Shown here: piece by piece, positions 1 to 64,000 of the stretch
How positions within the stretch are numbered: the stretch's first letter is position 1
Layout of the letters: every line of letters begins with the position of its first letter
NCBI GenBank assembly: GCA_964228555.1
Contig: CAXQZU010000022.1
Location: 15,695 to 79,694, forward strand
DNA from: Planctomycetota bacterium
Lineage (GTDB): Bacteria; Planctomycetota; PLA2; JAEUHO01
DNA: 64,000 nucleotides
Direction: 5' to 3'
Notes under the pieces: model-generated
What the model was told of the DNA's origin: nothing
Database searches by the model: none
What the model saw: only the letters and a program-made list of their open reading frames with translations
Program-made: the position numbers and the translations under genes

Positions 1-41
1 TCTCGCGCAGCATCTCGAGGCGCTCGCCCATGGCTGCCGGC

Positions 42-1037
42 CTAGCGGCGCGCCGGCTTGCCCGGCTTGGCCTTGGAGGCCGGCTTGGCGGCCGCCTTCT
101 TCGTGGGCTTGCCGACAGGCTGCGCCGTGGCGGGGCGGCGCTTGGCGCCCTTGCGCTCCTTGGCCATGCGCACGGCCTTGGCCAGCGTGGTGCCCAGGTC
201 CGCGGGGCTGAGCGCCACGGCGATGCCCGCCGCGCGCATGGCCGCCTGCTTCTCGGCCGCCGTGCCCTTGCCGCCGGCGATGATCGCGCCGGCGTGGCCC
301 ATGCGCTTGCCGGGCGGCGCGGTGGCGCCGGCGATGAAGCCGGCCACGGGCTTGGTCACGTGCTGCTTGACGAACGCCGCAGCCTCCTCCTCGGCGCTGC
401 CGCCGATCTCGCCGATCATGAGGATGGCGTCGGTGCCGGGGTCTTCCTCGAACAGGCGCAGGGCGTCGGTGTGCGTCGTGCCGATGACGGGGTCGCCGCC
501 GATGCCCACGCAGGTGCTCTGCCCCAGGCCCAGCGCGCTCAGCTGCCACACGGCCTCGTAGGTCAGCGTGCCCGAGCGGCTCACCACGCCCACCTTGCCG
601 GCCGTGTGGATGTAGCCGGGCATGATGCCGATCTTGCACTTCTCGCCGGGACTGATGATCCCGGGGCAGTTGGGGCCGATGAGGTGGGCGCCCGCGGCCG
701 TGACCGCACGCTTCATGCGCGTCTCGTCCAGCGCGGGGATGCCCTCGGTGATGCAGACGATGAGCTGGATGCCGGCCTCGGCCGCCTCCTCGACGGCATC
801 GGCCGCGAAGGGGGCGGGCACGAAGATCATCGTGGCGTTGGCGCCCGTCTTGCGCACGGCGTCCGCGACGGTGTCGAAGACCGGGAAGCCCTCCACCTTC
901 GTGCCGCCGCGGCCGGGCGTGACGCCGCCCACCACCTGGGTGCCGTAGTCACGGCAGCCCTTGCTGTGGAACAGGCCGGCCGAGCCGGTGATGCCCTGCG
1001 TGATCAGGCGCGTGTGCTTGGTTGCGAGGATGCTCAC
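42..1037 (-). CDS. sucD: succinyl-CoA synthetase alpha subunit with a Lys/Ala/Pro-rich C-terminal tail
   Basis: Protein has the CoA-binding and ligase motifs (ITGSAG, GxGGxTxxEAxxAG, MGHAGAI). GTG start overlaps the sucC stop (GTGA). The last ~40 aa ([39 protein letters not shown]) are an unusual extension. Confidence 0.93.
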
Positions 1038-2194
1038 CGGACGGCCTCCACGATCTTGCGGGCGGCGTCGGCCATGTCGCTGGCCGACGTGATCGCCAGT
1101 CCGCTCTCCTTGAGGATCTTGCGCCCCAGCTCCACGTTGGTGCCCTCGAGGCGCACCACGAGGGGATGCTTGAGGCCCACGGCGCGGGCGGCGTTGACGA
1201 CGCCCTGGGCGACCACGTCGCACTTCATGATGCCGCCGAAGATGTTCACGAGGATGCCCTTCACGGACGGGTCCTCGAGGATCAGGCGGAAGGCCGTGGT
1301 CACCTGCTGCTCGGTGGCACCGCCGCCCACGTCGAGGAAGTTGGCCGGCTCGCCGCCATGGAGCTTCACCACGTCCATGGTCGCCATGGCGAGGCCCGCG
1401 CCGTTGACGAGGCAGCCGATGTTGCCGTGCAGCTTCACGTACGAGAGGCCCGCCTCGCCCGCCTTGACCTCCGTGGGATCCTCCTCGGCCACGTCCCGCC
1501 ACGCGGCGAGGTCCTTGTGGCGGAACAGCGCGTTGTCGTCCAGCGTCACCTTGCCGTCCAGGCACACCACGCGGCCGTCGCCCGTGGTCACCAGCGGGTT
1601 GACCTCGACAAGGCTGGCGTCGCAATCCACGAACACCTTGGCCAGGCCGCGCAGCACCGTGGCCAGCGCCGGCACCAGCTCCTTCTCCACCCCCAGCGCG
1701 AAGGCCATGCGGCGCGCGCGGAAGGCCGACAGGCCCGTCACGGGATCCACCACCTCGCGCAGGATGGCCTTGGGCTTCTTGGCGGCCACCTCCTCGATGT
1801 CCATGCCGCCCTCGGCGCTGGCCATCAGGATGGGCGTCTCGCTGGCGCGATCCAGCAGCACCGCGGCGTAGAGCTGGCGCCTGAGGTCGAGCCCCTCCTC
1901 CACCAGCAGCCGGCGCACGGTGACGCCCTCGGGGCCGGTCTGCGGGGTCACCAGCGGGCGCGACAGGATCGCGGCGGCGGCGCTCTCCGCCTCCTGCGCG
2001 GAGCGCACCAGCTTGACGCCGCCGCCCTTGCCGCGACCGCCGGCGTGCACCTGCGCCTTGACCACCGCGAGGCGCCCGCCCAGGCGGGTGAAGCAGGCGG
2101 CCGCCTCCTTCGCGTGGGCGGCCAGCTCGCCGCGCGGCGTGCTCAGGCCGGCGCGCCGGAACAGTTCCTTGGCCTGGTGCTCGTGCAGCTTCAC
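1034..2194 (-). CDS. sucC: succinyl-CoA synthetase beta subunit (ATP-grasp)
   Basis: [12 protein letters not shown]...[18 protein letters not shown]...[11 protein letters not shown] are classic SucC motifs. GTG start with GGGAGG 7 nt upstream. Directly upstream of sucD and coupled to it. Confidence 0.95.
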
Positions 2195-2317
2195 GGCGTG
2201 CCTCCCGGGGAGAGCGCGGATGGTACCCCTGCCCGGGACGGCCGCCCGTCGCCGCGCGCGCGCCCCCGACGCAGGCCCCCGCCCTCGACCTCGCGCGGGG
2301 AGCGGGCCCGCCTGCCG

Positions 2318-4165
2318 CTAGCGAGGCAGGCCCTCGAGCCGCGCGCGCACCAACCCGGGCCAGGGCTGGGCATAGGCCGGCAGGCGCCCGGACTCCTCCA
2401 GCGGGGCCAGCAGGCGCAGAGCGCGGCGCAGCGAGCGCGCGCCCTCCTCGCGCTCGGCCTCCTGCGCAGCCTGCGCCTCGCCCAGGTGCATCCAGATGCA
2501 GGCCAGGTCGGCCTGCCAGAACGCGTTCTCGGGCGTCTTCTTCGCCAGGGGCTCGATCACGGCGAGCGCCGCGCGCCACGCCTCCAGCGCCTCGGCCCGG
2601 CGGCCCAGCACGAGCAGCGTGGCGGCCACCCGGTCGTGGCAGGTGGCCAGGTCACTGCCCGTCACCATGCGCAGGCGCCGCCCGCCCTGCGCCGGCGCCT
2701 CGGCCTCCGGCTCCAGGCCCTGCACGCGCTCGCGCGCCTGCTGGTAGGAGGCCAGGGCGCCCTCCGCATCCCCCTGCCGCGCCTGCAGGTCGCCGAGGTC
2801 CAGCAAGGCGTGCAGCCACTCCTGCTGCGGCTGCTCACGCGACGGGTCCAGCTCGCTCACGCGCTGCCAGGCCAGCGCGGCCTCCAGCCGGCCGCGCAGG
2901 GCGTCCTCCGGATCGCCACCCGCCTCCAGCGCCTCGGCCAGCCGGGTGCACACGCGCGCCAGCCGCTCCTGGCCGGCGCGTGCGAGCGGCTCGCGCGCCA
3001 CCACGTCCACCGCTGCGTCCAGCGCCTGCCGCAACGCGGCCATCGCCGCGGGCGCACGGCCCGCCACGAGGTCGTGGTCTCCGCGCGCCAGCAGCAGGTC
3101 GGCGCGCTGCGACATCGACTCGGTGCTGGGCGGGGCGCCGCCCGCGCCGGGATCCAGCAGCGTCAGCGCCTCGTCCCACGCGGCGAGCGCCTCGCCCGCC
3201 GAGCCGGTGGCGGCCAGCGACGCGGCCTGCACGCCCAGCGCGCGGGCCAGCACCTGCTGCACGCGCGCCTCGCCCGGCTCGCGCGCACGCACCGCCCGGG
3301 CACCCGCCACGGCCGCACGGGCCATCTCCAGCGCCGGCTGGGCACGGCCCAGCGACCCCAGCGTGCGCGCGATGCGCGCCTGCGTGTCGGCGGCCTCGCC
3401 CTGCCAGAGCAGGTCCGCGGGCTGCGCCTCGGCCAGCACCCGCACGACGCGCAGGGCCTCCTCGCGCTCGCCCAGCGCGCCCGCGAGGTCGGCGCCCCGC
3501 TCGAGGGCATCGGCCAGGGTCTCGTGCGCGCGCGCCACCGCCAGCACCCGCGCCGGCTGGGGCCGCACCTGCTGGCGCTGGCGGGCCAGCAAGAGCGCCG
3601 CGCGCAGCGTGTCGGCCGCCTCGGCCAGGCGCCCCTGCTCGGCCTGCACGTCGCCCAGCAGCGCCGTCGCGGCCCACTTCACCTCCAGGCTGGCGGGCGT
3701 GAGGGCCTCCACCTCGCGGCCCTCGTAGGGCTCCAGCGCGACCCGGGCCGCGCGCTCGACGATCTCCAGCCGGCCCAGCGGCGCCAGGCCTTCGCGCGAC
3801 TCCATGAGCAGCAGGGTGCTGGCCAGCTCCACGCTCTCGCGCAGCCCCTCGGCCACCTTGACGCGGGCGTCGGCCGACTGCTCGGTCACCTGCACCAGCT
3901 GCTGGAGCTGGTCCACCAGCTGCGCCTGCTTGGCCGCCAGCTGCTCCGCGAGGTCGAGCTGGCGGCGCACGCCGGCCGACTCCCCCTCGACCTGCGCGCG
4001 CTCGCGCGCGGCGCCTTGCGTGCGCCCGGCCACGAAGGCCACCGCCCCGGCCGCGAGCGCCAGCAGCACGGCACGCAGCCAGCCACGCCCTCCCGTCGGG
4101 CCCGGCGCGGCGGGAGCCGGCGGTACCGTGGGCGCAGCGCTCGAGGGCACGACGGGATCGGTCAC
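2318..4165 (-). CDS. membrane-anchored coiled-coil/TPR-like hypothetical protein
   Basis: 615-aa ORF with an N-terminal TM helix ([18 protein letters not shown]) followed by a long Ala/Leu/Glu/Arg-rich helical repeat region. GTG start. Composition is protein-like, unlike the overlapping frames. Confidence 0.6.
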
Positions 4166-4232
4166 GCCGCGACCCTACCAAGGGCCACGGCGCGGGCGGC
4201 GCAGCAACTGCGGCCGCGCATGCGCTCGATGC

Positions 4233-4757
4233 CTACTTCGTGGCGGGCGCAGGCAGCTCGGCCTGGATGGCGGCCTCGAGCGTGGCCAGCGTGGGCGCCA
4301 GCTCGCTGGTGCCACCGACCTCGCGCAGGTGGCCGTCGGCGCCGATCAGCCGGATGCCGGGCATCTTGCCCAGGCCGAAGCGCTTCGTCGTGGTGCCGGT
4401 CCAGTCGAAGCCCACGGGGAAGTTGTAGCCCTTCTCCTTCATGAACTCGACGGTGTAGTCCTTCTTGCCCCAGGTCACGGTGACGACCTTGAGGCCCTTG
4501 GCAGCGTACTTGGCGTAGAGCGCCTGCAGGTCGGGCACGAACTTCTTGCAGTGCGGGCACACGGGGATCCACATCACCAGCAGCACGGGGCTGCCGAGGT
4601 GCTCGGCCACCGTGCTCTTGGCGGTCATGCCGTGGATGCCGTCGGTGATGGCGATCTCGGGGGCCTTGGGACCCCGCGCGTTGCTGGCCGAGGCCGTGGG
4701 CATGACCAGCGCGAGGCAGGCAAGGGCGACGAGGGCGAGGGGGGCGAGACGACGCAT
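4233..4757 (-). CDS. TlpA/ResA-like periplasmic thioredoxin (thiol:disulfide oxidoreductase)
   Basis: Signal peptide MRRLAPLALVALACLALV and CPHC active site inside a thioredoxin-fold sequence (WIPVCPHCKKFVPDL). The ATG was verified at 4757. The 721-aa ORF in the track is a read-through artefact. Confidence 0.85.
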   Translation of the reverse strand: MRRLAPLALVALACLALVMPTASASNARGPKAPEIAITDGIHGMTAKSTVAEHLGSPVLLVMWIPVCPHCKKFVPDLQALYAKYAAKGLKVVTVTWGKKDYTVEFMKEKGYNFPVGFDWTGTTTKRFGLGKMPGIRLIGADGHLREVGGTSELAPTLATLEAAIQAELPAPATK

Positions 4758-4894
4758 GCGGGACTCCAAGGGGGCCCCCACGCGGGGGCGAGCCCGCACT
4801 CTACCGCCAGCCAGCGACCGGGTGCCGCCGTAGCGCACCCCCGCCCCCGGCGCCAGCGAGGCGTCCGGCTGCCGCCCCGCCGCCCGGCCGCGGC

Positions 4895-6415
4895 TCAGCG
4901 GTTGTCGCGGGGGCCCTCGTCGCCGCCGGTGACGGCGCGCGGGATCAGGCCCTTCGTGGCGCGCTTGAGGAACAGCAGCGCGAAGCAGGTGTCGAGCACG
5001 TCCTTGGGCTCGTGCGTGCTGTTGGTCATCCAGTGCGTGCCGGGCACCTTGCGCGTGCCCTTCTTCTGCCGCTCGTCGACCTCGACGGGCTTGTCCTTGT
5101 CCAGCAGCTGGCGCGCGCCCAGCTGGTACCAGAGGTTCTTGCCGACGAGGTTCTTGCCGAGGATGTCCATGGCACGCTCGAGCGAGTACAGGTAGTAGAT
5201 CGGGTAGCCGTAGGTGCTGTACTTGTTCTCGAAGGCCGACCAGTTCTTGTCGAGCCACGCCAGCGCGTCCCAGGTGGCCTTGTCCACGACCGTGTCCATC
5301 TTCTTGTCGAGGAACCGCTTGCGTCCCTTGTCGGTCTCGCAGATCACCTCCTTGCAGATCAGGATGGTGCCCAGGCCGCACGCCGTCATCGAGCCGGTGG
5401 CCTTCCCCTCGCTGCCGTCGGCGCTGCCCTTCATGTAGCAGAAGCCGCGCGCCTTGTCCTTGGGCGGTGCGTACCCGCCCGCGACGTAGGCCGGGTCGTG
5501 GCGCGCGTGCTCGGGCCCGTCGTCCTCCTGCTGGGCCAGCGCGAACGCGAGGATGTCCCACCAGATCTCGGGCTCCACCTTCACGCCGAAGCGGTGCGCG
5601 TTGTACAGCGCCAGCGCCGCCAGCTGCGTGCTGGACATGTCCTGGTTCCCCAGGTGCCCGCGGCCCGAGTTGCGCGTCCAGTTGCTGTTGCCGCTGGAGA
5701 GCGTCAGGACCGGCACGTTGTAGCGCCAGCCCTTGTCGGGCTCGCTGCCCTCGCCCGCGGGCGTGCCGCGGCGCTCCACCAGGCCCTGCACCATGGCCTG
5801 CAGCCACTCGAGGTCGTCCTTGTTGGTGATCTTGAGCTTGCCGGCCTTGGCGGCATCGGCGCTGTTCTTGGTGCGCTTGTACGCGTCGTACTTGGCCGTG
5901 AGCGCCAGCACCATCACGCTCATCTCGTAGGCGCCGGCCGCCTGCGTGTGGTGCCACGAGAACTGCGGAGCCTCCTGCCCGTCGGTCTCCTCCGTGATGG
6001 GATGGACCACCTTGAGCCAGTGGAAGCCCTCGGTGATGACGGGGTCCTTGGGGTCCACGCCGCACTTGAGCAGCGTGTAGAGGGCCAGCGCCGTGGGACC
6101 TGCCGGGTGGCGGTACTGCGGCCCGTCGCCGCCGCCGTAGATGCGCTCGCCCTTGACCAGGCCCCAGTGCGCCGCCGGCTCGTCGCGGAAGGTGTAGATG
6201 CGCGGCTTGGCCTTGAGCCAGGCCACGCCCTCCTCGATGGCCTTGTTGACCTCCTCGCCGAAGGGCATGGGGCCGTCGGCCCCGTCGTCGGGCGGGGCGT
6301 CGGGGCCCGCAGGCTTGTTGCCCGGCGCGGCGGGCGGGTCCTCGGCCCGCAGCGGGGTCGCGGAGGGCAGCAGCACGAGGCCTAGGGCCAGCAGCCACGG
6401 GGCGAGGCGGGGCAT
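4895..6415 (-). CDS. secreted hypothetical protein with prenyltransferase/terpenoid-cyclase-like alpha-alpha toroid repeats
   Basis: Signal peptide MPRLAPWLLALGLVLLPSATPLRA. Repeated QxxxGxW/aromatic-rich helical-hairpin motifs (ALALYTLLKCG, LAALALYNAHRFG). ATG verified at 6415. Confidence 0.65.
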   Translation of the reverse strand: MPRLAPWLLALGLVLLPSATPLRAEDPPAAPGNKPAGPDAPPDDGADGPMPFGEEVNKAIEEGVAWLKAKPRIYTFRDEPAAHWGLVKGERIYGGGDGPQYRHPAGPTALALYTLLKCGVDPKDPVITEGFHWLKVVHPITEETDGQEAPQFSWHHTQAAGAYEMSVMVLALTAKYDAYKRTKNSADAAKAGKLKITNKDDLEWLQAMVQGLVERRGTPAGEGSEPDKGWRYNVPVLTLSSGNSNWTRNSGRGHLGNQDMSSTQLAALALYNAHRFGVKVEPEIWWDILAFALAQQEDDGPEHARHDPAYVAGGYAPPKDKARGFCYMKGSADGSEGKATGSMTACGLGTILICKEVICETDKGRKRFLDKKMDTVVDKATWDALAWLDKNWSAFENKYSTYGYPIYYLYSLERAMDILGKNLVGKNLWYQLGARQLLDKDKPVEVDERQKKGTRKVPGTHWMTNSTHEPKDVLDTCFALLFLKRATKGLIPRAVTGGDEGPRDNR

Positions 6416-6503
6416 GAGGGTCTCCTGGACGCCACCCCCAAGGATAGCCGAGACGCGCACGCCACGGCGCGCCCCCGGTGCGCCGCGCCCCGCGAGGCCC
6501 GGG

Positions 6504-7502
6504 CTAGGGCAGCAGGGCCCGGGCCAGCACGGGCAGGCTCGCCTCGTGGCGGTAGCCCACCTGCTTGTGGTCGTCGTCGAACTCCTCGTGCACGTGGGGC
6601 ACGCCCGCCGCCCGCAGGCGCCGGGCCAGCATGCGCGTGCCGTGGTGCAGGTGCCACTCGTCGCGCGTGCCGCAGTCGAACCACAGCAGGCGCAGCGAGC
6701 GCAGCGCCGCGGCGTGGCGCTCCACCAGCCAGACGGGGTCCCGCTCGCGCCAGCGGGCCACGACGTCCTCGCGCCGCTCGCCCGTCTCGAGGTCGAAGGG
6801 CAGGTCGAAGCCGTGGGGCGCCGCAGGGTTGGGCGAGAAGAACGCCGCCTGCGCCACGATGATGAGGGCGTCGCCCCATGCGCGCGGCAGCTTGGGGTGG
6901 CTGTGCAGGCGCTCGAGGTAGGGCGTGAGCCCCCCCACCGCGCGCAGCGTGTCCACCGTGGTCGGGAAGTGCACGCCGTAGCAGTACTCGAAGTAGGCGT
7001 CGCCCGAGTGGCTCACCACGCCGGCAAAGGTGTCCGCGTGCTCGAGGCCCATCATCAGCGCGCCGTAGCCGCCGGACGACTTGCCGAACACGCCGCGGTG
7101 CGCGCGCCCCGGCAGCACCGGGTAGGTGCGCTCCACCCACGGCACGAGTTCCTCGCAAACATGGCGTGCCCACGGGCCCACCGCGCTGCTGTCGATGTAC
7201 TGGTTGCCCCCCAGCCTCGTCATGCCGTCCACCATGACCACCACGGCCGGCGGCATGCGGCCCGACTCGATCATGCGGTCGAGGCGTTGCGGCAGGCTGG
7301 GCTGGTAGAAGTCGTAGTTGAGGTACGAGAGGCCGGAGCCGGTGAAGCCGGCCAGCGCGTAGAGCACCGGGACGCGCCCCGCGCCCGCCTTCTCCAGGCC
7401 GGCAGGCAGGTACACCGGCACCTGCCGTCGCGGGCTGTCGCCCAGCGGGTTGCCCTCCAGCAGGCGGCTCTCGAAGGTGACGACCTCGACGCGTCCGGGC
7501 AT
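6504..7502 (-). CDS. alpha/beta-hydrolase esterase (putative esterase / enterochelin-esterase-like family)
   Basis: GKSSGGYGA nucleophile-elbow motif (GxSxG). VPVLYALAGFTG and HSGDAYFEY blocks are typical of the esterase family. ATG verified at 7502. Confidence 0.8.
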   Translation of the reverse strand: MPGRVEVVTFESRLLEGNPLGDSPRRQVPVYLPAGLEKAGAGRVPVLYALAGFTGSGLSYLNYDFYQPSLPQRLDRMIESGRMPPAVVVMVDGMTRLGGNQYIDSSAVGPWARHVCEELVPWVERTYPVLPGRAHRGVFGKSSGGYGALMMGLEHADTFAGVVSHSGDAYFEYCYGVHFPTTVDTLRAVGGLTPYLERLHSHPKLPRAWGDALIIVAQAAFFSPNPAAPHGFDLPFDLETGERREDVVARWRERDPVWLVERHAAALRSLRLLWFDCGTRDEWHLHHGTRMLARRLRAAGVPHVHEEFDDDHKQVGYRHEASLPVLARALLP

Positions 7503-7584
7503 GGGCGGCTCCCGGGGCCCCGACGGCCCCACGGCATGGTGGACCGGCGCTCCGACGCCCGCCGTGCGCGCCCGGCGCGGCGGC

Positions 7585-8238
7585 TCAGCGCTGCTCCGAC
7601 CACGACCAGCCCGCCGCCGTGCGGCGCAACGCCCCGGCCAGCGACAGCGTGGCGCCCCGGCGCTCGACACGGTCGCGGCGGCCCTGGCTGGCATCGCCCT
7701 GCGCCACCACGCGCAGCCACACGGGCACGCGCAGGTCTTGGGCCTGCACGAGGCGCAGCCGCAGCACGCGCCGCGCCGACACGGTGAGCCCCGCGCCCAC
7801 CTGCACGCGCGGGTTGTTCTCCACCGCCAGCGACGAGCGGGACATCATGAAGCGCAGCGTCACCGTGGTCACCTCGGGCGTGACCTCGTCGGTGCGCTCG
7901 ACCGCCCCCACGCGCGAGGCGATGGCCAGGATGGGCGCGAAGTACTCGCGCGTGCCCTCGACCAGCACCTCGTCGCCCACGATCCACTGGGCGTTGCCCG
8001 CAGCGACCCATGCGTCCACGCCGGCGAGGTCCTGCGGCGACAGCTGCACGCGACCGGCGCGCGCCTCGCGCGCCGACACCGGGGCCAGCGGCGTGACGGG
8101 GCGCGGCAGCGCAGCCGCGGGCGGCGCGGCAAGGGGGCTCGCCTGCGCGGGACCCAGCACGCGGCCGCTGCGGCAGCCGGCGAGCAGCCATGCCAGCGCC
8201 AGGGCGGCCGCGGCGCGGGAGCAGGGCACGCGGCTCAT
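7585..8238 (-). CDS. lipoprotein, function unknown
   Basis: Signal peptide with lipobox (LALAWLLAGC). ATG at 8238 overlaps the ribE stop (ATGA). Confidence 0.6.
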   Translation of the reverse strand: MSRVPCSRAAAALALAWLLAGCRSGRVLGPAQASPLAAPPAAALPRPVTPLAPVSAREARAGRVQLSPQDLAGVDAWVAAGNAQWIVGDEVLVEGTREYFAPILAIASRVGAVERTDEVTPEVTTVTLRFMMSRSSLAVENNPRVQVGAGLTVSARRVLRLRLVQAQDLRVPVWLRVVAQGDASQGRRDRVERRGATLSLAGALRRTAAGWSWSEQR

Positions 8239-8876
8239 GGCCGCCCCACGGCCCCGCCCGGCGGCAGGCCGGCGGCGCGCGCGTGCAGCGCCGTGAGCCA
8301 GCGTCCCAGCACGTCGGCCTCCACGTTGAGCAGGTCGCCGGGCCGGCGCTCGCCCAGCACCGTCACGGCCAGCGTGTGCGGGATCAGGTAGACGCTGAAG
8401 CACTCCGAGGCCCCCTCGCGCCACACCTCGCCCACCGTGAGGCTGACGCCGGCCAGCGTCACCGAGCCCTTGGGCAGCACGCTGCCCTCGAGGCCCGCCG
8501 GCAGCTGCATCACCCAGCGCACCTCGGCCCCGCGCACCTCGACGGCCGCCAGCCGCGCCATGCCGTCCACGTGGCCCTGCACCCAGTGGCCGCCCAGCTC
8601 GTCGCCCACGCGCAGCGCCCGCTCGAGGTGCACGCGCGAGCCGCGGGCCAGCGTGCCCAGCGTGGTCTTGCGCAGGGTCTCGGGCACCGCCTCGAAGGCC
8701 AGCGACCCGCCCGCAGCGTCCACCACGGTGAGGCAGGCGCCATCCACGGCCACGCTTGCGCCCAGCGCCACCGGCGGCATGGGCGACTCGGGACGCACCA
8801 CGAGGCGCAAGGCACCGTCCGCCCGGCGCTCGGCCTGCTCCACGCGCCCGCAGTGCGTGACGATGCCGGTGAACAT
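8235..8876 (-). CDS. ribE: riboflavin synthase alpha subunit
   Basis: MFTGIV(T)HCG N-terminus and the duplicated lumazine-binding repeat (GxSVAVDGACLTV ... GSVTLAGVSLTV). ATG verified at 8876. Confidence 0.85.
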   Translation of the reverse strand: MFTGIVTHCGRVEQAERRADGALRLVVRPESPMPPVALGASVAVDGACLTVVDAAGGSLAFEAVPETLRKTTLGTLARGSRVHLERALRVGDELGGHWVQGHVDGMARLAAVEVRGAEVRWVMQLPAGLEGSVLPKGSVTLAGVSLTVGEVWREGASECFSVYLIPHTLAVTVLGERRPGDLLNVEADVLGRWLTALHARAAGLPPGGAVGRP

Positions 8877-8878
8877 GC

Positions 8879-9583
8879 CTAGGCTCCCGCGCCGCGGCCG
8901 CCCAGCAGGTCCGGCCGCCGCTGGGCCGTGCGCTCCCGCGCCTGCTGCTCGCGCCACAGCTGGATGGCGGCGTGGTTGCCGCCACGCAGCACCTCGGGCA
9001 CCGGGCGACCGCGCCACACGGCCGGGCGCGTGTAGTGCGCGTGGTCGAGCCATCCGCGGCCCTCGCCGAAGGAGTCGGCCAGCGGGCTCTGCTCGTCCCC
9101 CAGCACGCCCGGCACGAGGCGCCCCACGGCGTCGAGGATGGCCAGCGCCGCGGGCTCGCCGCCGGAGAGCACGAAGTCGCCCAGCGACACCTCCTCGGGC
9201 GCGAGGTGCTCCACGGCCCGCTCGTCCACCCCCTCGTAGCGCGCGCACAGCAGCACGAAGCCGGGGGCGTGCGTGGCCAGCTCGCGGGCGAAGGCCTGGT
9301 CGAAACGCCTGCCCTGGGGCGTGAGCAGCAAGGTGCGTGCCCCGGGGGGGTGGCCGGCCCGGGCCTTCTCGGCGGCCTGCACGAAGGGCTCCGCCAGCAG
9401 GACCATCCCCGGGCCGCCCCCGAAGGGCCGGTCGTCCACCACCCGGTGGGGCCCCTCGCCCAGCTCGCGCAGGTCCACGAGGTCCACCCGCAGCAGGCCT
9501 CGCTCCACCCCCCGCCCGATGACGCCCGTCTCCAGCAGGGGCCGGAACATCTCGGGCAGCAGGGTGACCACGGTGGCGCGCAC
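8879..9583 (-). CDS. trmD: tRNA (guanine37-N1)-methyltransferase
   Basis: TrmD trefoil-knot motifs (VLLCARYEGVDERA, LSGGEPAALAILDAV, RPFGGGPGMV). GTG start chosen at 9583; a longer upstream in-frame extension cannot be excluded. Confidence 0.82.
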   Translation of the reverse strand: MRATVVTLLPEMFRPLLETGVIGRGVERGLLRVDLVDLRELGEGPHRVVDDRPFGGGPGMVLLAEPFVQAAEKARAGHPPGARTLLLTPQGRRFDQAFARELATHAPGFVLLCARYEGVDERAVEHLAPEEVSLGDFVLSGGEPAALAILDAVGRLVPGVLGDEQSPLADSFGEGRGWLDHAHYTRPAVWRGRPVPEVLRGGNHAAIQLWREQQARERTAQRRPDLLGGRGAGA

Positions 9584-9692
9584 CCCCGGAGGATACGCCG
9601 CCGGCCTCGGTCCTTCGTAGGCAGGTCCGGGGCCCGAGGCTACCTTCCCCGGTTCCCCCGTCGCCGGCTCCCCGGCGGCCTGGAGCCCTGCG

Positions 9693-10076
9693 ATGGACCG
9701 CGTCCGCCTGCTCGAGAAGCCCCTGCTGCGCACCGACATCACCAAGCCCTCGGTGGGCGACACGGTGGCCGTCTCCCTCAAGATCAAGGAGGGCGACAAG
9801 GAGCGCACCCAGGTGTTCTCCGGCGTCGTGATCGGGATCCGTGGCGGCGGGCTGGGCGAGACCTTCACCGTGCGTCGCATCGTGGCCGGCGAGGGCGTGG
9901 AGCGCATCCTGCCCCTGCACAGCCCCCTGATCGAGAAGATCGAGGTGGTGAGCAGCGGCAAGGTGCGCCGTGCCAAGCTGCGCTACATGCGCGCCCGCAC
10001 GGGCAAGGCCACGCGCCTGGAGGCGCTGGTGGGCGAGGACGAGGCCGCCGAGCCGGCCGCTCCCGCCAAGGCCTAG
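9693..10076 (+). CDS. rplS: 50S ribosomal protein L19
   Basis: 127 aa with the typical L19 sequence ([22 protein letters not shown]...[19 protein letters not shown]). Normally linked to trmD. Confidence 0.93.
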
Positions 10077-10251
10077 CGCGGCGCGCCCGCCCGGGCGCCG
10101 CTCGCTGCCTGCCCCGCTGCGCCGCGCGCCCCCCGCGCAACCGCCTGCCCCCGGCACGCGGTGCCCTGGCGTGAGCCGCTCCCGAGCCCCTGCCGCCCCG
10201 CGCGGCCCAGCGCGCCGTGGCCGCGCCTGGCATGGCCGTGCATGGCCCTGC

Positions 10252-10623
10252 GTGGCGCGGGCGGCACGCCATGGCAGGGAGCGGCTGCTGGGCTGGCGCG
10301 GCGAGCGCGCGGCCTGCCGGGTGCTGCGGGCGCGCGGCTACCGCCTGCTGGGGCGCAACGTGCGCACGCCCTGCGGGGAGGTGGACCTGCTGGCCGAGCA
10401 CGCGGGCCTGCTGGTGCTGGTCGAGGTGAAGGCCACGGCCCGCGCGGGCGCCGCCCCGCCCCTGCACGCCCTGCGCGACCGGCAGCGCCGCCGGCTGGAG
10501 GCGGCCGGGCGCTGGCTCTGTGCGCAGCCTGCCCTGCGGCGCCGTGGCTTCCGGCTGGACCTGGTGGCCGTGGCCTTCGGGAAGGGAGCCCCCGTGGTTA
10601 GCATCCGCCCCGACGCGCTCTAG
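10252..10623 (+). CDS. yraN: YraN-family (UPF0102) endonuclease
   Basis: GExAACRVLRARGYRLLGRNVRTPCGEVDLLAE...VLVEVKAT matches the YraN signature. GTG start inferred. Overlaps a meaningless alternate-frame ORF. Confidence 0.75.
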   Translation: MARAARHGRERLLGWRGERAACRVLRARGYRLLGRNVRTPCGEVDLLAEHAGLLVLVEVKATARAGAAPPLHALRDRQRRRLEAAGRWLCAQPALRRRGFRLDLVAVAFGKGAPVVSIRPDAL

Positions 10624-10660
10624 GAGCGGCTGTGGCCGTCATGCGAGCGTGGGAGACGGC

Positions 10661-11122
10661 ATGGACCAGCCCCGCATCGACCTGCGCGACCACCTGCACC
10701 CCCACTACGTGGTGCAGCTCAAGGGCCGTTCCAAGGACGCCGTGCTCGAGGAGATCGTGCGCGCCGTCGAGGGCTCGCCCGACGTGCGCGACCTGCCCGG
10801 CCTGCTGGCCGCGGTGCGCGAGCGCGAGGCGCTGCTCTCCACGGGGATCGGGCTGGGCATCGCCATCCCCCACGCGCGCATCGCCAGCGTCAACCGCTTC
10901 GTGGTGGCCGTGGGCCGCTGCGCACACGGCATCGAGTTCGGCAGCATCGACGGGAAGCCGGTCACCATCGTGGTGCTGATCGCGGGGCCGCAGGACGCGC
11001 AGAAGCCCTACCTCGAGCTGCTAGCCCAGATCAGCCGCCGGCTCAAGCTGGCCGAGGTGCGCGAGCGCATCACCAGCGGCTGCAGCGCCGACGAGGTCGT
11101 GCGCCTGCTCACCGCCCGCTAG
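10661..11122 (+). CDS. ptsN: PTS EIIA(Ntr)-type domain protein (PtsN-like)
   Basis: 153 aa with the EIIA fructose/nitrogen fold (LLSTGIGLGIAIPHARI, phospho-His context). ATG verified at 10661. Confidence 0.75.
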   Translation: MDQPRIDLRDHLHPHYVVQLKGRSKDAVLEEIVRAVEGSPDVRDLPGLLAAVREREALLSTGIGLGIAIPHARIASVNRFVVAVGRCAHGIEFGSIDGKPVTIVVLIAGPQDAQKPYLELLAQISRRLKLAEVRERITSGCSADEVVRLLTAR

Positions 11123-11137
11123 GCGGCGCCCCGCCCG

Positions 11138-14100
11138 CTAGGGCCCGGGCGGCCCCACCGGCACCACGCGTGCGCCCTCGTCGGTGAGCAGCAGCAGCGC
11201 ACCGGCCAGCCGCGCCGGCGGCGAGCGCCAGGGCACCTGCATGGACACCGGCCAGGGCACGGGCGAGGCCGGCCGCGCCTCGGAGCCGCCCTCTGCGCTG
11301 GGCACCCACAGGTGGCTGCGCAGGTACAGCCCGCTGTCGGCGGGCTGGCGCGTGATCCCGCTGGCCAGCAGCCCGTCGGGCGTGGCCACGAGGTGCGTCA
11401 GCAGCAGCTCGCCCGTGGCGCGCGTCAGCGGCGGCTCGTGGTCGAGCAGCGTGAAGCGCAGGTTGCCGCGCCGGTCGTCCTCGATGCGCCCGAAGGTCAT
11501 CACCGTGACACCGCGCTCGGCACTGCCCGGCCAGCGCACGGCGTAGCGCACCACGTGCAGCGTGTCGCCCACCGCCCGCAGGCGGCTGTTGGCGTCGAGC
11601 AACCCGCCATGGTGAGGCTGCTCGGTGAGCAGGCTGCCGGGCGAGAGCCCGCCCCGCCGCACGAAGCCCTCGGAGGCCGGGTCAGGCGCCAGCAGCCACA
11701 CGTGCGACGGCCACGCGCCCACGGCGACGTACGCACCGGCAGCAAGGCTGGGCGCGAACCCGGCCGGCTCCGGCAGCGGCAGGCGGCCCAGCGCCAGCGT
11801 GGTGCTGTTCACGGTCCACAGCACGCCCTGCCCGCGCCCGGCCACGAGGTGCATGCGGCCCGCCGTGCTGCCCCACGCGCGGCGCTCGGCACGCACGGCC
11901 GCCTGCGGCTGGAAGGGGTGCGTGGGGTCCTCCTCCAACGGGCTGGCCCAGCGCAGCGAGCCATCGGCCGCGTCCAGCAGCAGCAGCTGCCCCGGCTCCC
12001 CCAGCGACACGGCCAGCGCGCTGCCGCAGGCCTCCAGCGCCGCGATGCGGCCCCGCAGCGACGCGCGCCAGCGCTCGCGCCCGTCGCGCAGGTCCAGCGC
12101 CACCAGCAGGTCATCGTCGCCCTGCCTGCGCACGCAGGCCAGTGCCTGCCCCCCCAGCACCTCCAGGCGCCACACCGTGCCCGGGCCCTCCAGGCTCCAG
12201 GGCGCCTCCACGCTGGGCGGATCGAGGCTCACGCGCACCACCCCGGTGCGCGTGGGCAGCCAGGCCCGGCCCGCCCCGTCCAGCCAGGCGCTGTCCCGGT
12301 CCAGCAGCGTGCGCGCCTCCTCGACGGGGCGCGCCTGCGGCACGAAGCGCAGGTGCTCGGGCTGGCCGGAGCGCAGGCGCACGACCTCCACTGGCGAGCC
12401 CGGCTCGCTGCGTGCGATGCGCCGCATGAGGTCGGCCGTGCTGGCCAGCGGCGCCCCTCCCCAGCTGAGCAGCCAGTCGCCGGCCAGCAGGCCGGAGAGG
12501 TCGGCTGGCTGGCCCGCCGCGGTTCGCAGGAGGCGCACGCCGGGCTCGGGAAGCCACGCAGCACTGTCCTGCAGCGAGCCGCCCAGCCAGCCCCGGTCGC
12601 CGGTGGGCAGCGCGGCCACGCGCGCACCCGAGGCCAGCGACCACACTTCCAGCTCCAGCCCGCGCAGCACGAGGAATCGGTCCGCCGCCCGCGCCACGCC
12701 CGGCCCCCGCAGGCTGGGCACGCTCACGGCCCCGAGGCGGTCCTGGATGCGCGGGCCGTCCGCCGCGGGCCAGAACGCGAGTGGCTCGCGCAGGTCGCCG
12801 CCGCGCGTGGGTGCCCAGCCGTGCTGCGCACGCCACGCCGTGATGCGCTGCGCCGGCGTGCGTCCCTGCTCGTCCACCAGCGCGGCGGCGTGGCGCCGCA
12901 GGTCCTCCAGCAGCGCACGACCCGTCTCCAGGTCACCGGCCTCGAGGCAGGCGTCGGCCTCCAGCGACTGCCAGCGGGCGAGCGCCTCGGGCGGGGCCGC
13001 GTCGTGGTCCAGCCGCAGGTCGGCGGCCTGCCATGCCGCCGTGCATGCATCGCCCTGCGCGCGCGCCTGCGCGAGCAGGCGGGAGCGTGCCGCGGCCAGT
13101 GCCCGCGTGCCCGCCGCGCGCCGCAGCGCCTCGCGCTGGGCCTGCGGTGAGGCTGCCTCCACTGCCTGCAACGCCTCGGACACGACCTGCTCGTGGGACG
13201 CCAGCGCTGCCGCGGCACCCGGCTCGCGCCGTAGCGCGCGCAGCAGGGCAGCCGCCAGCAGGTCCCCGCGCAGCCGACCGCCCACGGGCAGCACGAAGCC
13301 TGCCTCGAGGTCCCCATCCTGCACCTCGTAGCCCTCGAGCACGGCGGGTGGCGCCTCGATCCAGGCCACCAGCAACGCGACCAGCGCGGGCCAGCGCGCC
13401 GCGCCGCGCAGCACGCGCGCCCCGTCCAGCAGGATGCGCTCGCGCCACGGCGCGGGCAGCCGGGCCAGCGCGTGCAGGCGTGCCGGCAGGGCTGCGTCCG
13501 CCCACGGCTCCACGCCCACCCACTCCTCGCCCAGCATGCGCTCCACGTCGCGCGCGAGCGCGGCCGCCACGGCCCCATCCTCGTCGGGCAGGCCGTCGAG
13601 CGCCTGCAGGAGGCCCGGCAGGTCCCGCCGCAAGCAGGCACCCACGGACCGTCGGGCAGGCTCGCCGGCCGCGGGGTAGGCCGCCTCGAGGTCCTCCTCC
13701 GCCACGCAGGCTCGCAGGCCTGCGTTCTCGGCCAGGATCCAGGTGCCGGCGATGCGCACGAGGTCGCAGGGCGCCACGGCCCCGGCCTCGCCGGCGCGCG
13801 CATCCGGCAGGTCCACGCGCACGGGCGGGCCGTCCTGCCTGCCGGTGCCGGGCCACGCTTGCACCCGCAGCATGCCGCGCGTGCCGAGGTCCACACCGAC
13901 GTGCCAGTCCCCGACCACCACGCCGCGCCCCGTGGCGGGCAGGTCGGGCGCGTCGGGTGCCGGCGCGGCCATGCCCGACGCACCCCAGGAACGCAGGGCG
14001 CCGCCCACTGCGTCGAAGGTGGCGGGCTGGGCACCCAGCACGCGCACCAGCGGCTGCAGGCTGGGGTCATCCTGCAGCCCGCACAGGTCGTTGATCGGCA

Positions 14101-15868
14101 AGCGCGCCGCCTGCCAGCGCAGGCGGCCCGTGCCCTGCTCCAGCGCCAGCAGCGCGGGAGCATCCATCGGCATCAGGATCCACTGCCCACCCCAAGGCAG
14201 CGGCTGGTTGCGGGCGCTGCCGCCCCACAGGCGCTCCTGCGCGAGGTCCGCCTGCCCGGGGACGAAGCGCGGCAGGGCGCGCAACCAGCGCACGCGGCCC
14301 GTGCGCGCATCGAGACCGGCCGCCAGGCCCGCGTGCGGCACCACGCACAGCTCGTCACCGGCCAGCACGGGCCGCTGGCCCCACGGCAACGACTGCACGA
14401 CCGGCGCACCGCGCTGCTCCTCGTCCTTGGGCTCCACCCGTCGACCGCTCTCGCCGTGCGCCAGCTCCTGCACCCAGCGCGGCCTGCCCGTGTGCCGGTC
14501 CAGGCAGGCTGCGTAGGTGGTGAGGGTGCCGCGCCGTCGCGCGAAGAGCACGTAGAGCCCGTCCTCGTGCACGAGGGCCGGGCTGGTGCACGACACGGCG
14601 CGGTCGCCCAGCACGGGATGCGACTCGCGCAGGGCCCCGGTGTGCCAGCGCAAGCCTCCATCGGCCGCCTGCAGCACCACGAGCCGCGCACGCACCTCGG
14701 CCGGGCCCGCGTCGATGTCCAGCTCGCGGTCGCCGGAGGCGAGGAAGGAGCCCGTGCCGCCCGGGTCGCCCACGACCGCCAGCACGTCGTCACCCGAACG
14801 CTCCACCCAGCGCAAGGGCTCGTCCCACGGCTGGTACGCCGGGCGCGGCAGGCCCGCGCCCGCCGCGGCCGGGAAGGACCAGCGCTCCACGCCCGTGGCC
14901 AGGTCGAGCGCACGCACCCGCCGGCCGTCGTGCACGAACAGCCCGCGCGCATCGCCGGCCACGGCCACGGCCGGCAGGGCAGGACCCGCCGGCGCAGCGG
15001 CCGGGTCGCGCAGGTCCAGGCGCCAGGCCAGGCGCAACGCGCGCGGCAGGGTCGCCGGAGGGCCCGCGGCCGGGCGGTTCCCGTCCGCGCGGCGGGGCTC
15101 GAGCCGCTGTCGAGCCGCCTCGCCCACCGCATCGGTGCGCGTCGCCAGCGCCTGCAGGGCGTGCAGGTCGCCGCAGGCTGCGGCCAGCCGTACCTCCGCG
15201 CGCTCGGCCGCGTCCCGGGCCCGCGCATCCGTCGCTGCGGTGGCAAGGGCCCGCCAGCGTGCCAGCAGCAGGCGCGCGCGCGCAGGCTCGCCGCATTCCT
15301 CGGCCAGCGCTGCCGCTGCCAGCAGGGCCTGGACGCCCACCTCGTCGAGCACGGGCGCCTCGCACAGCCGCTCCAGCGCTGCGCGGTCGCCCCCGCGCGC
15401 CTGGCCCAGCAGGCGCGCTGTCTCGCCCTGCAGGCGTGCCGCCAGCGCAGCGCGCTGCACGCTGGGCCAGCCGGCTGCCAAGCGCTCCAGCGCCTGCGCC
15501 CACGGCACGAACAGGCCGCGCGAGGCAGCCTCGGGCTGCGCATCGGTGTCCAGCACAGGCACGAGCCGAGCCCCCTGCGCCGCGCCCGCCGAGAGCAGCT
15601 CCAGGGCGCCAGCCAGGTCGCCCGAGCGCCGCATCCGCTCCGCCGCCTGCAGGCAGGCCAGCGCCGTGCCCTCCGGATCTACCTCCACGCTCGCCAGCGG
15701 CGGTGCGGGCGGCGCTGCCGCGGGCGCGGGCGCCACGGCGTCCTCGGCGCTCGCCGCCACGACCCACGCACCACCGAGCAGCACGCACGGCAGGACGCAG
15801 CCCAGCAGGGTGCGCAGCGCAGGGCGGCGCAGGCCACGAGCGACAGGAGCGGGCCGCAGGCGCGTCAC
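11138..15868 (-). CDS. giant secreted PQQ-like beta-propeller repeat protein with a C-terminal PDZ domain
   Basis: About 1576 aa. Signal peptide follows the proposed GTG start (LRTLLGCVLPCVLLGGAWVVAASA). Multiple PQQ/BamB-like WD-type repeats (TGRVRWLRAL, DGSLRWASPL) and a PDZ block (GDWLLSWGGAPLASTADLMRRIARSEPGSPVEVVRL). Opposite-strand ORFs are compositional junk. Confidence 0.75.
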   Translation of the reverse strand: MTRLRPAPVARGLRRPALRTLLGCVLPCVLLGGAWVVAASAEDAVAPAPAAAPPAPPLASVEVDPEGTALACLQAAERMRRSGDLAGALELLSAGAAQGARLVPVLDTDAQPEAASRGLFVPWAQALERLAAGWPSVQRAALAARLQGETARLLGQARGGDRAALERLCEAPVLDEVGVQALLAAAALAEECGEPARARLLLARWRALATAATDARARDAAERAEVRLAAACGDLHALQALATRTDAVGEAARQRLEPRRADGNRPAAGPPATLPRALRLAWRLDLRDPAAAPAGPALPAVAVAGDARGLFVHDGRRVRALDLATGVERWSFPAAAGAGLPRPAYQPWDEPLRWVERSGDDVLAVVGDPGGTGSFLASGDRELDIDAGPAEVRARLVVLQAADGGLRWHTGALRESHPVLGDRAVSCTSPALVHEDGLYVLFARRRGTLTTYAACLDRHTGRPRWVQELAHGESGRRVEPKDEEQRGAPVVQSLPWGQRPVLAGDELCVVPHAGLAAGLDARTGRVRWLRALPRFVPGQADLAQERLWGGSARNQPLPWGGQWILMPMDAPALLALEQGTGRLRWQAARLPINDLCGLQDDPSLQPLVRVLGAQPATFDAVGGALRSWGASGMAAPAPDAPDLPATGRGVVVGDWHVGVDLGTRGMLRVQAWPGTGRQDGPPVRVDLPDARAGEAGAVAPCDLVRIAGTWILAENAGLRACVAEEDLEAAYPAAGEPARRSVGACLRRDLPGLLQALDGLPDEDGAVAAALARDVERMLGEEWVGVEPWADAALPARLHALARLPAPWRERILLDGARVLRGAARWPALVALLVAWIEAPPAVLEGYEVQDGDLEAGFVLPVGGRLRGDLLAAALLRALRREPGAAAALASHEQVVSEALQAVEAASPQAQREALRRAAGTRALAAARSRLLAQARAQGDACTAAWQAADLRLDHDAAPPEALARWQSLEADACLEAGDLETGRALLEDLRRHAAALVDEQGRTPAQRITAWRAQHGWAPTRGGDLREPLAFWPAADGPRIQDRLGAVSVPSLRGPGVARAADRFLVLRGLELEVWSLASGARVAALPTGDRGWLGGSLQDSAAWLPEPGVRLLRTAAGQPADLSGLLAGDWLLSWGGAPLASTADLMRRIARSEPGSPVEVVRLRSGQPEHLRFVPQARPVEEARTLLDRDSAWLDGAGRAWLPTRTGVVRVSLDPPSVEAPWSLEGPGTVWRLEVLGGQALACVRRQGDDDLLVALDLRDGRERWRASLRGRIAALEACGSALAVSLGEPGQLLLLDAADGSLRWASPLEEDPTHPFQPQAAVRAERRAWGSTAGRMHLVAGRGQGVLWTVNSTTLALGRLPLPEPAGFAPSLAAGAYVAVGAWPSHVWLLAPDPASEGFVRRGGLSPGSLLTEQPHHGGLLDANSRLRAVGDTLHVVRYAVRWPGSAERGVTVMTFGRIEDDRRGNLRFTLLDHEPPLTRATGELLLTHLVATPDGLLASGITRQPADSGLYLRSHLWVPSAEGGSEARPASPVPWPVSMQVPWRSPPARLAGALLLLTDEGARVVPVGPPGP

Positions 15869-15897
15869 GACCCGAGGGTAGCAGCCCCAGCCAGCGG

Positions 15898-18225
15898 CTA
15901 GTCCAGCAGGGCGCGCGCCGCGGCCTGCAGCTGGGCAGGGGCCAGCCGGTCCAGCTGGGCCAGCACCAGGCGCGTGCGGTCCACCTGCGGATACCGGCCT
16001 GCGTCTGCAGCCACGTGCGCCACGAGGCGCGCCAGCGCATCGCGGTAGCCCAGGCTGTGCGGGTCGGCATCGCGCTCCTCGGCCGGCAGCCGCTCGACCA
16101 TCTCCGCGAGCACGAGGTAGGGATGCGGCGAGGCCGCCAGCGCCCACAGCTGGGCGCGGCGCTCCAGCGCAGCCTCGAAGCGTGTCGCGGAGAGTCCCTC
16201 GCGCGCCAGCAGCCGCACCGTGGACGGCAGTCCCTGCCACAGGGGCAGGTGACGCCGCAGGTCCAGCACGTGCCCTTCCTCGTGCACGGCGAGGGTGGCG
16301 AGGCCTGCCCAGCGCTCGTGGGGCGAGGCCCGCTGGTGGGCTGCGAGCAGGCGCAGCCGCACCGCGCCCGGGTCGTCCAGCGCAGCAAGGCCTCGCGGAC
16401 CGTCGGCCGCCGGCAAGGGCATGGCGGACGCGGCCTCCACCAGCGAGGGATCCCGGCGCAAGGCGGCAAGGGCCTCGTGCTGGGCCTCCAGCGCGGCATC
16501 GGCGTCCAGCCACAACCCGTCAGGCAGGCAGGCGCCCGCCAGGCCGCCACCCTGCGCATCGACAAACGAGCGCAGGCCGCGGTCGTAGCCCAGCGCGAGG
16601 TCGTGCTGCAGGGCCTGTCCGCGCACGGTCACCGGTGCTGCGGGAACCAGCGCCGCCAGCGAGAACACGATGGCCTCCACGGGACCGTCGCTGCGCTGGC
16701 CCAGCACGAGGTAGCGCCCGTAGGCGCGGAAGTGCTGGACCAGCGGGGCTTCTGAGTGCACGCGGTGGTCCAGCCACGCGCCCACGAGTCCCACCTCCCG
16801 CAGGCCCGCACCCGGCACGGAGAGTCGCTGGGCTTCCTCGGGCACCAGGTGCTGGGCCGCCGCTGCGGCCATGCGCGCCAGCACGCGCGCCAGCGAGGCC
16901 CCCTGCGGGCGGCCCTGCGCGACCTGGTGGCCCGCACGGTAGCCCGTCTCCACTTCCTCGCGCAGCACCCGCTCGAAGGCCTGCTGGCCCTCCACGCGCC
17001 GGGCCAGCGCGCGCGCACCCGGTGTGTCCACGCAGGCCAGCACGTGCTGTGCGTCGGGGAGTGCCCCCACCGCGACCAGCGCCGCGGCCAGTGCCTCGAC
17101 CGCCGCGGGCGGCGCCTGCGGGCCGGGTGCCGCCTCCACCGCCCGTCGCAGATCCTGCCAGCGCGCGCGCAGCAGGCTGTCGCCCCGCTCGCGGGCGGCG
17201 GCCGGCGAGGCGGCCTCGATGGCCTCGACCACCTCGGTCCAGCGCCCCGCCTGCGCCAGCAGGTGGCGTCGCTCGCGCTCCAGCGGCACCGGCCTCGCAC
17301 CGGCGGCCAGGGCACGATCCAGCGCTGCCAGCGCACCCGCGCGGTCATCCTGCGCCAGCAGCAGCCGGGCACGCAGCGCCTCCGCCTCCGGGTTGCGGCG
17401 GTCCAGCACGGCCCCGATCGCGGCCCACTCCCCGGCGGGCACGACGGCGCCCTCCTCGCGCACGAGGTCGGCCAGCCGACGGGCCAGCGCCTCCGAGCGC
17501 GGCGCGAGCGCGAGCGCACGGCGCAGGGCATCGCGCGCCGGGAGCACGCGACCCAGCCTGCGCAGCACTTCCGCCTCCAAGGAGGGCCCGCGCGCGTCCT
17601 GCGGGTCCTCTCGCACCACCTCGGCCGCCAGCGCGAGGGCCTGCGGCAAGCGACCGAGGTGCACACAGGCGCGCGCCGAGAGCAGCCACGCCTCCACCCG
17701 CACGAAGGGGGAGGCTGCCCCGCCCAGCGCCCGAGCCTCGCCCAGCAGCTCGGCGTGCTCGCCCAGCCGTGCCAGCACGTGCAACAGCGCCAGCCTCAAC
17801 CACGGGCTGCGGTCGCGCCTCGAGGCCACGCGCAGCCGGTCCCGTTCCGTCGCGGCATCAGGCGCCAGCAAGGCTTCCAGGGCCGCCCGCAGCCCCCCCG
17901 AGGGCAGGGCCTGCAGGCGCGCCAGGACCTCGCCGCGGCCCCGCACCAGCGGGGCGACCTGCGTCCACAGCCAGGCCACCTCGGCGGGGCCCTGCGCAGG
18001 GTCCCCCTCGGCCTCGAGGCAGCGCACGGCCCCCCCCACATCGTGGGCCCGGAGCAGGGCCCGCGCCTCGGCTGCCTGCCGGACAGTCGGGCCCGCCCCG
18101 CGCACCGGCCCGGGGAGCGCGGGGGGCTCGGCACCGGCCACGGCGGCGGCACCCGCAAGGCCGGGCACACCCCCGCAGAGGGCCACCAGCAGCACGAGGA
18201 CGGCCTGGCAGGCGGATCGGACCAC
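15898..18225 (-). CDS. secreted TPR-repeat protein with a C-terminal HExxH zinc-metallopeptidase-like motif
   Basis: Signal peptide (VRSACQAVLVLLVALCGG), long Ala/Leu-rich TPR-like region, and an AVHEEGHVLDL (HExxH) motif near the C-terminus. GTG start. Confidence 0.7.
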   Translation of the reverse strand: MVRSACQAVLVLLVALCGGVPGLAGAAAVAGAEPPALPGPVRGAGPTVRQAAEARALLRAHDVGGAVRCLEAEGDPAQGPAEVAWLWTQVAPLVRGRGEVLARLQALPSGGLRAALEALLAPDAATERDRLRVASRRDRSPWLRLALLHVLARLGEHAELLGEARALGGAASPFVRVEAWLLSARACVHLGRLPQALALAAEVVREDPQDARGPSLEAEVLRRLGRVLPARDALRRALALAPRSEALARRLADLVREEGAVVPAGEWAAIGAVLDRRNPEAEALRARLLLAQDDRAGALAALDRALAAGARPVPLERERRHLLAQAGRWTEVVEAIEAASPAAARERGDSLLRARWQDLRRAVEAAPGPQAPPAAVEALAAALVAVGALPDAQHVLACVDTPGARALARRVEGQQAFERVLREEVETGYRAGHQVAQGRPQGASLARVLARMAAAAAQHLVPEEAQRLSVPGAGLREVGLVGAWLDHRVHSEAPLVQHFRAYGRYLVLGQRSDGPVEAIVFSLAALVPAAPVTVRGQALQHDLALGYDRGLRSFVDAQGGGLAGACLPDGLWLDADAALEAQHEALAALRRDPSLVEAASAMPLPAADGPRGLAALDDPGAVRLRLLAAHQRASPHERWAGLATLAVHEEGHVLDLRRHLPLWQGLPSTVRLLAREGLSATRFEAALERRAQLWALAASPHPYLVLAEMVERLPAEERDADPHSLGYRDALARLVAHVAADAGRYPQVDRTRLVLAQLDRLAPAQLQAAARALLD

Positions 18226-18291
18226 CAGGCCAGCCTACGGGGTGCGGCCCACCCGGACGGCACCCCCCCTCCCTGGGTCGCGCCCTCTTGC

Positions 18292-18306
18292 GTTCGCAAT
18301 CCGTTC
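18292..18306 (+). promoter_or_regulatory. GTTC-N7-GTTC direct repeat (alphaproteobacterial-type LexA/SOS box) overlapping a weak putative -35/-10
   Basis: The sequence is GTTCGCAATCCGTTCGG, 17 nt upstream of the small ORF at 18323 and about 420 nt upstream of lexA. A near-identical motif occurs at 54738-54752. Confidence 0.55.
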
Positions 18307-18322
18307 GGTTAGGTTGTTCGTC

Positions 18323-18466
18323 ATGAGCAACATCACCCTGACAAGCCTGTACTCCCGCACCGTGGTTCGCCACTCCCGAGACGAGCGTGCCCGCCTCCTG
18401 CCCCGGGGCGAGGCCGGCTTCCTGCTCCTGCTCGTGGCGGCGATGGCCCTGGCGCTGTTCGCCTAG
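18323..18466 (+). CDS. small (47 aa) hydrophobic protein, possible SOS-controlled membrane peptide
   Basis: MSNITLTSLYSRTVVRHSRDERARLLPRGEAGFLLLLVAAMALALFA has a C-terminal TM helix. It lies in a locally low-GC stretch immediately downstream of the LexA-box-like repeat, in the same orientation as lexA. Confidence 0.45.
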   Translation: MSNITLTSLYSRTVVRHSRDERARLLPRGEAGFLLLLVAAMALALFA

Positions 18467-18626
18467 GCCGCCCTTCGGGGCGGCCTCCCGAGCCCGCCGG
18501 CTGCCCGACGGCCAGCCCCGGGGGACGGGCTCCCCCCCGGCGAAGGCGCCGCCACGCGGCCAGCACGACAGCCCACGCCGCGCAAGGCCAACCGCGCAGC
18601 GTCCCTCCACCCCTGCTTCGCCCGCC

Positions 18627-18661
18627 CCATCCACCGTCTCCATCCACCCTCTCCATCCACC
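18627..18661 (+). repeat. three tandem copies of CCATCCACC separated by 4-5 nt
   Basis: The sequence is CCATCCACCgtctcCATCCACCctctCCATCCACC, in the lexA 5' region. Confidence 0.7.
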
Positions 18662-18729
18662 CCCGAACAAAGCCAAAAGGTAGGCGGCCGTTCGGCCGAT
18701 CCAGCCTCGTAGCCGCAGGAGCCCGCACC

Positions 18730-19335
18730 GTGAACTACACCCCCAAGCAGCTGCAGATCATGAACTTCCTGCGGGACTACCGCCGGACGCACGGCACCTC
18801 GCCCACGCTGGAGGAGATCGGCGAGCAGATGGGCGTGCACCGGGTGACGGTGCACCAGCATGTCACGTCGCTGGAGAAGAAGGGCGCCATCCGCAAGCTG
18901 CCGCAGCGCTCGCGGTCGATCGAGATCCTCGACCGGAACTACCTGCCCGAGGCCACCGTGCCGGTGCTGGGCCGCATCGCGGCCGGCCGGCCCATCGAGG
19001 CCATGGAAGACAGCGAGCACTACACGCTCGAGGAGCTGCTGCCGATCGCGCCGGGCCAGGACACCTACATCCTGCGCGTGGTGGGCCAGTCCATGATCGG
19101 CGACCACATCGCAGACGGCGACCTGGTGATGGTCGAGCGCACCCATCCCGGCCGCGAGGGCGAGATCGTGGTGGCCGTGGTGGACAACGAGGCCACCCTC
19201 AAGCGCATGTACCGCGAGCCGGACGGCAGCGTGCGCCTGCAGCCCAGCAACGCCACCATGAGCCCCATCTACGTGCGCCCGCCCCAGCAGCTGGACATCC
19301 GCGGCGTGGTGCGTGGCGTGCTGCGCCGCTACTAG
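18730..19335 (+). CDS. lexA: LexA repressor
   Basis: Winged-HTH N-terminus (LTPKQLQIMNFLRDY...GTSPTLEEIGEQMG) and S24 peptidase C-terminus with an Ala-Gly cleavage site region and Ser/Lys dyad (VVGQSMIGDHIADGDLVMV ... ATLKRMY). GTG start. Confidence 0.93.
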   Translation: MNYTPKQLQIMNFLRDYRRTHGTSPTLEEIGEQMGVHRVTVHQHVTSLEKKGAIRKLPQRSRSIEILDRNYLPEATVPVLGRIAAGRPIEAMEDSEHYTLEELLPIAPGQDTYILRVVGQSMIGDHIADGDLVMVERTHPGREGEIVVAVVDNEATLKRMYREPDGSVRLQPSNATMSPIYVRPPQQLDIRGVVRGVLRRY

Positions 19336-19356
19336 TCGCGCCGCCCGCCGGCTGCG

Positions 19357-20334
19357 CTAGCGCAGCACGGCCCTCTTGCGCAGCACCACGCGTGGCTGGG
19401 CTCCGGCCGGGGCGGACTGCACCATCAAGTCCACCGCCTCTCCGGCACGCCGCCCCCACAGGGCCCGTTCCACGTCAGCGGCCGAGGCCACGCGCTGGCC
19501 CGCCACCTCGAGCAGCACCTCGCCGGGCAGCACGCCCGCTGCGGCCGCGGGCCCGCCTGGGTCCACCGCGGCCACTTCCAGCAGGCCGGGCCGCTCGCGG
19601 ACGGAGAGGCCCAGCGAGGGACGGGCAGGCCCGGCCCCACCGCCCCGCAGTCGTCGCACTGCTTCCAGCACGGCCTCCACCGGCGTGGCCAGCGAGATGC
19701 CCTGGAAGCCGCCCGCACGGGTCATGATCTGGGTCACCATGCCCAGCACGCGTCCGTTCGTGTCCAGCAAGGGGCCGCCTGAGTTGCCGAGGTTGGCCGC
19801 TGCATCCGCCTGGATGAAGTCCTCGTAGGCGCTGGGCTGGGCCGCCACGCCGCGGCGGTGGAGGCCGCTGACGATGCCTGCCGACCACGAGCGCTCCAGG
19901 CCGTAGGGGCTGCCGCAGGCCAGCACCCACATGCCTGGCGCAAGGTCGCGCGTGCTGCCGGCGGCCAAGGGCACGAGGCCCGTGAGCGGGGCCTTGAGCA
20001 GGGCCACGTCCACGCGCGGATCGGTGGCGACCACCTCGGCCTCCACGGGTGCCCGGCCGGCCAGCCCCACCAGCACGCGCTTGGCCCCGGCCAGCACGTG
20101 GGCGCTGGAGACGATCCATCCGTCGCCCTCGAGCACCCACCCGCTGCCGACGGCGTCATCGCGGGAACGCCCCGCCACCTGCGTGCTCACGTGCACCACC
20201 GAGGCCTCGGCGGACACGATGGCCGCGCGGAAGTCGGCGGGCCCGGAGGCGCTCGCTGGCGCCGGATCGGCCCCGAGCCGGCCAAGGCACCAGCCCAGCG
20301 CGAGCACGAGGGGCAGGACGACGATGGGACGCAT
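19357..20334 (-). CDS. HtrA/DegS-like trypsin-family serine protease with one PDZ domain
   Basis: Signal peptide, then the catalytic triad context (SSAHVL ... D ... GNSGGPLLDTNGRVLGMV) and a C-terminal PDZ. ATG verified at 20334. Confidence 0.85.
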   Translation of the reverse strand: MRPIVVLPLVLALGWCLGRLGADPAPASASGPADFRAAIVSAEASVVHVSTQVAGRSRDDAVGSGWVLEGDGWIVSSAHVLAGAKRVLVGLAGRAPVEAEVVATDPRVDVALLKAPLTGLVPLAAGSTRDLAPGMWVLACGSPYGLERSWSAGIVSGLHRRGVAAQPSAYEDFIQADAAANLGNSGGPLLDTNGRVLGMVTQIMTRAGGFQGISLATPVEAVLEAVRRLRGGGAGPARPSLGLSVRERPGLLEVAAVDPGGPAAAAGVLPGEVLLEVAGQRVASAADVERALWGRRAGEAVDLMVQSAPAGAQPRVVLRKRAVLR

Positions 20335-20363
20335 GGCAGCCTCCAGCGCGGGGAGGCGGCATC

Positions 20364-21770
20364 CTACGGGCGAGCCACCTGGCCGGGACCCGGCCCGCGC
20401 TCGCCCCCGCCCACGCCGTACTCCTCCAGCTTGCGGTAGAGCGTGCGCAGGCCGATGCCCAGGATGCGCGCAGCGGCGGTCTTGTTGCCGCCCGTGCGCT
20501 GCATCGTGTCGAGGATGATCAGCCGCTCGGCCTCGGGCAGCGGAGTGCCCCGCTTGATGCGCAGCACGTCGGCCGTGTCGGGCAGGTCCTCCACCCGCTG
20601 CTGCCCGCCGACCTCGACGGGCAGCACGGCCCGCGTGACGAGGGGGCCGTCGCTGAGCACCACGGCGGCCTCCACCATGTTCTCCAGCTCCCGCACGTTG
20701 CCCGGCCACTCGTGCTGCTGCAGCAGGGCCAGCGCCTCGGGCTCGAAGCCGCGCACGTCGCGGCCGTGCCGCCCGGCATACAGCGCGCGGAAGTGCTCGG
20801 CCAGCGCCGGGATGTCGCCGCGGCGCTCGCGCAGCGCCGGCATGCGCACCGTCACCACCTTGAGCCGGAAGTAGAAGTCCTCGCGCAGCTCGCCCTTGCG
20901 CACCTTTGCGTCGAGGTCTGCATTCGTGGCGGCGACGAGGCGCACGTCCACCTGCCGAGGCTTGTTCTCGCCCAGGCGCTCCACCTCGCGGTTCTGCAGC
21001 ACGCGCAGCAGCTTCACCTGCGTGTGCAGCGGCACCTCGCCCACCTCGTCGAGGAACAGGGTGCCCCCGTGCGCAGCCTCGAAGCGCCCGGCGCGTTCCG
21101 CCGCAGCGCCCGTGAAGGCGCCCCTGGCGTGCCCGAACAGCTCGGCCTCCAGCAGGCCCTCGGGCAGCGCGGCGCAGTGGACCTTCACGAAGGGCCCGCG
21201 GGCCCTCGGGCTGGCCTTGTGCACGGCCTCGGCCACCAGTTCCTTGCCGGTGCCCGACTCGCCCAGGATCAGCACGGTGGCGTTGGTGGGCGCGGCCTTG
21301 CCCACCATGCGGAACACCTCCCGCAGGGCGGGGGCGCTGCCCACGAAGCCGGGGGGCAGCCCCTCGGCGCTCAGTCCCGCACGCCACGCGGCGCTCACCG
21401 GGGCCTGCTGGCGCGCAGCCAGCGCCGAGGCCACGAGGCTGCGCAGGCGGCGCACGTCGAGCGGCTTCTCCACGAAGTCGTAGGCGCCGTCGCGCATGGC
21501 GCGCACGGCGCGCTCGACGCTGCCGTAGGCAGTCATCACGATCACGGGCGCCTCGGGCTGCGCGGCCTTGGCGGCGCGCAGCAGGTCGAGGCCGTCACCC
21601 TCGCCGGGCAACACCACGTCCGTGAGCAGCAGGTCGAAGGGCGCCGCCGCGATGGCGGCACGGGCGCTGGCCATGTCCTCGGCCAGCCGCACCTCGTGCT
21701 CGCCGGAGAACACCTCGCCCAGCGCCTCGCGCGCGTTCTTCTCGTCCTCCACGACCAGCAGGCGCGCCAT
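20364..21770 (-). CDS. sigma-54-dependent response regulator (NtrC family: REC + AAA+ + HTH)
   Basis: Receiver domain (LLVVEDE...D at the phospho-acceptor site), AAA+ with Walker A GESGTGKE, and an intact GAFTGA ([31 protein letters not shown]). C-terminal Fis-type HTH. ATG verified at 21770. Confidence 0.9.
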
Positions 21771-21778
21771 GGCTCCTC

Positions 21779-22900
21779 CTAGGCCCGGGCCGGGCCGGTG
21801 TCGGTGCCGGCCAGCGGGAGGTGGATGACGAAGCGCGCGCCCCCGCCCGGCCGCTCGAGGACCTCGATCTCGCCCCCGTGGCTCTCGACGGCCCGGCGCG
21901 CGAGCGGGAGGCCCAAGCCTGTGCCCCCCCGCTTGCGGGTGAAGAACAGCTCGAACACGCGCTTGCGGTCGGCCGGCGCGATGCCGGGGCCGTTGTCGTC
22001 CACCACGATCACCGTGCTGTGCGGATCGTCGCGCGTCTCCACCTCGACACGCCCCGCGGGACCGACGGCCTCCAGCGCGTTGCGGACCACGTTGTGGACT
22101 GCGCGGTCGATGCGTGCGCGATCGACCGGCAGCCGCCGCACGCTGCCGGGCCGGAACACCACCTGCGCGCCCTGGCGCCGGGCGGTCCCGTCGAGGCGCT
22201 CGACCACCGCGGCCACGATGTCGTCCACCCGCTCGGGGGCGAGGTCGGGCGGGCCGCCACGGCTCACCTCCAGCAGGTGGGCCACCAGCGATTCCATGCG
22301 CTGGAGCTCGGCGATCATGGCGTCGGCCTTGGCCGCGATCGCCTCGCGCGGCAGGTCCTCGATGCGTTCCCGCAGCAGCTGCAGGTTGAGGCTGAGCGCG
22401 TTGATCGGGTTGCGGATCTCGTGCGCGATGCCCGCCCCCAGCGCCGCGACGGCCTCGCTGCGTGCCTGCAGGCGGCGACGCTCTTCCTCGCGCGCGCTGC
22501 GCGTGATGTCCTGCAGCGCCAGCACGGCGCCCAGCACCTGGCCGGACGGGCCGCGCATCGGCCCCAGCGTGGCCCGCACCACCCTCTCGCCCAGCGGGTG
22601 GCGCGGCAGGTCGCACCGCACGCCCTCGCGCAGGCAGGCATGCAGGGCCAGTCCCCAGTCGAGGTTGGGGTCGGCCGCCAGCGCCGGCAGCGCGTCCAGC
22701 AGCGAACGGCCCACGGCCGCCTCGCGCGGGCCCATCCACGCCGCGAGCGCAGGGTTCCACACCAGCACGCGGCCACTGGCGTCGGTGGCCGCCACGGCCA
22801 GCGGCAGCGCCTCGGCCAGCGCCTCCAGGCGCAGGGCGTAGTCCTCCTCGGGCAGGACGCGCAGCAGCACCTCGCTGTAGAAGCGGAACCGGGTGGTCAC
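21779..22900 (-). CDS. cytoplasmic PAS-domain sensor histidine kinase
   Basis: PAS-like N-terminus, H-box (IAHEIRNPINALSLNL) and HATPase_c N/G boxes (NVVRNALEAV ... DDNGPGI ... GGTGLGL). GTG start with AGGA 9 nt upstream, 8 nt from the regulator gene. Confidence 0.8.
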   Translation of the reverse strand: MTTRFRFYSEVLLRVLPEEDYALRLEALAEALPLAVAATDASGRVLVWNPALAAWMGPREAAVGRSLLDALPALAADPNLDWGLALHACLREGVRCDLPRHPLGERVVRATLGPMRGPSGQVLGAVLALQDITRSAREEERRRLQARSEAVAALGAGIAHEIRNPINALSLNLQLLRERIEDLPREAIAAKADAMIAELQRMESLVAHLLEVSRGGPPDLAPERVDDIVAAVVERLDGTARRQGAQVVFRPGSVRRLPVDRARIDRAVHNVVRNALEAVGPAGRVEVETRDDPHSTVIVVDDNGPGIAPADRKRVFELFFTRKRGGTGLGLPLARRAVESHGGEIEVLERPGGGARFVIHLPLAGTDTGPARA

Positions 22901-23009
22901 GCCCGCGATCCTACCGCCGCCGCACCGGGCGAGCCCCGCGCGCCCCCCTCGCCCCGGAGCATGCGCGGCCGGCCCGCCGGCCGACGGCCCCCAGCGGTAG
23001 CCTGCGCGC

Positions 23010-23732
23010 ATGCCTGCGATCGCCTGGAGCCTGCTCACCCTGCTCTCCGGCGCGCTGGCCTGCCTGCTGGTCACGCGGCTGGACCGTACGCGCTGGGCCG
23101 TGCGCGGCGTCGTGGGGCCCTACTTCGCAGCGCCAGCGCTGCTGTTCGGCTTCTTCACCAGCTCGGCGCTGGGCGACATGTGGACGCGCCAGGCGCGTCT
23201 CGCCGCGCTCGCCTCCGGCGAGGCCAGTGCGCTGGGCTCCCTGCGCCGCCTCGCGCTCGAGCCCGGGGCAGCCGCTGCGGGCGTCCCGGCGCTCGTGGAC
23301 GGCATGGCGGGAGCCGAGGCGCAGGTGGCCTCGGCGCCCGACGACCCGACCCGTGCGGCAGCCGCCAGCGCGGCGGAGGCTGCGCTCTACGCGACCGCCG
23401 TGAAGCCCGGCTGCTTCACGGCCGGCAGCGCCGTGCAGGCACAGTTCCTCGCCTCGCTCGAGCGACTGCGGGACGCACGCCACGAGCGCCGGCACCTCGG
23501 GCACGCGCACGTGCCCACGGCCAAGCTGGTCATGGTGCTGGTGCTGGGCGTGTTCACGCAGCTGGCCATCGCCTGGTGCCACGCCGGCAACGCACGCGCC
23601 ACCTGGCTCGGCGTGCTGCTGTTCTCGCTCTCCTTCGCCACGGCCATGCTGGCGCTGGGCGCGGACGGGCGCGCGACAGCCGGCTCGCAGGGGCTGCCTG
23701 CGCAGGCAGCTGCCACCTCCACCGGGCGTTGA
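23010..23732 (+). CDS. hypothetical multi-pass membrane protein
   Basis: 240 aa with several predicted TM helices (WSLLTLLSGALACLLV, LVMVLVLGVFTQLAIAW, WLGVLLFSLSFATAMLALG). Divergent from the kinase operon. The overlapping minus-strand ORF is Arg/Gly/Pro junk. Confidence 0.55.
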   Translation: MPAIAWSLLTLLSGALACLLVTRLDRTRWAVRGVVGPYFAAPALLFGFFTSSALGDMWTRQARLAALASGEASALGSLRRLALEPGAAAAGVPALVDGMAGAEAQVASAPDDPTRAAAASAAEAALYATAVKPGCFTAGSAVQAQFLASLERLRDARHERRHLGHAHVPTAKLVMVLVLGVFTQLAIAWCHAGNARATWLGVLLFSLSFATAMLALGADGRATAGSQGLPAQAAATSTGR

Positions 23733-23767
23733 GCGCGACACGCGGCGCGTGGCGCTACCTTGGGGGC

Positions 23768-24160
23768 ATGAGCGCGGCGCACCCCCACCCGTCCGAGGCC
23801 CGGCTGCGCCGGGACGCCGACATCCGCGCGGTGCTGGACCGGGGCGAGGCCTTCCCGGGCCGCGAGGCACTGGTGCGACGGCTGGCGCGCGAGGACGGCC
23901 TGGCCCGCCTGGCCCTGAGCGTGCCCCGTGGCTACGGCCACGCGCCACGCCGCAACCGCTTCCGCAGGCTGGTGCGCGAGGCCTTCCGGGCCCTGCGGCC
24001 CTCGCTGCCGCCGCTGGACCTGGTCGTGAGCCCGCGCCGTGGCGCCGCGGAGCCCACGCTGGCGGGCCTGCGCGCCGATCTCGAGCGAGCCGGCCGGGCC
24101 GCAGCGGGCTCGGGCGCACCGCCGCGCGCGCCGCGGCCGGCGAGGCCGCGACGCCGATGA
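23768..24160 (+). CDS. rnpA: ribonuclease P protein component
   Basis: RnpA signature (RLRRDADIRAVLDRG...ARLALSVPRGYGHAPRRNRFRRLVREAFR). Stop overlaps the yidD start (ATGA). Confidence 0.82.
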   Translation: MSAAHPHPSEARLRRDADIRAVLDRGEAFPGREALVRRLAREDGLARLALSVPRGYGHAPRRNRFRRLVREAFRALRPSLPPLDLVVSPRRGAAEPTLAGLRADLERAGRAAAGSGAPPRAPRPARPRRR

Positions 24161-24411
24161 CGCCCGCCCGCCTCGGGCTGGGCCAGCGCCTCGCCCTCGG
24201 CCTCGTGGGGGCCTACCGGCTCTTGCTCAAGCCGTGGCTGCCGCCGGCCTGCCGCTTCGAGCCCTCCTGCTCGACCTATGCCCAGCAAGCCATCCGGCTG
24301 CACGGGGCGTGGCGCGGCATGCTGCTGTCGGTGCGCCGGCTAGGCCGCTGCCGGCCGGGCGGCGGCTTCGGGGAGGATCCCGTCCCCCCCGCACCTGCGC
24401 GCCCGTCCTGA
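24157..24411 (+). CDS. yidD: membrane protein insertion efficiency factor YidD
   Basis: YidD signature (YRLLLKPWLPPACRFEPSCSTYAQQAI..HGAWRG). Translationally coupled to rnpA. Confidence 0.88.
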   Translation: MTPARLGLGQRLALGLVGAYRLLLKPWLPPACRFEPSCSTYAQQAIRLHGAWRGMLLSVRRLGRCRPGGGFGEDPVPPAPARPS

Positions 24412-24470
24412 GCAGGCCCGGCCCGGCAGGCCCGAGGGCCCGCCCGCGGCCATCGACCGGCCAGGGCGGC

Positions 24471-27400
24471 TCAGCGCGCGGGCGGGCCGTCGAGGTTCGT
24501 GTTCGTGCGCAGGTCGAACAACGGCTGGAGGCGCTCGAACTCCTCGAGGAAGGTGGCCACCTTGCCATTCATGGCACCGTCGCGCGAGCCCACCGGCATG
24601 CGCATGCCGCGGGGCAGGTCGCGCTGGGCGCCGAAGACGCGCCGCGACATGTACTCCGAGTACGCACGGGGGCTGAACTCGGCCTTCGTGGGGTAGACAC
24701 GCTCGGCCACCCGCACCAGGAAGGCACAGCCGGTGCCGTCAGGCGCACGCTTCTCGTCACGCAGCGTCGCGCGCCCGAAGGTGCCCGGGCTGGCATCCGT
24801 GGTGTCGTTCTTCGCCTCGCCACGGCGCACGAGGCCGTAGCCCCCCTGCCGCACGAAGTTGCGCCGCAGCAGCTGCGCCTGCTCCAGCGCGCTGGCACCA
24901 GGCGCAGGCCGCGCCTGCGTCGGCACGCTGCTGCCGATGAACAGGCCGGTGCGCTCGTCGTGCACCACGGCCCCGGGGCGCGCCTTCTTCCAGGCCTCCA
25001 GCGCGGCCTCCCACCGGGTGTCCGCCTGGCCCTCGGCCACGACAGGAGCCTGCAGCACGTCGCGCTGGAAGGCGGCCAGCTCGCGTTCGGCGCGGTCGAG
25101 CTGGCGACGCTCCAGCCATCGCTCGAAGACCTGGTCCTGCACCTCCGCCAGGTCCGGGATGCGCTCGGCCGTCACCTGCAGCGTGCGGGCCACCACCTTC
25201 GTGAGGCGCTGGTTGAGCTGGATGGGGATCGAGGCCACGTCGCCGTCACGCTGGTTGCCGAGGTAGAGCGGCAGCTCGTCAAGGCCAGGCACGGCGCTGA
25301 TCTCGGCGCGCGTGAGCGACACCGCCGTCTTGTCGGCCTTGTCGGTCGTGTAGTACTCGAGGAAGCGGTGCCCGCGCGCGCGCTCGGCCTCGCCCGGCTG
25401 GTACTTGCCCAGCCGCTCCTCGGAGAGCAGGTCCACCAGCGTCACGCCATCGGCGGGTCGCGGGGCCATGCTCGTGGCCGCCGTGGCCTCCCACGCCTTG
25501 ATGGCCTCGCGGCTGGCCACGACCGCCTTCCAGTGGTGGTTGAGCACCCGCTCGAGGAACTCCTGGCGCACCAGGATCTCGCGCCAGCCCTGCTCCTCGT
25601 ACTCCTTGCGCAGCGGGTCGGGCGCGGCGCCCTCGGCCGGTGCCGGCGGGGCCGCCAGCCCGGGGAAGCAATCGCGGGACGGGACGCGCACCACGGCCTG
25701 CGCCGGCCAGCCCAGCTTGCGGGCCAGGTCCATGCCATGCCCGTCCTGGGGGTCACGGGGGTCCTTCGCGGTGAACTCGTAGCCCGACCCCGCCGTGCCA
25801 CGCCCAGACTGCCAGCGGTCGAACAGGGCCTGCTCGTCTTGCGGCCCGACGCGCTGCTCCGGGCAGTCTTCCCACAGGCGCTTGAGGGTGGCCTCGCTGA
25901 CCAACGGCAGGTGCATCACGAGGGCCTCGAAGCGACGCCGCATCGGCTGCTGGAAGGCCGAGCGCACGGCAGGCTGGGCGTAGAAGGCCTCGAGGTCGCT
26001 GGCGTTGCCGCCACGCAGGTCGTCGGCCGTCCCGGGCTGCCCGTCGGCGCCCACGCTGCTGGCCTCGTACACCCCCTGCTCGGCGTTGGCCAGCGACACG
26101 GTCACGGCGCGGCCCCAGGCATCCGTACGCCCGGCCGGGAGGTAGGCAGCGAGCACCGGGCCCAGCGCGACGCGCCCCCGCTCGGCCGTCACCACCGCCA
26201 CGATGTCGTCGGGCGTGCCTGCCACGCCGTCAGGTCCCGCAGAGGCGAGGCGGGGCGGCTCGTCGCCGGAGGCGCCGCCCGTGCCCAGCACGTAGGAAAG
26301 CGGGCGGTTCCAGCCGTCTTGCGGCACGCTGGAGAGCGCCGGCATCGCAGCCCCGCCCGCAGCACGCGCGGGCGCGCGCACGAGGTCCTCGAGGCTGCCC
26401 GGCCAAGCCCGGGGATCGCCGGCGCTGCGCCAGCGCACCAGGGCCTCGGCCACGCGGCCCACCGCCTTGTGCGTCTCCAGCTGGGCCTGCATGTCCAGGC
26501 CCACGTCATCCGCGGTCCCTTCCTTGCCGTCGGGGCCGTGGCTGCCCAGCACCGGATCGCCCGTGCCCAGCGTGTAGCGGAGGTCCTTGCCCCACGGGTC
26601 ACGCACGAGGTTCTCGGCCAGCGCCCAGCGCTGGTTCTGCACATCCTTGGCGGCCAGCACGGCGAGGGTGGCGGGCCACTCCCCCTTGGCGTCCTTGTAG
26701 TCGCGCGCCCGGTTGAGCGCGAGGCGCAGGCGCCGCACCGTCTCCACGACCGAGCGCAGCGGCTGCTCGGCCTCGGCCAGCGCCCGGCGCGTGGATTCCT
26801 CGGCTCGCACCTCGTCCGCGAACGAGGAGGCCTCCACGGCGAGATAGCGCAGGTCCACGCGCTCGCGGCTGGCCTTCCAGCCCTCGTAGGCCTGCGCGTA
26901 GGTCTGGTCGAAGCGCACCGGGTCCACGAGGCAGCTCAGCAGCTCGTCCTTGAGCACCACCCCGCGCACGACCTGCTCGAAGTCGGCCGGCGAGCGCCCC
27001 CACACCTGCGCGATGAAGCGCTCGTAGGCCTCGGGCGTCACCTCCAGCGAGGCCGTGCGCTCGTTGCTGGCCAGCACGGACTTGATGGCCCGGCCCAGCT
27101 GGGCCGGGCCGCAGCGGTAGCCAGCCTGCTCGGAGGCCCGCGCCAGCAGGGCATGCATCCACGCGACCTTGCGCATCGCGGGCGACTGGGAGCCGCGCAG
27201 GTAGCTGGCGTAGTCGATGGTCGGCATCCGCACCGTGGCCATGTACTGCTGGAACACCAGCAGCAGCCGCTGCATGTCCTCGTCGCTGATGGCGACGCGG
27301 TCAGGCTCGCCCACCAGCTGGAAGCTGCCCCCCAGTTCGGACTGCACCGCCGCGGGCGAGCCGCCCGCGCACTGGGTCACGGCTCCCGCCACCGAGAAGG

Positions 27401-27476
27401 TGGCCAGCAGCACGATGACCAGCCCGAGCAGGAAGTGCCGCTCGTAGCGCTTGAAGGCCTTGGTCCAGTGCGCCAT
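24471..27476 (-). CDS. large signal-anchored extracytoplasmic protein with repeated T2SS-GspG-C-terminal-like (DPWG...GxDG...DD) modules
   Basis: 1001 aa. N-terminal anchor MAHWTKAFKRYERHFLLGLVIVLLATFSVAGAV. At least three GspG-C-terminal-like modules (LVRDPWGKDLRYTLGTGDPVLGSHGPDGKEGTADDVG; WNRPLSYVLGTGGASGDEPPRLASAGPDGVAGTPDDIV; DAWGRAVTVSLANAEQGVYEASSVGADGQPGTADDL). ATG verified at 27476. Confidence 0.7.
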   Translation of the reverse strand: MAHWTKAFKRYERHFLLGLVIVLLATFSVAGAVTQCAGGSPAAVQSELGGSFQLVGEPDRVAISDEDMQRLLLVFQQYMATVRMPTIDYASYLRGSQSPAMRKVAWMHALLARASEQAGYRCGPAQLGRAIKSVLASNERTASLEVTPEAYERFIAQVWGRSPADFEQVVRGVVLKDELLSCLVDPVRFDQTYAQAYEGWKASRERVDLRYLAVEASSFADEVRAEESTRRALAEAEQPLRSVVETVRRLRLALNRARDYKDAKGEWPATLAVLAAKDVQNQRWALAENLVRDPWGKDLRYTLGTGDPVLGSHGPDGKEGTADDVGLDMQAQLETHKAVGRVAEALVRWRSAGDPRAWPGSLEDLVRAPARAAGGAAMPALSSVPQDGWNRPLSYVLGTGGASGDEPPRLASAGPDGVAGTPDDIVAVVTAERGRVALGPVLAAYLPAGRTDAWGRAVTVSLANAEQGVYEASSVGADGQPGTADDLRGGNASDLEAFYAQPAVRSAFQQPMRRRFEALVMHLPLVSEATLKRLWEDCPEQRVGPQDEQALFDRWQSGRGTAGSGYEFTAKDPRDPQDGHGMDLARKLGWPAQAVVRVPSRDCFPGLAAPPAPAEGAAPDPLRKEYEEQGWREILVRQEFLERVLNHHWKAVVASREAIKAWEATAATSMAPRPADGVTLVDLLSEERLGKYQPGEAERARGHRFLEYYTTDKADKTAVSLTRAEISAVPGLDELPLYLGNQRDGDVASIPIQLNQRLTKVVARTLQVTAERIPDLAEVQDQVFERWLERRQLDRAERELAAFQRDVLQAPVVAEGQADTRWEAALEAWKKARPGAVVHDERTGLFIGSSVPTQARPAPGASALEQAQLLRRNFVRQGGYGLVRRGEAKNDTTDASPGTFGRATLRDEKRAPDGTGCAFLVRVAERVYPTKAEFSPRAYSEYMSRRVFGAQRDLPRGMRMPVGSRDGAMNGKVATFLEEFERLQPLFDLRTNTNLDGPPAR

Positions 27477-27669
27477 GGGACAGGCGGGCTCCGGGGTGAA
27501 GGGGCGAGGATAGGGGCGACCCGCCCATGGGCAAGCCACCCCGCCCGAGCCCAGCGTCCGGGCGGTACGCGCCCCCGGCACGCCGGGCCAGCAGCCCCGC
27601 AGGCTGCGGCGGGCCCCGGCGGCGCGCGCGGCGGGCGCCTCGCGGCCACAGGCCCCGGCGCCCGGGCGG

Positions 27670-28437
27670 CTAGAGGCGCGCGAGGTCCTTGGCGCTGGGC
27701 AGGTCCTTGAGGTCGTTGAGGCCGAAGGCCGTCAGGAACTTGCGTGTCGTGCCGTACAGCATCGGCCGGCCGGGCTGGTCGCTGCGGCCCACCACCTTGA
27801 CGAGGTTGCGGTCCAGCAGCGCCCGCAGCGCCTCGCCCACCTGCACGCCACGGATGCGCTCGATCTCGGGCCGCGCCACGGGCTGGCGGTAGGCCACGAT
27901 GCTCAAGGTCTCCAGCTGGCCCTGCGACAGCCGGCCGTCCACCACGTGGCGCGCGAGGCGCCGCACGTACTCGGCGAACTCGGGACGCGTGACCACGCGC
28001 ACGCCACCGGCAACTTCCTGCAGCTCGACGCTCAGGCCCGCCGCCTGCCAGCGCTGGCGCACCTGCTCGATGGCCTCGCGCACGTGGATGGCGCTCGACA
28101 GGCCCAGCACGTCCCGGATGCGCTCGGGCGTGAGTGCGTCGCCGGCGGCCAGCAGCATGGCCTCGATGGCGCCCGCCAGGCGCTCCGGCGGCGGCGGCGG
28201 GCCCTGCGCACGCCGCTTGCGCGCGGGGGCAGCGAGCCCGGCGGACGCCGCGTCGGCATCCGCACCGGCCGCGGGCTCGCCCTCGGCTCCCGCCGCGCCC
28301 TCCCCGGGCTGCGACACGGCACCGTCCGCAGCGTCCGCACCCGTGCCTGCCAGCGCCTCACCCGACGGCGCGGCTTCCTCCTCGGAGGCCTGCGTCGGAG
28401 GCGTGCCACGGCCCTTGCGTCGGTTGCTGCTCATCAC
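27670..28437 (-). CDS. scpB: segregation and condensation protein B with an acidic low-complexity N-terminal extension
   Basis: ScpB winged-helix pair (AIEAMLLAAGDALTPERIRDVL ... LETLSIVAYRQPVARPEIERIRGV). The first ~90 aa are Glu/Ala/Gly-rich. Confidence 0.85.
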   Translation of the reverse strand: MMSSNRRKGRGTPPTQASEEEAAPSGEALAGTGADAADGAVSQPGEGAAGAEGEPAAGADADAASAGLAAPARKRRAQGPPPPPERLAGAIEAMLLAAGDALTPERIRDVLGLSSAIHVREAIEQVRQRWQAAGLSVELQEVAGGVRVVTRPEFAEYVRRLARHVVDGRLSQGQLETLSIVAYRQPVARPEIERIRGVQVGEALRALLDRNLVKVVGRSDQPGRPMLYGTTRKFLTAFGLNDLKDLPSAKDLARL

Positions 28438-28487
28438 CGCACCCTACCGCAGGCCAGCCCCAGCGCGCCGCCCGGACGGCCGCGCGC

Positions 28488-29087
28488 TCACTTGTTGAGC
28501 TGCTCCCGCATGGCGCGATACGCCGGTCCCCACGTGTCTTCCTTGCTGGACGCCGCGTCGTAGCTGGCCGCATCGCTGGCGTCCTTGCCGCCGACGGGGT
28601 ACCAGCGCCGGAGGAGGTCCCACGCCAGCTGGCGCCCGAGCTGGTCGCCGCCCTTGTCGTCCGGCCGCTTGATGAGGTCCAGCAGGTGCCGCTTGGCGAA
28701 GGTCTTGCGGCGGGTGGTGTCGTTGCGCTTGTCGGGAGCCAGCTCGGGGTCGCGAGAGGCCACGGCCGCATCGCTCAGGGCGCCGGCGGCACGCTGCCGC
28801 AGGCCCCGGTCGGCTTCCGGGTCGGCCAGGATCTTGGCCAGGTCCTCGGCCTTCACGCGGTTGCGCTTGCCCCAGTCCTCTTCCTGGTACTTGGCGTACT
28901 CGTCCACCTGGTCCTCGCGCGGGTCGCGCTCGGCCAGCTGGATCCACTTGTCCACCAGCGAGCCCAGCGCCTCGTGCCGGCGCTGCGCGTCGGCCACGGT
29001 CTCGGCCCGGGCCTGGCCCGAGCCGCCCCCCACGAGCCCCACGAGGGCCACGGCGACGAGGCCGCGCATGGCAAGCCCGGCGCGCAT
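28488..29087 (-). CDS. secreted hypothetical protein (last gene of the pseudopilin operon)
   Basis: Signal peptide MRAGLAMRGLVAVALVGLVGGGSG; charged, Trp-containing mature part. ATG shares a base with the upstream gene's TGA stop (TGATG). Confidence 0.6.
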   Translation of the reverse strand: MRAGLAMRGLVAVALVGLVGGGSGQARAETVADAQRRHEALGSLVDKWIQLAERDPREDQVDEYAKYQEEDWGKRNRVKAEDLAKILADPEADRGLRQRAAGALSDAAVASRDPELAPDKRNDTTRRKTFAKRHLLDLIKRPDDKGGDQLGRQLAWDLLRRWYPVGGKDASDAASYDAASSKEDTWGPAYRAMREQLNK

Positions 29088-30562
29088 CAGCGGAACTTCA
29101 CCGTGACGTCCACCATCGCGCCGGCGCAGCGGTCGCACAGGTAGGACACGGTCTGGCCCGTCTGGCTGGTCTTGCTGATGATGCCCTGTCCCTGGCAGGT
29201 GCGGCAGGGCGATGCATCGTCATCCTCGGCCACCTCGAAGAGCTGGCTGGTCTCGACGAACTGCGCCATGAGCCACGAGGCACGCGTCGGGGTGTCGGCC
29301 TTGACCCACCACTCGTCCTGCGTCGGCGGCTTGGGCAGCTGCATCGTGGGGGCAGCACCCCCACCACCCTGCTGGGGCCGGTTGCCCTGGCTGCCCGCGC
29401 TGGCCCGCGGCGGCTGGATGCGGGGCTTGCGCGCGATGAAGGTGCCCGATCCGTAGGAGGCCCGCGACCAGCCCGACTTGGCCACGCCCTGCCAGCGGGT
29501 GTCCCACCACAGGCGCACCTCGTCCACGGTCACGGCATCGATCTTGTTCATGCGCTCGGCCAGCGCCTCGAAGGCGGCATCCGGCAGCTCGCGCTTGGCC
29601 CACGAGCGGGCGTCCGCGAGCGTGACGTCCTTGTCGCGCACCTCCGCCTCGATCAGGCGGCGCACGATCTTGCGCGCGAACTCGTAGCGCGCGATCTGCC
29701 GGAAGTGCTTGTCACGGCGCTTGGTGAACTCGCCCTTGAGCGTCTCCAGCGCCTTGAGCACGGCCTCGCTGGACCCGGGGTGCTTGGCCTCGAAGCCCTC
29801 GATGCCCGCGCGCACGTTCTTGAACAGGTTGCTGTTGAGCTTCACCTTGAGGTCGCGCAGCGTGGCCAGCGCGGCCTGGTCCTTCAGCAGGGCCTCCACG
29901 CGCGTGGCACGCTGCTCGGCCGACGCGCGGTTGAGGAACTCGGGGTCGGCCGACGCGCGCCGGAAGGAGTCCAGCGCCAGCTGCAGCGCGCCCGCCCACT
30001 CGGCGAACTCCGCCACGCGGAAGGCCGTGCGGCCGTCCGTGCTGTCGAGGCCCTGCGGCGGGTCCTGCTGCGCCAGCTCGGCCGCCAGCTGGTCCACCAG
30101 CTGCTGCGAGGTCCACACCTCGCGCGGGTCGAGGTTCTCCTCGCTGCGGTCCACGACCTGCGACAGGGGCACGGGGAGCACCTCGCCGTTGCGTCGCAGG
30201 TAGATGGTCGTGGCGTCCTCGCGCTCGATGACGCCGTACATCTCCTGCTCGTCCTCGCCCACGCGCGTCACGAGCCGGTGGCCCTTGGCGGTGGACACGG
30301 CCCGGCCCTTCCACTCCCACTCCTCCTGGATGCGGTCGCGGTCGTCGGGCTCCAGGGCGTCCCAGGCGAAGGTGCGCACGGTGCCGCGCTGGAGGTCCTC
30401 GACCACCAGCAGGCGCTCGTCGCTGCGCTCGCGCAACGGCCGGCACTTGACGTTCTCGCCCGTCCTGAGGCGCAGCACGTCAGCCGACGCCGACTGCGGC
30501 TCCAGCGCCAGCGGCAGCAAGGCCAGCGCCACCACGAGGGCACGCGTGAGGAAGGTCGTCAT
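29087..30562 (-). CDS. secreted hypothetical protein with a C-terminal CxxC...CxxC zinc-ribbon-like motif
   Basis: Signal peptide MTTFLTRALVVALALLPLALEPQSASA. Strong RBS GGAGG 8 nt upstream. C-terminus has CRTCQGQG...CDRCAG. Follows the last pseudopilin by 3 nt. Confidence 0.7.
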   Translation of the reverse strand: MTTFLTRALVVALALLPLALEPQSASADVLRLRTGENVKCRPLRERSDERLLVVEDLQRGTVRTFAWDALEPDDRDRIQEEWEWKGRAVSTAKGHRLVTRVGEDEQEMYGVIEREDATTIYLRRNGEVLPVPLSQVVDRSEENLDPREVWTSQQLVDQLAAELAQQDPPQGLDSTDGRTAFRVAEFAEWAGALQLALDSFRRASADPEFLNRASAEQRATRVEALLKDQAALATLRDLKVKLNSNLFKNVRAGIEGFEAKHPGSSEAVLKALETLKGEFTKRRDKHFRQIARYEFARKIVRRLIEAEVRDKDVTLADARSWAKRELPDAAFEALAERMNKIDAVTVDEVRLWWDTRWQGVAKSGWSRASYGSGTFIARKPRIQPPRASAGSQGNRPQQGGGGAAPTMQLPKPPTQDEWWVKADTPTRASWLMAQFVETSQLFEVAEDDDASPCRTCQGQGIISKTSQTGQTVSYLCDRCAGAMVDVTVKFR

Positions 30563-30565
30563 GGG

Positions 30566-31027
30566 TTACCTCCGGGTCCCGCCGCGCCCGGGCGCCGCAG
30601 CCGCGGGCGCGAGCGAGGCAGGATCGAACATGGAACGGAACAGGGCGATGGGCTTGAGCACGTGCTCGACACGGCCCTCGCGCCGGATGGCCGCCAGCGC
30701 GACCACGCCGGCGCCCGTCGGGTCGAAGGTGCTGGGTGACCAGTCCACGACCACATCGTAGCCCGTCAGCGAGAGCGGGTAGGTCTTGCGCCCGGTGGAC
30801 GGCAGGTCGCGCGGCAGGCCGCCGTAGCGGTCCACCTCCTGCTGCACGATCACGAGCACCTCGGGCCGCAGGCGCCGCAGCTCGGTGTCGAGCCGGCGTG
30901 CGGAGAGGTGCTGCGTGCCGATGGCGAACAGGGGCAGGATGGCGAGGCAGCCCACGAGCAGCATGGACAGCGCCACCATCACCTCGAGGAAGGAGAAGCC
31001 GTGCTGGGCGCGCGCGGGAAGGCTCAA
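30566..31027 (-). CDS. small prepilin-type pseudopilin (minor pilin)
   Basis: TTG start coupled to the upstream stop (TTGA), with GGGAGG upstream. Leader MSLPARAQHG precedes FSFLEVMVALSMLLVGC (class III signal peptide, G-F-x-x-x-E). The rest of the 759-aa ORF in the track is an out-of-frame overlap artefact. Confidence 0.72.
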   Translation of the reverse strand: MSLPARAQHGFSFLEVMVALSMLLVGCLAILPLFAIGTQHLSARRLDTELRRLRPEVLVIVQQEVDRYGGLPRDLPSTGRKTYPLSLTGYDVVVDWSPSTFDPTGAGVVALAAIRREGRVEHVLKPIALFRSMFDPASLAPAAAAPGRGGTRR

Positions 31028-32298
31028 CGGCCACCTCCCGCGCGGAAGGTGCGGTCGCGCCACGCGGGCAGCGCCACCACTGTCGTGGCCGCCTGGCCCA
31101 CCCACACGTCCGCGCCCACGTCGTGGGACTGCTTGCCGGTGCCCCGCTCGCCACGCTCGACGGTCACGGTCAGGCCCACGGGGTCGATGCGCGTGGCGTC
31201 GTACCGCATCCACTCGGTGCCCACCTTGAGGAAGCGGGGCCCGCTGGCCCGGCCCAGCAAGGGCTCCAAGGACTCCACGGGCAGCCGCGTGGCCTCGGCC
31301 GGCACCGTGTCCGACAGCCTCGTGTCGCCGCGCTTGTAGCCGCCCAGCACGGGCGGGATCAGCGTGGCCTCCAGCCGCGCGTACTGCGGGAAGAGGTCGT
31401 CGCTGGGGTCGCCCAGGCTGGCCGGGTCGCGGAACAGCGGCCACGACTTGTCCAGCGCGCGCGTGCTGTCCCACACGGGGCCCACGTACGGCACGTCCTC
31501 GCCACCGCCGCGGTCGGTGCCCGACTCCCAGTCGCGCACGCCGGCGCGGCGCCACGTGACGGCGAAGTGCAGCACGCCCTCGTGCTTCTTCTCGAAGCGC
31601 GCACGCACCTCTGCCAGCGTGTCGAAGCTGGCCGGCTCCAGCAGCGAGTCCGGCCCCCCCACGGGCGACTGGAAGCCGCGGAAGAGGGTCAGCACGCTGG
31701 GACGCGCTGCGTCCAGCGGCACGGCCAGCCAGCACACCGTCATCAGGCCGCCCGTGGCCTTGAAGACGGTGCCGGCGGTGGCCCGCTCGAGCTCGGGCTT
31801 CGTGTAGGGCTTGGCCGTCTCGCCGGCACGCACGGGATCGCCGGCCGTGCGCAGGCGCGGGTCGTTGGCCTCGTCGCCGGTGTGCACCACGAAGGCCACG
31901 TAGGGGCAGGGATAGCCCTTGAGGCCCGGGTCCGCCTGGTCGCGCAGCAGCACCGTGCCGGCCCGCAGGCGCACGCCGACCGGCGGCGGAGGCGCCGGCT
32001 TGGGCATGCCGGGCTCCAGCATCTCCTCGCTGGGGACGATGGGCGGGTCGAGGCTGTCGGGCAGCGCGATGCGCTGCAGGTCGGCCAGCACCTCGGGCAG
32101 CAGCGTGTCCTGGCGGTCGGCCAGCTCGCTGTCGCGTGCCCCCACGCTGAACATCTGGGCGCCCTGCCGCATCATGAACACGGCCGTGCCGCCCAGGATG
32201 CTGAAGATCGCCACCGAGATCAGCAGCTCCAGCAGCGTGAAGCCGCCGCTGGCCGGGCCGCGCGGGCGCGAGGGGCGCTGGGTGGCCGCCGCGCTCAT
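31024..32298 (-). CDS. prepilin-type pseudopilin (large minor pilin, GspK/PilX-size)
   Basis: Leader ...GPASGG precedes FTLLELLISVAIFSILGG (G/FTLLE prepilin motif). 424 aa. ATG overlaps the upstream stop (ATGA). Confidence 0.85.
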   Translation of the reverse strand: MSAAATQRPSRPRGPASGGFTLLELLISVAIFSILGGTAVFMMRQGAQMFSVGARDSELADRQDTLLPEVLADLQRIALPDSLDPPIVPSEEMLEPGMPKPAPPPPVGVRLRAGTVLLRDQADPGLKGYPCPYVAFVVHTGDEANDPRLRTAGDPVRAGETAKPYTKPELERATAGTVFKATGGLMTVCWLAVPLDAARPSVLTLFRGFQSPVGGPDSLLEPASFDTLAEVRARFEKKHEGVLHFAVTWRRAGVRDWESGTDRGGGEDVPYVGPVWDSTRALDKSWPLFRDPASLGDPSDDLFPQYARLEATLIPPVLGGYKRGDTRLSDTVPAEATRLPVESLEPLLGRASGPRFLKVGTEWMRYDATRIDPVGLTVTVERGERGTGKQSHDVGADVWVGQAATTVVALPAWRDRTFRAGGGR

Positions 32299-33506
32299 CG
32301 CGTCCCCCCTGCGGGCGCCTTGCCGGCGGAGGTGTCGCCCTCGGCCACGGGCGGCGCGCCCATGTCGGCGCGGACCATGCCGCTGCGGCCCAGCTCGAGC
32401 ACCAGCGGCAGGTCGCCTGGACGCGTGGCGTCCCGCACCTGCAGCACCACGTCCTGCGGGTGCTGCACGGCGTCCAGGCGCCCGTTGGCGTAGCGCACGC
32501 GCAGCGGCAGGCCCTTGCCCGACGGCGAGAGCACGGAGAACTGGTAGCCGTCGGGCAGCTGGATGCGGTCGTCACGCGTGCTGAACACGCCGCGGAACAC
32601 AAAGCTGTCCATCCGGCCCTGGTAGGGCTGCGTGGCCGAGCCGATGCGCAGGGCCACGGCGCCCTCGGGCGGCACGGCGATGCGGCGCGGGAGCGTGGAG
32701 GCCGGCGGCGGCGGCGGGGCGCCGCGCGCCACGCCGGGCCGGCGCACCGGGCGCTCGAGGCCATCCACCTCGAACAGCGGCGCGGTGCCGTCGAAGGCCA
32801 CCCGCACGTGCACCCAGCGACCGTGGCCGCGCACCGGCGTGCCATCGGTCTCGAAGGTCACCCAGCTGCCCTCGCCGCGGCCGTCGGCAGGCAGCAGGTT
32901 CAGGCGCAAGCGCAGGTCGTAGTCGGAGCCCGTCACGCCGCGGAACAGCGACACCTCGTACGCGCCGGCCCCATCGACCAGCACCATGATGGGCGCCGCG
33001 CCGGTCGGCACGATCCACGCCTCCAGGTCCAGGCCCTCGGTGGTGGCGAAGGCCGCCTGCGGCTGGAAGGCAAGCACGCCCCCGCGGGCGAAGAGCGCGC
33101 CGCCGCCCGTGCGCCCACCCTCGGGGTCCACCTTCACGTCGCCCTGCACCGCCATCGGCAGCAGGCCGCTGGCGCCGTCGATGCGCTCGAAGGCGTGGCT
33201 GAGCACCGTCTCGGCCACGTGCACCGTGGCCTCGTCGGTCTCGCGGCCGTTCTCGTCCTTGGCCCGCTGGAAGGAGAGGGTGGCCAGCCGCCCGCCCATG
33301 CTGCGCGACTGCGCCCGGCGCGCCGCATCGAGGAGCTGCGTGCGGGCCAGCGTCATGCCCGTGGCCCGCCCCGCGCCCTGGATCCAGCCCACGGAGAGGC
33401 CGGCCATGACGGCCACGATGCCCATGATCACGATCAGCTCGACGAAGCTGAAGCCTCGCGGGCTGCCCGTGCGCAGGCTGCCGGGGGTGGCAGGCTCGAT
33501 CACCAT
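32295..33506 (-). CDS. prepilin-type pseudopilin (large minor pilin)
   Basis: Leader MVIEPATPGSLRTGSPRG precedes FSFVELIVIMGIVAVMAGL. 403 aa. ATG overlaps the upstream stop (ATGGTGA). Confidence 0.85.
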   Translation of the reverse strand: MVIEPATPGSLRTGSPRGFSFVELIVIMGIVAVMAGLSVGWIQGAGRATGMTLARTQLLDAARRAQSRSMGGRLATLSFQRAKDENGRETDEATVHVAETVLSHAFERIDGASGLLPMAVQGDVKVDPEGGRTGGGALFARGGVLAFQPQAAFATTEGLDLEAWIVPTGAAPIMVLVDGAGAYEVSLFRGVTGSDYDLRLRLNLLPADGRGEGSWVTFETDGTPVRGHGRWVHVRVAFDGTAPLFEVDGLERPVRRPGVARGAPPPPPASTLPRRIAVPPEGAVALRIGSATQPYQGRMDSFVFRGVFSTRDDRIQLPDGYQFSVLSPSGKGLPLRVRYANGRLDAVQHPQDVVLQVRDATRPGDLPLVLELGRSGMVRADMGAPPVAEGDTSAGKAPAGGTR

Positions 33507-34153
33507 CCCTTGCGGTCGTCCTCGGTGTTGGGCATGCCGTCCTCGCCCATGCTGAAGACCTGGAAGCCGTTGGGGTTCACGAACCCGCCAGCCTCCTCCT
33601 TCCACGGCTTGGGCTGCACGGCACCCTGCGTGCGCGAGATGTAGGTGGGCGGGTCGCGGTCGGCCTGCACGTAGGCCGTGTTCACGAAGTAGATGAGCGG
33701 GTTGCCCCAGCCATCGACGATCTCGCGCAGCTCCACGCCGCGGCTCGTGGCCGCGGCGGCCAGCCGGTCGTCGTCGCTGTTGGCGAGGTCGCGCTCCTCG
33801 TTGAACTCGGCGTCGGTGCCCACCGAGGGCCAGTAGAGGGCCTGATAGAGCGCCTCGATGCCCTCGTTCTCGCCGTTGCTCGTGTGCTTGATGGGCGTCC
33901 CGACGCTGCCCGCCGCGAGGTGGATGTCCTTGAGCAGCACGGGCGGGTACATGCCGTGCTTGCCCTTCCACGCATCCGAGAGCGCCTTCACGCGACGCAG
34001 CACGTCGTCGGTCTGCACCTGCGGGCCGCGCTTGATCCAGATCTGGACCACGACCACGCCCAGGCCGGCCAGCACGGCGATGATGCCCATCACCACGAGG
34101 ATCTCGATGAACGAGAAGCCAGCCTGGCGTCGACGGGAGGCGAGCATGCGCAT
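33500..34153 (-). CDS. GspG/PilA-like major pseudopilin
   Basis: Leader MRMLASRRRQAG precedes FSFIEILVVMGIIAVLAGL. GspG-type C-terminal module (DGWGNPLIYF ... NPNGFQVFSMGEDGMPNTEDD). AGGAG 8 nt upstream of the ATG verified at 34153. Confidence 0.88.
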   Translation of the reverse strand: MRMLASRRRQAGFSFIEILVVMGIIAVLAGLGVVVVQIWIKRGPQVQTDDVLRRVKALSDAWKGKHGMYPPVLLKDIHLAAGSVGTPIKHTSNGENEGIEALYQALYWPSVGTDAEFNEERDLANSDDDRLAAAATSRGVELREIVDGWGNPLIYFVNTAYVQADRDPPTYISRTQGAVQPKPWKEEAGGFVNPNGFQVFSMGEDGMPNTEDDRKGW

Positions 34154-34191
34154 GCGGGGATCTCCTGGCGGGCGGCGGGAGCCGGCCCGGG

Positions 34192-37100
34192 CTACTTGCG
34201 GACGCGGACGACCCGGATGTCCTTGACCTTGACGTCGTACGGGAGGGCCGAGGGCGACCAGCCGCCGAGCCACAGCTCGGCCTTGCCGCTGACGCCCTTG
34301 AAGCCGCTCACCTTGTCGCTCACCACGGGCACCTGCTCGTCGTTGAGGTACACGGCCATCAGGCCCTCGCGAGCGTCCTCGCGCACGATGCGCACCTCGA
34401 CCCACTCGCCCGCCGGCCAGGCACGCTCGTTGCCGGCCTCGTCGCGCACGCGGGCCACGTTGCCCTCCTTCCACTGCGCGGAGAGGCCGGTGCCGATGCG
34501 GGCCGCCACCAGGCCCTTCTCGAAGCACAGCAGCACGCCCGGATGGCGCCCGCCGATGCCGCCGGCGCCCGCGCCCGAGGTGCTCGTCGCACCCTGCACG
34601 CCCACGCCGAAGAAGATGTTGTTGGCGCGCGAGCCGTCCTCTTGCGTGGTCGGGATGCGCAGCTTGAGGCGCACCTCCTCGAAGGTGCTCTTGTCGAAGA
34701 AGGCCTGGCAGTAGGCCGCGACGGTGGGATCGGCCATCGAGCCGTCCTTGTCCGCCTTGCCCTCGAAGACGAGCAGCCCGCCCTCGGGCTCGAGGCTCAC
34801 CTTCACGCTGCTGCGCTCGGCGGTCACCCACTCCTTGGTGAGCTGGCTCATGCCCTCGAAGGACACGACCTTCTCCTCCAGCGAGCGCCAGTGCTTGACG
34901 CGCGTGAGGGTCTTGTCGGCCCACGTGCGCCACGCAGCCCACGGCTGCACCGGCTGGCCCTCCTCGGCGGCCGGCACCTTGCCCAGCACCAGCACGAGGT
35001 CCTGCTGGCAGGCGTCGTAGTTCTCGTCGCCACCCAGCCGGTAGCTGGCGTAGGCGCGCATGCACAGGGCCGCCGGCTGCTCCAGCAGGTTGCGGTCGTC
35101 GTTGCGCTTGAGGATGCGATCGCAAGCCTCGCGCGCCAGCTCGAAGCGCTTGCGGGCCGAGAGGTGCTGGGCCTGCAGGAGCACCCACGCCTCGCGCAGC
35201 GTCGCTGCCACGGTCTTGGCGCTCACGCCGTCGGCACGGGCTGCGCGCGAGGCAAAGGCCACGGCCGCCTCGTGGTGCTCGGCCGACGGCAGGGCCAGGA
35301 TGGCGTCGAGCCGGGCGTTCTCGTCGCCCAGCGCGGAGCGGCTGCTGCCCGCCTCGCCCTGCGTGGCGCGACCCGCGGTCTCCAGGCCCCAGCGCAGGTG
35401 GTTGAGGGCCAGCCAGCCGTCCAGCTCGCTCGCGTCCGGCGCAAGGTCCAGCGAGCGCCGCAGGGCCCGGATGGCCGCCGCGGTGTTGCCCGCGCGCGTG
35501 GCCAGCACGCCGGCGAGGTGCTCGAGGTAGGACGTGCGCGCCGCCTCCTCGCGCGCGGCCGAGAGGAACTGTCCCGCCTGCCCCGGCTCGATGCCCAGCG
35601 GCGGCAGGGCCGCCGCGGCCACGGCGGCGGGATCGGCGGCCGGCGCCGCGGGGTCGGCCGGCGGCGGGGCCTTGAGCGCCATCGCGATCAGGGCGCGGCC
35701 CAGCGAGGGCGACACGGTCTCGTCGTCGCGGCGGCCCGGCGAGGCGCCCTGGCGCAGGGCCAGCTCGCAGGCCTCGAAGGCGCCCGCCGCAGCGCGCGTC
35801 TCGCCCAGGCGCCAGTGGGACAGGCCCAGGTTGTAGAGCGCCTGGGCACGCCACGCCCCGGCCGCCTCGGCCGAGGTGGCCGCCATCGCGTAGGCGCTCT
35901 TGGCGCCCGCGAGGTCGCCCAGGGCGTAGAGCACGCCACCCCGGGCGAGGAGAGCGCGCGGGTGGTCACCACGCTGCGAGAGCGCGGCGTCGGCAGCCTG
36001 GCGGGCCTGCGGCAGCTCCCCCACGCGCAGCGCTGCCTCGGCACGGCGCACCTGCGCATCGAACGAGGCCCCCGCGCGCCCGTAGGCGGCCAGGGCGTCG
36101 CGATCGCGGCCCAGGGCGGTGAGCGCATCACCCAGGCCCAGCGCCGCGCGCTCGTTGCCCTCCTCCAGGCCCTTGGCCTTGGTGAAGTAGGCCAGCGACT
36201 GGTCCGGCAGGCCCATGCCCACCAGGGCCGCATCGCCCAGACGGATCCACGGCTCGGCCCGGGTGGGCACGGCCTTGGCGTAGGCCGAGAGGGCCCGCAG
36301 CGCGGCCTGCTCGTCCTTGAGGGCGTTGTAGGCCTCGACGAGCGAGACCAGCACCTCGGCCTGCACCTCGGGCGGGTGGGCCTTCTCGGCCACGGCGCGT
36401 GCACGCTCCAGCAGCAGCACCGCGCGACGCCAGCCCTCGCGCTGCTCCTTGCCCGTGCGCCCCAGGGCCGCCATCTCGCGCGCGGCCTCCTGCAGGCCTC
36501 GCAAGTTCATCGTGGCCTCGACCGGCTCGATGCCCAGCACGCGACGCACGGCCTGCTCGTAGGTGTTCTCCACCGTGCGGCGCAGGTTCCACAAGCCGAA
36601 CTTGGCGGCCGGGTCCGTGTTGCGGTTGCCCTTGCTCTTCTTGGCCACGCTCGTGGGGTCCAGCCCCGCCTTGGTGGCCTGCTCGGCGGAGCCGATGAGG
36701 GCCCATTCCACCTGCATCTTGTCGATGCCCTCGCCACCCGCGAGGCGGCGCTCCAGCGCCCGGAAGGCGCTCTCGCCACGGCGCACGCCGTCGATGGCCA
36801 CGATGGCCACGAAGGTCTGCTTGCCCCCCACGTCCACCCAGTCATAGACGTCCTCGGGCGTGGGCACGTACTGCTCGAAGACGACCGGCGCCACCTGCAG
36901 CGGCACCGAGGCGTCGTTGGGGTCCAGCGCGGGCAGCGTGCCCCGCAGCAGGCGCCGCGCCGAGGGCGCGAGGCCCGGCACCGTGGGAGGCAGGGGCACC
37001 TCCAGCGCGATCTCCGGCGGCAGGTCGATCTCCACCGGGGGCAGCGGGCGCGTGTCGCTCACGCGCTCGTAGGGGTTGCGGCGGTCGCGGCCGCCCGACT

Positions 37101-37419
37101 CGAAGGAGGGCCGCGCCATCGGCGCGGGGGCCAGCGTGCGCTTGGCGGCGAAGCCGGCCAGCACGGTGTCCTCGCGCGGGCGCGGAGGCGGCCCGGAGAG
37201 ATCGGCCTTGTCGCGCAGCACCACGGCGGTGAACACCACCACGGCCGCCGCGTAGGCCAGCAGGGCCCGCTCCTTGCCCATGACGCGGTCCAGCGCCGCG
37301 GTGACGGCGAGGGCGCCCAGGCCCAGCAGCAGGAACACGAAGAAGGTGCCCAGGGCCGCGCCCACCAGCGGGGCGGGGGCCAGCACGGGCGCCAGGGTCA
37401 GCATGGTGTCGAGGCTCAC
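34192..37419 (-). CDS. large polytopic-anchored TPR-repeat protein of the pilus-like cluster
   Basis: GTG start overlapping the upstream stop (GTGA); alternative ATG at 37404. N-terminal TM helices (LGTFFVFLLLGLGALAVTAAL; AAVVVFTAVVL) then about 900 aa of TPR-like repeats (AYAKAVPTRAEPWIRLGDA, AYAMAATSAEAAGAWRAQALYNLG). Only 38 nt from the gspG-like gene, so no room for a promoter. Confidence 0.75.
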   Translation of the reverse strand: MSLDTMLTLAPVLAPAPLVGAALGTFFVFLLLGLGALAVTAALDRVMGKERALLAYAAAVVVFTAVVLRDKADLSGPPPRPREDTVLAGFAAKRTLAPAPMARPSFESGGRDRRNPYERVSDTRPLPPVEIDLPPEIALEVPLPPTVPGLAPSARRLLRGTLPALDPNDASVPLQVAPVVFEQYVPTPEDVYDWVDVGGKQTFVAIVAIDGVRRGESAFRALERRLAGGEGIDKMQVEWALIGSAEQATKAGLDPTSVAKKSKGNRNTDPAAKFGLWNLRRTVENTYEQAVRRVLGIEPVEATMNLRGLQEAAREMAALGRTGKEQREGWRRAVLLLERARAVAEKAHPPEVQAEVLVSLVEAYNALKDEQAALRALSAYAKAVPTRAEPWIRLGDAALVGMGLPDQSLAYFTKAKGLEEGNERAALGLGDALTALGRDRDALAAYGRAGASFDAQVRRAEAALRVGELPQARQAADAALSQRGDHPRALLARGGVLYALGDLAGAKSAYAMAATSAEAAGAWRAQALYNLGLSHWRLGETRAAAGAFEACELALRQGASPGRRDDETVSPSLGRALIAMALKAPPPADPAAPAADPAAVAAAALPPLGIEPGQAGQFLSAAREEAARTSYLEHLAGVLATRAGNTAAAIRALRRSLDLAPDASELDGWLALNHLRWGLETAGRATQGEAGSSRSALGDENARLDAILALPSAEHHEAAVAFASRAARADGVSAKTVAATLREAWVLLQAQHLSARKRFELAREACDRILKRNDDRNLLEQPAALCMRAYASYRLGGDENYDACQQDLVLVLGKVPAAEEGQPVQPWAAWRTWADKTLTRVKHWRSLEEKVVSFEGMSQLTKEWVTAERSSVKVSLEPEGGLLVFEGKADKDGSMADPTVAAYCQAFFDKSTFEEVRLKLRIPTTQEDGSRANNIFFGVGVQGATSTSGAGAGGIGGRHPGVLLCFEKGLVAARIGTGLSAQWKEGNVARVRDEAGNERAWPAGEWVEVRIVREDAREGLMAVYLNDEQVPVVSDKVSGFKGVSGKAELWLGGWSPSALPYDVKVKDIRVVRVRK

Positions 37420-38336
37420 GAACGGCCCTCCTGCGCGTCGAGATCGAGGCTCGCCTCCGGGCGCACGGCCACGCTCTCCAGGGTCAAGGTCACTTCCACG
37501 AGGCCGGTGGCGGCCTTGGCACGCGACGGCTGCTGCGCGACCAGCCCGGCGATGGGCGTGGGCTGGCGCGGGTCGGTCAGCAGGTCCAGCACCGCCTCCA
37601 CGCATGGCGCAGGCGCCGTCATCACGATCTTGACCGGCCACTCCTGCAGGAACGCATCCGGGCCCGTCGAGCGCGGGTTGTCGAAGGTGACGCTGTCGAT
37701 CGAGGTGGCACCGTTGCGGATGGCGACGTCTGCGATGCGCGCCACCAGCGCCAGGTTGGCCAGGCGACGCTCCAGGTCCTCGCGAGGCACGCTCGTCACG
37801 CTGGCGAAGCCCAGCAGCTCGGCCTCGAGGTCCATGTCGGCGCGGTTGGCGCGCGTGCGCAGCACGTTCCACACGTCCGAGAGCAGCGAGGAGAAGGCCA
37901 CGTTGGGGTTGCCCGTGCGGAACAGGGTCGTGCGGTCCACGGCCAGCCGCTCGGCATCCTTCAGGGCCTGCTCGGCCGCCTTGGCATCGCCCTCGAAGGC
38001 GGATGCGCCCACGCCACCGCGCGCGTAGGCCGCCACCAACGCCATGCGCACCCACGCCTGGATGCGGTCACCGCCGGCCGAGGCCGGGTCGAGCGCCGCG
38101 GCCATCGTGCGCACCGAGGCGTCGAACTGCTCGGCGTTGGCCCGCAGCGTGGTGCCCACGCCGTCGCGCGGCAGCACCAGCGTCTTGACCGAGGACTCGG
38201 CCGAGAGCGCCTGCGCCTCCGCCTCCTCGGGGCTGGGCGTGATCACGTGCACGGCGACCAGGCCCAGCAGGAGGATGCCCAGCCCGAACAGGACGGGGCG
38301 CCAGAAGGAACCGTAGCGTTGCCAGAGCTCGTCCAC
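37416..38336 (-). CDS. GspM/PilO-like bitopic inner-membrane component
   Basis: Short cytoplasmic N-terminus, one TM (FWRPVLFGLGILLLGLVAVHVI) and a periplasmic domain, sitting directly after the PilM/N-like gene. GTG start with GGAGG 7 nt upstream. Confidence 0.65.
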   Translation of the reverse strand: MDELWQRYGSFWRPVLFGLGILLLGLVAVHVITPSPEEAEAQALSAESSVKTLVLPRDGVGTTLRANAEQFDASVRTMAAALDPASAGGDRIQAWVRMALVAAYARGGVGASAFEGDAKAAEQALKDAERLAVDRTTLFRTGNPNVAFSSLLSDVWNVLRTRANRADMDLEAELLGFASVTSVPREDLERRLANLALVARIADVAIRNGATSIDSVTFDNPRSTGPDAFLQEWPVKIVMTAPAPCVEAVLDLLTDPRQPTPIAGLVAQQPSRAKAATGLVEVTLTLESVAVRPEASLDLDAQEGRS

Positions 38337-38345
38337 AGGGACCTC

Positions 38346-40301
38346 CTACTTCTGCTGGGCGGCCGCGCGGGCCGCCTCCTCGAGGATGGAACGGGCCTGG
38401 TCTTGCGCCAGGCCGGGGAAACGCTCGGAGAGGACACGCTTGATGTCCTCCACCTTGACCTCGCCGAAGCCCACGCGCGCCTCGAGGCCCCCGGGCGTCA
38501 GGCCCACGAAGGCCGTCGGCTGCTTCTCGTCGTCGAGGCGGATGCGCGCCAGCGTCACGGGGCGGCCCGTGTCGCCCGGGCGGCCCAGCACCTCGCCCGG
38601 CCACAGCTCGAGCTCGAACTCGCCGTCCTGGCCCGGCTTGGGCGGCTTGAAGCGGGTCAGCACGCGCACCACGAGGCCGCGCGTGTTCTCCTCGCAGGCC
38701 TTCACGAACGCCGTGTACTTCTGCTCGGGCTTGTCCACGTTGGCCATCACGCGCAGCGTGGCCAGCACGCGCGCGTCGCGCGCACGCATGGGCTCGGTGC
38801 TGCGCAGGCCGGCCTCGTAGCCGCTGGCCGGGCGGGTGGCCGACTTGGGCCGCACCCACCCGAACTCGTTCACGGGGTCGTCCGTCACGAGGCGCACCGA
38901 CTGTGCGTAGAGCTCGGGCGCCGCGGAGAGGCGCGTCGTGATCTCGCTCCACGCCTGCGCCAGCAGCACGCCCGGCGCCGCGCGCTCGGCCAGCATCCGG
39001 TGCTTGACCTCGCCCTCCTGCGCGCCCACCAGCGCGTCCCGCACGCCACGGTCCTTCTTCTTGACCTCCTCGGCGCGCGCCTTGATCGAGTCGGCACGGT
39101 CCATCCAGGCCTGGCTGGCCTCGCTGCGGCCCGTGTAGAGCAGGCCCAGCGACACCAGCATGACGGCCGCAGCACCGATGGTGAAGATGCCCTTGGTGAG
39201 GAAGTCGCGCTGGCGGCGCATGGCTGCCGGCAGCACCTCGAGCACGAAGGCCGCCGGGGCCATCGCCATCTGCGCGAGGCCCACCGTCACCGAGAACTCG
39301 TGGCCCTGCTCCTCGGCCAGCCGCCGCTCGTCCTCGGAGAGGCCCGAGAGGTCGCACAGCACGAAGGGGTTGAAGCGCTCCACCGGCACGCCCATGGCCT
39401 GCTTGAGGTAGAGGTCGAGGCCCTTGAGGCTGGCGCCGCCACCCGACAGCAGCACGCGGTCGATCTTGAGGTCGGGCATGCGCGTCTGGGCGCGCGCGAT
39501 CATCAGCGTGCTCTGGATCAGGGACGACATCTGGCCGGCCACGCCCATGATGGCGTTGGCGACCTTCTCCGCGGTGGGGTCGGCGTAGCGCGCCTGCGCC
39601 TTGGGCGTCACGTCGCCCTTGCCCACCTTCATCGTCTCGGCCTTGCCCTCGGTCGTGGAGAAGGCCTGCACCAGCGCGTCGGTGAAGGCCTTGCCGCCCG
39701 GCGTGGCGTTCCTGGCGAAGAGCAGCTCGCCGCCACGCTGGATGGCGATGTCGAGGTTCTCGGCGCCCACGTTGACGAGGATCGCGGTCTCCTCCTCGGT
39801 GTAGGTGGCGTTGACCGCGAAGGCGTTGAACAGCGCCACGCTGTTGGGGCAGCAGGCACCCACCTTGAGGCCGCCGCTGCCCAGCGAGCCGATCTGCGCA
39901 TCCACGTAGCGGTTGCGCGCCAGCGCCACGAGGATGGTGTCCTCGCTGCGGTTGCCGTCCGGGTCCGGCAGGTTGAGCTTGCGGTAGTCCGCGCTCACGT
40001 CGCCGCCGGACTGCGAGCCCACCTCCTCCACCTCGAACTTCATCAGGGTGCGCAGGCGCCACTCCGGCACCGGCGGGACCTGGCTGTAGCGGATGATCAC
40101 GTCACGCCCGCTCATGCCCAGCGTCACCGGCGCCCCGGCCAGGCCACGGGCGGCCAGCGCCCGGCCGGCCACCGGGCGCGTGGCCTCGTCCACGCGTTCC
40201 GAGAACAGCTTCTGCACGACGAAGCCTGCGCCCTTGCGACGCAGCTTGACGGCCCTGAGGGAGTGGCTGCCCAGCGTGACACCGAGCCCGGTGGTGGCCA
40301 T
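38346..40301 (-). CDS. PilM-PilN fusion / GspL-like protein (cytoplasmic actin-like ATPase-fold domain + TM + periplasmic domain)
   Basis: N-terminus resembles PilM (GVTLGSHSLRAVKL...; actin-fold glycine loops LLSGGGASLKGLDLYL), followed by a TM helix (IFTIGAAAVMLVSLGLLYTG) and a ~260 aa periplasmic part. Confidence 0.8.
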   Translation of the reverse strand: MATTGLGVTLGSHSLRAVKLRRKGAGFVVQKLFSERVDEATRPVAGRALAARGLAGAPVTLGMSGRDVIIRYSQVPPVPEWRLRTLMKFEVEEVGSQSGGDVSADYRKLNLPDPDGNRSEDTILVALARNRYVDAQIGSLGSGGLKVGACCPNSVALFNAFAVNATYTEEETAILVNVGAENLDIAIQRGGELLFARNATPGGKAFTDALVQAFSTTEGKAETMKVGKGDVTPKAQARYADPTAEKVANAIMGVAGQMSSLIQSTLMIARAQTRMPDLKIDRVLLSGGGASLKGLDLYLKQAMGVPVERFNPFVLCDLSGLSEDERRLAEEQGHEFSVTVGLAQMAMAPAAFVLEVLPAAMRRQRDFLTKGIFTIGAAAVMLVSLGLLYTGRSEASQAWMDRADSIKARAEEVKKKDRGVRDALVGAQEGEVKHRMLAERAAPGVLLAQAWSEITTRLSAAPELYAQSVRLVTDDPVNEFGWVRPKSATRPASGYEAGLRSTEPMRARDARVLATLRVMANVDKPEQKYTAFVKACEENTRGLVVRVLTRFKPPKPGQDGEFELELWPGEVLGRPGDTGRPVTLARIRLDDEKQPTAFVGLTPGGLEARVGFGEVKVEDIKRVLSERFPGLAQDQARSILEEAARAAAQQK

Positions 40302-40353
40302 GGGGAAGTGCTCCGGAACGTGATGCGAGAGGGGTGGGGAAGGGTGGAGACGG

Positions 40354-42813
40354 CTAGCGCGGAGGCAGGGCGTCCACGACGCCCGGCGTGCCCTCGATGC
40401 CCTGCATCGCCGAGGCGAGGCGCGCCAGCAGCGCGTCGCCCTCGGCCGTGCCGGACACCAGCGGCGAGAGGCTGGCCTGCAGGTCGCGATAGATCAGCAG
40501 CGCCATCGCCTCGTAGCCCTTGGTGGTGGCCAGCACCGTGGCCAGGCGCTCGAGTCGCTCGCTGCGCGGGCCCAGCGTGGCCAGCGCGCAGGAGCGCTCG
40601 AGGTCTCGCGCCTCGGCCGCCAGATTCTCCACCTGGCTGGCGTAGCTGCCGTCCGAGGCGCCGGCCGGGGCCGACCCGGCAGGGAAGCTGGCTCGCAGGG
40701 CGGCCTCGCGGGCGCGCATGTCCTGCAGGGCCGTCGGCGAGCCCAGCAGCGCGACGGTGCGGACGGCGCTGCGCAAGGCGGCGATGTCGGCCGTCAGCCG
40801 CTCCTCGAGCTGGCGCGCCAGCGTCGAGGCCTCCTCGGCCACGCCCGCCTGGAAGGGGTTGGCCTGCGCCACCTGGCGCAGCGCCCCGATGGCACTGCCC
40901 GGCGAGGTGCGCGCCAGCTGCTTGGCCGCCTCGAGCGCCTGGCGCGCGGCCTCGGCCTGGGCGCCGAACTCCGTCACGACACCGATGCGTCCCGTGCCGC
41001 CCGCCACCGCGTGCACCAGCCGCACCATGCCCGCGTCGTGGGGGTCCTCGACGCCCAGCCGCGCCGTGGTGTCCACGGGCTGGAAGGCCACCAGCGTCTG
41101 CGGGCGAGGACCGTCCGCCTTGGGGTTGCCCGCCAGCGTCTTGCGCAGGTCGCCATCCACGGCTCCCTGCACCAGGGCCGCGCCACGCGCATCGCTCGGC
41201 GTGAGCACGTTGAGCGCGCCCCCGAGGTGCGCCCGCGGCATCTCCGCCACGAGGCCCACCTGGTCGGCCCCCGCGCAGGCGATCTCGGCCAGCAGGCCCT
41301 CCGGGCCGGCCGCCCAGGTCACGCTGCCCTCGAGGTCGCCGGCGGCACCGCGGAAGCGGCCCGCCACGCGCACCGACTCGCCGGAACGCGCCACCTCGCC
41401 CGTCGCCTCGAAGGCGTGGCGCTCGGTGCCCTTCCACGCCGCGGCCGAGAGGGGCGCGGCCAGCAGCGTGCGGTTGACCTGCAGCGTGGCGCTGCCGTCG
41501 GCCTCCACGGTCACGCTGGGCAGGCCGGGCACGTCCAGCGCCTGCGTCGGGGGCATGCCGGGCGTGGCACGCACGGAGACGTCGTCCAGCGAGAGCTTGC
41601 CCCCCACCGGCACCACCAGCTTGAGCGTCAGCGCGCTGGCCCACGACGGGAAGGAGAGGCTGCGATCGACGCTGCCGCCCGCGCCCGTCCCCAGCACCTG
41701 CGCATGCACCACGCCCGTGGCGCCCACGCCCCGGTCCGCGTCGTTGCGCCACACGGCCAGCAGCTCGCCCTGCCCGCGCAGGCGCGCCTTGATGCGCAGC
41801 TGGCGGCCCGCGCTGGCCAGGATCTCCTCGTCGTAGACCACCTCGCCCGTGCGCGCGCCCTCGGCCTGCTCGTTGCGGGCCTCCAGCACGGCACCCTGCG
41901 GGGTGACGACGCGGCCAGCCGACAGCGAGCCGCCGTCGGCCCACGACCACGGCAACTCGGCGCGCTCGAAGGAGCCATTGCGCACCTGCTCGCCCGTGGG
42001 CCCCTGGGCCGCGCCGCCGGCGTTCTCGGCACCGCGCATGAGGAAGAAGCCGCCCGCCCCCACCAAGGCCAGGAACACCACCGTGCTGATCGTGCCGCCG
42101 CGCGACACGCGGGCCTTGCTGAGGTCGATGTCGCCCATCATGCCCCAGCCGTCCTCGTCGTCGATCGTGGCCAGCTCGGCCTCGATCTCCTTCATGGACG
42201 GGTCGCGGAACACGAAGCGCGTGCCCCCCACGCGCAGGCGCATGCCGTGGGCCAGCGTGGACTCGGTGGTGGTGTTGCCATTGACCAGGATGCCGTTCGT
42301 GCTGCCCAGGTCGCGGATCGTGTAGCCGTTGAGATCCTTCACGATCTCGGCGTGATGCCCCGAGGCCATGCGGTCCTCGAGCACGATGGTGTTGCCCGGG
42401 CGGCGGCCCAGCGTGGTGCGCGGCCCGCTGAGCATCACGCGCTGGCCCTTGCGCGGGCCCTCCGCGTACTCCAGCAGGCACACGCCCTGCTTGCCGGCGG
42501 CCGCCAGGCGCGCCTCCTCCTCCGGGTCCTCGAAGCGGATCGAGACCTTGCCCACCTCGATGGCGTCGCCGCTGGCCAGCGCCCGCGCCTCGATGGCCAC
42601 GCCATTGACCCGCGTCTTGTTGGTGGCGCCCAGGTCCGCCACCTCCCAGCCGCCGGCCGCGGCCGGACGCACCTCGCAGTGCTTGCGCGAGGCGCCCTTG
42701 CCGTCGGGCAGCGCGATGCCGCTGGCGGGGTCGCGCCCCACGCTCAGGCTGGTGCCGGGCACCAGCTCGTAGGTCTTCTTCTCGCCATCGAGGTCGACAA
42801 TCAGCCGCGCCAT
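40354..42813 (-). CDS. double-FHA-domain inner-membrane protein (cytoplasmic FHA-FHA, one TM, large periplasmic domain)
   Basis: Two FHA domains (GRDPASGIALPDGKGASRKHCEV...LGATNKTRVNG and LGRRPGNTIVLEDRMASGHHAEIV...LGSTNGILVNG). TM TISTVVFLALVGAGGFFLM. About 530 aa periplasmic. Topology resembles T3SS YscD/EscD. ATG verified at 42813. Confidence 0.85.
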   Translation of the reverse strand: MARLIVDLDGEKKTYELVPGTSLSVGRDPASGIALPDGKGASRKHCEVRPAAAGGWEVADLGATNKTRVNGVAIEARALASGDAIEVGKVSIRFEDPEEEARLAAAGKQGVCLLEYAEGPRKGQRVMLSGPRTTLGRRPGNTIVLEDRMASGHHAEIVKDLNGYTIRDLGSTNGILVNGNTTTESTLAHGMRLRVGGTRFVFRDPSMKEIEAELATIDDEDGWGMMGDIDLSKARVSRGGTISTVVFLALVGAGGFFLMRGAENAGGAAQGPTGEQVRNGSFERAELPWSWADGGSLSAGRVVTPQGAVLEARNEQAEGARTGEVVYDEEILASAGRQLRIKARLRGQGELLAVWRNDADRGVGATGVVHAQVLGTGAGGSVDRSLSFPSWASALTLKLVVPVGGKLSLDDVSVRATPGMPPTQALDVPGLPSVTVEADGSATLQVNRTLLAAPLSAAAWKGTERHAFEATGEVARSGESVRVAGRFRGAAGDLEGSVTWAAGPEGLLAEIACAGADQVGLVAEMPRAHLGGALNVLTPSDARGAALVQGAVDGDLRKTLAGNPKADGPRPQTLVAFQPVDTTARLGVEDPHDAGMVRLVHAVAGGTGRIGVVTEFGAQAEAARQALEAAKQLARTSPGSAIGALRQVAQANPFQAGVAEEASTLARQLEERLTADIAALRSAVRTVALLGSPTALQDMRAREAALRASFPAGSAPAGASDGSYASQVENLAAEARDLERSCALATLGPRSERLERLATVLATTKGYEAMALLIYRDLQASLSPLVSGTAEGDALLARLASAMQGIEGTPGVVDALPPR

Positions 42814-43180
42814 GCCTTGCCGCTCCTTCGTGCCCGGGCCGCCCTCGCCCCGGGCATACGCCCCCCGCCAGCCGGCCAAGGCTGCTCGGAAGGCCTCCGG
42901 ACCCTGGGTCAACCCATTGGGTAAACCGGCACCCTACCCCCACGGAACGACGGGACGCAACGCCCAACCCAGCGCGGCCTTGCGCGTGGCCACGGCCCGG
43001 GCCGGCCCCAGGGCCGGCCTGCGGCCGGCGTGACGAGCCGGCTCGACCCTGGCAGCGAAGTTGACACCTGCTGGTAACGAGGTAGCGCCGCCCTCTCGGG
43101 TCCTTAGTCTCGGCTGCCGTGCTGCCCCTGCCTCCCCGGCCCGCAGGCGGCCTCGGGTCACCGCAGGCCGCGGCGGGCTC

Positions 43181-45232
43181 CTAGGCGCGGGGCTTGGGCG
43201 GCTGCTCCTCGTCCATGCCGTAGCGCTCCAGCTTCTTGCGCAGGCCCAGGCGCGAGAGGCCCAGTTCCTCGGCGGCGCGGCTCTTGTTCCACGCGTGCCG
43301 CTGCAGCGTGCCGCGCAGCACGCGGCGCTCGAGGTCCTCGACCAGGCCCTTGAGGCCCTGGTCGGGCAGGGGTGCCCTCGGATCCGGCGGGCGGTAGGCA
43401 AGCAGGCGTGCGCTCAGGTGCTCGGGGCGGATCACGCCGCCACTCTCGAGGGCCAGCAGCCGCTGCACCTCGTTGCGCAGCTCCCGCACGTTGCCGGGCC
43501 AGTCGTAGGCGGCCATCAAGTCCAGCGCGCCGGGCTCGAGGCGCACGGGGCGCGTGGGATCCCCCAGCTCGCGCAGGAACCAGGCCACCAGCGCCGGGAT
43601 GTCCTCCCGCCGGTCGCGCAGCGCCGGCACCTCGATGACCACCCCGGCGAGCCGGTGGTAGAGGTCCTGCCGGAAGCGGCCGTCGGCGATGAGGCTCCCG
43701 AGGTCCACCTGCGTGGCCGCCACCAGCCGCACGTCCACGGGGGTGGCAGCCTTGGCACCCAGCCGCCGCACGGTGCCGCCCTCGAGCACCCGCAGCAGCT
43801 CCTTCTGCAGCTCCGCGGGCAGCTCGCCCACGTCGCGCAGGAACAGCGTGCCCTCGTGGGCCTGCTCGAAGAGGCCGGCGTGGTCCCGCGGCGCGGCGGG
43901 CACCGCCCCCCGCACGGCGCCGCGGAACTCGCTCTCCACGAGGCCCGGCGGCAAGGCGCCGCAGGCCTCCACCACGAAGCGACCGCGACGCTGGGCCCCG
44001 TTGAAGTGGATGGCTCGCGCCAGCAGCTCCTTGCCCGTGCCGGGCTCCCCCACCACCAGCACCGGCACGTCCAGGTCGGTCACCCGGTCCACGACACGCA
44101 GCAGCGTGCGCATGGCCGGGCTGCGTCCCACGATGGCGTCGTAGGCGTACTTGAGCCCCAGCTCGTGAGACTGCTTGGCCAGGTCCTCCCGGGCCTGCCG
44201 CAGGGCCGTGGTGCGCAGGCGCAAGGCCTTGCGCAGGCGGTCGTTGAGGCGCTCGATGCGGCGGGACTGGCGCACCGCCTCGCGCCGGCGCATGCCCATC
44301 TCGCGCCGCTGGCGCGCGTTGCGGATGGCGATGGCCGCCAGCCGCGCGTAGCCCTCGAGGATGCGCACGTGGAAGCCATCGAAGCGCCCGGACTCGTAGG
44401 TGTTGTCCAGGTAGATGGCGCCCAGCACCTGCCCCTCGCCGGGCAGCGGCACGCACACCAGCGAGCGCAGCGAGAGGTTGACGATGCTGGCAGCGCCGTC
44501 GAAGCGCTCGTCGCAGATGGCGTCCTCGCTGAGCACGCTGGCGCCCTCGCGGATCACCTGGGCCGCCACGCTGACGGAGTAGGCGCCGTCGGCATCGACC
44601 AGGTCGCGGTGGTCGCGCAGGCGGGCGCGGCGCACCCGGAAGTGGTCGCCCTCGTTGAGCAGCAGGATGCCCCGGGCCGCCCCGCACAGCTGGATGGCGG
44701 CGTCCAGCACGGCGTCGAGCAGCTCGTCCTCGTCGCTGACGGCCTGCAGCTTCTCGTTGAGCTCCATCAGGTGGCCCAGCGCGCGGATCTCGCGCTGGCG
44801 CTCGGCCAGCGTCACGCTGCCGGTGGCGCCAGCGAGGCCCATGTCGGTGGCGTGCGGGTCGGCTTGCGCCGCCTGCTCCACGAGGCCCGGGACCGCCTTG
44901 ACGGCCGGCTTGGGACGGATGGCCCCGGGCAGGAACACGCGCACCTGCGTCTCGCCCACCTCGATGGCATCGCCCTCGGCAAGGCGTGCGTCCAGCACGG
45001 TGGCGCCGTTGAGCATCGTGCCGTTGCGCGAGCCCAGGTCGGTCACGCGCCAGCCATCGCTGCCCAGGTAGATGCGGCAGTGGCGCCTGGAGAGCGTGCG
45101 ATCCTCGACCGGCACGTCCACGCCGGCATCGCGCCCCACCACGACGGCCTCGGCGCGCAGCTCGAAGACCCTCTGGTCGTGGCCGGGCGACTTCACGAAC
45201 AGGCGCAGCGGGTCGCGTGCCATGCCCACCAC
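43181..45232 (-). CDS. FHA-GAF-AAA+-HTH bacterial enhancer-binding-protein homologue with a degenerate GAFTGA motif
   Basis: N-terminal FHA (GRDAGVDVPVEDRTLSRRHCRIY...LGSRNGTMLNG), central GAF-like region, AAA+ with Walker A GEPGTGKE. The GAFTGA position reads ESEFRGAVRGAVPAAP. C-terminal HTH. GTG at 45232 or ATG at 45223. Confidence 0.88.
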   Translation of the reverse strand: MVGMARDPLRLFVKSPGHDQRVFELRAEAVVVGRDAGVDVPVEDRTLSRRHCRIYLGSDGWRVTDLGSRNGTMLNGATVLDARLAEGDAIEVGETQVRVFLPGAIRPKPAVKAVPGLVEQAAQADPHATDMGLAGATGSVTLAERQREIRALGHLMELNEKLQAVSDEDELLDAVLDAAIQLCGAARGILLLNEGDHFRVRRARLRDHRDLVDADGAYSVSVAAQVIREGASVLSEDAICDERFDGAASIVNLSLRSLVCVPLPGEGQVLGAIYLDNTYESGRFDGFHVRILEGYARLAAIAIRNARQRREMGMRRREAVRQSRRIERLNDRLRKALRLRTTALRQAREDLAKQSHELGLKYAYDAIVGRSPAMRTLLRVVDRVTDLDVPVLVVGEPGTGKELLARAIHFNGAQRRGRFVVEACGALPPGLVESEFRGAVRGAVPAAPRDHAGLFEQAHEGTLFLRDVGELPAELQKELLRVLEGGTVRRLGAKAATPVDVRLVAATQVDLGSLIADGRFRQDLYHRLAGVVIEVPALRDRREDIPALVAWFLRELGDPTRPVRLEPGALDLMAAYDWPGNVRELRNEVQRLLALESGGVIRPEHLSARLLAYRPPDPRAPLPDQGLKGLVEDLERRVLRGTLQRHAWNKSRAAEELGLSRLGLRKKLERYGMDEEQPPKPRA

Positions 45233-45301
45233 GAGGCAACCGTCGTGCCAGAGCGCGGCCCCCCGCGGCCTCCACGCCGCGCCCCGGGCGTCACCGAGGC
45301 G

Positions 45302-46054
45302 CTACGCCAGCCCCAGCGCCTGCGCCGCGGCGGCCAGCGCAGCCTGCTCCACGCGCAGGGCCGTGGCGCCCAGCTGCACCGTGGGGACACCCGCCTCCCG
45401 CGCCCGGGCCACCTCCGCGTCCACGAAGCCCCCCTCCGGCCCCACCAGCAGCCAGGGCAGGTCGGCCCCCGGTGCACGCTGCCCCAGCCAGCCGAGCAGT
45501 CGCGGCGCCTGCGGGTCGGGGTCGAGCAGCACGGCGCCGCAGGGGGGCAGGCCGTCCACCAGGGCCGACAGGTCGCGCACCGGCTCCACGCGCAGCATGC
45601 GTGCGCAGCCGTTGCCCTTGGCCGCCTCGCGCGCCACGCGCTCCCAGCGCGCGGCACGACGCGCCGGCAGGTCCTCGCGGCCCGCCGGCGTGCGTGCACA
45701 GCGCAACGGCACCCAGCGCTCCACGCCCAGCCAGGCCAGCCCTTCCACGAGGTCGTCGGCCCGCGAGGGCTCGGGGATGGAGGACGCCACCACCAGCGCC
45801 CGGGCCGGTCGCCGGTCGGGTGCCTCCGCCAGCACCTCGAGGCAGGCGGCGCGCGCGTCGGCCGTGCGCAGCCGCGCCCGGCGCGTGAGGCCGGTGCTGT
45901 CGAACAGCACCACCTCGTCACCCGCGGCCACCCGACGCACGCGCACGAGGTGCGCGGATTCCTCGGCGTCGAGCGTGACCTCGCCCTGCAGCGGCAGGTG
46001 CGCCACCCAGGCGCGCTCCGGGCCGCTGCCGCGGCTGGCGCCCGCGGTGGCCAT
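45302..46054 (-). CDS. rsmE: 16S rRNA (uracil1498-N3)-methyltransferase
   Basis: RsmE motifs (HLVRVRRVAAGDEVVLFD; LLVGPEGGF; GVPTVQLGATALRVEQAAL). ATG overlaps the upstream stop (ATGA). Confidence 0.82.
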   Translation of the reverse strand: MATAGASRGSGPERAWVAHLPLQGEVTLDAEESAHLVRVRRVAAGDEVVLFDSTGLTRRARLRTADARAACLEVLAEAPDRRPARALVVASSIPEPSRADDLVEGLAWLGVERWVPLRCARTPAGREDLPARRAARWERVAREAAKGNGCARMLRVEPVRDLSALVDGLPPCGAVLLDPDPQAPRLLGWLGQRAPGADLPWLLVGPEGGFVDAEVARAREAGVPTVQLGATALRVEQAALAAAAQALGLA

Positions 46055-49000
46055 CAGCGCTCCGCCCCGAGGCGCTCGAGCTCGGCACGCCGGCGACGGG
46101 CCATCTCCAGACGGCCCGGATCCGTGCCCGCGCGGCTGCCTGCGCGCTCGAGGTAGCGCCCGTAGGCCCGCAGGGCGGCCTCGCGGCTCTCCTCGTGCCC
46201 GCCGCGCCGGAACAGGGCCTCGTTGAGCAAGGCGCGGTAGAGGTGCCGCGGCGGGAACTCGTCGGCCCGGTCCAGTGCGTCCAGCGCCTGGAGGCGCTCG
46301 AAGGCGCGATTGGTCACGCTGCGCCGGTCGTCCTCGGAGAGGCCGCCCGCAGCCAGGCGCTCGTAGGCCGCCACGACGAGGAAGAACGATGCCTTGCGGT
46401 GCTCCGGGTCCAGCGCCAGCGCTCGCTCGGCCATGAGGTAGGCGTCCACGGCCTCGCCCACCTCCAGGTGGCCGGCGGCGCGCGCGGCCGACTCCATCGC
46501 ATCGCGTGCGCGCCGCGCCTCTTCCTCGGGAGAGGCGGCGGTGAGCCCCGCCAGCAGGGCCTGCGCCTGCGCTGCGTGCTCGCCCGCGGGGTCGAGGCGC
46601 ACGCTGGACTGCAGGTCGCCAAGCGCCTGTGCACGCAGGGCGTCCACCCGCTGCTGGGCCTCGGCCTGCGCCTTCACGTAGGCCGCGCGGCGCGCCTGCT
46701 GCTGGTCGCCTGGCAGCGCCGCGAAGGCCCGGGCGTCGGCCTCCCAGGGAGGGGGCGGCAGCCGGACCATGCGCACGCCCACGGCGGCGGGCATGCCGCG
46801 CTGGTAGTAGGCACGCGCCAGCAAGCGGTCCACCTCGAGGCTGGCAGGATCCAGCTCCTTGGCCTTCATCAGCACGCCGATGGCCCGCGCGGCGTCCCGC
46901 TGGCCCTTGGCGTCGGGCGTCTCCAGCCACACCCGCCCCTCCAGCAGCCACGCCGCGGGCAAGGCCGGCTCCACCTCCTTGGCTGCGGCCACCGCGCGCA
47001 ATGCCGCCTCGCGGTCGCCGGCCTCCAGCGCCTGCTCGCCCAGCGCGGCATGGAGCCCAGCCAGCTCGCGCGCGGCCGGCCCCCCGGGCAGGTTCTCCAG
47101 CGTGCGCGCTCGCGCAGCCCACGCCAGCGCACCCTTCATGTCGCCCGCGATGCGGCGCGCACCTGCCGCGTCCATCGCCGTACGGGCGTCCCGCGGGTCC
47201 AGCTCCAGCGCGCCCTGCAGCGCCGCCAGTGCCTCCTCGACCAGCACGCGCTCGCGCAGCACCAGGTACTGGTTGAGGTACACGGCCGCCTGGCCGCGCA
47301 GCACCGAGGGCTGCCCGGGGAAGCGCTCGCGCAGCGTGTTGAGGCGCCGCAGGGCCTCCACCCAGCGCTGGGCGCGCATCTCGGCCTCGGCCGCGACGAG
47401 GCCTGCCTCCAGCACGCCGGGGTGCGCGTCGGCCAGCGCCACCACGCGCGCCGAGGCAGCAGCCAGCGCGGCGTCCGCCTCCTGCGCAGCACGCGTGTCG
47501 TCCAGCACCTTGCCGGCGGCCTCCCACGCGGCGTGAGCCGCCTCGTCCGCGCCCGCTGCCAGCGGCACGGCCCGCAGGGCCGTGGCCTCGGCCACGCGCT
47601 CGGGGCCGGGACGCCAGCCGGCCGCGATGGCCTGCCGCGCTGCGCACGCACGCACCTGCACCTGCGCCTCGCGCAGCGCCGGCAACGGGTCGTCGGGGCG
47701 CCGGCGCGCCACGAAGGCATAGTCGCGCGCCGCCCCCTCCATGTCGGCGGCGCGCTCGCGCGCGCTGCCACGCAGCATCAGGGCGGCGTCCAGCACCTCG
47801 GGCGCGCCCTGCTCCTGCGGTCGTGCGGCCACCACGGCGGCCAGTTCCTCCTCGGCCCCGGGGTCATCCCCCACCACCACGCGAGCCGCCGCCAGCAGCA
47901 CGCCCACCGCCGGCGCGCGAGAGGGGCCGGGTGCGTCGAGGCGCCGGGCGACCTCGGCGAGCAAGGCGCGCTCCGTGTCCAGCGAGGCCATGCCCAGGTC
48001 CAGCCGCGACGCGCCCCCCGCCACGGCCTCGGCCACGAGCCGCGCAGCGCCCTCGCGCAACGCGCCGTCGCCGTCGCGGCGTGCCAGCCACGCGGCCTCG
48101 AGCAGCGCCGAGCGCGCCACCAGCGATCGCACCCACGCGGCCCCGGCGTCGCGCTCCAGCGCGCGCTGGTAGCGCGTGCGTGCCTCCAGCCACTTGCCCT
48201 GCTCGAAGAGCACGTCGCCGGCCAGCAGCCAGCCCTCCGCGTGCTCGGCGCCCGCCTGCACCGACTGCTCGGCGCGCTCCAGCGCCCGGCCCAGCAGCTC
48301 GCGGCTGCGCGTGCGGTCACGGCGTGCCTGCTCCAGCAGGCGCTGGCCGTCCTCGCGATAGAGGTCGGCGACGAGGCGGGCCGCCCGGGGGAAGCCCGGG
48401 TGCTCGCGCCGCAGCCGCTCCAGCTCGCGCAACGCAGCCTCGGCCGGGCCTGCCACGAGGAAGTGCTGCGCACGCGCCAGCAGCAGTTCCGGGGCAGCGC
48501 CATGGCGCGACTCGAGGTCCCGGTAGAGGCCCACCGCCTCCTGCGTGCGGCCGGCCATGGCAAGCAGCTTGGCTTCCTGCAGCCCCGCATCCAGCCACGC
48601 CGGCTGCAGGCGCCTCGCCCCCTGCACGCACTGCAGGGCCTCCTCCACGCCCTTGCCCTCCGACTGGGCCGCCTGGCGCGCCAGCAACGTCCCGAGGTTG
48701 TAGAGCGCGGAGGCGTTCTGCGCGTCGAGGTTGGCCGCGCGACGGTAGGCCTCCAGTGCACCGGCCGGCTGCTCGCGGCCCTCCAGCGCCTGGCCGCGGA
48801 ACACCTCGGCCTGCGACTCCAGCCGCCGGGCGTCGTCGCGCGCGAGGCCGCTGCCCGCCGCCTCGCGCGCGGCACTGCCTGCGGCACCGGCGGCCTCCAG
48901 CAGGTCGTCGAGCCGGCCCTGCGTGAGGTGCGCGCCGCAGGCCACCAGGTGAGCCTGGACCCGTACGCGCGCCGAGGACACCCGCGGGCGGCGCTGCGAC

Positions 49001-50355
49001 CACGCCAGCGCCTCGCTGGCGCTGGCCAGCGCCAAGGCCTGCTCCTTGCGCTCCGCGGCGGCCTGCGCACGCTGCACCCAGGCCAGCGCACTGCCCGGCT
49101 GCTTCTCGAGCGTGTCAGCCCACACGGCCTCCGAGGAGGCGAACACCCCGGTACGCAGCAGGCCGCCCACGGCCAGCACGCCCACCACGGCCGCCAGCGC
49201 CGGCCCCCGCGCACGCCCCAGCCGGCCGAGCAGCCACGCCAGCGCCAGGTAGGCGCCCACCGCGCCCACCAGCAGGTAGCGCTCCGCCATCAGCGTGGTC
49301 GTGCGCGGCCAGAGGTTGTTGACGGGCGCAAGCCCCAGTCCCCAGAAGCCCAGCGCGAGCACGGCCAGCGCCCAGCCACGCCTGAGGGCCACGAGGAAGG
49401 CGGCCGCCAGCACCACCGCGAGGCCCGCGCCCAGCCACGCGCTGGCCGCCTGCCAGGTGCCGGCGGGGTCGATGTCGTGGTCCAGCGCCAGGTGCACGGG
49501 CGCGAGCAACGTGGCCACGTAGCGGGCGTGCACGCCGGCCATCGCCGCAGCCAGCGAGGCGGACGACACGCCGTGGTCCACCGCCCCCGGACCCGCCTGC
49601 GCTCCGATGAGGGCGTCCATGGCGATGCCGCCGCAGGCCACCAGCAGGCTGGGCAGCAGGCGCGCCAGCGCCCCCCGGGGCCCGCCACGGCGGCGCTCCA
49701 CCCACTCGTCGAGCACGAGCAGCCCCGCCCAGGTCCAGGTGGTGCCCTTGCACAGGCCCGCCAGCGCCAGCAGCAGGGGCGCCAGCAACGGCACGGCATC
49801 GCGCGAGCGCGCGCGCCGGTAGGCAAGGTGCGCCAGCACGGCCAGCAGCAACGAGAGGACATCCTTGCGTCCGCTGAGCCACGCGACGCTCTCGACATGG
49901 ACGGGATGCACGGCCAGCAGCAGGCCTGCGCCCAGCGCGAGCCACGCCGAGCGCGTGAGCGCCAGCAGCAGCCACGCCAGCAGCCCGCAGGCCGCCGCGA
50001 ACAGCAGCACGTTGACCACGTGCCCGAGGCCGGCCCCGTCCTCGTCCAGCAGCAGGTCCAGCTTGAGGCTCAGGAAGTAGACGGGCTTGTAGGCGTAGTA
50101 GGTGGTCGACGACAGGATCTGCGCCACGCTGCGCTCACGCGCCAGCGACACGACCTGCGGGTCGTCGTAGTTGAGCAGCGCATGCGAGGCCACCGAAGGC
50201 TGCAGGCCAGGCACGTAGCCCAGGTGCACCACCAGCGCGACCAACGCCACGGCCACGCAACCACGCAGCGCGCCCAGCGACTCCACCCAGCCGCCCGCAA
50301 GCCCGGGGGCGGGCGGCGCAGGGCGTTGCTCGGCGGCGGGACCAGGCGTGCTCAT
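46054..50355 (-). CDS. TMTC/PMT-like GT-C glycosyltransferase-fold polytopic membrane protein with a long C-terminal TPR array
   Basis: N-terminal multi-TM domain with the HPxHVESVAW(L/I)SxRKDVL signature (AVHPVHVESVAWLSGRKDVLSLLLAVLAHL). About 1000 aa of TPR repeats follow. ATG at 50355 overlaps the asnB-like stop. Confidence 0.8.
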   Translation of the reverse strand: MSTPGPAAEQRPAPPAPGLAGGWVESLGALRGCVAVALVALVVHLGYVPGLQPSVASHALLNYDDPQVVSLARERSVAQILSSTTYYAYKPVYFLSLKLDLLLDEDGAGLGHVVNVLLFAAACGLLAWLLLALTRSAWLALGAGLLLAVHPVHVESVAWLSGRKDVLSLLLAVLAHLAYRRARSRDAVPLLAPLLLALAGLCKGTTWTWAGLLVLDEWVERRRGGPRGALARLLPSLLVACGGIAMDALIGAQAGPGAVDHGVSSASLAAAMAGVHARYVATLLAPVHLALDHDIDPAGTWQAASAWLGAGLAVVLAAAFLVALRRGWALAVLALGFWGLGLAPVNNLWPRTTTLMAERYLLVGAVGAYLALAWLLGRLGRARGPALAAVVGVLAVGGLLRTGVFASSEAVWADTLEKQPGSALAWVQRAQAAAERKEQALALASASEALAWSQRRPRVSSARVRVQAHLVACGAHLTQGRLDDLLEAAGAAGSAAREAAGSGLARDDARRLESQAEVFRGQALEGREQPAGALEAYRRAANLDAQNASALYNLGTLLARQAAQSEGKGVEEALQCVQGARRLQPAWLDAGLQEAKLLAMAGRTQEAVGLYRDLESRHGAAPELLLARAQHFLVAGPAEAALRELERLRREHPGFPRAARLVADLYREDGQRLLEQARRDRTRSRELLGRALERAEQSVQAGAEHAEGWLLAGDVLFEQGKWLEARTRYQRALERDAGAAWVRSLVARSALLEAAWLARRDGDGALREGAARLVAEAVAGGASRLDLGMASLDTERALLAEVARRLDAPGPSRAPAVGVLLAAARVVVGDDPGAEEELAAVVAARPQEQGAPEVLDAALMLRGSARERAADMEGAARDYAFVARRRPDDPLPALREAQVQVRACAARQAIAAGWRPGPERVAEATALRAVPLAAGADEAAHAAWEAAGKVLDDTRAAQEADAALAAASARVVALADAHPGVLEAGLVAAEAEMRAQRWVEALRRLNTLRERFPGQPSVLRGQAAVYLNQYLVLRERVLVEEALAALQGALELDPRDARTAMDAAGARRIAGDMKGALAWAARARTLENLPGGPAARELAGLHAALGEQALEAGDREAALRAVAAAKEVEPALPAAWLLEGRVWLETPDAKGQRDAARAIGVLMKAKELDPASLEVDRLLARAYYQRGMPAAVGVRMVRLPPPPWEADARAFAALPGDQQQARRAAYVKAQAEAQQRVDALRAQALGDLQSSVRLDPAGEHAAQAQALLAGLTAASPEEEARRARDAMESAARAAGHLEVGEAVDAYLMAERALALDPEHRKASFFLVVAAYERLAAGGLSEDDRRSVTNRAFERLQALDALDRADEFPPRHLYRALLNEALFRRGGHEESREAALRAYGRYLERAGSRAGTDPGRLEMARRRRAELERLGAER

Positions 50356-52238
50356 GCGTCGCTCCGGGGCAGGGCCGCGCCCCTCGGGGGCAGCGCGTGC
50401 GCGTCGCCATCGAGGTAGAGCCGGGCCCACGTCTCGAGCACGACGCACGCGAACAGCCCACGATCATGGACCGGGCGCTGCTCGTCCAGCCGTGCCCGGC
50501 AGGCCGCCACGTCCCACCAGCCGCGCGCGGCGAAGCGCTCGTCGCCGAACAGCTGCTCCAGCCGTTCACGCCCCACGCCGCGCGCAGCCCGCTCGAAGGG
50601 CGTCGGGAAGCCTCGCTTGGCGCGGGCCGTGCGCACGCCTTCCGGGATGCGGCCGCGCAGGAGGGTGCGCAAGGCGCGCTTGCCCTCGCCATCGGGGCCC
50701 ACCACCTCCTCCTCCGGCAGCGCCAGCGCAGCGCCGGGCAGGCGGCCGAGGCAGAAGACGGGCCTCGCCTCCAGCCCGTGGGCTCCGGCCAGGCGGTCCT
50801 CCACCTGCAGCAGGGCCGCGAGCGTGCCCTCCACCTCCGCGCGCAGGGCCAGCGCCAGGCCCTGCTCGCCGGCAGGGCCCGCGCAAGCCAGCTCGGGCTC
50901 ACCCAGCGCTGCGCGGAAGGCCGGCGCAAGCAGGGGTGCCACGTCGCCGCTCCGGTCGTGCAGGGCCTGCACGCGCGCCGCGACGGTGGGCAGGCCCGCA
51001 ACGCGTGCCCCGAGGGCCTCGTAGCCCGCGGTCCAAGGCCCCGCACGGCCCAGGGCCAGCGCCACGCGTGCGTAGCCCCCCAGGAACTCGTCCCCGCCCG
51101 TGCCGGTGAGCAGCACGCGTCCACGCCCGCGCACGCGCGCCATCAAGCGCCACAGCGCGAGCGAGCCGGGACCGCCCAGCGGCAGCTCCAGCGCGCGCAC
51201 CACGGCCGGGAGGTCCTCCAGCAGGCCTGCGTCGTCGAGGTCCGCCACCTCGTGGCGCACGCCCGCCTGCGCCGCCACCTCCGCGGCCTCGCGCGACTCA
51301 TCCAGCGCGCCGCCCCACGGTGCGAAACGGCCCGTGAGGGCGTGCAGGTCGCTGCGGCCCGCGGCAGCCGCCACGGCCGCGCTGTCCAGGCCGCCCGAGA
51401 GCAGCAGCGTGACGCGCCCCGGGGCCTGCACGGCCTCGCGCGCAGTGGAGGCCAGCGCCGCAGCCAGCTCGCGCCTCGCGCGCGCAGCCTCGTGGCCCGG
51501 CAGGCGCACCACGAGCAGCGGGTCGGGCCCAGCCGGCACGGGCGCCTGCGGGCCCAGCGGGCCCAGTTCCTGGAGGTGGCGCGCGGGCACGCTGCGCACG
51601 CCTTGCCAGGGCAGGCGAGGGCCGGGCCGGTGCAGGTGCACGAGCGAGGCGAGGCCGCGCAGGTCGAGGCGGGCGGGCGCCACGCGCAACAGGGGCTCCA
51701 GCTCGGAGGCCCACCACGTGCCCAGGCCCTCGGGGTCCTCGCGCGTGTAGAGCGGCTTGATGCCGAAGCGATCGCGCAGCAGCCACGCCTTGCCCGCCGC
51801 GAGGTCGGCCACGCACAGCGCCCCCATGCCGCCCAGGACGGCCTCGCAGAGCGCACGGCCGCAGGGGCCCTCCCAGCCCTCGCCCCCCTCCAGCGCGGCC
51901 GAGGCCGCGCACAGCAGCAACGCCGTGTCGCCTTCCGCGGACGGGGGCGGCTCGACGCCGCGCCCGGACAGGGCGTCTCGCAGGGCCCGCCGCGCCGAGG
52001 CCAGCACCTCGCCATTCCAGGCCAGCGCCAGCCGGCCCGAGGGGGACACCCGCGGCTGCTGGGCCTCCAGAGGGCCCTGGATGGCAAGGCGCACGGCCGC
52101 GAGCACGACACGCGGCCCCTGCACCACGCCGCTGCCGTCCGGGCCGCGGTGCGCCAGCCGGGCAAGCAGGTCGGCGATGCGCGCGCTGCCAGCCGGCGGC
52201 CCGCCCGCGCGGGCGACAAACCCGACGAAGCCGCACAC
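50352..52238 (-). CDS. asparagine synthetase (glutamine-hydrolysing) family amidotransferase
   Basis: N-terminal Cys nucleophile (MCGFVGFV), Ntn glutaminase domain, and PP-loop SGGLDSAAVAA in the synthetase domain. Confidence 0.85.
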   Translation of the reverse strand: MCGFVGFVARAGGPPAGSARIADLLARLAHRGPDGSGVVQGPRVVLAAVRLAIQGPLEAQQPRVSPSGRLALAWNGEVLASARRALRDALSGRGVEPPPSAEGDTALLLCAASAALEGGEGWEGPCGRALCEAVLGGMGALCVADLAAGKAWLLRDRFGIKPLYTREDPEGLGTWWASELEPLLRVAPARLDLRGLASLVHLHRPGPRLPWQGVRSVPARHLQELGPLGPQAPVPAGPDPLLVVRLPGHEAARARRELAAALASTAREAVQAPGRVTLLLSGGLDSAAVAAAAGRSDLHALTGRFAPWGGALDESREAAEVAAQAGVRHEVADLDDAGLLEDLPAVVRALELPLGGPGSLALWRLMARVRGRGRVLLTGTGGDEFLGGYARVALALGRAGPWTAGYEALGARVAGLPTVAARVQALHDRSGDVAPLLAPAFRAALGEPELACAGPAGEQGLALALRAEVEGTLAALLQVEDRLAGAHGLEARPVFCLGRLPGAALALPEEEVVGPDGEGKRALRTLLRGRIPEGVRTARAKRGFPTPFERAARGVGRERLEQLFGDERFAARGWWDVAACRARLDEQRPVHDRGLFACVVLETWARLYLDGDAHALPPRGAALPRSDA

Positions 52239-52240
52239 GG

Positions 52241-52954
52241 CTAGGCCCTCGCCGCGACCGCAGGCTCGAGCACCGCGGTGTAGCCCAGCGCCACCGGATC
52301 GAAGGCGAGCGAGCGCACCACCCCGTGCGCTGCCAGCACGGCCCGCAAGCGTGCCGCGTCGAAGCGCTGCACGTGGCCCGGCGCCGGCTCCAGCGAGAGT
52401 CCCCGCACCAGCCGGCCCAGCCCGGTCAGGCGCAACAGCTTCTTGGCACGCAGTATGGGCCCGTCGGCGGGCACGTACACCACGACACAGCCGCCCGGGG
52501 CCAGCAGGGGCAGCAGCCCGGCCAGGGCCGCGCCCGGATCCTCCAGGTGCTCCAGCAGCGCGCTGAGCACGATCACGTCGGCGCCCTCGGGGCCCAGGTG
52601 CGCACGCAGGCCCTGCGGCGCCAGCGCGTCGCCCGGCGCGAGGACCACGCCGGGTCGACCCACGAGGGGGCTCTGCGCGAGCATCGCGGGATCGAGGTCC
52701 GAGAGCACCAGCCGCTCGACGCCCTCCGCGTAGGCCTCGGCGATCCAGCCATCCTCGCAGCCGAGGTCCAGCACGGTGCGCGGCCGGCGCGCGCGCACCT
52801 GCCGGGCGACCAGCTCACGCCGCCGCCGCTCGATGGCACGCACGATCCACCCCCCGCGCGCCCGCATCTCGGCCATCGAGTGCGTCTGGTTGAGGGCCTG
52901 GTTGCGCGCGACGCGCTCGGCCGGCAACGGCAGGGACGGGGCAGGCAGGGGCAT
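52241..52954 (-). CDS. class I SAM-dependent methyltransferase
   Basis: Motif I (VLDLGCEDGW) and downstream motifs (VIVLSALLEHLEDP). ATG verified at 52954. Confidence 0.78.
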   Translation of the reverse strand: MPLPAPSLPLPAERVARNQALNQTHSMAEMRARGGWIVRAIERRRRELVARQVRARRPRTVLDLGCEDGWIAEAYAEGVERLVLSDLDPAMLAQSPLVGRPGVVLAPGDALAPQGLRAHLGPEGADVIVLSALLEHLEDPGAALAGLLPLLAPGGCVVVYVPADGPILRAKKLLRLTGLGRLVRGLSLEPAPGHVQRFDAARLRAVLAAHGVVRSLAFDPVALGYTAVLEPAVAARA

Positions 52955-52991
52955 CGTGCCCCCAGCCTCGCGCCCCCCGTTCACGGCGCCG

Positions 52992-53750
52992 TCACCCGCG
53001 CGGGGAGGGCCTTGCACCCCCCTCGGCGAGGCCCTGCCGGGGTGGTCGCAGGCGCAGCACCAGGAGCCGGCCCAGCGCGGCGGCGTGCCCCAGCAGGGCT
53101 CGGCCCACGCGCATCTTGCTGCGGCCCTCGGTGCGCGGCCGCAGCGCGGCGGGCACTTCTTCCACGCGCAGGCCGGCCAGCAGGGCACGCCCCAGCATCT
53201 CGGCGGCAGCCGGGAAGCCGCGCGCAGCAGGCAGGCAGCAGGACCGCGCCCGCGGCCCGTAGGCCCGGAAGGCGCAGGTGAAGGTGCGCACCCCGCGGGC
53301 GCGGCGACCCAGCACGGTGCGGTAGCAGGCAGCCGCCGCGCGCGTCAGTGCCCGGCGCCAGGCCGGCACGCCCTCCATGCTCCCTGCGGCGGCCAGCGGC
53401 GAGGCCGTGGCCACGTCCGCGCCGGCGCACACGGCCTCCACCAGCCGCTGGACGTGCTCGGGCGCGTAGCCGCGGTCGGCGTCATAGACGACGACCACCT
53501 CGCAGCGTGCGGCCTGCAGGCCAGAGCGCATCGCGGCCCCCACGCCCCGGTTGCGTGGGTGGGTGACGATGCGCACGCGCGCATCCGCCCGTGCCAGCGC
53601 GTCCAGCAGGCGCGCCGTGCCGTCGGTGGAACCGTCGTCCACGCCCACGATCTCGCGTGCCGGCAACGCGGCCAGCACCGGCTGCAGGCCCGGGAGCGCC
53701 TCTTCCTCCTGGTAGCAGGGCACCACCAGCGTGTAGTCGTGCGCGGCCAC
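52992..53750 (-). CDS. GT2-family polyprenyl-phosphate sugar synthase-like glycosyltransferase (DPM1/ArnC-like)
   Basis: YTLVVPCYQEE ... GVDDGSTDGT ... VVVYDADRGYAPE (DxD context) typical of GT-A family 2. GTG start; coordinates follow the ORF track. Confidence 0.85.
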   Translation of the reverse strand: MAAHDYTLVVPCYQEEEALPGLQPVLAALPAREIVGVDDGSTDGTARLLDALARADARVRIVTHPRNRGVGAAMRSGLQAARCEVVVVYDADRGYAPEHVQRLVEAVCAGADVATASPLAAAGSMEGVPAWRRALTRAAAACYRTVLGRRARGVRTFTCAFRAYGPRARSCCLPAARGFPAAAEMLGRALLAGLRVEEVPAALRPRTEGRSKMRVGRALLGHAAALGRLLVLRLRPPRQGLAEGGARPSPRG

Positions 53751-53799
53751 CCGCGCACCCTACACCGGGCGCGGCCGCCTCCGCGGCAGCCTGCGCGTG

Positions 53800-54675
53800 C
53801 TAGCGCATGCCCAGCGCCACCTGCACGGCCTGCAGGTCGTCCCACACGGGGCGCTTGGCCTCGGGATTGCGCAGCAGGTAGGCCGGGTGGAAGGTCGGCA
53901 TCACGCGCCAGCCCTCCGGCGTGCGCATCCAGCTGCCCCGCAGGCTGGTGATGCCCCGCTCCGTGCCCAGCAAGGCGCGCGTGGCGTGATTGCCCAGCGC
54001 GAGGATGGGCGGCGGCCCCAGCAAGGCCAGCTGCTCCTTCATCCAGGGCGTGCAGGCTGCCACCTCCTGGGGCATGGGCGGACGGTTGGCTGGCGGGCGG
54101 CACTTGAGGACGTTGAGGATGAACACGTCGTGGTCGCGCGAGAGCCCGATGGCGGACAGCATGCGCGTGAGCAGCTGGCCGGCCGGCCCCACGAAAGGCA
54201 CCCCCTGTGCGTCCTCTTCCTCCCCCGGCGCCTCGCCCACGACCACCAGGCGGGGGGTGCGGCTGCCCGCCCCGAACACGGCCTGGGTCCGCGAGGCGCA
54301 CAGGCCGCAGCGCTGGCACCCGGCCACCTCGGCCTCCAGCGGACCCCAACGGGCAGGGTCCGGCGGACCGGCGGGGACGGCCCCGGGCGACACGACGACG
54401 GGCCCGGGGAGGCCGCTCTCCGGACGCCGCCCCGTGGCAGGCAGCGCGGGCCCTAAGCCACGCGGGCCCGTTCGCGGGCCGCTGCCGCCCCCTTGCCCCG
54501 GCCCACGGGCCTGCTGCGTGGCACGGCCCTGTCCCATGGCGCCGTGGGCCCCCGGCGGCACGGCCACCGTCGGCTGCGGCTCCTCGGCCGGCAAGTAGCG
54601 GGCTCCGGCGCCCCGTACCCACTCGACGTAGAAGAGGGCCTCGTCGAGCAGCGGATCAGGTGCGCCCGGCATCAC
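53800..54675 (-). CDS. family-4 (Fe-S, UdgA-type) uracil-DNA glycosylase with a Gly/Pro-rich N-terminal extension
   Basis: GCQRCGLC ... GEAPGEEEDAQGVPFVGPAG ... ILNVLKCRPPANR ... HPAYLLRN motifs. The true start may lie downstream of 54675. Confidence 0.8.
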   Translation of the reverse strand: MMPGAPDPLLDEALFYVEWVRGAGARYLPAEEPQPTVAVPPGAHGAMGQGRATQQARGPGQGGGSGPRTGPRGLGPALPATGRRPESGLPGPVVVSPGAVPAGPPDPARWGPLEAEVAGCQRCGLCASRTQAVFGAGSRTPRLVVVGEAPGEEEDAQGVPFVGPAGQLLTRMLSAIGLSRDHDVFILNVLKCRPPANRPPMPQEVAACTPWMKEQLALLGPPPILALGNHATRALLGTERGITSLRGSWMRTPEGWRVMPTFHPAYLLRNPEAKRPVWDDLQAVQVALGMR

Positions 54676-54733
54676 GGTGGCAGGCTAGCCCGGGCAACCG
54701 ACGGACCCTGGACAGGGCGGGCCGCCGCCTCGC

Positions 54734-54754
54734 ATGCGAACAAGATGCGAACAA
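54734..54754. promoter_or_regulatory. tandem ATGCGAACAA direct repeat containing GAAC-N7-GAAC (reverse complement GTTCGCATCTTGTTCGC); LexA-box-like, in the udg/secretin divergent region
   Basis: GCATGCGAACAAGATGCGAACAAATGG at 54732-54758, in a locally AT-richer intergenic stretch. Shares GTTCGCA-N4-GTTCG with the site at 18292-18306. About 60 nt upstream of the udg start on the minus strand. Confidence 0.5.
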
Positions 54755-54940
54755 ATGGCTGCGGGCCAGCAGCAAAAAGCCGGGATCGGGTGACGCGAGC
54801 GTGACACGCAGGCCGGACTCTTCCCTCGTCCAGGGTCCATGGGCAGGCCTGCATCGCGGCGCGCGCGCGCCGTCCCGACGCACGAGGGTTCGTCGGGGGC
54901 ATGCAGGCGTGCTCGTGTTCCCGCATGGAGCACACCGCGG

Positions 54941-57760
54941 ATGTCGAGCATCACCTCGTTCACGAACCTCCCTGCGTCGCGCCGTGTCCTTGGCATCGCG
55001 CTCTGCGTGCTGCTGGCCACGCCGCTGGCCGCGTGCCGGACCCACCGCCTCGGCGTGGAGCCCTACGGCCCCGCCGGCGAGGCCGGTGACGCGCCGGTCG
55101 CGCCCGCGCAGCCGGGCCCCGACACCGTGGTGGCCAGCGCTCAGCCCGAGGAGCAGCCCGCGGCTCCTGCGGCCGAGCCGCCGGCTGAGCCTGCGCCCGC
55201 CCCGGCGCCCGAGAAGACGCCCGAGCAGCAGCTGGAGGAGGCGCGTCGCGCCGCGCAGATCGCCAGCGAGCAGACCAAGTTCCTGGTCGGCCAGCAGCTG
55301 GCCAAGGCCCGCGAGGCGATGAGCGCCGGCAACATCGAGGCCGCCCGCGAGGCCTACGGCAAGGCGCTGGAGCTGGATCCGGGCAACAGCGAGGCCCTCG
55401 AGGGCTGGACCAACCTGACCTCGAACCGCCCCAGCTCCGTGGAGGGCTACCTCAAGGAGCAGCGTGCGCTCCAGCAGGTGCGCCGCCAGGAGGCCGTGGC
55501 GCGCGTGCGCAACCACCTCGAGCTGGGCCGCTCGCTCGAGTCGCGCGAGGAGTTTGCCGGCGCGGTGCAGGAGTACAACCGCGCGCTGGCGATCGTGAGC
55601 TGGTACGACGACACCAGCGACTTCGGCACCTCCGCCGCCGCGCTGCGTGACCTGATCGACAACGCCCAGCACAAGTCGGCCCTGGCCGAGCGCACCCGTC
55701 GCGAGGAGGCCCTGCGTGCCGCCCAGGTCGAGCGCGAGCGCGACCTGATGCGCACCCGCGAGCAGGCGCTGGGCAAGATCCAGGCCTACTTCGAGCAGGC
55801 CAACGTGGCCTTCCGCGAGGGCCGCTACGAGGCAGCCATCGACTACGCGCGCCAGGTGCTGCGCATCGACCCCACCAACCGCAGCGCCACGGGCATGATC
55901 AACGTCGCGCACGACGCCAAGCACATGGCCGCGCTCGACACGCACAAGCGCAACTTCGACGACCAGTGGAAGCGCGTCATGCAGCAGCTCGAGTTCGACA
56001 TGCTGCCGCAGACCAAGGTCGTGGAGTGGTCCGAGGACTGGCTGGACGGCATCGCCCAGCGCAAGCCCCGCGTGGTGGGCGACGCGGTGCCCACCGACGA
56101 GCTGGGCACCAACGGCGCCATCTACGCCGCGCTGAAGAGCAAGCGCGTGACGAACCTGCAGTGGGGTGACGACACCACGCTGCCCATGGCCGTGAGCTAC
56201 CTGCGCACGATGACCGGCCTGAACTTCTACATCACGCCCAAGGCGCAGACCGAGAAGGAGGAGGCCCGCGTGCCCCTCACGATCGACGACTACGCCGTGA
56301 GCGACATCCTCGACATCATGACCGAGCAGAACGGCCTCAAGTGGGAGGTGCGTGACGGCCTGGTGCGCATCACCACCGCCGAGGAGATCACCGGCTCGTA
56401 CATCCGCCGCTTCTTCGACATCAACGACCTGCAGGTCAAGATCCAGTCGCACCTGGGCCAGGAGATCAACCTGTTCCCCAGCAACTTCACGCCGCCCGAG
56501 CCGCCCGAGCTGGCCGAGCCCGTGGAGATGATCGCCCCCGAGCAGCTGCAGGAGCTGATCAAGGAGACGATCGGCGGGCCTGGCGCGTGGGAGGACCCCG
56601 CCATCCTCGAGGCCCGCAAGGGCCTGCTGATCGCCGTGAACACCCCCGAGGTGCTGGCGGACGTCGAGAAGCTGCTCAACGAGCTGCGCGCCAACACGGG
56701 CTTGCTCGTGAACCTCGAGGTGCGCTTCCTGACGGCCGAGGACAACTTCCTGCGCGACGTCGGCATCGACGTGCGCGGCCTGGGCCTGACCAACACGACG
56801 GCCGGCGTGCCCGGGCTGGGCACCTCGGTGACCCAGAACGACGTGTTCTTCGGCAACCCCTCCGCCCCCACGGGCTTCAGCAGCGCGCTGGGCCTGCAGC
56901 CCGAGCCCTCCTCGGTGGGCACGGCAGCGGACGCGGGCCTCTTCTACAACGACGGTGCGGACGGCCAGTACTCGGCACGCATGGAGAACCTCTTCGACGT
57001 GCTGCTGGGCAACCCGGAGGTCCTCACGGGCTCGGGCGGCCTCTCGTTCCAGCACACCTTCCTCGACGACACCGAGATGGAGGTGATCCTGCGCGCCGTC
57101 CAGAAGAGCGAGCGCATCCAGAACATCACCAGCCCGCGCATCACGGTCTACAACACCCAGCGCGCCAACGTGCAGGTGCTCAACCAGGTCTCGTACGTGC
57201 AGGACTACGAGGTCGAGATCGCGCAGGCGTCGAACATCGCCAACCCCGTGATCCAGACCATCCTCGACGGCATCGTGCTGGACGTGCGCCCCACGGTCTC
57301 GCAGAACCTGAAGTTCGTGACGCTCGAGCTGCGTCCCACGGTGGCCGTGCTCACCCGCCCGATCGCGACGTTCACCACGTCGCTGGCCTCGGGCCCGGTG
57401 ACGGCCAACGCCCCCATCACGATCCAGCTGCCCGAGCTGCGCGTGAGCCGCGTGCGCACGACGGTGACGATGCCCGACCGCGCCACCCTGCTGCTGGGCG
57501 GCCTGAAGTACTACGAGCAGGAGACGATGACCAGCACGACGCCCATCCTGGGCGACATCCCGATCCTGTCGCTGCTGTTCTCGCGCAAGGGCCACTACGT
57601 CAACCGCCGCAACCTGCTGATCCTCATCACGGCCGAGATCGTGCCGCTCGAGGAGTACGCGCCCAAGGGCGAGCTCGACGTGCAGCCCCTGCCGCCCGAG
57701 GCGTTCACGTGGCGCCCGGTGGCCGAGCCGGTCGCGGCGCCTGCGCCGGCCTGCAAGTAG
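54941..57760 (+). CDS. secretin (T2SS/T4P/T3SS family) with an N-terminal TPR-lipoprotein (pilotin-like) domain
   Basis: Lipoprotein signal (VLGIALCVLLATPLAAC). Pro/Ala-rich linker, three or more TPR-like motifs (AYGKALELDPGNSEAL; AIDYARQVLRIDPTN), secretin N domains (LKWEVRDGLVRITT; LLIAVNTPEVLADVEKLLNELRA) and the C-terminal secretin core (LLVNLEVRFLTAE ... TTPILGDIPILSLLFSRKG ... NLLILITAEIV). Confidence 0.9.
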   Translation: MSSITSFTNLPASRRVLGIALCVLLATPLAACRTHRLGVEPYGPAGEAGDAPVAPAQPGPDTVVASAQPEEQPAAPAAEPPAEPAPAPAPEKTPEQQLEEARRAAQIASEQTKFLVGQQLAKAREAMSAGNIEAAREAYGKALELDPGNSEALEGWTNLTSNRPSSVEGYLKEQRALQQVRRQEAVARVRNHLELGRSLESREEFAGAVQEYNRALAIVSWYDDTSDFGTSAAALRDLIDNAQHKSALAERTRREEALRAAQVERERDLMRTREQALGKIQAYFEQANVAFREGRYEAAIDYARQVLRIDPTNRSATGMINVAHDAKHMAALDTHKRNFDDQWKRVMQQLEFDMLPQTKVVEWSEDWLDGIAQRKPRVVGDAVPTDELGTNGAIYAALKSKRVTNLQWGDDTTLPMAVSYLRTMTGLNFYITPKAQTEKEEARVPLTIDDYAVSDILDIMTEQNGLKWEVRDGLVRITTAEEITGSYIRRFFDINDLQVKIQSHLGQEINLFPSNFTPPEPPELAEPVEMIAPEQLQELIKETIGGPGAWEDPAILEARKGLLIAVNTPEVLADVEKLLNELRANTGLLVNLEVRFLTAEDNFLRDVGIDVRGLGLTNTTAGVPGLGTSVTQNDVFFGNPSAPTGFSSALGLQPEPSSVGTAADAGLFYNDGADGQYSARMENLFDVLLGNPEVLTGSGGLSFQHTFLDDTEMEVILRAVQKSERIQNITSPRITVYNTQRANVQVLNQVSYVQDYEVEIAQASNIANPVIQTILDGIVLDVRPTVSQNLKFVTLELRPTVAVLTRPIATFTTSLASGPVTANAPITIQLPELRVSRVRTTVTMPDRATLLLGGLKYYEQETMTSTTPILGDIPILSLLFSRKGHYVNRRNLLILITAEIVPLEEYAPKGELDVQPLPPEAFTWRPVAEPVAAPAPACK

Positions 57761-57802
57761 GCCGCGGCACCCCGCGCGCACGGCGCGGGCCTGCCCACCC
57801 CA

Positions 57803-57840
57803 CGAGCCCCGGGGCACGCCCCCGGGGCTCGTCTCGTTGG
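57803..57840 (+). terminator. rho-independent-terminator-like hairpin downstream of the secretin gene
   Basis: Perfect 12-bp GC stem CGAGCCCCGGGG-cacgc-CCCCGGGGCTCG followed by TCTCGTTGG, 43 nt after the secretin stop. Confidence 0.6.
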
Positions 57841-58023
57841 TGGCCGCTCGCATGGTGCGCAGCGCGGCCGAGGGCTGGCGCCGAGGTCGCACGGGCGGGC
57901 CGCGTTGCCCGCCGCTCCCCCCATCCGTAGAATGCGCCCGCCTTGGCCCGCACGCGCGAGCCAGCGCGGGACGGTGCAGCCCCCGGGGCCCGCACCGCCC
58001 TCCCCTGCCCCTGGAGCCCATCC

Positions 58024-61000
58024 ATGGTGTTCACGCGCCGCTTCCTGCGCCTCTCCGGCGTCCTGCTGCTGCCCGCCCTGCTGCTGGCGGGCGCACCGCG
58101 CGCCGAGGCCGGTGCGGACGACTTCGAGTTCGGCCAGAAGCTGGCCCAGGCGCGCTTCTTCAAGCTGGCCCGCCGCGTCTACGAGGGCATGCTCACGGCG
58201 CAGGGCAGCAGCGACACGCAGAAGGACCTCGCGCGCTACGGGCTCGCCACGCTCGGCCACCAGGAGGCGCTCAGCGCCGGCGCCCGCAGCGAGGTGCCCT
58301 TCGCCGAGGTGATCGCGCTCTACAACACGGCCGCCGAGCAGGTGGACGCCTTCGCCCAGAAGAACCCCAACCACCCCAAGGCACGCGACGCGCGGCTGCT
58401 GAGCGGCAAGATCCGCCTCGACGTCGTCAACTGGTGCCGCGACCTGCTGGACCTGCCTGAGATGCTGGCGTCGCGCAAGGCCTCGCCCGGCGAGGTGGCC
58501 TCGGCCGCGCGCAAGGCCGTCGACGACGCCACCTCGCACTTCGAGGCCCTCAAGGGCTCGGGCGGCGACCTGGCCGAGCTGGCGGGGTACTACTGGACCA
58601 CGGCCCAGTACTACAAGGCCCTGACGCTGGACGGCGGCAGCGCAGCCCAGATGGCCGCCTTGCGCGACGCCGAGACCAAGCTGGACGACTACATCAGCGA
58701 GAACGACGGCAAGCTGCTGGCCGTGTTCGCGCAGGACATGCTGGGCCTGACGCTGGCCGAGCGCGCGAAGCACACGCCCGGCGACGAGGAGCGCGCGCAG
58801 CTCTACAGCAAGGCGCTGACCTGGTTCCAGACCTGCATCGACCAGGAGTACATGGACGCGGACACGCTCACGGTCATCACCAATGGCTACCAGCACTACG
58901 GCAAGGCCTGCCTCGAGGCGGGCCGCATCGGCACGCGCAACTTCTGGCGCGAGGGCGTCAACGTGCTGGGCGAGATGCTGGCCAAGGTGCCGACCTCGGG
59001 CAAGACCGGCAACGGCATCCGCGCCATGCTGGTGCTGGGCGACCTGCAGAAGGCGCTGGGCGACTCCTCGGCCGCGCTGAACACGTACAAGGACGCATCG
59101 GACCGGGCCAGCCAGATCGACCAGCGCGGCCTGGCAGCAGAGGCCGACAAGCGCGTGCGCGAGGCCACGCGCGGCGGCGCCGTGCAGATCACCGACATCA
59201 ACATCGCGCGCAAGGTGGCGCAGAGCAACCTCGACGAGAAGCGCTGGGAAGAGGCGATCTCGGGCTTCCAGGACGTGATCGCGCTGGCGCCCAGCACGCC
59301 GCAGGCCTTCGTCGAGATGGTGTGGCCGTCGTGGGAGAAGATTGCCACGGCCTACCGCGAGCTGGGCGATCCGCTGTCGGCCGCGATGGCCTACGAGGCC
59401 ATCCACGAGGCATGGCTGGCCGGCCTCATCTCGCACAAGAAGGGTGACGAGAACGACAACAACATGCGCCGCGCCGGCGGCAATCGCAAGGCGGGCATCC
59501 GCCTGCTGGACGAGCTGGCCACGAAGACCGGATCCAAGGTGTTCCGCGAGGCCATGAAGCGCGCCGACGCAGGCTTTGCCACGGACTTCCCCGACCACCC
59601 GGACAGCAAGGACAGCGTGCTGCGCGTGGCGCTGGACAAGTACAAGGCGGCGCGCGACGCCAAGCGGGCGAAGGCGGCCGGCTGGCGCGCACAGTTCGAG
59701 GAGGCGCGCAAGCTGTTCGAGGCCGAGGCCCGCAACGCCAAGAGCCAGAACCAGGACGCGGCGGCCTCCTACGTGATCCAGATCGACTACCAGATGGTCT
59801 ACGACCCCGGCACGGTGGCGCCCCCGGCCGAGGGCCGCAAGGCGGCCGAGCGCGGGCTGGCCTTCTCCAGCGAGATGCTTGCCTTCTGGGCCTCGGAGGC
59901 CGGCCAGCAGAAGATCAAGGACTTCCCCACGCTGGCCGGCAAGCGCACCTCGGCCGTGAAGGACGTGCGCCTGCGCCGTGGTGACCTGCTCAAGGCGCTG
60001 GACCGCTGGGACGAGGTGATCTCCGAGATGACCGCGATGCGCTCCGAGGTGGGCGACGGCGAGGAGGGGGACGACGCGCAGGCCCTCGTGGTGGAGGCCC
60101 ACGTCGAGAAGGGCAGCACGGCTGCCGCCGACGAGGCGCTCAAGGTGCTGCTCAAGCGCGGCAAGCACCCGGCCATCCCGGCGCTGGTGGGCAAGGTGGC
60201 TGGCACCTTCGACGCCCAGTTCCGCGAGCTGACCAAGCAGTTCAACACGAAGAACGAGGAGCTCAACGGCACCCGCGAGGACCGCAGCACGGGCATCAAC
60301 GCGCGCATGCGCACGACCGAGGCCCGCTACAACGACCTGCTGGCGCAGAAGGTGAGCCGCCAGCAGGTGGTGGACGTGCACCGCCGCGACATCGAGGCGT
60401 GGCGCAAGGACCCCGAGACCCGCAAGGGCCTGACCGAGAAGACGGTGAAGGAGCTCGAGGAGAAGACCATCCCCGAGCTCGACGCCCTGGTCGCGAGCCT
60501 GACGAGCGAGATCGGCTCGCTGGACACGCAGATGCAGGCCCTGCGCACGCGTTCGGAAGCCCTGCAGGGCGAGATCCGCGACATCACCCTCGCGCAGTAC
60601 GCGCCGCTCAAGGAGGCGGTCAAGCGCTTCGACCTGGGCCTGCAGAGCGCGCTGGACGCCGGCGTGACGCCCAAGGCCGCCGAGCTGGGCAACATCGCCG
60701 CCCGCTGGTACGCCGCGGCCCGCAACGCCAAGGGCGAGGAGGGAGACTGGCAGAAGGCCCGCCTGCGCTACGAGCAGTTCATGGACCTGGCCGAGGTGAA
60801 GGCGCTGCCTGACACCGACGCGAGCAAGCGGGGCGCGCAGGCCAAGCTGGGGCGCATCTACTCGCACTTCTCCGAGGTGGAGAAGGATGCCGGCCGCCGC
60901 GCCGAGACCGTGCGCAAGGCCATCCTGCTGCTGGAGCAGACGCTGGCAGCCCGGCCGGAGAACAACGAGATCCTGCTGGGCTTGCTGGGCGGGCGCTACG

Positions 61001-61734
61001 GCGTGGTGGTGTGGGAGAACCCGGTCGAACGGGGCCCGGTCTACCGCTTCATCGTGCCCAAGGCGGCGGACCTGGCGGCCTTCAAGGCAGCCGTGGCCCG
61101 CCTCGGCACGCCGGAGAGCCCGGTTCCGCTGCCGCGCGTGGGCGACGAGGCCCGCATGGTGGCCTATCGACGGGCCCTGGCCACGTGGAAGGACAGCGTG
61201 CCCACGATGGAGAGTGCCATGCAGGAGCTGCTGCTCAAGGACTTGCGCGGCTCGGGCCTGGATGCCGCCACGTGGCGCGAGCTGGGCAACACGGACCGCG
61301 AGTACCGCACCTCGCTGGCCTCGGCCTACTCCGAGAGCGGCGAGGACGCCGACCTCGGCAAGGGGGACGTGGTGCTGGCCACGCTGCTGCAGGGCCCGCT
61401 GTCCGTCGAGGACTTCAGCGACGAGTACTGGGATGTCTCGACCCTCGTGCTGCGCCACTGGGCCAACCACAGCGAGCGCCTCTCGGCCGCCGGTGGGGTG
61501 GCCGCCAAGGCCAGCGAGCTGCGCAAGCGCGCGAGGCAGTTCATCACGGGCCGCACCTCGGTGGCCAGCGTGCCGCTGGCCAACGGCGTGCGCGAGGAGT
61601 GGCAGCGCCTGGTCGAGCGCTTCAACCGCGGCCTGCGAGCCGAGGGCGCGCCCGAGATCAGCGTCAGCCTCGAGCGCATGGCCCCCCCGGCCCCGGCGGC
61701 ACCTGCCGGCACGCAGGAAGGGACTGGCAAGTGA
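58024..61734 (+). CDS. very large secreted alpha-helical/TPR-like hypothetical protein
   Basis: 1236 aa. Signal peptide MVFTRRFLRLSGVLLLPALLLAGAPRAEA. Long coiled-coil/TPR-like composition. ATG verified at 58024. Confidence 0.75.
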   Translation: MVFTRRFLRLSGVLLLPALLLAGAPRAEAGADDFEFGQKLAQARFFKLARRVYEGMLTAQGSSDTQKDLARYGLATLGHQEALSAGARSEVPFAEVIALYNTAAEQVDAFAQKNPNHPKARDARLLSGKIRLDVVNWCRDLLDLPEMLASRKASPGEVASAARKAVDDATSHFEALKGSGGDLAELAGYYWTTAQYYKALTLDGGSAAQMAALRDAETKLDDYISENDGKLLAVFAQDMLGLTLAERAKHTPGDEERAQLYSKALTWFQTCIDQEYMDADTLTVITNGYQHYGKACLEAGRIGTRNFWREGVNVLGEMLAKVPTSGKTGNGIRAMLVLGDLQKALGDSSAALNTYKDASDRASQIDQRGLAAEADKRVREATRGGAVQITDINIARKVAQSNLDEKRWEEAISGFQDVIALAPSTPQAFVEMVWPSWEKIATAYRELGDPLSAAMAYEAIHEAWLAGLISHKKGDENDNNMRRAGGNRKAGIRLLDELATKTGSKVFREAMKRADAGFATDFPDHPDSKDSVLRVALDKYKAARDAKRAKAAGWRAQFEEARKLFEAEARNAKSQNQDAAASYVIQIDYQMVYDPGTVAPPAEGRKAAERGLAFSSEMLAFWASEAGQQKIKDFPTLAGKRTSAVKDVRLRRGDLLKALDRWDEVISEMTAMRSEVGDGEEGDDAQALVVEAHVEKGSTAAADEALKVLLKRGKHPAIPALVGKVAGTFDAQFRELTKQFNTKNEELNGTREDRSTGINARMRTTEARYNDLLAQKVSRQQVVDVHRRDIEAWRKDPETRKGLTEKTVKELEEKTIPELDALVASLTSEIGSLDTQMQALRTRSEALQGEIRDITLAQYAPLKEAVKRFDLGLQSALDAGVTPKAAELGNIAARWYAAARNAKGEEGDWQKARLRYEQFMDLAEVKALPDTDASKRGAQAKLGRIYSHFSEVEKDAGRRAETVRKAILLLEQTLAARPENNEILLGLLGGRYGVVVWENPVERGPVYRFIVPKAADLAAFKAAVARLGTPESPVPLPRVGDEARMVAYRRALATWKDSVPTMESAMQELLLKDLRGSGLDAATWRELGNTDREYRTSLASAYSESGEDADLGKGDVVLATLLQGPLSVEDFSDEYWDVSTLVLRHWANHSERLSAAGGVAAKASELRKRARQFITGRTSVASVPLANGVREEWQRLVERFNRGLRAEGAPEISVSLERMAPPAPAAPAGTQEGTGK

Positions 61735-61763
61735 GCACGATCGCCCGCACGGAGGACTTGAGC

Positions 61764-63128
61764 ATGCACCGTCCCGATTCCCGCCCGCTGCTGCGTGGCA
61801 CGCTGTGCTCGCTGGCCCTCGGGGCCGTGCTGCTGGCGGCCCTGCCGGCGCACGCCGACGACACGATCACGGCGCTCAACCCGGACACCTGCGAGCGCTA
61901 CACGATCAAGTGCACGGAGGTGCTGCCGGAGACGGCCACCGAGGTGCGCTACAAGCTGGGCAAGGCCGAGAAGAGCGTGCCCCTGCCGCTGGTGGTCGAG
62001 ATCGAACGCAGCACCGGCGGCAAGGAGCGAGCCATCCTCGAGGCGGCCCTGCTGGAGCTGCGGCGCGGCAACTTCACCGAGGCCCGCACCTCGTTGCGCG
62101 ACCTGGCCGCGGGCGGCTTCAAGATGGAGGACGGCGTGCAGAAGTTCACGCCCTTCCCCAAGGGCGGCAGCGGCGCCAAGGGCAAGCGCGTGGCGTGGAC
62201 GCAGGAGTACGCGCACTACTGGTACGCCGTGGCGCTGGTGCGCGAGGGCGAGAAGTCGGGCAACGGCAAGCTGCTCGAGGAAGCCCTGCTGGTGCTGGAT
62301 GACGTGCCGGCGCCCGGCGACGGCAAGGAGACCACGGGCGGCTTCCTCGGCCGCTTCAAGGGTGGCAACAGCCGCTGGATCGCGGACGCCACGCTGCTCA
62401 AGGCGGAGGCCCTCCTGGGGCTCAAGCGCTGGGACGAGGCCGCGGCCGCCTTCAACGAGCTGTCCAACCTCGGCATGAGCGCCGGCTACTCGCCGCGCTG
62501 GGTGTTCGAGGGCAAGCGCGGCCCGGGCCGCATTGCCGAGGCGCAGGGCGACACCGACACGGCCATCCGCGCCTACGAGGGCGCGCCGCAGGCCCTGGAC
62601 TCGTTGCTCAAGGACCTGCCCAGCCGCTGCCTGCGGCTGGAGGCGGGCCGCTGGTACAGCGTGCTGCGCATGGAAGCCGCCAAGGTGCTGCTGCGCAAGG
62701 CGGAGGCCAGCGGCAAGCCCGCTGACTTCATGCCTGTGCGCAACTACCTGGAGGGCAGCACGCCCGAGGCGCTCCAGCGCAAGGTGTCGGGCAAGCCGCC
62801 GGAGCAAGCCGAGGCCTTGCTCGCAGGCTCGCGGGCCCCGGAGGTGCGCGCCGTGCTGGCCAGCGGCCTGGGCCAGGCCTACCTGGCCGACAAGCGGTTC
62901 GACGACGCCATCCTGTCGCTCTCGGCACTGACGGTGCGCGGGGGCGCAGGCAGCACGGGCGCTGCCCGCGACCTCGTGGCGGGTGCCCTCTACTACCTGG
63001 CCAAGGCCTGCGAGGGTGCGATCCAAGGAGCCTCGGGGGAGGCCAAGGCCACCTACGAGGCCATGCGCTCGGGCGCTCTCAAGCGGCTGAAGACCGACTT
63101 CGCCGACAGCCTCTACGCCACCAAGTAG
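61764..63128 (+). CDS. secreted hypothetical protein
   Basis: 454 aa. GGAGG 9 nt upstream. Signal peptide MHRPDSRPLLRGTLCSLALGAVLLAALPAHA. Follows the 1236-aa gene by 29 nt. Confidence 0.72.
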   Translation: MHRPDSRPLLRGTLCSLALGAVLLAALPAHADDTITALNPDTCERYTIKCTEVLPETATEVRYKLGKAEKSVPLPLVVEIERSTGGKERAILEAALLELRRGNFTEARTSLRDLAAGGFKMEDGVQKFTPFPKGGSGAKGKRVAWTQEYAHYWYAVALVREGEKSGNGKLLEEALLVLDDVPAPGDGKETTGGFLGRFKGGNSRWIADATLLKAEALLGLKRWDEAAAAFNELSNLGMSAGYSPRWVFEGKRGPGRIAEAQGDTDTAIRAYEGAPQALDSLLKDLPSRCLRLEAGRWYSVLRMEAAKVLLRKAEASGKPADFMPVRNYLEGSTPEALQRKVSGKPPEQAEALLAGSRAPEVRAVLASGLGQAYLADKRFDDAILSLSALTVRGGAGSTGAARDLVAGALYYLAKACEGAIQGASGEAKATYEAMRSGALKRLKTDFADSLYATK

Positions 63129-63412
63129 CCCTTCCCAGGGCCTTGGGCGGCGTGCCGTGGACGGCGCCCGCGGCCATGCAGGGACTTACGCCCGCGCCCT
63201 GGCGGGGCGCGGGGACCCCGCATGCCGGGGCCGGGCAGGGCGCCGGGGTCCGCGTGCAGGTCCTCGCGCCAGCCACCCGGGCCGCGCCGGGCGAGCCGTC
63301 CGTCGGCCAGCGCCGGAAGCCTGTTGGCATGCATCCCCCCCTTCGGTAGATTCCCCCCCTTGTCCGGCCTGCCGGAGCCACGGCAAGGCCCCCCCTGGAG
63401 CCCCGTCCCGTC

Positions 63413-64000
63413 ATGAAGTCCAAGATCCTCGTCGGCGCCGTGCTGGCCGCTGCCCTCCTCGTGGTCCTGCCCGATGCAGCCTGGGCAGCCGACGTGAAGA
63501 ACATCGGCAACGAGACCTTCTTCGAGTCGGTCATCAACTGGGGTGGCTGGGTCGGCTGGCTCATCATCGCCCTGTCCGTGTGGACCGTGGCCATGATCAT
63601 CGAGATGTCGGTGAGCATGCGCCGCGACAAGATCTGCGCGCCGGAGCTGATCGACGAGATCAACGCCCTGATGCAGGAGGACGAGTACCAGGAGGCGCTC
63701 GAGCTGTGCGAGGCGCAGCCCAACTTCGTGACGAACAGCCTCGGTGCGGCCCTGCCGCGCCTGAGCGAGGGCTGGGGCGAGATGAAGTCGGCGATGGAGA
63801 ACGCGGCCAACTACGAGGCCCTCAAGCTGCAGCAGAAGGTGGGCTGGCTGCTCTTCATCTCGAACCTCGCCCCCCTGCTGGGCCTGTTCGGCACGGTGAC
63901 GGGCATGATCGAGGCCTTCAAGGAGATCGTGCGCCTCGGTGCCAAGGTGACGCCCACCGACCTGGCCGCCGGCATCTCGGCCGCGCTCATCACCACCTTC
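63413..64000 (+). CDS. MotA/TolQ/ExbB-family proton-channel protein (partial, 3' end beyond the window)
   Basis: LGLFGTVTGMIEAF ... DLAAGISAALITTF matches the TolQ/ExbB TM2-TM3 signature. Unusually preceded by a signal-peptide-like N-terminus (MKSKILVGAVLAAALLVVLPDAAWA). Confidence 0.8.
   Translation, partial: MKSKILVGAVLAAALLVVLPDAAWAADVKNIGNETFFESVINWGGWVGWLIIALSVWTVAMIIEMSVSMRRDKICAPELIDEINALMQEDEYQEALELCEAQPNFVTNSLGAALPRLSEGWGEMKSAMENAANYEALKLQQKVGWLLFISNLAPLLGLFGTVTGMIEAFKEIVRLGAKVTPTDLAAGISAALITTF

Follow-up and report, generated by a model that had tools for sequence, protein, structure and literature searches.

A conserved eleven-gene operon of uncultured Planctomycetota probably encodes the non-motor half of a type IV filament machine

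The pilus cluster of Akkermansia muciniphila, a member of the PVC superphylum, is listed as five genes, Amuc_1098-1102, none of which is described as a motor component (PMC10688800). Amuc_1098 is a secretin with N-terminal TPRs (PMC4960237). As a rule, the genes of a type IVa pilus (T4aP) system are distributed among several loci (Denise et al. 2019, PMC6668835). The Kil system of Myxococcus xanthus, a type IV filament machine, has several FHA-domain proteins, and kinase-type signalling has been proposed for it (PMC8460266).

The locus described here comprises eleven co-directional minus-strand genes, A to K, at positions 28488-45223 of the window, the whole 64-kb stretch of DNA that was analysed. 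The genes were delimited by GC3 frame analysis, and independent gene calls on public contigs gave the same eleven lengths. The genes, and a promoter element preceding B, are as follows.

43181-45223, minus strand: A, 680 aa, FHA/GAF enhancer-binding-protein homologue
42956..42971, minus strand: sigma-54-type -24/-12 element TGGGTTGGGCGTTGCG, 158 nt upstream of the B start codon
40354-42813, minus strand: B, 819 aa, double-FHA transmembrane protein
38346-40301, minus strand: C, 651 aa, PilM-like domain fused to a membrane and periplasmic part
37416-38336, minus strand: D, 306 aa, bitopic protein
34192-37419, minus strand: E, 1075 aa, TPR protein
33500-34153, minus strand: F, 217 aa, GspG-like candidate major subunit
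32295-33506, minus strand: G, 403 aa, pilin-like protein with a lectin-like domain
31024-32298, minus strand: H, 424 aa, large minor (pseudo)pilin
30566-31027, minus strand: I, 153 aa, small minor (pseudo)pilin
29087-30562, minus strand: J, 491 aa, secreted zinc-ribbon protein
28488-29087, minus strand: K, 199 aa, predicted secreted protein, last gene of the operon

From A to K, the intergenic gaps are 367, 52, 9, -4, 38, -7, -4, -4, 3 and -1 nt. The start-stop overlaps are therefore real, and the tightly packed block described in the initial annotation is confirmed. The gene order is kept in approximately 16 related loci of other organisms (11 MAG loci at 37-92% identity, a 43%-identity relative and further loci), and those with names are all Planctomycetota. 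A-K is a genuine, tightly conserved 11-gene operon of uncultured Planctomycetota. Gene content, domain folds, conservation and the promoter element form the observed part of our account; the roles assigned to the proteins are proposals.

In brief, A combines FHA, GAF, AAA+ Sigma54_activat and HTH_8 domains (Pfam) with NifA/NorR-like matches in NCBIfam, which bears out its first description as an FHA/GAF enhancer-binding-protein (EBP) homologue. A motif comparison showed canonical GAFTGA and Walker B motifs in the orthologues, whereas in this genome the GAFTGA loop has become GAVPAA and Walker B has become FLRD, without DE. Because both motifs are lost, sigma-54 activation by A appears doubtful in this genome. 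The -24/-12 element (consensus GGAATGGGCGTTGCA) is the top-scoring one upstream of B in all related loci having upstream sequence, and is also present in L023, an 85%-identity relative.

B carries two canonical FHA domains (Pfam, 102 bits), a disordered linker, a single predicted TM helix (241-259 in one delimitation, 238-263 in another) and approximately 560 periplasmic residues, which bears out the double-FHA, single-TM protein with a large periplasmic portion that had been reported. The periplasmic residues are predicted to form a CBM-like jelly roll, a mutarotase-like beta-sandwich and a helical bundle. B had also been called YscD-like. With SctD of type III secretion systems (YscD/PrgH; Chlamydia CdsD) it shares a cytoplasmic FHA-fold, a single TM helix and an extensive periplasmic domain, so the name holds for the topology (Yop-YscD_cpl, 92.7 bits), but the periplasmic part is carbohydrate-binding-like rather than YscD-like, and the FHA pair is of the canonical, GarA-like type that binds phosphothreonine. 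The two sandwiches and the helical bundle are not ring-building motifs. Two FHA proteins had been taken to imply Ser/Thr-kinase input; such input to the filament module is probable, but the window contains no Ser/Thr kinase gene. The FHA-rich Kil machine provides a precedent. It is, however, Tad-type (CpaF, TadB/C, Flp pilins) and has an FHA domain on the ATPase itself, whereas the components here are PilM/GspG-type and the FHA domains are on an EBP and a bitopic periplasmic protein.

Residues 7-343 of C match PilM_2 (74 bits), and a TM helix is predicted at 371-389; the PilM-like actin-fold domain, TM helix and 260-aa periplasmic domain of C make up a GspL-like architecture. The best curated family is Akkermansia Amuc_1101 (E 8e-39), and this match takes in both the PilM domain and the TM helix. 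C also matches TIGR01175 pilM and, in the PDB, Myxococcus PilM (3jc8, E 3e-23). Similarity of the periplasmic part to PilO, PilN, GspM or GspL was not detectable. The proposed PilM-PilN/GspL-like fusion is thereby retained for its PilM_2 domain and fused TM layout, its likeness to PilN being one of architecture. D is bitopic (predicted TM helix 15-33) and occupies the PilO/GspM position. It has no family or PDB match, no detectable similarity to PilO, PilN, GspM or GspL, and a sub-threshold GspL_C match (E 0.033), and its designation as PilO/GspM-like applies to topology and position, without a sequence homologue. E has the TPR repeats (Pfam) and the length first assigned to it, but is not as polytopic as suggested, with two to three predicted TM helices, all N-terminal. 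Its C-terminal region is ConA/LamG-like, with a weak 3keto-disac_hyd match (E 0.01). We did not find a PilP or GspC HR-domain protein.

The four consecutive genes F-I all encode G|F(S/T)xxE leaders. The Pfam N_methyl cut-off was passed by F (30 bits), H (28 bits) and I (23 bits); G has the motif (G|FSFVE) and falls slightly under the cut-off at 17 bits. All four can be kept as prepilin-motif proteins. F has the leader ...QAG|FSFIE, no Cys and a C-terminal DGxPNTEDD loop, and its profile matches pilin N-termini and the C-termini of the GspG structures 3g20 and 1t92. The GspG-like assignment of F is upheld by this loop, though the curated GspG cut-off is missed (22.5 vs 88.85 bits). F is a candidate major subunit. 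G carries a LamG/ConA-like lectin domain (weak Laminin_G_3; profile matches to pilin N-termini and SHBG LG domains). H is a large prepilin-leader minor (pseudo)pilin with PDB likeness detectable for its N-terminus only, and I is a small one with weak ComGE and TIGR02532 matches. F, G and H have weak TIGR01710 and GspH/GspJ N-terminal matches. In sister loci, a 1,700-aa LamG protein is encoded among the pilins.

J, with its signal peptide, SH3-like beta domains, region of helical repeats and C-terminal zinc ribbon of four nearly invariant Cys (CxxC...CxxC), is the secreted zinc-ribbon protein noted earlier. Its C-terminal strand, ...TVKFR, is highly conserved. K has a predicted signal peptide and no Pfam or NCBIfam match. 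A protein of approximately 190-200 aa follows J in L013, L018, L020, L021 and a JGI contig, and sequence similarity to K was found in L009, L013 and L020.

A secretin had been reported missing from the block. This is correct for the block itself, but one is encoded in the window, 9.6 kb upstream of the operon on the opposite strand, a linkage seen in this genome only.

54839-57760, plus strand: secretin with N-terminal TPRs, 973 aa (PF00263, 90.5 bits), candidate outer-membrane partner

Its best NCBIfam family is Amuc_1098 (E 8e-32), and the Amuc_1098 and MshL pilus secretins rank ahead of GspD. Together with C, the secretin links the locus to the Akkermansia cluster: both have their best families there, and the two secretins have N-terminal TPRs in common. 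The scores are, however, far under the equivalog cut-offs (134 vs 650; 110 vs 750 bits), D has no Amuc_1100-family match, the secretin is unlinked, and the operon adds the FHA-EBP, B, E, four pilin-like genes, J and K.

The block was said to lack ATPase, platform and peptidase genes, and the same is true of the window, where T2SSE/PilB, T2SSF/PilC and prepilin peptidase are absent among the called genes. We also looked beside the operon in other genomes, as had been proposed, and found none within 10 kb of the locus in the approximately 16 related loci, for which about 10 kb on each side was covered. Describing the layout as not canonical is right in that no motor, platform or peptidase gene is adjacent, but overstated; split loci are normal for T4aP, and the missing motor is therefore not exceptional. 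The three components are most likely encoded elsewhere, and we assume that they are supplied in trans.

With the T4aP machine (PilMNOPQ and fimU-pilVWXY1) the locus shares a PilM homologue and multi-locus organisation, and its pilin-like block followed by the large secreted J resembles minor pilin and PilY1 clusters (PMC7541494; PMC13533445). Here, however, PilM is fused to a membrane partner, we found no PilP, D cannot be recognised from its sequence, J is without a PilY1 beta-propeller, and F is GspG-like rather than a disulfide-bonded T4a major pilin.

[quoted passage not shown] The alignment/pseudopilus module initially recognised is supported as a T4aP/T2SS-like type IV filament reading. 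C and D would form the inner-membrane alignment scaffold and F the polymerising subunit, while G, H and I may act as priming or tip minor (pseudo)pilins, with the lectin-like domain displayed by G. E, J and K would be lineage-specific periplasmic accessories; J may be a PilY1-like tip partner, given how strongly its C-terminal beta-strand is conserved. The filament would exit via the TPR-fused Amuc_1098-like secretin, and other loci would supply the GspE/PilB ATPase, GspF/PilC platform and prepilin peptidase, the usual arrangement in T4aP. B is a putative system-specific transmembrane adaptor: its cytoplasmic FHA pair would read phosphothreonine marks set by a Ser/Thr kinase from an unlinked locus, its carbohydrate-binding-like domains in the periplasm would contact glycan or envelope, and we propose that it thereby gates or positions assembly. 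Transcription from the conserved -24/-12 promoter may be controlled by A.

An unlikely but reasonable alternative is a genuine T2SS, in which F would build a short periplasmic pseudopilus pushing folded exoproteins (e.g. glycoside hydrolases) through the secretin, with no surface fibre, and B would take the GspC role in substrate selection or secretin contact. The GspL architecture of C, the GspG hallmarks of F (no Cys, a calcium-loop-like C-terminus matching GspG structures), the weak TIGR01710 and GspH/GspJ matches of F, G and H, and a small set of one major and three minor pilin-like genes all fit this. However, the operon has no GspE, GspF, GspO or GspC, the curated Gsp models are all below cut-off, C matches PilM_2 and pilM with no T2SSL/GspL among the matches listed, and the secretin is closest to pilus secretins with GspD behind. 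The lectin-like domain on G and the LamG protein of the sister loci better fit an exposed adhesive fibre.

Two neighbours further upstream are kept even in the distant locus L018, and RsmE (45302-46054), which separates them from A, is not conserved in that locus. A GT2 polyprenyl-phosphate glycosyltransferase gene is found nearby.

46054-52238, minus strand: polytopic TPR protein (1433 aa, approximately 10-12 TM) and AsnB-like amidotransferase

These neighbours, the GT2 gene, the carbohydrate-binding-like folds in B, G and perhaps E, and the unseen motor genes would suit a kinase-regulated complex for envelope glycan synthesis or export, made of B-E, AsnB, GT2 and the polytopic TPR protein, with the prepilin-leader proteins as membrane-anchored periplasmic lectins or chaperones. 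We regard this as very unlikely, since complete class III leaders with Glu5 occur in four consecutive genes, such leaders together with a PilM homologue and a pilus-type secretin typify type IV filament systems, and the operon contains neither a polymerase nor an exporter for polysaccharide (Wzx, Wzy, Wza, ABC). Hardly credible is a motor-less or unconventionally energised system, in which the FHA domains of B would recruit some driver other than a GspE/PilB-family ATPase. The consistent absence of ATPase, platform and peptidase within approximately 10 kb in all related loci examined agrees with it, but to our knowledge no characterised type IV filament machine works without an ATPase of the PilB/GspE type and a platform of the PilC/GspF type, T4aP loci are commonly split, inspection of the relatives extended to about 10 kb on either side only, and given the prepilin leaders a peptidase would be encoded elsewhere anyway.

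On the other side of the operon lies a possibly associated gene.

24471-27581, minus strand: M, 1036 aa, membrane-anchored (T2SSG, E 2e-15)

In M, a GspG-like DxWGxxxxY...GxDGxxGTxDD repeat occurs three times, and a prepilin leader is absent. An M homologue is located downstream in L020, together with ScpB, and the position of M is taken by a SurA_N-type protein in L021 and the JGI contig.

The window has a G+C content of approximately 75%, and raw ORF lists were swamped by spurious frames. Gene calling by third-position G+C analysis (GC3) gave eleven co-directional genes on the minus strand, at positions 28488-45223, here named A to K:

A, minus strand, 680 aa, homologue of FHA-GAF enhancer-binding proteins
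B, minus strand, 819 aa, membrane protein with two FHA domains and a periplasmic part
C, minus strand, 651 aa, PilM domain followed by a TM helix and a periplasmic part
D, minus strand, 306 aa, protein in the PilO/GspM position
E, minus strand, 1075 aa, TM-TPR protein
F, minus strand, 217 aa, GspG-like protein with a prepilin leader
G, minus strand, 403 aa, protein with a prepilin leader and a lectin-like domain
H, minus strand, 424 aa, protein with a prepilin leader
I, minus strand, 153 aa, protein with a prepilin leader
J, minus strand, 491 aa, secreted protein
K, minus strand, 199 aa, secreted protein, last gene of the operon

All eleven lengths were reproduced by independent gene calls on public contigs encoding an identical C protein. 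The intergenic gaps from A to K are 367, 52, 9, -4, 38, -7, -4, -4, 3 and -1 nt. Because of these gap sizes, B to K look like a single operon with translational coupling, and the 367-nt spacer separates them from A. The minus-strand block with start-stop overlaps described in the initial annotation is thus confirmed by the GC3 analysis, the independent gene calls and the gap lengths.

The named homologues are found exclusively in metagenome-assembled genomes (MAGs) of Planctomycetota/Planctomycetia; no cultured organism was among the carriers of the locus, and every locus seen belongs to an uncultured one. Eleven GTDB species representatives, with protein identities of 37-92%, share the gene order, a TPR membrane protein and RsmE followed by A to K; some of their contigs cover only part of the operon. 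The same order was found in a relative whose PilM-like protein is 43% identical, and in further loci found via the J and B families, the former comprising 564 clusters at 50% identity. We found no description of this planctomycete locus in the literature searched. We place the locus in the type IV filament superfamily, as a planctomycete branch that is real, widespread and uncharacterised and that has a distinctive adaptor with FHA and carbohydrate-binding-like domains.

Type IV filament machines carry a class III leader, G|F-x-x-x-E followed by a hydrophobic helix, on their subunits. Leaders of the form G|F(S/T)xxE are present on all of F, G, H and I. The Pfam N_methyl model, with a cut-off of 21.2 bits, is passed by F (30.3 bits), H (28.0 bits) and I (23.2 bits), and G, with the motif RG|FSFVE, falls just below it at 17.0 bits. 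The prepilin motifs initially proposed for these four proteins are upheld. F has no cysteine. The profile built from F orthologues matches the N-termini of pilins as well as the C-terminal loop seen in GspG structures (3g20, 1t92, 29jd). F itself scores 22.5 bits against a cut-off of 88.85 for TIGR01710 (GspG) and has no reported match to Pfam T2SSG; its homologue in a related locus, L021, has a faint one. G contains a LamG-like domain. In a sister subclade (L021 2784-7982, and a JGI contig), the G-like and H-like pilin genes flank a gene for a protein of 1,732-1,777 aa. In L021 this protein matches Laminin_G_3 weakly, and the insert may be a giant adhesin.

Residues 7-343 of C match PilM_2 (PF11104) with 74.1 bits (cut-off 27), and PDB 3jc8, the PilM of Myxococcus, is matched with an E-value of 2.9e-23. 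C thus represents the actin-like PilM protein of type IVa pili (T4aP); its 107.8 bits to TIGR01175 are under that model's stricter cut-off of 133. The PilM domain is followed by a TM helix and 260 periplasmic residues. D is bitopic, and its topology and gene position fit a PilN/PilO pair. No homologue of D was found in Pfam, NCBIfam or PDB, and neither D nor the periplasmic part of C gave a PilN/PilO signal by these three or by profile-profile comparison. Assigning D to PilO/GspM/Amuc_1100, and the periplasmic domain of C to PilN/GspL, was also tried with phmmer and profile searches of PDB, which came back empty. When D was compared to the C-terminal part of C with hhalign, the TM region alone was aligned (probability 56%), and the globular parts reached 0.2%. 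The single match of D to GspL_C has an E-value of 0.033.

In E, two or three TM helices at the N-terminus are combined with TPRs and possibly a ConA-like C-terminus. In the related locus L020 (3396-6391), the E gene is present as two ORFs of 856 aa and 142 aa, so that the lectin-like C-terminal part stands alone; either a frameshift or a true split of the domains would account for it. J is secreted, and its structure model (pLDDT 88) resembles no known fold family. Its C-terminus holds a four-Cys ribbon, and J is the secreted protein with a C-terminal Zn ribbon noted initially. The ribbon is followed by a highly conserved terminal TVKFR strand. By analogy with the strand donation idea for PilY1 (PMC13533445), J may act in a PilY1-like manner, donating this strand to a minor pilin. 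K is secreted and has no family match.

No GspE/PilB/PilT ATPase, GspF/PilC platform protein or prepilin peptidase was found in the called genes of the 64-kb window, or within approximately 10 kb of the related loci (11 MAG loci and further related contigs). The claim that the block lacks these three components stands, and no ATPase or platform gene lies adjacent, just outside, in the inspected flanks of the relatives. The locus is carried, among others, by contigs JAJDEN010000008.1 and CBDCTJ010000007.1, the latter (3.07 Mb) being the source of L011. In L011 (154-6997), on this MAG contig, a 7-kb insertion parts the regulator from B. Its ORF sizes made it a promising place for a motor gene; it encodes a HEAT-repeat protein and two proteins without family match.

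That the block holds no secretin is likewise correct, but one is present in the window, at 54839-57760 on the strand opposite to the operon. It has N-terminal TPRs, and the same TPR fusion has been described for the PilQ of Akkermansia (PMC4960237). The Secretin domain scores 90.5 bits (cut-off 27.5), and TIGR02515 (PilQ) 69 bits versus a cut-off of 284. The linkage to the operon, over 9.6 kb, was seen in one genome; a metagenome scan for it gave one 5-kb contig, and extension past the right edge of the window only 6-kb contigs. The region 54839-64000 (plus strand) encodes, in order, the TPR-fused secretin, a 1263-aa protein, a TPR protein of 454-465 aa without family, and a TolQ/ExbB-like gene.

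[quoted passage not shown] The best curated family of C is the Akkermansia Amuc_1101 PilM-like family (8e-39), with 133.9 bits versus an equivalog cut-off of 650, and that of the secretin is the Amuc_1098 pilus secretin, with 110.2 versus 750 bits. Neither family is thus reached at equivalog score, though both are the best-scoring ones, and by these scores kinship to the Amuc_1098-1102 cluster is distant and not orthologous membership. Only PilM and the generic domains for prepilins and secretins reached a curated threshold for membership in the nearest systems, the Kil apparatus included.

The initial annotation held the layout to be non-canonical for T2SS, T4aP, Tad and Com, which is overstated. 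Pfam gave no match to T2SSC, T2SSL or T2SSM, the families of GspC (HR domain), GspL and GspM, and none to the Tad/Kil families (CpaF/TadA ATPase, TadB/TadC, Flp-type pilin) in any gene of the window. Since the genes of a T4aP system are usually distributed among several loci (PMC6668835), and the pilus cluster of Akkermansia was published as five genes only (PMC10688800), the absence of the motor is expected for this class and not anomalous.

With regard to FHA domains, the Tad-like Kil apparatus (PMC8460266) comes closest among described systems. B carries two such domains and a single TM helix. We modelled it with AlphaFold2, using an alignment with 70 homologues (mean pLDDT 90). In the model, the cytoplasmic side consists of FHA1 (1-95), FHA2 (113-203) and a disordered linker, followed by the TM helix (238-263); the periplasmic side has two beta domains, a beta-sandwich at 289-417 and another at 424-613, and then a helical bundle (617-815). 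In the homologue alignment, both FHA domains keep invariant residues for phosphothreonine binding (GR, SxxH, N). A precomputed CBM_4_9 match was found on one homologue of B. In type III secretion, SctD (YscD/PrgH) has ring-building motifs after an FHA fold and a TM helix. No such motifs were found in B, and the top 60 matches of its fold search included no HR or PilP domain; its periplasmic part is carbohydrate-binding-like and not YscD-like. We suggest that B would link cytoplasmic phosphothreonine signalling to a periplasmic module of carbohydrate-binding-like type. The called genes of the 64-kb window include no Ser/Thr kinase, and none lies within approximately 10 kb of the locus in the relatives.

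The domains of A are FHA, GAF, Sigma54_activat (the sigma54-interaction domain, 176 bits), AAA_lid_14 and HTH_8. At residues approximately 433-468, the A of the window has GAVPAA for GAFTGA and FLRD for the Walker B FLDE; the remaining protein is intact and conserved. It thus lacks both the GAFTGA loop and the Walker B hhhhDE of sigma-54 enhancer-binding proteins. FLDE and GAFTGA are canonical in 9/9 aligned orthologues (GAYTGA in the distant L018), including the nearest other species with sequence over that region. The changes are not an assembly error, because a contig from an independent sequencing run (99.9% nucleotide identity) shows the same ones. As judged from these motifs, A may have lost the ability to hydrolyse ATP or to remodel sigma-54 in this organism.

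A sigma-54 target promoter, with GG at -24 and GC at -12, is present upstream of B. In each of the ten related loci whose upstream sequence is available, this element, GG-N10-GC with the consensus (T/A/G)GGAATGGGCGTTGCA, scored highest in the 400 nt before B. In the window it reads TGGGTTGGGCGTTGCG (42956-42971), and the same element is also found in L023. Its conservation ties the adjacent enhancer-binding protein to the operon. A promoter of A itself was also considered: a perfect TGGCAC-N5-TTGC at 45236-45250 (minus strand), the sole perfect sigma-54 consensus in the 64-kb window, lies directly upstream of the A start. The orthologous loci do not share it, and it was set aside. The region 20364-23074 (minus strand) encodes a PAS histidine kinase, a canonical NtrC-type sigma-54 response regulator with an intact GAFTGA, and an HtrA-like protease. 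The three genes show synteny with the operon region of L020 and may provide an alternative activator.

We infer the functional roles of all the operon proteins as follows. In brief, C and D would form the scaffold, F the filament subunits, with G, H and I as minor or tip subunits, and E, J and K would be lineage-specific periplasmic accessories. A T4aP/T2SS-like machine of the PVC type would employ the TPR-secretin and unlinked motor genes. As to the output, a fibre is favoured by the lectin-bearing pilins and the pilus-type secretin, and a secretion pseudopilus by the GspG-like subunit and the GspL-like fusion.

While much has been written on the type IV filament machines of Proteobacteria, Firmicutes and Archaea, those of Planctomycetota are, to our knowledge, hardly described; the members of this phylum are environmentally abundant, polysaccharide-degrading bacteria with an unusual envelope. 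The module has components for which the described systems offer no report: a double-FHA protein that is bitopic and has periplasmic domains of carbohydrate-binding-like type, an enhancer-binding protein with FHA and GAF domains, and at least four proteins without recognisable family (D, E in part, J and K). Should the FHA proteins gate assembly, Ser/Thr-kinase control of a type IV filament would be known from a second case, independent of the Tad-like Kil apparatus, and the module would be a tractable way into planctomycete surface fibres. A more specific reading, which we consider improbable, is a Planctomycetota-specific type IV filament machine that is phospho-gated and senses glycans. B would bind polysaccharide or envelope glycan in the enlarged periplasm via its CBM-like and mutarotase-like domains and pass the signal through the membrane to FHA-phosphothreonine interactions, which would license assembly, and a lectin-bearing filament (G, and the 1,700-aa LamG proteins of sister loci) would capture or import polysaccharides. 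If true, it would give a molecular identity to the idea of fibre-based polysaccharide uptake in planctomycetes.

Downstream of the operon, L020, L021 and a JGI contig, the three loci where this flank was seen, all have ScpB and a protein of M-like or SurA_N type. M (1036 aa), encoded at 24471-27581 (minus strand) in the window, with ScpB between it and the operon, is membrane-anchored and has three GspG-like repeats (DPWGKDLRY...GPDGKEGTADD and similar) and no prepilin leader; it may be a pseudopilin-related chaperone. On the other side, 46054-53750 (minus strand) encodes a polytopic TPR protein (approximately 10-12 TM), an AsnB-like amidotransferase, a methyltransferase and a GT2 polyprenyl-phosphate glycosyltransferase. 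The TPR protein and the amidotransferase are found upstream of the operon even in L018, and the genes of this region hint at envelope or pilin glycosylation.

Follow-up and report, generated by a model that had tools for sequence, protein, structure and literature searches.

An altered enhancer-binding protein, predicted to be atypical and VpsR-like, upstream of an FHA/pseudopilin operon in a single species of Planctomycetia

Background

In PspF, the residues F85 and T86 contact region I of sigma-54, and a substitution at any position of the GAFTGA motif abolishes open-complex formation (PMC3467059). The exchange T86A leads to a failure to engage the closed complex, and the pair E108-N64 constitutes the glutamate switch (PMC4132715). 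A class of atypical bEBPs has been defined which includes VpsR, TyrR, PhhR, HupR, NtrX and the NtrC proteins of Rhodobacter capsulatus and Caulobacter (PMC6158489, PMC10274813).

VpsR of Vibrio cholerae works with sigma-70 and controls surface or biofilm-type genes. It has lost GAFTGA by substitution, carries ND in place of the Walker B pair DE and keeps a C-terminal HTH (PMC6158489). It has a REC domain, binds c-di-GMP, acts on targets without -24/-12 boxes and represents an old, widespread lineage. TyrR of E. coli and PhhR of P. putida belong to the Sigma54_activat family, have no functional GAFTGA and repress or activate sigma-70 promoters in a ligand- and ATP-dependent manner. In TyrR, the loop is deleted and Walker B is intact; the N-terminal domains are of the ACT-PAS type. 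The NtrC proteins of R. capsulatus and Caulobacter likewise regulate sigma-70 promoters without GAFTGA, that of R. capsulatus acting from distant enhancer sites and by ATP binding, not hydrolysis (PMC10274813). Both have REC as input domain and lost the motif by an L1 deletion, the Walker B Asp is still required in Caulobacter NtrC, and the loss is common to whole genera or orders. Since TyrR, VpsR, NtrX and the Rhodobacter and Caulobacter NtrC proteins are old lineages, the route from a sigma-54 activator to a regulator of the sigma-70 type cannot be reconstructed from the known atypical EBPs.

Two further systems are of relevance. PexR of Myxococcus xanthus, a GAF-AAA+-HTH protein binding to upstream repeats, has a target with sigma-54 and sigma-A promoters, of which the sigma-A promoter is down-regulated (PMC12754779). 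Its Walker A, Walker B and GAFTGA motifs are canonical, and it is active as a sigma-54 activator. The pilus-type gene pilE of Neisseria kept its -24/-12 element after transcription had moved to sigma-70 and the sigma-54 system had decayed (PMC6755734); the EBP Npa is truncated there and rpoN is defective.

Here, we present the analysis of an enhancer-binding protein (EBP) encoded in a 64-kb stretch of planctomycetal DNA, referred to as the window. With a probability of roughly 0.6, we consider this protein to be a recently formed atypical, VpsR-like bEBP which is predicted to bind DNA without driving sigma-54 and whose positional orthologues are canonical FHA-GAF sigma-54 activators.

Results and discussion

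Gene and domain layout

The EBP gene is located on the minus strand at 43181..45232, where the longest ORF, from GTG 45232, comprises 683 aa; all residue numbers are counted from this codon. The likely start is ATG 45223, giving 680 aa, because independent gene calls use it and the N-termini of orthologues align there. Pfam domains in the order FHA-GAF-AAA+(Sigma54_activat)-lid-HTH_8 bear out the ORF and the architecture given in the original prediction. The FHA domain covers residues 30-93 (44954..45145), the GAF domain residues 166-303 (44324..44737), the Sigma54_activat (PF00158) AAA+ core residues 367-533 (43634..44134), AAA_lid_14 residues 539-616 and the Fis-type DNA-binding domain HTH_8 residues 631-671 (43220..43342), with all coordinates on the minus strand. 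The Sigma54_activat match extends over the full model length with 176 bits and an E-value of 5.8e-52, and NifA, ZraR and FleQ were matched in the PDB at E-values of 1e-55 to 1e-62; VpsR (PDB 7v2b) is also among the sequence matches. The pThr-binding signature of the FHA domain is intact (GR33-34, SRRH48-51, NG70-71).

Loss of the contact loop and of hydrolysis residues

Alignments of the protein with NifA, ZraR, FleQ and 80 orthologues are ungapped, also at the DNA level, and this places GAFTGA on G442-A-V-P-A-A447 (43892..43909, minus strand) with the exchanges F444V, T445P and G446A. The degenerate L1 loop that had been claimed is therefore real, but its register was shifted: GAVRGA (438-443), originally taken as the GAFTGA equivalent, lies four residues upstream of the true position and matches GYMRGA, the G(H/Y)xKGA stretch which precedes GAFTGA in canonical proteins. 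To read it as L1 would need a compensating pair of indels, and the ungapped alignments led us to reject this register. The sigma-54-contacting Phe and Thr are absent as stated, Phe being replaced by Val; the reported exchange of Thr for Arg was wrong, since the alignment gives Pro. GAFTGA was not found elsewhere in the whole translation. We also rejected a frameshift or assembly artefact, as there are only point substitutions and independent assemblies from several samples contain the same allele.

The previous description of the AAA+ domain as otherwise canonical is wrong: Walker B, the glutamate-switch Asn and sensor I are altered, and the Walker A Lys, the Arg fingers and sensor II are intact, as is the HTH. 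On the minus strand, Walker A (GEPGTGKE, 44027..44050) retains its Lys and shows Pro for Ser compared with the family motif GESGTGKE. A423 (43964..43966) stands where the glutamate-switch Asn would be (N64 in PspF); all orthologues have ENC there. Walker B has changed from LFLDE to LFLRD (residues 463-467), R466-D467 (43832..43837) replacing D-E, and sensor I from ATNRDL to ATQVDL, Q508-V509 (43706..43711) replacing N-R. The Arg-finger segment RQDLYHR (43652..43672) contains the exchanges E522Q and Y526H and keeps R521 and R527, which correspond to PspF R162 and R168; the sensor II Arg is present in GNVRELRN. Compared with a functional bEBP, the protein thus has the PF00158 AAA+ domain, Walker A, Arg fingers and sensor II and lacks GAFTGA, the Walker B DE pair and the switch Asn. 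As in atypical bEBPs, a bEBP-type AAA+ domain and an HTH are combined with an altered GAFTGA and a non-consensus Walker B (RD for DE).

The alignments show that the sigma-54 contact loop (GAFTGA to GAVPAA) and the hydrolysis residues (DE to RD in Walker B, Ala for the switch Asn, QV for NR in sensor I) have been destroyed, with no damage to FHA, GAF, signalling helix, lid and HTH. Nucleotide binding and oligomerisation are probably kept, given the retained Walker A Lys, Arg fingers and sensor II, and sensing via FHA (pThr) and GAF may still be possible. Sigma-54 RNA polymerase would no longer be remodelled, so that the output of the protein would be sigma-54-independent.

It appears highly improbable that the protein is still a sigma-54 activator whose L1 loop is non-canonical and whose active site is unusual, with the Asp perhaps shifted by one position and hydrolysis helped in trans. 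At the DNA level, Walker B can also be read as an inserted Arg codon and a deleted Glu codon with the Asp retained, and such an activator would be in line with the evident use of sigma-54 in the source genome and with the GG, TTGC and enhancer-like sequences kept upstream of the operon (see below). However, three positions are changed in a motif that tolerates no exchange in PspF (PMC3467059), neither the catalytic Glu with its Asn partner nor the Asn of sensor I is present any longer, and none of the 80 listed orthologues tolerates any of these changes.

Orthologues and selection

GAFTGA, DE, ENC and TNR are kept in 80/80 listed orthologues with 55-84% identity (P0002-P0081). The list was clustered at 90% identity, and only the cluster of the query itself (P0001, 99% identical) is degenerate within it. 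These canonical EBPs come from Planctomycetota MAGs and share the domain order with the window EBP, and their loci have the same rsmE-EBP-FHA synteny, upstream element and promoter positions. Unlike the window species, all of them have ATNRDL and a target promoter of the form nGG(A/T)A(T/C)-N5-TTGC. The gene order rsmE-EBP-FHA, conserved in about 25 loci, argues for a decay of the EBP in situ, and a divergent paralogue was rejected on these grounds. Since the NtrC-like protein of the window (20364-21770, minus strand) keeps GAFTGA and LFLDE, the L1 degeneracy is not a genome-wide quirk, a point already made in the original prediction.

In columns conserved to at least 95% among orthologues, the window EBP deviates at 14/100 positions of the AAA+ core and at 2/130 elsewhere (Fisher p=3e-4); FHA (0/19), GAF (0/35) and HTH (0/29), 83 columns together, are free of deviations. 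Only two of 42 HTH residues differ from the 84%-identical orthologue. A relative-rate test for the AAA+ core counted 24 window-specific against 2 sister-specific changes (p=1.6e-5). Polarised nonsynonymous changes (85 on the window branch vs 35) suggest that this branch evolved faster overall, although these are crude counts resting on a single outgroup, L073.

Within the species, the degenerate motifs occur in 8/8 protein alleles, which were recovered from at least 34 contigs of several samples, and the ORF is without stop or frameshift in 7/7 DNA haplotypes. The numbers of nonsynonymous and synonymous changes (N/S) across these seven haplotypes are 5/18 for the AAA+ core and 10/40 outside it, and pN/pS amounts to 0.11 for the core and 0.10 for the whole gene; the former is accompanied by a binomial p of 1e-6 vs neutrality. 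The altered allele is thus fixed in the species and under purifying selection. A pN/pS of 0.11 in the AAA+ core means that the gene is not a pseudogene, and neither a disrupted ORF nor neutral evolution was found among the seven haplotypes.

For this reason, we give hardly any credence to a functionless gene in early decay that happens to have an intact ORF. It would be compatible with five catalytic or contact motifs altered together, with the accelerated window branch and with 2/14 altered AAA+ sites being still polymorphic within the species. A dead gene, however, would change throughout and would not spare FHA, GAF and HTH, and the population data largely refute it. A regulator independent of sigma-54, a repressor or a scaffold, as suggested earlier, agrees with a dead active site combined with conserved HTH, FHA and GAF domains and purifying selection.

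Elements upstream of the FHA operon

As originally described, the EBP gene is located directly upstream of an FHA/pseudopilin operon in the same orientation. According to the ORF/domain scan, this operon encodes 2xFHA, PilM-like, TPR and N-methyl (pseudopilin) proteins and starts with the gene for the 819-aa 2xFHA protein (40354..42813, minus strand); it is presumed to be the regulatory target of the EBP.

A clear -24/-12 promoter upstream of the cluster, with expression dependent on this protein and on rpoN, would speak against the original prediction, and one half of this is seen: a family-conserved element of the -24/-12 type, TGGGTTGGGCGTTGC (TGGGTT-N5-TTGC), does lie in the region 42814-43180, at 42957..42971 on the minus strand, with a -24 box that has drifted in this species. 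In 25/25 related loci, nGG(A/T)A(T/C)-N5-TTGC is present between the EBP gene and the FHA/PilM/pseudopilin operon. Where the closest relatives have GGAAT in the -24 box, this species has come to have GGGTT; position 5, occupied by A in 25/25 relatives, carries a T, and GG and TTGC are retained. Only in the window species is the target -24 box off the family consensus.

The -12 box is overlapped by a candidate sigma-A-type -35/-10 pair, TTGCGT-N18-TAGGGT (42931..42960, minus strand). A TAnnnT box exactly 18 nt away occurs in 15/25 loci scored, including the window, and the match to the E. coli consensus is weak (3/6 + 3/6, i.e. 6/12). A scan of 42700-45400 for E. coli-type sigma-70 promoters and terminators gave zero matches. 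Further upstream, 106 nt from the -24 box, a conserved TTACC-containing element, GTTACCAGCAGGTGTCAAC (43060..43078, minus strand), may serve as the enhancer or operator to which the HTH of the EBP binds. All seven haplotypes have it unchanged, and 18 of its 19 positions agree with the relative of 84% identity. A second TTACC site lies at about 42925-42905.

According to the atypical-bEBP reading, a canonical FHA-GAF sigma-54 activator would have been converted within one Planctomycetia species. The protein would still occupy the TTACC element that precedes the FHA/PilM/pseudopilin operon by about 105 bp, and its most likely output would be the repression or modulation, by occupancy or architecture, of the putative sigma-A-type promoter overlapping the decaying -24/-12 element. 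By analogy, this mode may be that of VpsR, TyrR, NtrX and the Rhodobacter and Caulobacter NtrC proteins. Three observations stand against it: with GG and TTGC kept, the -24/-12 element could still bind the sigma-54 holoenzyme; the putative sigma-A-type match is weak and is present also in relatives with canonical EBPs; and the promoter of the EBP gene itself is a perfect sigma-54 site.

Promoter of the EBP gene

This site, TGGCACGACGGTTGC (TGGCAC-N5-TTGC, 45236..45250, minus strand), is the sole exact sigma-54 consensus match in the 64-kb window. At the equivalent position, about 21/25 orthologous loci have (T/C)GGCCY-N5-TTTGC. Since the site lies 12 nt before the ATG of the EBP gene, the mRNA is expected to be leaderless or nearly so, and a perfect sigma-54 promoter implies another active EBP in the cell. 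Together with the canonical NtrC-like protein, the site suggests that sigma-54 is still in use in the source genome; rpoN was not found among the scanned ORFs of the window. With respect to autoregulation via a shared enhancer, the TTACC element was absent within 300 nt upstream of the EBP promoter in all loci. A search for inverted repeats in both upstream regions revealed nothing convincing, and an Rfam scan of the 5' UTR and the intergenic region gave zero matches.

The implied second EBP bears on an unlikely alternative, namely that the protein works mainly by protein-protein contacts, either as an ATPase-dead subunit in mixed rings or enhancer blocker (anti-activator, dominant-negative) or as an FHA-based scaffold through which a Ser/Thr kinase would signal to the 2xFHA protein of the adjacent gene. 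A canonical NtrC-like EBP is encoded within the window, and co-dependent EBP pairs such as HrpR/HrpS are known (PMC3105312). The retained Arg fingers, sensor II and lid as oligomerisation determinants, the FHA pThr pocket and the purifying selection still acting on the AAA+ core are consistent with such a role. On the other hand, mixed rings require compatible interfaces, and the HTH and the TTACC element are conserved as in active relatives, favouring continued DNA binding.

Comparison with described systems

The atypical bEBP proposed here resembles VpsR in the loss of GAFTGA by substitution, the altered Walker B pair (RD here), the retained C-terminal HTH and a presumed target of the surface or biofilm type. 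It differs by FHA and GAF domains instead of REC, by a relic-like -24/-12 box still present at the locus and by the confinement of the change to one species. In an NCBIfam scan, the protein stayed under every equivalogue cut-off, TyrR (NF008085) included, with 205.5 bits vs a cut-off of 576; it is no TyrR equivalogue and lacks the ACT-PAS domains. The Rhodobacter and Caulobacter NtrC proteins differ from it by the deleted, not substituted, L1 loop, by the REC instead of the FHA and GAF input and by the wide distribution of the loss.

PexR resembles the window EBP in its architecture, apart from the missing FHA domain, and its target sets a precedent for overlapping promoters such as those suggested here. 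We tentatively consider, as a possibility with less than even odds, a sigma-factor switch in progress, in which a PexR-like dual ancestor would have discarded its activator half and kept the repressor or architectural half under selection in one species. This ancestor would have switched on a pilus-like or T2SS-like operon from a -24/-12 promoter and held down transcription from a sigma-A promoter (TTGCxx-N18-TAGGKT) overlapping it. The L1 loop and the hydrolysis site would then have been dismantled and the erosion of the -24 box begun, with FHA/GAF sensing, oligomerisation, HTH and enhancer retained. If true, an atypical EBP would have arisen in situ at the level of a species, its canonical sister being 84% identical and the cis-elements still alignable. 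In contrast to Neisseria, the EBP is of full length and under selection, and sigma-54 is apparently still used.

The window EBP and its canonical syntenic sister (84%), alongside about 80 further orthologues, form a natural before-and-after pair for the origin of an atypical EBP. Both cis-regulatory regions are still alignable, and according to the population data, selection preserves the form with the dead ATPase. By a swap of fewer than 20 residues and two promoter bases between natural alleles, the substitutions sufficient for the conversion become testable, and so do the remaining activities of an ATPase-dead ring and the co-evolution of promoter and regulator.

At the codon level, multi-nucleotide changes as a sign of positive selection were not significantly enriched at motif sites (10/14 vs 43/94 codons, p=0.09). 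The changes in motif codons are mostly from AT to GC (15 vs 3), and those of the whole gene have no direction (60 vs 56), which is suggestive, but only suggestive, of GC pressure. In the automatic annotation, the protein (MFM8385440.1) is labelled "sigma 54-interacting transcriptional regulator", which overstates its function.

Altered AAA+ core of the enhancer-binding protein

The open reading frame at 43181-45232 on the minus strand encodes an enhancer-binding protein (EBP) of 683 aa when read from the GTG at 45232, from which residues are numbered here. An ATG three codons inside the frame (45223) is used by independent gene calls on other assemblies and yields 680 aa; the N-termini of the orthologues align at this codon. 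Pfam domains comprise FHA (residues 30-93), GAF (166-303), Sigma54_activat (367-533, 176 bits), AAA_lid_14 (539-616), and HTH_8 (631-671), while all equivalogue cut-offs of an NCBIfam scan were missed (NifA, 279 vs 529; TyrR, 205 vs 576).

Alignment by phmmer with the solved proteins NifA, ZraR, and FleQ is gapless from Walker A to Walker B, and the pairing of the stretch ESEFRGAVRGAVPAAPRDHAGLFEQA sets the register of the GAFTGA motif, which therefore corresponds to G442-A-V-P-A-A447 (window positions 43909-43892). The original prediction of a degenerate GAFTGA loop is thus confirmed, but the GAVRGA named there lies four residues upstream of the true equivalent, and the aligned changes in loop L1 are F to V, T to P (not Thr to Arg), and G to A. 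The AAA+ domain had also been regarded as otherwise canonical, and here several changes were missed. Walker B reads LFLRD instead of LFLDE (R466, D467), the equivalent of PspF N64 is A423, sensor I is changed from ATNRDL to ATQVDL, Walker A from GESGTGKE to GEPGTGKE, and FREDL to FRQDL. The lysine of Walker A and the arginine of sensor II are kept, as are R521 and R527, the two arginine fingers. At the DNA level all motif changes are point substitutions in an alignment that is ungapped against relatives with 84% and 72% protein identity.

Lineage specificity and selection

A search of 5.8 billion proteins revealed a compact family with some 80 members of the same architecture and 55-84% identity, and all close relatives originate from Planctomycetota or Planctomycetia MAGs. 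GAFTGA, LFLDE, ENC, and ATN(R/K)DL are present in every one of the family proteins, and the degenerate motifs are limited to the 90%-identity cluster of the query, represented by the 99%-identical P0001. The 84%-identical relative and about 25 loci of GTDB genomes share the gene order rsmE-EBP-2xFHA, which indicates that the window gene is a positional orthologue changed in situ. Several of the orthologues (P0003, P0006, P0024, and P0101) are named “serine/threonine-protein kinase PknK” by JGI; this is likely a misannotation, because a kinase domain is absent from their Pfam lists.

Deviations were counted at columns conserved to at least 95% among 72 full-length orthologues. The AAA+ core deviates at 14 of 100 such columns (S397P, R414Q, N423A, F444V, T445P, G446A, D466R, E467D, K478E, E485G, N508Q, R509V, E522Q, and Y526H), compared with none in FHA (0/19), GAF (0/35), and HTH (0/29) and one each in the coiled coil (1/22) and the lid (1/21; core vs remainder, Fisher p=3e-4). 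With five outgroups, 24 changes in the core were specific to the window protein and two to its sister (p=1.6e-5). In the comparison with the 84%-identical relative, pairwise dN/dS amounts to 0.39 for the core and to 0.10-0.25 for FHA, GAF, coil, and lid.

Eight protein alleles make up the species-level cluster, encoded on 34 or more contigs that derive from several runs and two archives. All eight, including MFM8385440.1 (NCBI, GCA_046089665.1), share the degenerate motifs, which rules out an artefact. Among seven distinct DNA haplotypes, 15 nonsynonymous and 58 synonymous changes segregate (5 vs 18 in the core, 10 vs 40 in other parts of the gene; Fisher p=1). The resulting pN/pS values of 0.11 for the core and 0.10 overall, together with the departure from neutrality (binomial p of 1e-6 and 1e-20 for core and whole gene, respectively), largely exclude a pseudogene and show that ordinary purifying selection now acts on the altered AAA+ domain. 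Of the 14 altered sites, two (414, 526) are still polymorphic, as are three of the remaining 162 sites of the core (p=0.05), consistent with lost constraint at these two positions.

Promoters of the EBP gene and of its presumed target

The only exact TGGCAC-N5-TTGC in the 64-kb window is located at 45250-45236 (minus strand), 12 nt upstream of the EBP ATG, where about 0.09 matches are expected in the window by chance (estimated from base composition). A (T/C)GGCCY-N5-TTTGC element occurs 12-14 nt before the EBP start in about 21 of 25 orthologous loci, a sigma-54-type promoter occupies the same position in L001 (the 84%-identical relative) and L004-L030, and we regard the window element as a conserved predicted sigma-54 promoter. 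At such a short distance from the start codon, the EBP mRNA would be leaderless or carry a leader of 1-3 nt. A perfect sigma-54 consensus thus precedes the gene in the window species although the encoded EBP appears to be sigma-54-blind.

The spacer between the EBP gene and the downstream FHA operon, its presumed target, contains nGG(A/T)A(T/C)-N5-TTGC in 25 of 25 related loci, e.g. TGGAATGAGCGTTGC in the 84%-identical relative. The counterpart in the window species, TGGGTTGGGCGTTGC at 42971-42957 (minus strand), is fixed in every haplotype and retains GG and TTGC, but position 5, an invariant A in the relatives, is T. This erosion of the -24 box represents one evolutionary event, and sigma-54 holoenzyme may still bind there. 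Of the 25 loci scored, 15, including the window (42931-42936, minus strand), carry TAGG(G/T)T exactly 18 nt after TTGCxx. The -10 boxes of high-G+C bacteria take the form TAnnnT or TAGRRT, so the arrangement may represent an overlapping sigma-A-type promoter or, alternatively, an element conserved at roughly +9 to +14 in the sigma-54 transcript; it scores only 6/12 against the E. coli consensus, and a promoter scan tool made no call at this site.

In 18 of 22 loci the -24 box is preceded, at a distance of 99-138 nt, by an element that contains TTACC, and TTACCA is found in 12/21 spacers vs 0/21 coding controls; the TTACC element was never found ahead of the promoter of the EBP gene itself in the loci examined. 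In the window, the candidate enhancer GTTACCAGCAGGTGTCAAC (43078-43060, minus strand) is invariant within the population and its flanks are variable. A second, TTACC-N5-GGTTGAC-like sequence at about 42905-42925 (minus strand), just 3′ of the TAGGGT box, is confined to the window species (WIN, L002) and absent from L001 and other relatives. It may represent an operator acquired recently, but it resembles the upstream element only weakly (10/18).

Proposed function and relation to known EBPs

In PspF, sigma-54 region I is contacted by F85 and T86 of GAFTGA, and none of the six positions can be substituted without loss of open-complex formation (PMC3467059); T86A does not engage the closed complex, and E108 and N64 form a glutamate switch that couples the nucleotide state to L1 (PMC4132715). 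With three GAFTGA positions altered, the Asn residues of the switch and of sensor I replaced, and both Walker B acids misplaced, sigma-54 remodelling and ATP hydrolysis are very unlikely. The parts that survive under selection, namely Walker A Lys, arginine fingers, sensor II, lid, signalling helix, FHA pThr pocket, GAF domain, and HTH, point to a protein that may still sense, oligomerise, and bind the same DNA element. It would then be an occupancy-type regulator, a repressor or architectural modulator of a sigma-A promoter, and the erosion of the target's -24 box in the window species agrees with such a role; a function as anti-activator or mixed-ring partner appears less likely. The regulation independent of sigma-54 that had been proposed originally is plausible and now better grounded.

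Atypical EBPs are an established class including TyrR, PhhR, HupR, HsfA, NtrX, and VpsR (PMC6158489) as well as NtrC of Rhodobacter and Caulobacter (PMC10274813). The window EBP fails the tests that define a functional sigma-54 activator, and its sequence fits the definition of the atypical class, for which sigma-70 dependence is the functional criterion. Closest in type is VpsR, which lost GAFTGA through substitution and has Walker B DE changed to ND. Related situations are PexR, a GAF-EBP that activates the sigma-54 promoter of a gene while damping its sigma-A promoter, and Neisseria pilE, which kept a -24/-12 relic after the shift to sigma-70. The kind is already known. New are the FHA-GAF member, on whose family our literature search found no paper, and especially how recently the change occurred: the conversion is confined to one species, its syntenic sisters are canonical, the promoters can still be aligned, and the population data indicate that constraint has returned.

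Other genes in the window

A PAS-HisKA-HATPase kinase and a canonical REC-AAA+-HTH NtrC-like EBP with intact GAFTGA and DE are encoded at 20364-23119 (minus strand), and a sigma-54-like site with one mismatch, TGGCGCGTGCGTTGC (23587-23601, minus strand), is situated some 470 nt upstream of the kinase gene. Genes for PtsN are frequently found alongside rpoN; rpoN was not found within the 64-kb window, and a PTS_EIIA_2 (PtsN-like) protein (10430-11122, plus strand) adjoins rplS and trmD. Since a TPR-secretin protein (54794-57760, plus strand) is encoded close to the FHA/PilM/pseudopilin operon, the region resembles a gene cluster for T2SS/T4P-like machinery; the frame 24471-27731 contains a T2SS-G domain, and N-methyl proteins are encoded at 33500-34153 and inside 31024-32571.

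Large high-GC3 frames without Pfam match are located at 57931-61734 (plus strand, 1267 aa) and, on the minus strand, at 4895-7012, 32295-33506, and 37416-38336. Long frames overlap on opposite strands at 11138-16519 (minus) and 13235-15901 (plus) and at 15898-18234 (minus) and 16756-18312 (plus). In this DNA of about 75% G+C all of them pass the GC3 filter and only the 1793-aa minus-strand frame has domain matches (PQQ_2/BamB-like, PDZ), so that strand calls need caution. The frame at 18313-19335 (plus strand) encodes a LexA-like repressor (LexA_DNA_bind, Peptidase_S24) with a long N-terminal extension as delimited.

Follow-up and report, generated by a model that had tools for sequence, protein, structure and literature searches.

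The metazoan proteins TMTC1-4 (CAZy family GT105) are ER protein O-mannosyltransferases for cadherins, built from an N-terminal GT-C domain of 11 transmembrane helices and, behind it, a TPR array that faces away from the cytoplasm, the polyprenyl-phosphate sugar being provided by a DPM1-type GT2. Their TPR repeats number roughly 8-12. In the actinobacterial Ppm1/Pmt pathway (GT2 and GT39), Pmt has no TPR domain, and the pathway includes neither an amidotransferase nor a methyltransferase and is tied to general secretion, not to a pilus-like cluster. Further combinations of a GT2 with a GT-C enzyme (ArnC/ArnT, GtrB/GtrC, RgtE/RgtA-D, PpgS/Rv3779) act on lipid A, O-antigen or arabinogalactan; their lipid- or glycan-directed GT-Cs are devoid of TPR arrays, their GT2s carry transmembrane helices, and a flippase (ArnE/F, GtrA) is usually encoded in these systems. 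AsnB-type enzymes are known to produce uronamide sugars: WbpS, WbqG and PGN_1234 (eps_aminotran_1), glutamine amidotransferases of class II that contain an Asn-synthase domain and are found in the context of O-antigen clusters, convert uronic-acid sugars to uronamides (PMC7468200). From the PVC superphylum, the type IV pilus-like cluster Amuc_1098-Amuc_1102 of Akkermansia is known, of which the Amuc_1098 and Amuc_1101 families have been described (PMC4960237, PMC5332112).

Gene block and its large membrane protein

The window, i.e., the whole stretch of 64,000 nt that has been analysed, derives from an uncultured planctomycete, and the operon considered here is tightly packed. Its minus strand carries, in this order, udg, a DPMS/ArnC-like GT2, a SAM methyltransferase, an AsnB-type amidotransferase, a 1433-aa membrane protein, rsmE and an FHA-GAF-sigma54 activator. 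All seven genes of the preliminary description have been recovered at their coordinates by GC3 frame analysis, which separates them from the spurious ORFs that a GC content of 75% leads one to expect in large numbers. The AsnB stop and the GT-C start overlap (ATGA), as do the GT-C stop and the rsmE start (TGATG), the gap between methyltransferase and AsnB amounts to 2 nt, and no terminator-like sites have been found within the block. The GAAC-N7-GAAC site pointed out earlier is present at 54738-54752 and belongs to a 10-nt direct repeat (ATGCGAACAA, twice).

The giant enzyme of this block (46054-50355, minus strand, including the stop codon) resembles the animal TMTC O-mannosyltransferases. 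The gene has a high GC3 in frame, and the length of its product is confirmed by an identical 1433-aa protein in a public collection (P0048). A GT-C glycosyltransferase domain with 11 transmembrane helices (residues 1-405, 49141-50355) is followed by a periplasmic TPR-like solenoid of ~24 helix pairs (residues 408-1433, 46057-49134). In the AF2 model (pLDDT 90.4), ~48 paired helices run along the entire, all-alpha 993-aa tail, which Foldseek matches to the long solenoids of Ski3, Ctr9, IFT139, OGT and SPY at E ~1e-12; Pfam sees TPRs only at ~residues 510-750. No Pfam or NCBIfam model, including PMT, PMT_2 and TMTC_DUF1736, matched the transmembrane domain itself, and its assignment as GT-C is a prediction from modelled structure and transitive sequence homology, PMT_2 being matched by 8 and TMTC_DUF1736 by 3 of 23 relatives. 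Regarding the TMTC/PMT-like GT-C enzyme with TPR array that had been proposed, the GT-C fold, the periplasmic solenoid and the TMTC-like architecture have thus been borne out, whereas a match to the PMT_2/TMTC models has not. By fold score, GT-C enzymes that modify proteins are not separated from those that modify lipids or glycans.

The likeness to TMTC1-4 extends to individual motifs. The DD motif (D64-D65, 50161-50166), located in the first periplasmic loop, nearly invariant in the family and predicted to provide the catalytic base and metal site, is the counterpart of TMTC motif M1 (PMC7801869). The HPxHVESVAW signature noted previously has been confirmed as HPVHVESVAW at residues 150-159 (49879-49908), with E155 and V157 invariant in A1, and corresponds to LLFAVHPIHT in human TMTC3. 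Shared motifs comprise DD and Y-(K/R)-P in EL1, (F/L)AVHP(I/V)H, RxD in EL2, a lysine in EL3 and (E/D)R-Y before TM10. The predicted topology puts the TPR domain as well as the loop with DD in the periplasm. Unlike TMTC1-4, the protein is bacterial, carries ~24 TPR-like repeats, has no PF08409 match, lacks motif M5 (DW) and the M4 Glu of KE(T/Q)xxT, and is encoded in one operon with its GT2 and with genes for an amidotransferase and a methyltransferase. DD, K and (E/D)R are strictly kept in ~85 family representatives, the only motif-less member being P0056 from locus L162, and the catalytic and donor-binding motifs are retained in 10/10 GT2-bearing loci.

Partner enzymes and passengers

The GT2 (252 aa, 52992-53750, minus strand; PF00535, Glycos_transf_2, E=1e-24) is a predicted polyprenyl-phosphate sugar synthase with DDGSTD and DAD motifs. 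It contains no transmembrane helix and is soluble, in contrast to the GT2s of the ArnC/ArnT, GtrB/GtrC, RgtE/RgtA-D and PpgS/Rv3779 systems, and it reached no cut-off of the NCBIfam equivalog models. Its closest PDB relatives are all polyprenyl-phosphate glycosyltransferases, namely Pyrococcus DPMS (PfDPMS, 5mlz; residues 7-226), then ArnC and GtrB, in agreement with the DPM1/ArnC-like character originally ascribed to it. As in the TMTC system, a DPM1-type GT2 is thereby predicted to supply a polyprenyl-phosphate sugar. Orthologues occur in L001-L004, L163, L165, L166 and L171, and in the genes directly next to 72 distant TPR-GT-C genes, GT2 is the sole enriched enzyme family (9/126 neighbours).

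The tightest partner of the GT-C gene is, however, AsnB and not GT2. The AsnB-type glutamine-dependent amidotransferase (628 aa, 50352-52238, minus strand; PF00733, Asn_synthase, E=9e-50, and GATase_6/7) has an intact and conserved Cys2 (MCGF) and SGGLDS PP-loop, and its gene shares 4 nt with the GT-C gene in L001, L162, L163, L166, L168, L169, L172 and the P0051 contig as well as in the window, whereas those of L165 and L170 adjoin without overlapping. Its discrete orthogroup is made up of ~73 clusters at >=44% identity, and its score is far under the cut-off for true Asn synthases (198 vs 267 bits). With WbpS, WbqG and PGN_1234 it has Cys2, the PP-loop and a partial TIGR03108 match in common, but as it attains only 130 bits against the WbpS-type cut-off of 817, it constitutes a separate orthogroup, whose partner is the GT-C/TPR gene instead of an O-antigen cluster.

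The remaining genes are less closely bound to the pair. The class I SAM-dependent methyltransferase (237 aa, cytoplasmic, 52241-52954, minus strand; Methyltransf_23, PF13489, E=1.3e-14, also Methyltransf_11/12/25) is the least conserved module member: orthologues are limited to the window's own subclade, a lipoprotein takes its place in L171, and it is absent from L172. The first gene of the block, udg (53800-54675, minus strand), encodes a family-4 uracil-DNA glycosylase (PF03167, E=1.4e-36; TIGR00758, 187.9 bits, above the cut-off of 125.3), has no counterpart in L172, a distant locus, lies in reverse orientation in L171, and is probably a syntenic passenger. The same probably holds for rsmE (45302-46054, minus strand), an RsmE-family 16S rRNA methyltransferase gene (PF04452 and PUA_4; TIGR00046, 87 bits, above the cut-off of 41) that is missing in L170 and L172; by the TGATG overlap, it is translationally coupled to the GT-C gene, and so is AsnB at the other end of that gene.

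Conservation within a pilus-like cluster

The genes are co-conserved in relatives, the lack of which had been named as an argument against the proposed glycosylation operon. More than 12 Planctomycetota loci retain the module (44-83% identity), even where an IS110 element, an additional methyltransferase or a DHH gene has been inserted upstream of GT2. Its invariant core consists of AsnB and GT-C/TPR: among three subclades with readable flanks, GT2 is present in two and the methyltransferase in one, and in distant subclades the pair persists without udg, rsmE, GT2 and methyltransferase. As AsnB and GT-C are intact in L172 with neither GT2 nor methyltransferase adjacent, GT2 need not be encoded locally. 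In L162, GT2 and methyltransferase have been deleted, the GT-C protein is devoid of DD, RKD, K203 and ER, and Cys2 of AsnB has been replaced by Ser; this joint loss, a natural knock-out in one lineage only, suggests a single functional unit.

Throughout, the AsnB-GT-C/TPR pair lies within a secretin-EBP-FHA-PilM cluster. The sigma54 activator gene (43181-45232, minus strand), encoding an FHA-GAF-AAA+ enhancer-binding protein with HTH_8 (Pfam FHA, GAF, Sigma54_activat, HTH_8), follows the GT-C gene in every subclade, with or without rsmE in between. Immediately upstream of its start codon, a sigma54-type -24/-12 promoter (TGGCACGACGGTTGC, 45236-45250, minus strand) has been located in the 70-nt rsmE-EBP gap, so that the activator has its own promoter; this is conserved, a GG-N10-GC element with (T/A)TTGC being found at the same position in L003, L005, L162, L163, L165, L166 and L168. 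Downstream of the activator, a double-FHA protein (859 aa) and a PilM-like protein (715 aa) are encoded (38346-42933, minus strand; Pfam FHA x2, PilM_2), with orthologues after the activator in L003, L165, L166, L168, L171 and L172. A divergently transcribed secretin with N-terminal TPRs (54839-57760, plus strand; PF00263, E=1e-25) adjoins the module, as it does in L001, L003, L162, L163, L165, L166 and L172. Four pseudopilin genes (30566-34180, minus strand) with GF(T/S)xxE prepilin motifs in their translations (N_methyl, PF07963) offer possible acceptors, none of the cluster proteins or candidate acceptors being notably Ser/Thr-rich. A distant homologue (L045) adjoins a prepilin peptidase, AsnB and GT2. 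The link to the pseudopilin block that had been raised in the preliminary description is thus stronger than supposed, since the pair stays in this cluster even in distant subclades.

The closest curated relatives of the secretin and the PilM-like protein are Amuc_1098 and Amuc_1101 of the Akkermansia cluster; these top NCBIfam matches lie far under their cut-offs (110 bits vs 750 and 133 bits vs 650, respectively).

Proposed sugar relay and competing readings

We consider it about an even chance (roughly 50%) that the central four genes act as a single relay, in which a sugar would be built in the cytoplasm and used in the periplasm, most likely on a component or cargo of the filament apparatus, with udg and rsmE as passengers. 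The analysis establishes the identity of the domains, the fold and topology, the retention of motifs, the coupling of genes and their synteny; the sugar, the order of steps, the chemistry of AsnB and methyltransferase, and the acceptor are what we infer here. The soluble, DPMS-like GT2 would take the sugar from a nucleotide-sugar and attach it to polyprenyl phosphate on the inner side of the membrane. The AsnB-type enzyme, using glutamine and ATP, may then convert a carboxylate to an amide on the lipid-linked sugar or its nucleotide precursor, most plausibly a uronic acid to a uronamide as in the case of WbpS and WbqG, and in the window's subclade the SAM methyltransferase would add a methyl group. 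After a flippase encoded elsewhere (no flippase gene has been found in the 64,000-nt window) has carried the lipid-linked sugar across the membrane, the 11-helix GT-C domain would transfer the sugar in the periplasm by means of DD, RKD, K203 and ER359, while the solenoid of ~24 repeats may select the acceptor or dock the enzyme. That udg and rsmE show parts of the block to co-travel without a shared function has been counted against the relay, as have the missing flippase gene, the sub-cut-off scores of GT2 and AsnB, the intact pair of L172 with no GT2 or methyltransferase beside it, the restriction of the L162 losses to one lineage, the lack of Ser/Thr-rich candidate acceptors, the undiscriminating fold scores and the absence of M5 and of the M4 Glu.

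The same lipid-linked-sugar/GT-C chemistry could serve a non-protein acceptor, such as lipid A/LPS core, peptidoglycan or a secretin-exported polysaccharide, with the solenoid as periplasmic scaffold. ArnC/ArnT, RgtE/RgtA-D, GtrB/GtrC and PpgS/Rv3779 act in this mode, and periplasmic TPR scaffolds are known from BcsC, PelB and AlgK; yet ArnT, RgtA-D, GtrC and Rv3779 bear no TPR array, the characterised enzymes with GT-C + TPR architecture are the protein-directed TMTC1-4, and in the window and close relatives the cluster contains pseudopilins, PilM and FHA proteins but no genes for polysaccharide assembly (Wzx/Wzy, ABC transporter or others). Such an acceptor is rated as rather unlikely. Less probable still is a mainly structural protein, a membrane anchor with a periplasm-spanning scaffold touching the TPR-bearing secretin, which could do without glycosyl transfer or have it as a side activity, AsnB playing a non-sugar role. 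L162 indeed retains a full-length transmembrane-TPR protein and an AsnB-like gene after losing the catalytic motifs, GT2 and methyltransferase, the TPR tail alone (~1000 aa) is far longer than a typical family member as a whole (550-680 aa), and TPRs also occur in the secretin and a 1287-aa neighbour. The strict retention of DD, K and (E/D)R by all other representatives, however, argues for selection on catalysis, the active-site residues of GT2 and AsnB are kept as well, and scaffold and catalysis are mutually compatible.

Very little weight falls on a chance syntenic mix without common pathway, in which udg would serve DNA repair, asnB asparagine synthesis, methyltransferase and rsmE RNA modification, and GT2 and GT-C would act independently. 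Although the methyltransferase is generic, and udg and rsmE clearly belong to housekeeping families yet sit within the block or are even coupled to it in translation, AsnB forms a discrete orthogroup under the Asn synthase cut-off, overlaps the GT-C start in the window and most loci and keeps its partner where udg and rsmE are missing. GT-C neighbours are absent from all 80 generic AsnB loci, and the coordinated degeneration in L162 likewise stands against independent genes.

There is support for the lipid-linked-sugar logic of the relay and for its link to the pilus, while mannose as the sugar, a Ser/Thr O-linkage, a protein as acceptor and pilins as substrates are tentative assignments. Relative to the Akkermansia cluster, the planctomycete one has gained FHA proteins, a sigma54 activator, giant pseudopilins and the AsnB-GT-C/TPR pair as extra components. 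Since this pair is fixed in a PVC-type secretin-PilM-FHA-sigma54 cluster, the acceptor would most likely be a pseudopilin, pilin or secreted protein, i.e., a component or cargo of this type IV filament-like apparatus.

The minus-strand gene block and its relatives

The G+C content of the window is ~75%, and long spurious ORFs therefore occur in every frame, so that genes have been picked by third-position GC. The seven minus-strand genes of the preliminary description (43181-54675) have been borne out, as Pfam and NCBIfam agree with the gene list: udg, encoding a family-4 UDG (53800-54675), a GT2 of 252 aa (52992-53750), a class I SAM methyltransferase (MT, 52241-52954), an AsnB-type amidotransferase (50352-52238), the large TPR protein termed GT-C/TPR (46054-50355), RsmE (45302-46054), and an FHA-GAF-sigma54 activator (EBP, 43181-45232), all on the minus strand. 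The start of the large gene is fixed by an identical 1433-aa protein in public assemblies (P0048). MT and AsnB are separated by 2 nt, the AsnB stop overlaps the GT-C start (ATGA), and the GT-C stop overlaps the rsmE start (TGATG). A terminator scan has revealed no terminator-like site within the gene block, its sole match lying in the udg-secretin intergenic region and not exceeding chance, a sigma70 promoter scan has yielded no promoter-like site, and an Rfam scan of the window has given 0 matches.

A genome scan with a 6-sequence alignment has identified MAGs of Planctomycetota as the closest relatives, and the module is present in more than 12 loci. Co-conservation in relatives had been named as a test of the initial reading, and the outcome is favorable: the same order of a divergent secretin, udg, GT2, MT, AsnB, GT-C/TPR, rsmE, EBP, FHA and PilM has been found in the related loci L001-L005, L163/L164 and L165-L168 and in a JGI contig, with module protein identities of 44-83%. 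All rearrangements observed lie upstream of GT2; they comprise an additional MT, an inserted IS110 and, on the other strand, a DHH+MT pair. The co-conservation and the coupled junctions across relatives fit a single, predicted co-transcribed functional module.

The invariant unit is AsnB plus GT-C/TPR within the secretin/EBP/FHA/PilM cluster. This core persists in the long forms of more distant subclades. A 1292-aa GT-C/TPR is overlapped by AsnB in L169, and AsnB is followed by a 975-aa GT-C/TPR and then EBP in L170. The order in L171 is GT2, AsnB, a lipoprotein replacing MT, GT-C/TPR, rsmE, EBP, FHA and PilM, and that in L172 is secretin, HAD hydrolase, AsnB, GT-C/TPR, EBP, FHA and PilM; GT2, MT, udg and rsmE are all absent from L172, where the GT-C motifs are intact. 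Of the three subclades whose flanks are readable, two include GT2 with the pair and one includes MT. The 295-aa predicted lipoprotein of L171 (9117-10004) lies between AsnB and GT-C, with no MT there, and the HAD-type phosphatase of L172 (7434-8249) is located directly upstream of AsnB; as a different gene stands beside AsnB in each, the accessory enzyme varies by lineage.

The AsnB orthogroup is discrete, with ~73 clusters at ≥44% identity and a sharp drop to ~30% for generic AsnB. In a background control, a metagenome scan with an AsnB alignment, saturated by generic AsnB patterns, has given relatives of 23-32% identity only, and none of 80 loci had a GT-C neighbor beside generic AsnB. Exhaustive HMMER searches put the wider TPR-GT-C family at 29,483 representative clusters (E up to 1e-3), a number that shrinks to 19 at E up to 1e-30. 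Among distant TPR-GT-C loci AsnB is nearby in 1 of 76 (L045 only), and the sole enriched enzyme family beside 72 distant TPR-GT-C genes is GT2, accounting for 9 of 126 immediate neighbors.

The large membrane protein and its partner enzymes

For the first 440 residues of the large protein no Pfam, NCBIfam or solved-sequence match has been obtained, a phmmer search of the PDB with the membrane domain has returned noise only, and a profile of the family alignment (A1) run against PDB sequences is dominated by TPR matches and uninformative on the membrane domain. A check with PMT_2/TMTC models, which the preliminary description had proposed, has turned out negative, as the window protein matches neither PMT_2 nor PF08409 (TMTC_DUF1736). 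PMT, PMT_2 and MIR find no match in this protein or its clade, and none of eight clade members matches PF08409 even with E relaxed to 5. Homologues sharing 25-35% identity are membrane-plus-TPR proteins of 550-680 aa, and of 23 tested homologues eight match PMT_2 and three TMTC_DUF1736. By lines of evidence that include transitive homology and motifs, we have identified the N-terminal part as a GT-C glycosyltransferase; the protein fits the GT-C fold superfamily, with a multi-span membrane fold and a conserved GT-C core, and its likeness to PMT (GT39) is at the fold level only. The predicted model contains 11 transmembrane helices, with the C-terminal TPR domain on the EL1 side as in TMTC-type enzymes. 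Arginine clusters (RRARSR, ERRRGGPR, LRRG, GRLGRAR) are found in alternate loops only, which gives a topology of 11 helices in which the N terminus is on the inner side and both the DD loop and the C-terminal domain are periplasmic. The acidic pair D64-D65 (within NYDD) sits in the first extracytoplasmic loop and is retained in 10/10 GT2-bearing loci and in nearly all of ~85 family representatives, one having ED.

Compared with the motifs that Eisenhaber and colleagues have defined for human TMTC1-4 (PMC7801869), M1 (DD), M3 (RxD) and M7 (ERxxY) are represented in the window protein by NYDD, GRKD and AERY, and ER358-359 corresponds to the (E/D)R-Y preceding TM10 in TMTC-type enzymes. The HPVHVESVAW signature picked out from the sequence at the outset is indeed present (residues 150-159) and forms part of the AVHPxH stretch of TMTC. 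By contrast, only the Y-K-P part (YAYKP) of M2 (SHKSYRP; PMC7801869) is kept; in M4 (KE(T/Q)xxT) the lysine (K203, in EL3) is invariant, whereas the metal-binding Glu is changed to Gly (CKGT), and M5 (DW in EL4) is absent, EL4 reading LDHD or LDYA. The large protein is TMTC-like in its architecture and most motifs, and no demonstrable member of PF08409. The supposed fusion of the GT-C part to ~1000 aa of TPRs is correct, because the C-terminal 993 residues are modeled (pLDDT 90.4) as 48 paired helices whose matches are long TPR solenoids, for instance those of Ski3, Ctr9, IFT139, OGT and SPINDLY; the solenoid spans residues 408-1433.

The GT2 matches PF00535 and has a GT-A fold with DxD. Among solved structures Pyrococcus DPMS is the closest, the alignment covering residues 7-226 with DAD (VYDAD) and the RxxGxSK segment (RTEGRSK), and the top seven solved relatives are DPMS, ArnC and GtrB, all of them polyprenyl-phosphate glycosyltransferases. 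The originally suggested logic of a donor synthase paired with a GT-C transferase holds. Together with the co-conservation and the link to a pilus, this gives the initial reading partial support, O-mannosylation and pilin substrates being its hypothetical parts. The GT2 carries no transmembrane helix, and its best NCBIfam scores (48-57 bits) fall short of the cut-offs (370-529) of the curated equivalogs that would name the sugar. AsnB has the N-terminal Cys and ATP-pyrophosphatase PP-loop (SGGxDS) of class II glutamine amidotransferases, its Cys2 nucleophile (MCGF) and SGGLDS loop being conserved in orthologues, and it stays below the cut-offs of both asparagine synthase (TIGR01536, 197.8 against 267.1 bits) and the WbpS-type sugar amidotransferase (TIGR03108, 130.1 against 816.9 bits). 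AsnB-type enzymes of the WbpS family make uronamides from uronic acids (PMC7468200). By family matches, MT is a generic methyltransferase. No signal peptide or transmembrane helix has been found in the sequences of GT2, AsnB and MT, and any tailoring would thus precede flipping, with either the nucleotide sugar or the lipid-linked sugar as the substrate.

The neighboring filament-like cluster and putative regulatory sites

The link to a pilus that had been raised initially is retained, as the AsnB-GT-C/TPR pair lies within the secretin/EBP/FHA/PilM cluster. For the secretin, with N-terminal TPRs (54839-57760, plus strand), the best curated match is the Akkermansia family Amuc_1098, and for the 715-aa PilM-like protein (38346-40493, minus strand) it is Amuc_1101, also of Akkermansia; both matches are far below cut-off, and no assembly ATPase has been seen within the window. 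From these matches the cluster looks like a divergent type IV pilus-like system of the PVC type. Four pseudopilin genes at 24471-34180 (minus strand) all encode GF(T/S)xxE, two of the products being unusually large (up to 424 aa); the same segment encodes a 1086-aa protein with a GspG-like domain, and the housekeeping gene scpB sits amid the pseudopilin genes. At 57931-61734 (plus strand), a helical, Lys/Glu-rich signal-peptide protein of ~1240 aa without a Pfam match is encoded, which adjoins the secretin in L001 and L003 too and is followed by two more signal-peptide proteins of unassigned function (61764-63125 and from ~63413). As a hint of O-glycosylation substrates, the Ser/Thr content of the cluster proteins has been inspected, and none stood out. 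The cyanobacterial pilin-modifying Ogt has been rejected as a precedent, because it is a GT41 enzyme and no GT-C.

The distant homologue locus L045 (520-13009), from a MAG of Proteobacteria, carries a 631-aa TPR-GT-C between AsnB and a prepilin peptidase (A24), and upstream a second TM-TPR protein, GT2, two GT4s and a UDP-GlcNAc 2-epimerase. L045 is an independent link of TPR-GT-C, AsnB and pilin processing.

A sigma54-type promoter, TGGCACGACGGTTGC, is located at 45236-45250 (minus strand), 12 nt upstream of the EBP ATG, and a GG-N10-GC element with (T/A)TTGC occurs at the same position in L003, L005, L162, L163, L165, L166 and L168. This placement just upstream of EBP, kept in relatives, suggests autoregulation of EBP and a transcription separate from that of the glycosylation genes. 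A second exact match to TGGCAC-N6-TTGC falls within the AsnB coding sequence (50926-50941, minus strand) and is probably due to chance, as at least two matches have occurred in 6/100 shuffles. Another sigma54-like element (GG-N10-GC), TGGGTTGGGCGTTGC at 42957-42971 (minus strand), between EBP and the gene of an 859-aa double-FHA protein, is a candidate target promoter of EBP. Between udg and the divergent secretin lies a TGTCAC-N6-CGTCACCCG direct repeat (54787-54806, minus strand), of which L001, L003 and L163 have near-identical versions in the equivalent position. The repeat probably binds a regulator, and its conservation exceeds that of the GAAC-N7-GAAC site noted in the preliminary description. 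The latter exists within an exact 10-nt direct repeat of ATGCGAACAA with 11 bp spacing (54734-54754, plus strand), and a similar GCGAACAACAGGCGAAC has been found in L163 only, where it lies on the other strand with respect to the operon; owing to this partial conservation, it has been given no regulatory weight.

A lipid-linked-sugar relay as the best-supported model

The analysis has shown which domains the genes encode, the fold and topology of the large protein, the conservation of motifs, and the coupling and synteny of the genes; the model with the best support is a lipid-linked-sugar relay. GT2 would charge polyprenyl phosphate, AsnB, and in the subclade of the window also MT, would tailor the sugar in the cytoplasm, a flippase would carry the lipid-linked sugar across the membrane, and the GT-C domain would pass it in the periplasm to an acceptor chosen by the TPR solenoid. 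This acceptor would most likely belong to the neighboring filament or secretion machine. We infer here the sugar, the chemistry of AsnB and MT, the order of the steps and the acceptor.

Other readings are less well supported. The acceptor might be other than a protein, following an ArnT- or Rgt-like logic; fold scores do not separate PMT-like from ArnT-like enzymes. The block might be a mere synteny of housekeeping genes, and udg and rsmE do look like passengers; AsnB and GT-C/TPR remain paired in L172, where both are missing. The TPR protein might also be mainly structural.

In the degenerate lineage L162, the GT-C homologue P0056 has lost DD, the YKP lysine, RKD, K203 and ER and retains HPVHVESVA and the TPR tail, being the sole motif-less case among the ~85 representatives. 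The DHH-AsnB interval of L162 measures 219 bp, GT2 and the co-oriented MT are gone, and the AsnB-like protein starts with MSGF in place of MCGF (Cys2 to Ser) and has KRAASVPF in place of KRGFPTPF; the GT-C homologue, the AsnB-like protein and the whole surrounding cluster are still kept (3612-12495). Donor synthase, transferase active site and amidotransferase nucleophile have thus been lost together, as would be expected of a single pathway, although the case is confined to one lineage. L162 represents either a catalytic knock-out that arose naturally or a scaffold put to a new use.

Beyond the relay itself, the protein could be the first bacterial TMTC-type protein glycosyltransferase, its solenoid of ~24 repeats docking on a PVC-type secretin/PilM filament machine whose pilins or cargo are decorated with a sugar amidated (and, in the subclade of the window, methylated) on the lipid carrier, with AsnB obligatory and the AsnB-GT-C pair marking an unrecognized glycosylation branch of type IV filament systems; in this full form we consider the proposal rather unlikely, at roughly one chance in five. 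GT2/GT-C pairs and the TMTC architecture are known already; the novelty lies in a conserved TMTC-like enzyme of bacterial origin that has AsnB as its obligatory partner and is wired into a type IV filament-like cluster.

No experimentally characterized bacterial TPR-GT-C has been found in the searchable literature. The locus provides this family with an unusually complete and testable context, in which candidates for the donor synthase and for two sugar-tailoring enzymes are at hand, the defined neighboring machine narrows the search for the acceptor, and the degenerate lineage L162 is usable as a natural control. Should the acceptor prove to be a protein that is secreted or belongs to the pilus, the range of TMTC-type O-glycosylation would widen from animals to bacteria, and a new accessory function would be gained for the type IV filament-like systems, as yet poorly understood, of the PVC superphylum, which includes Akkermansia.
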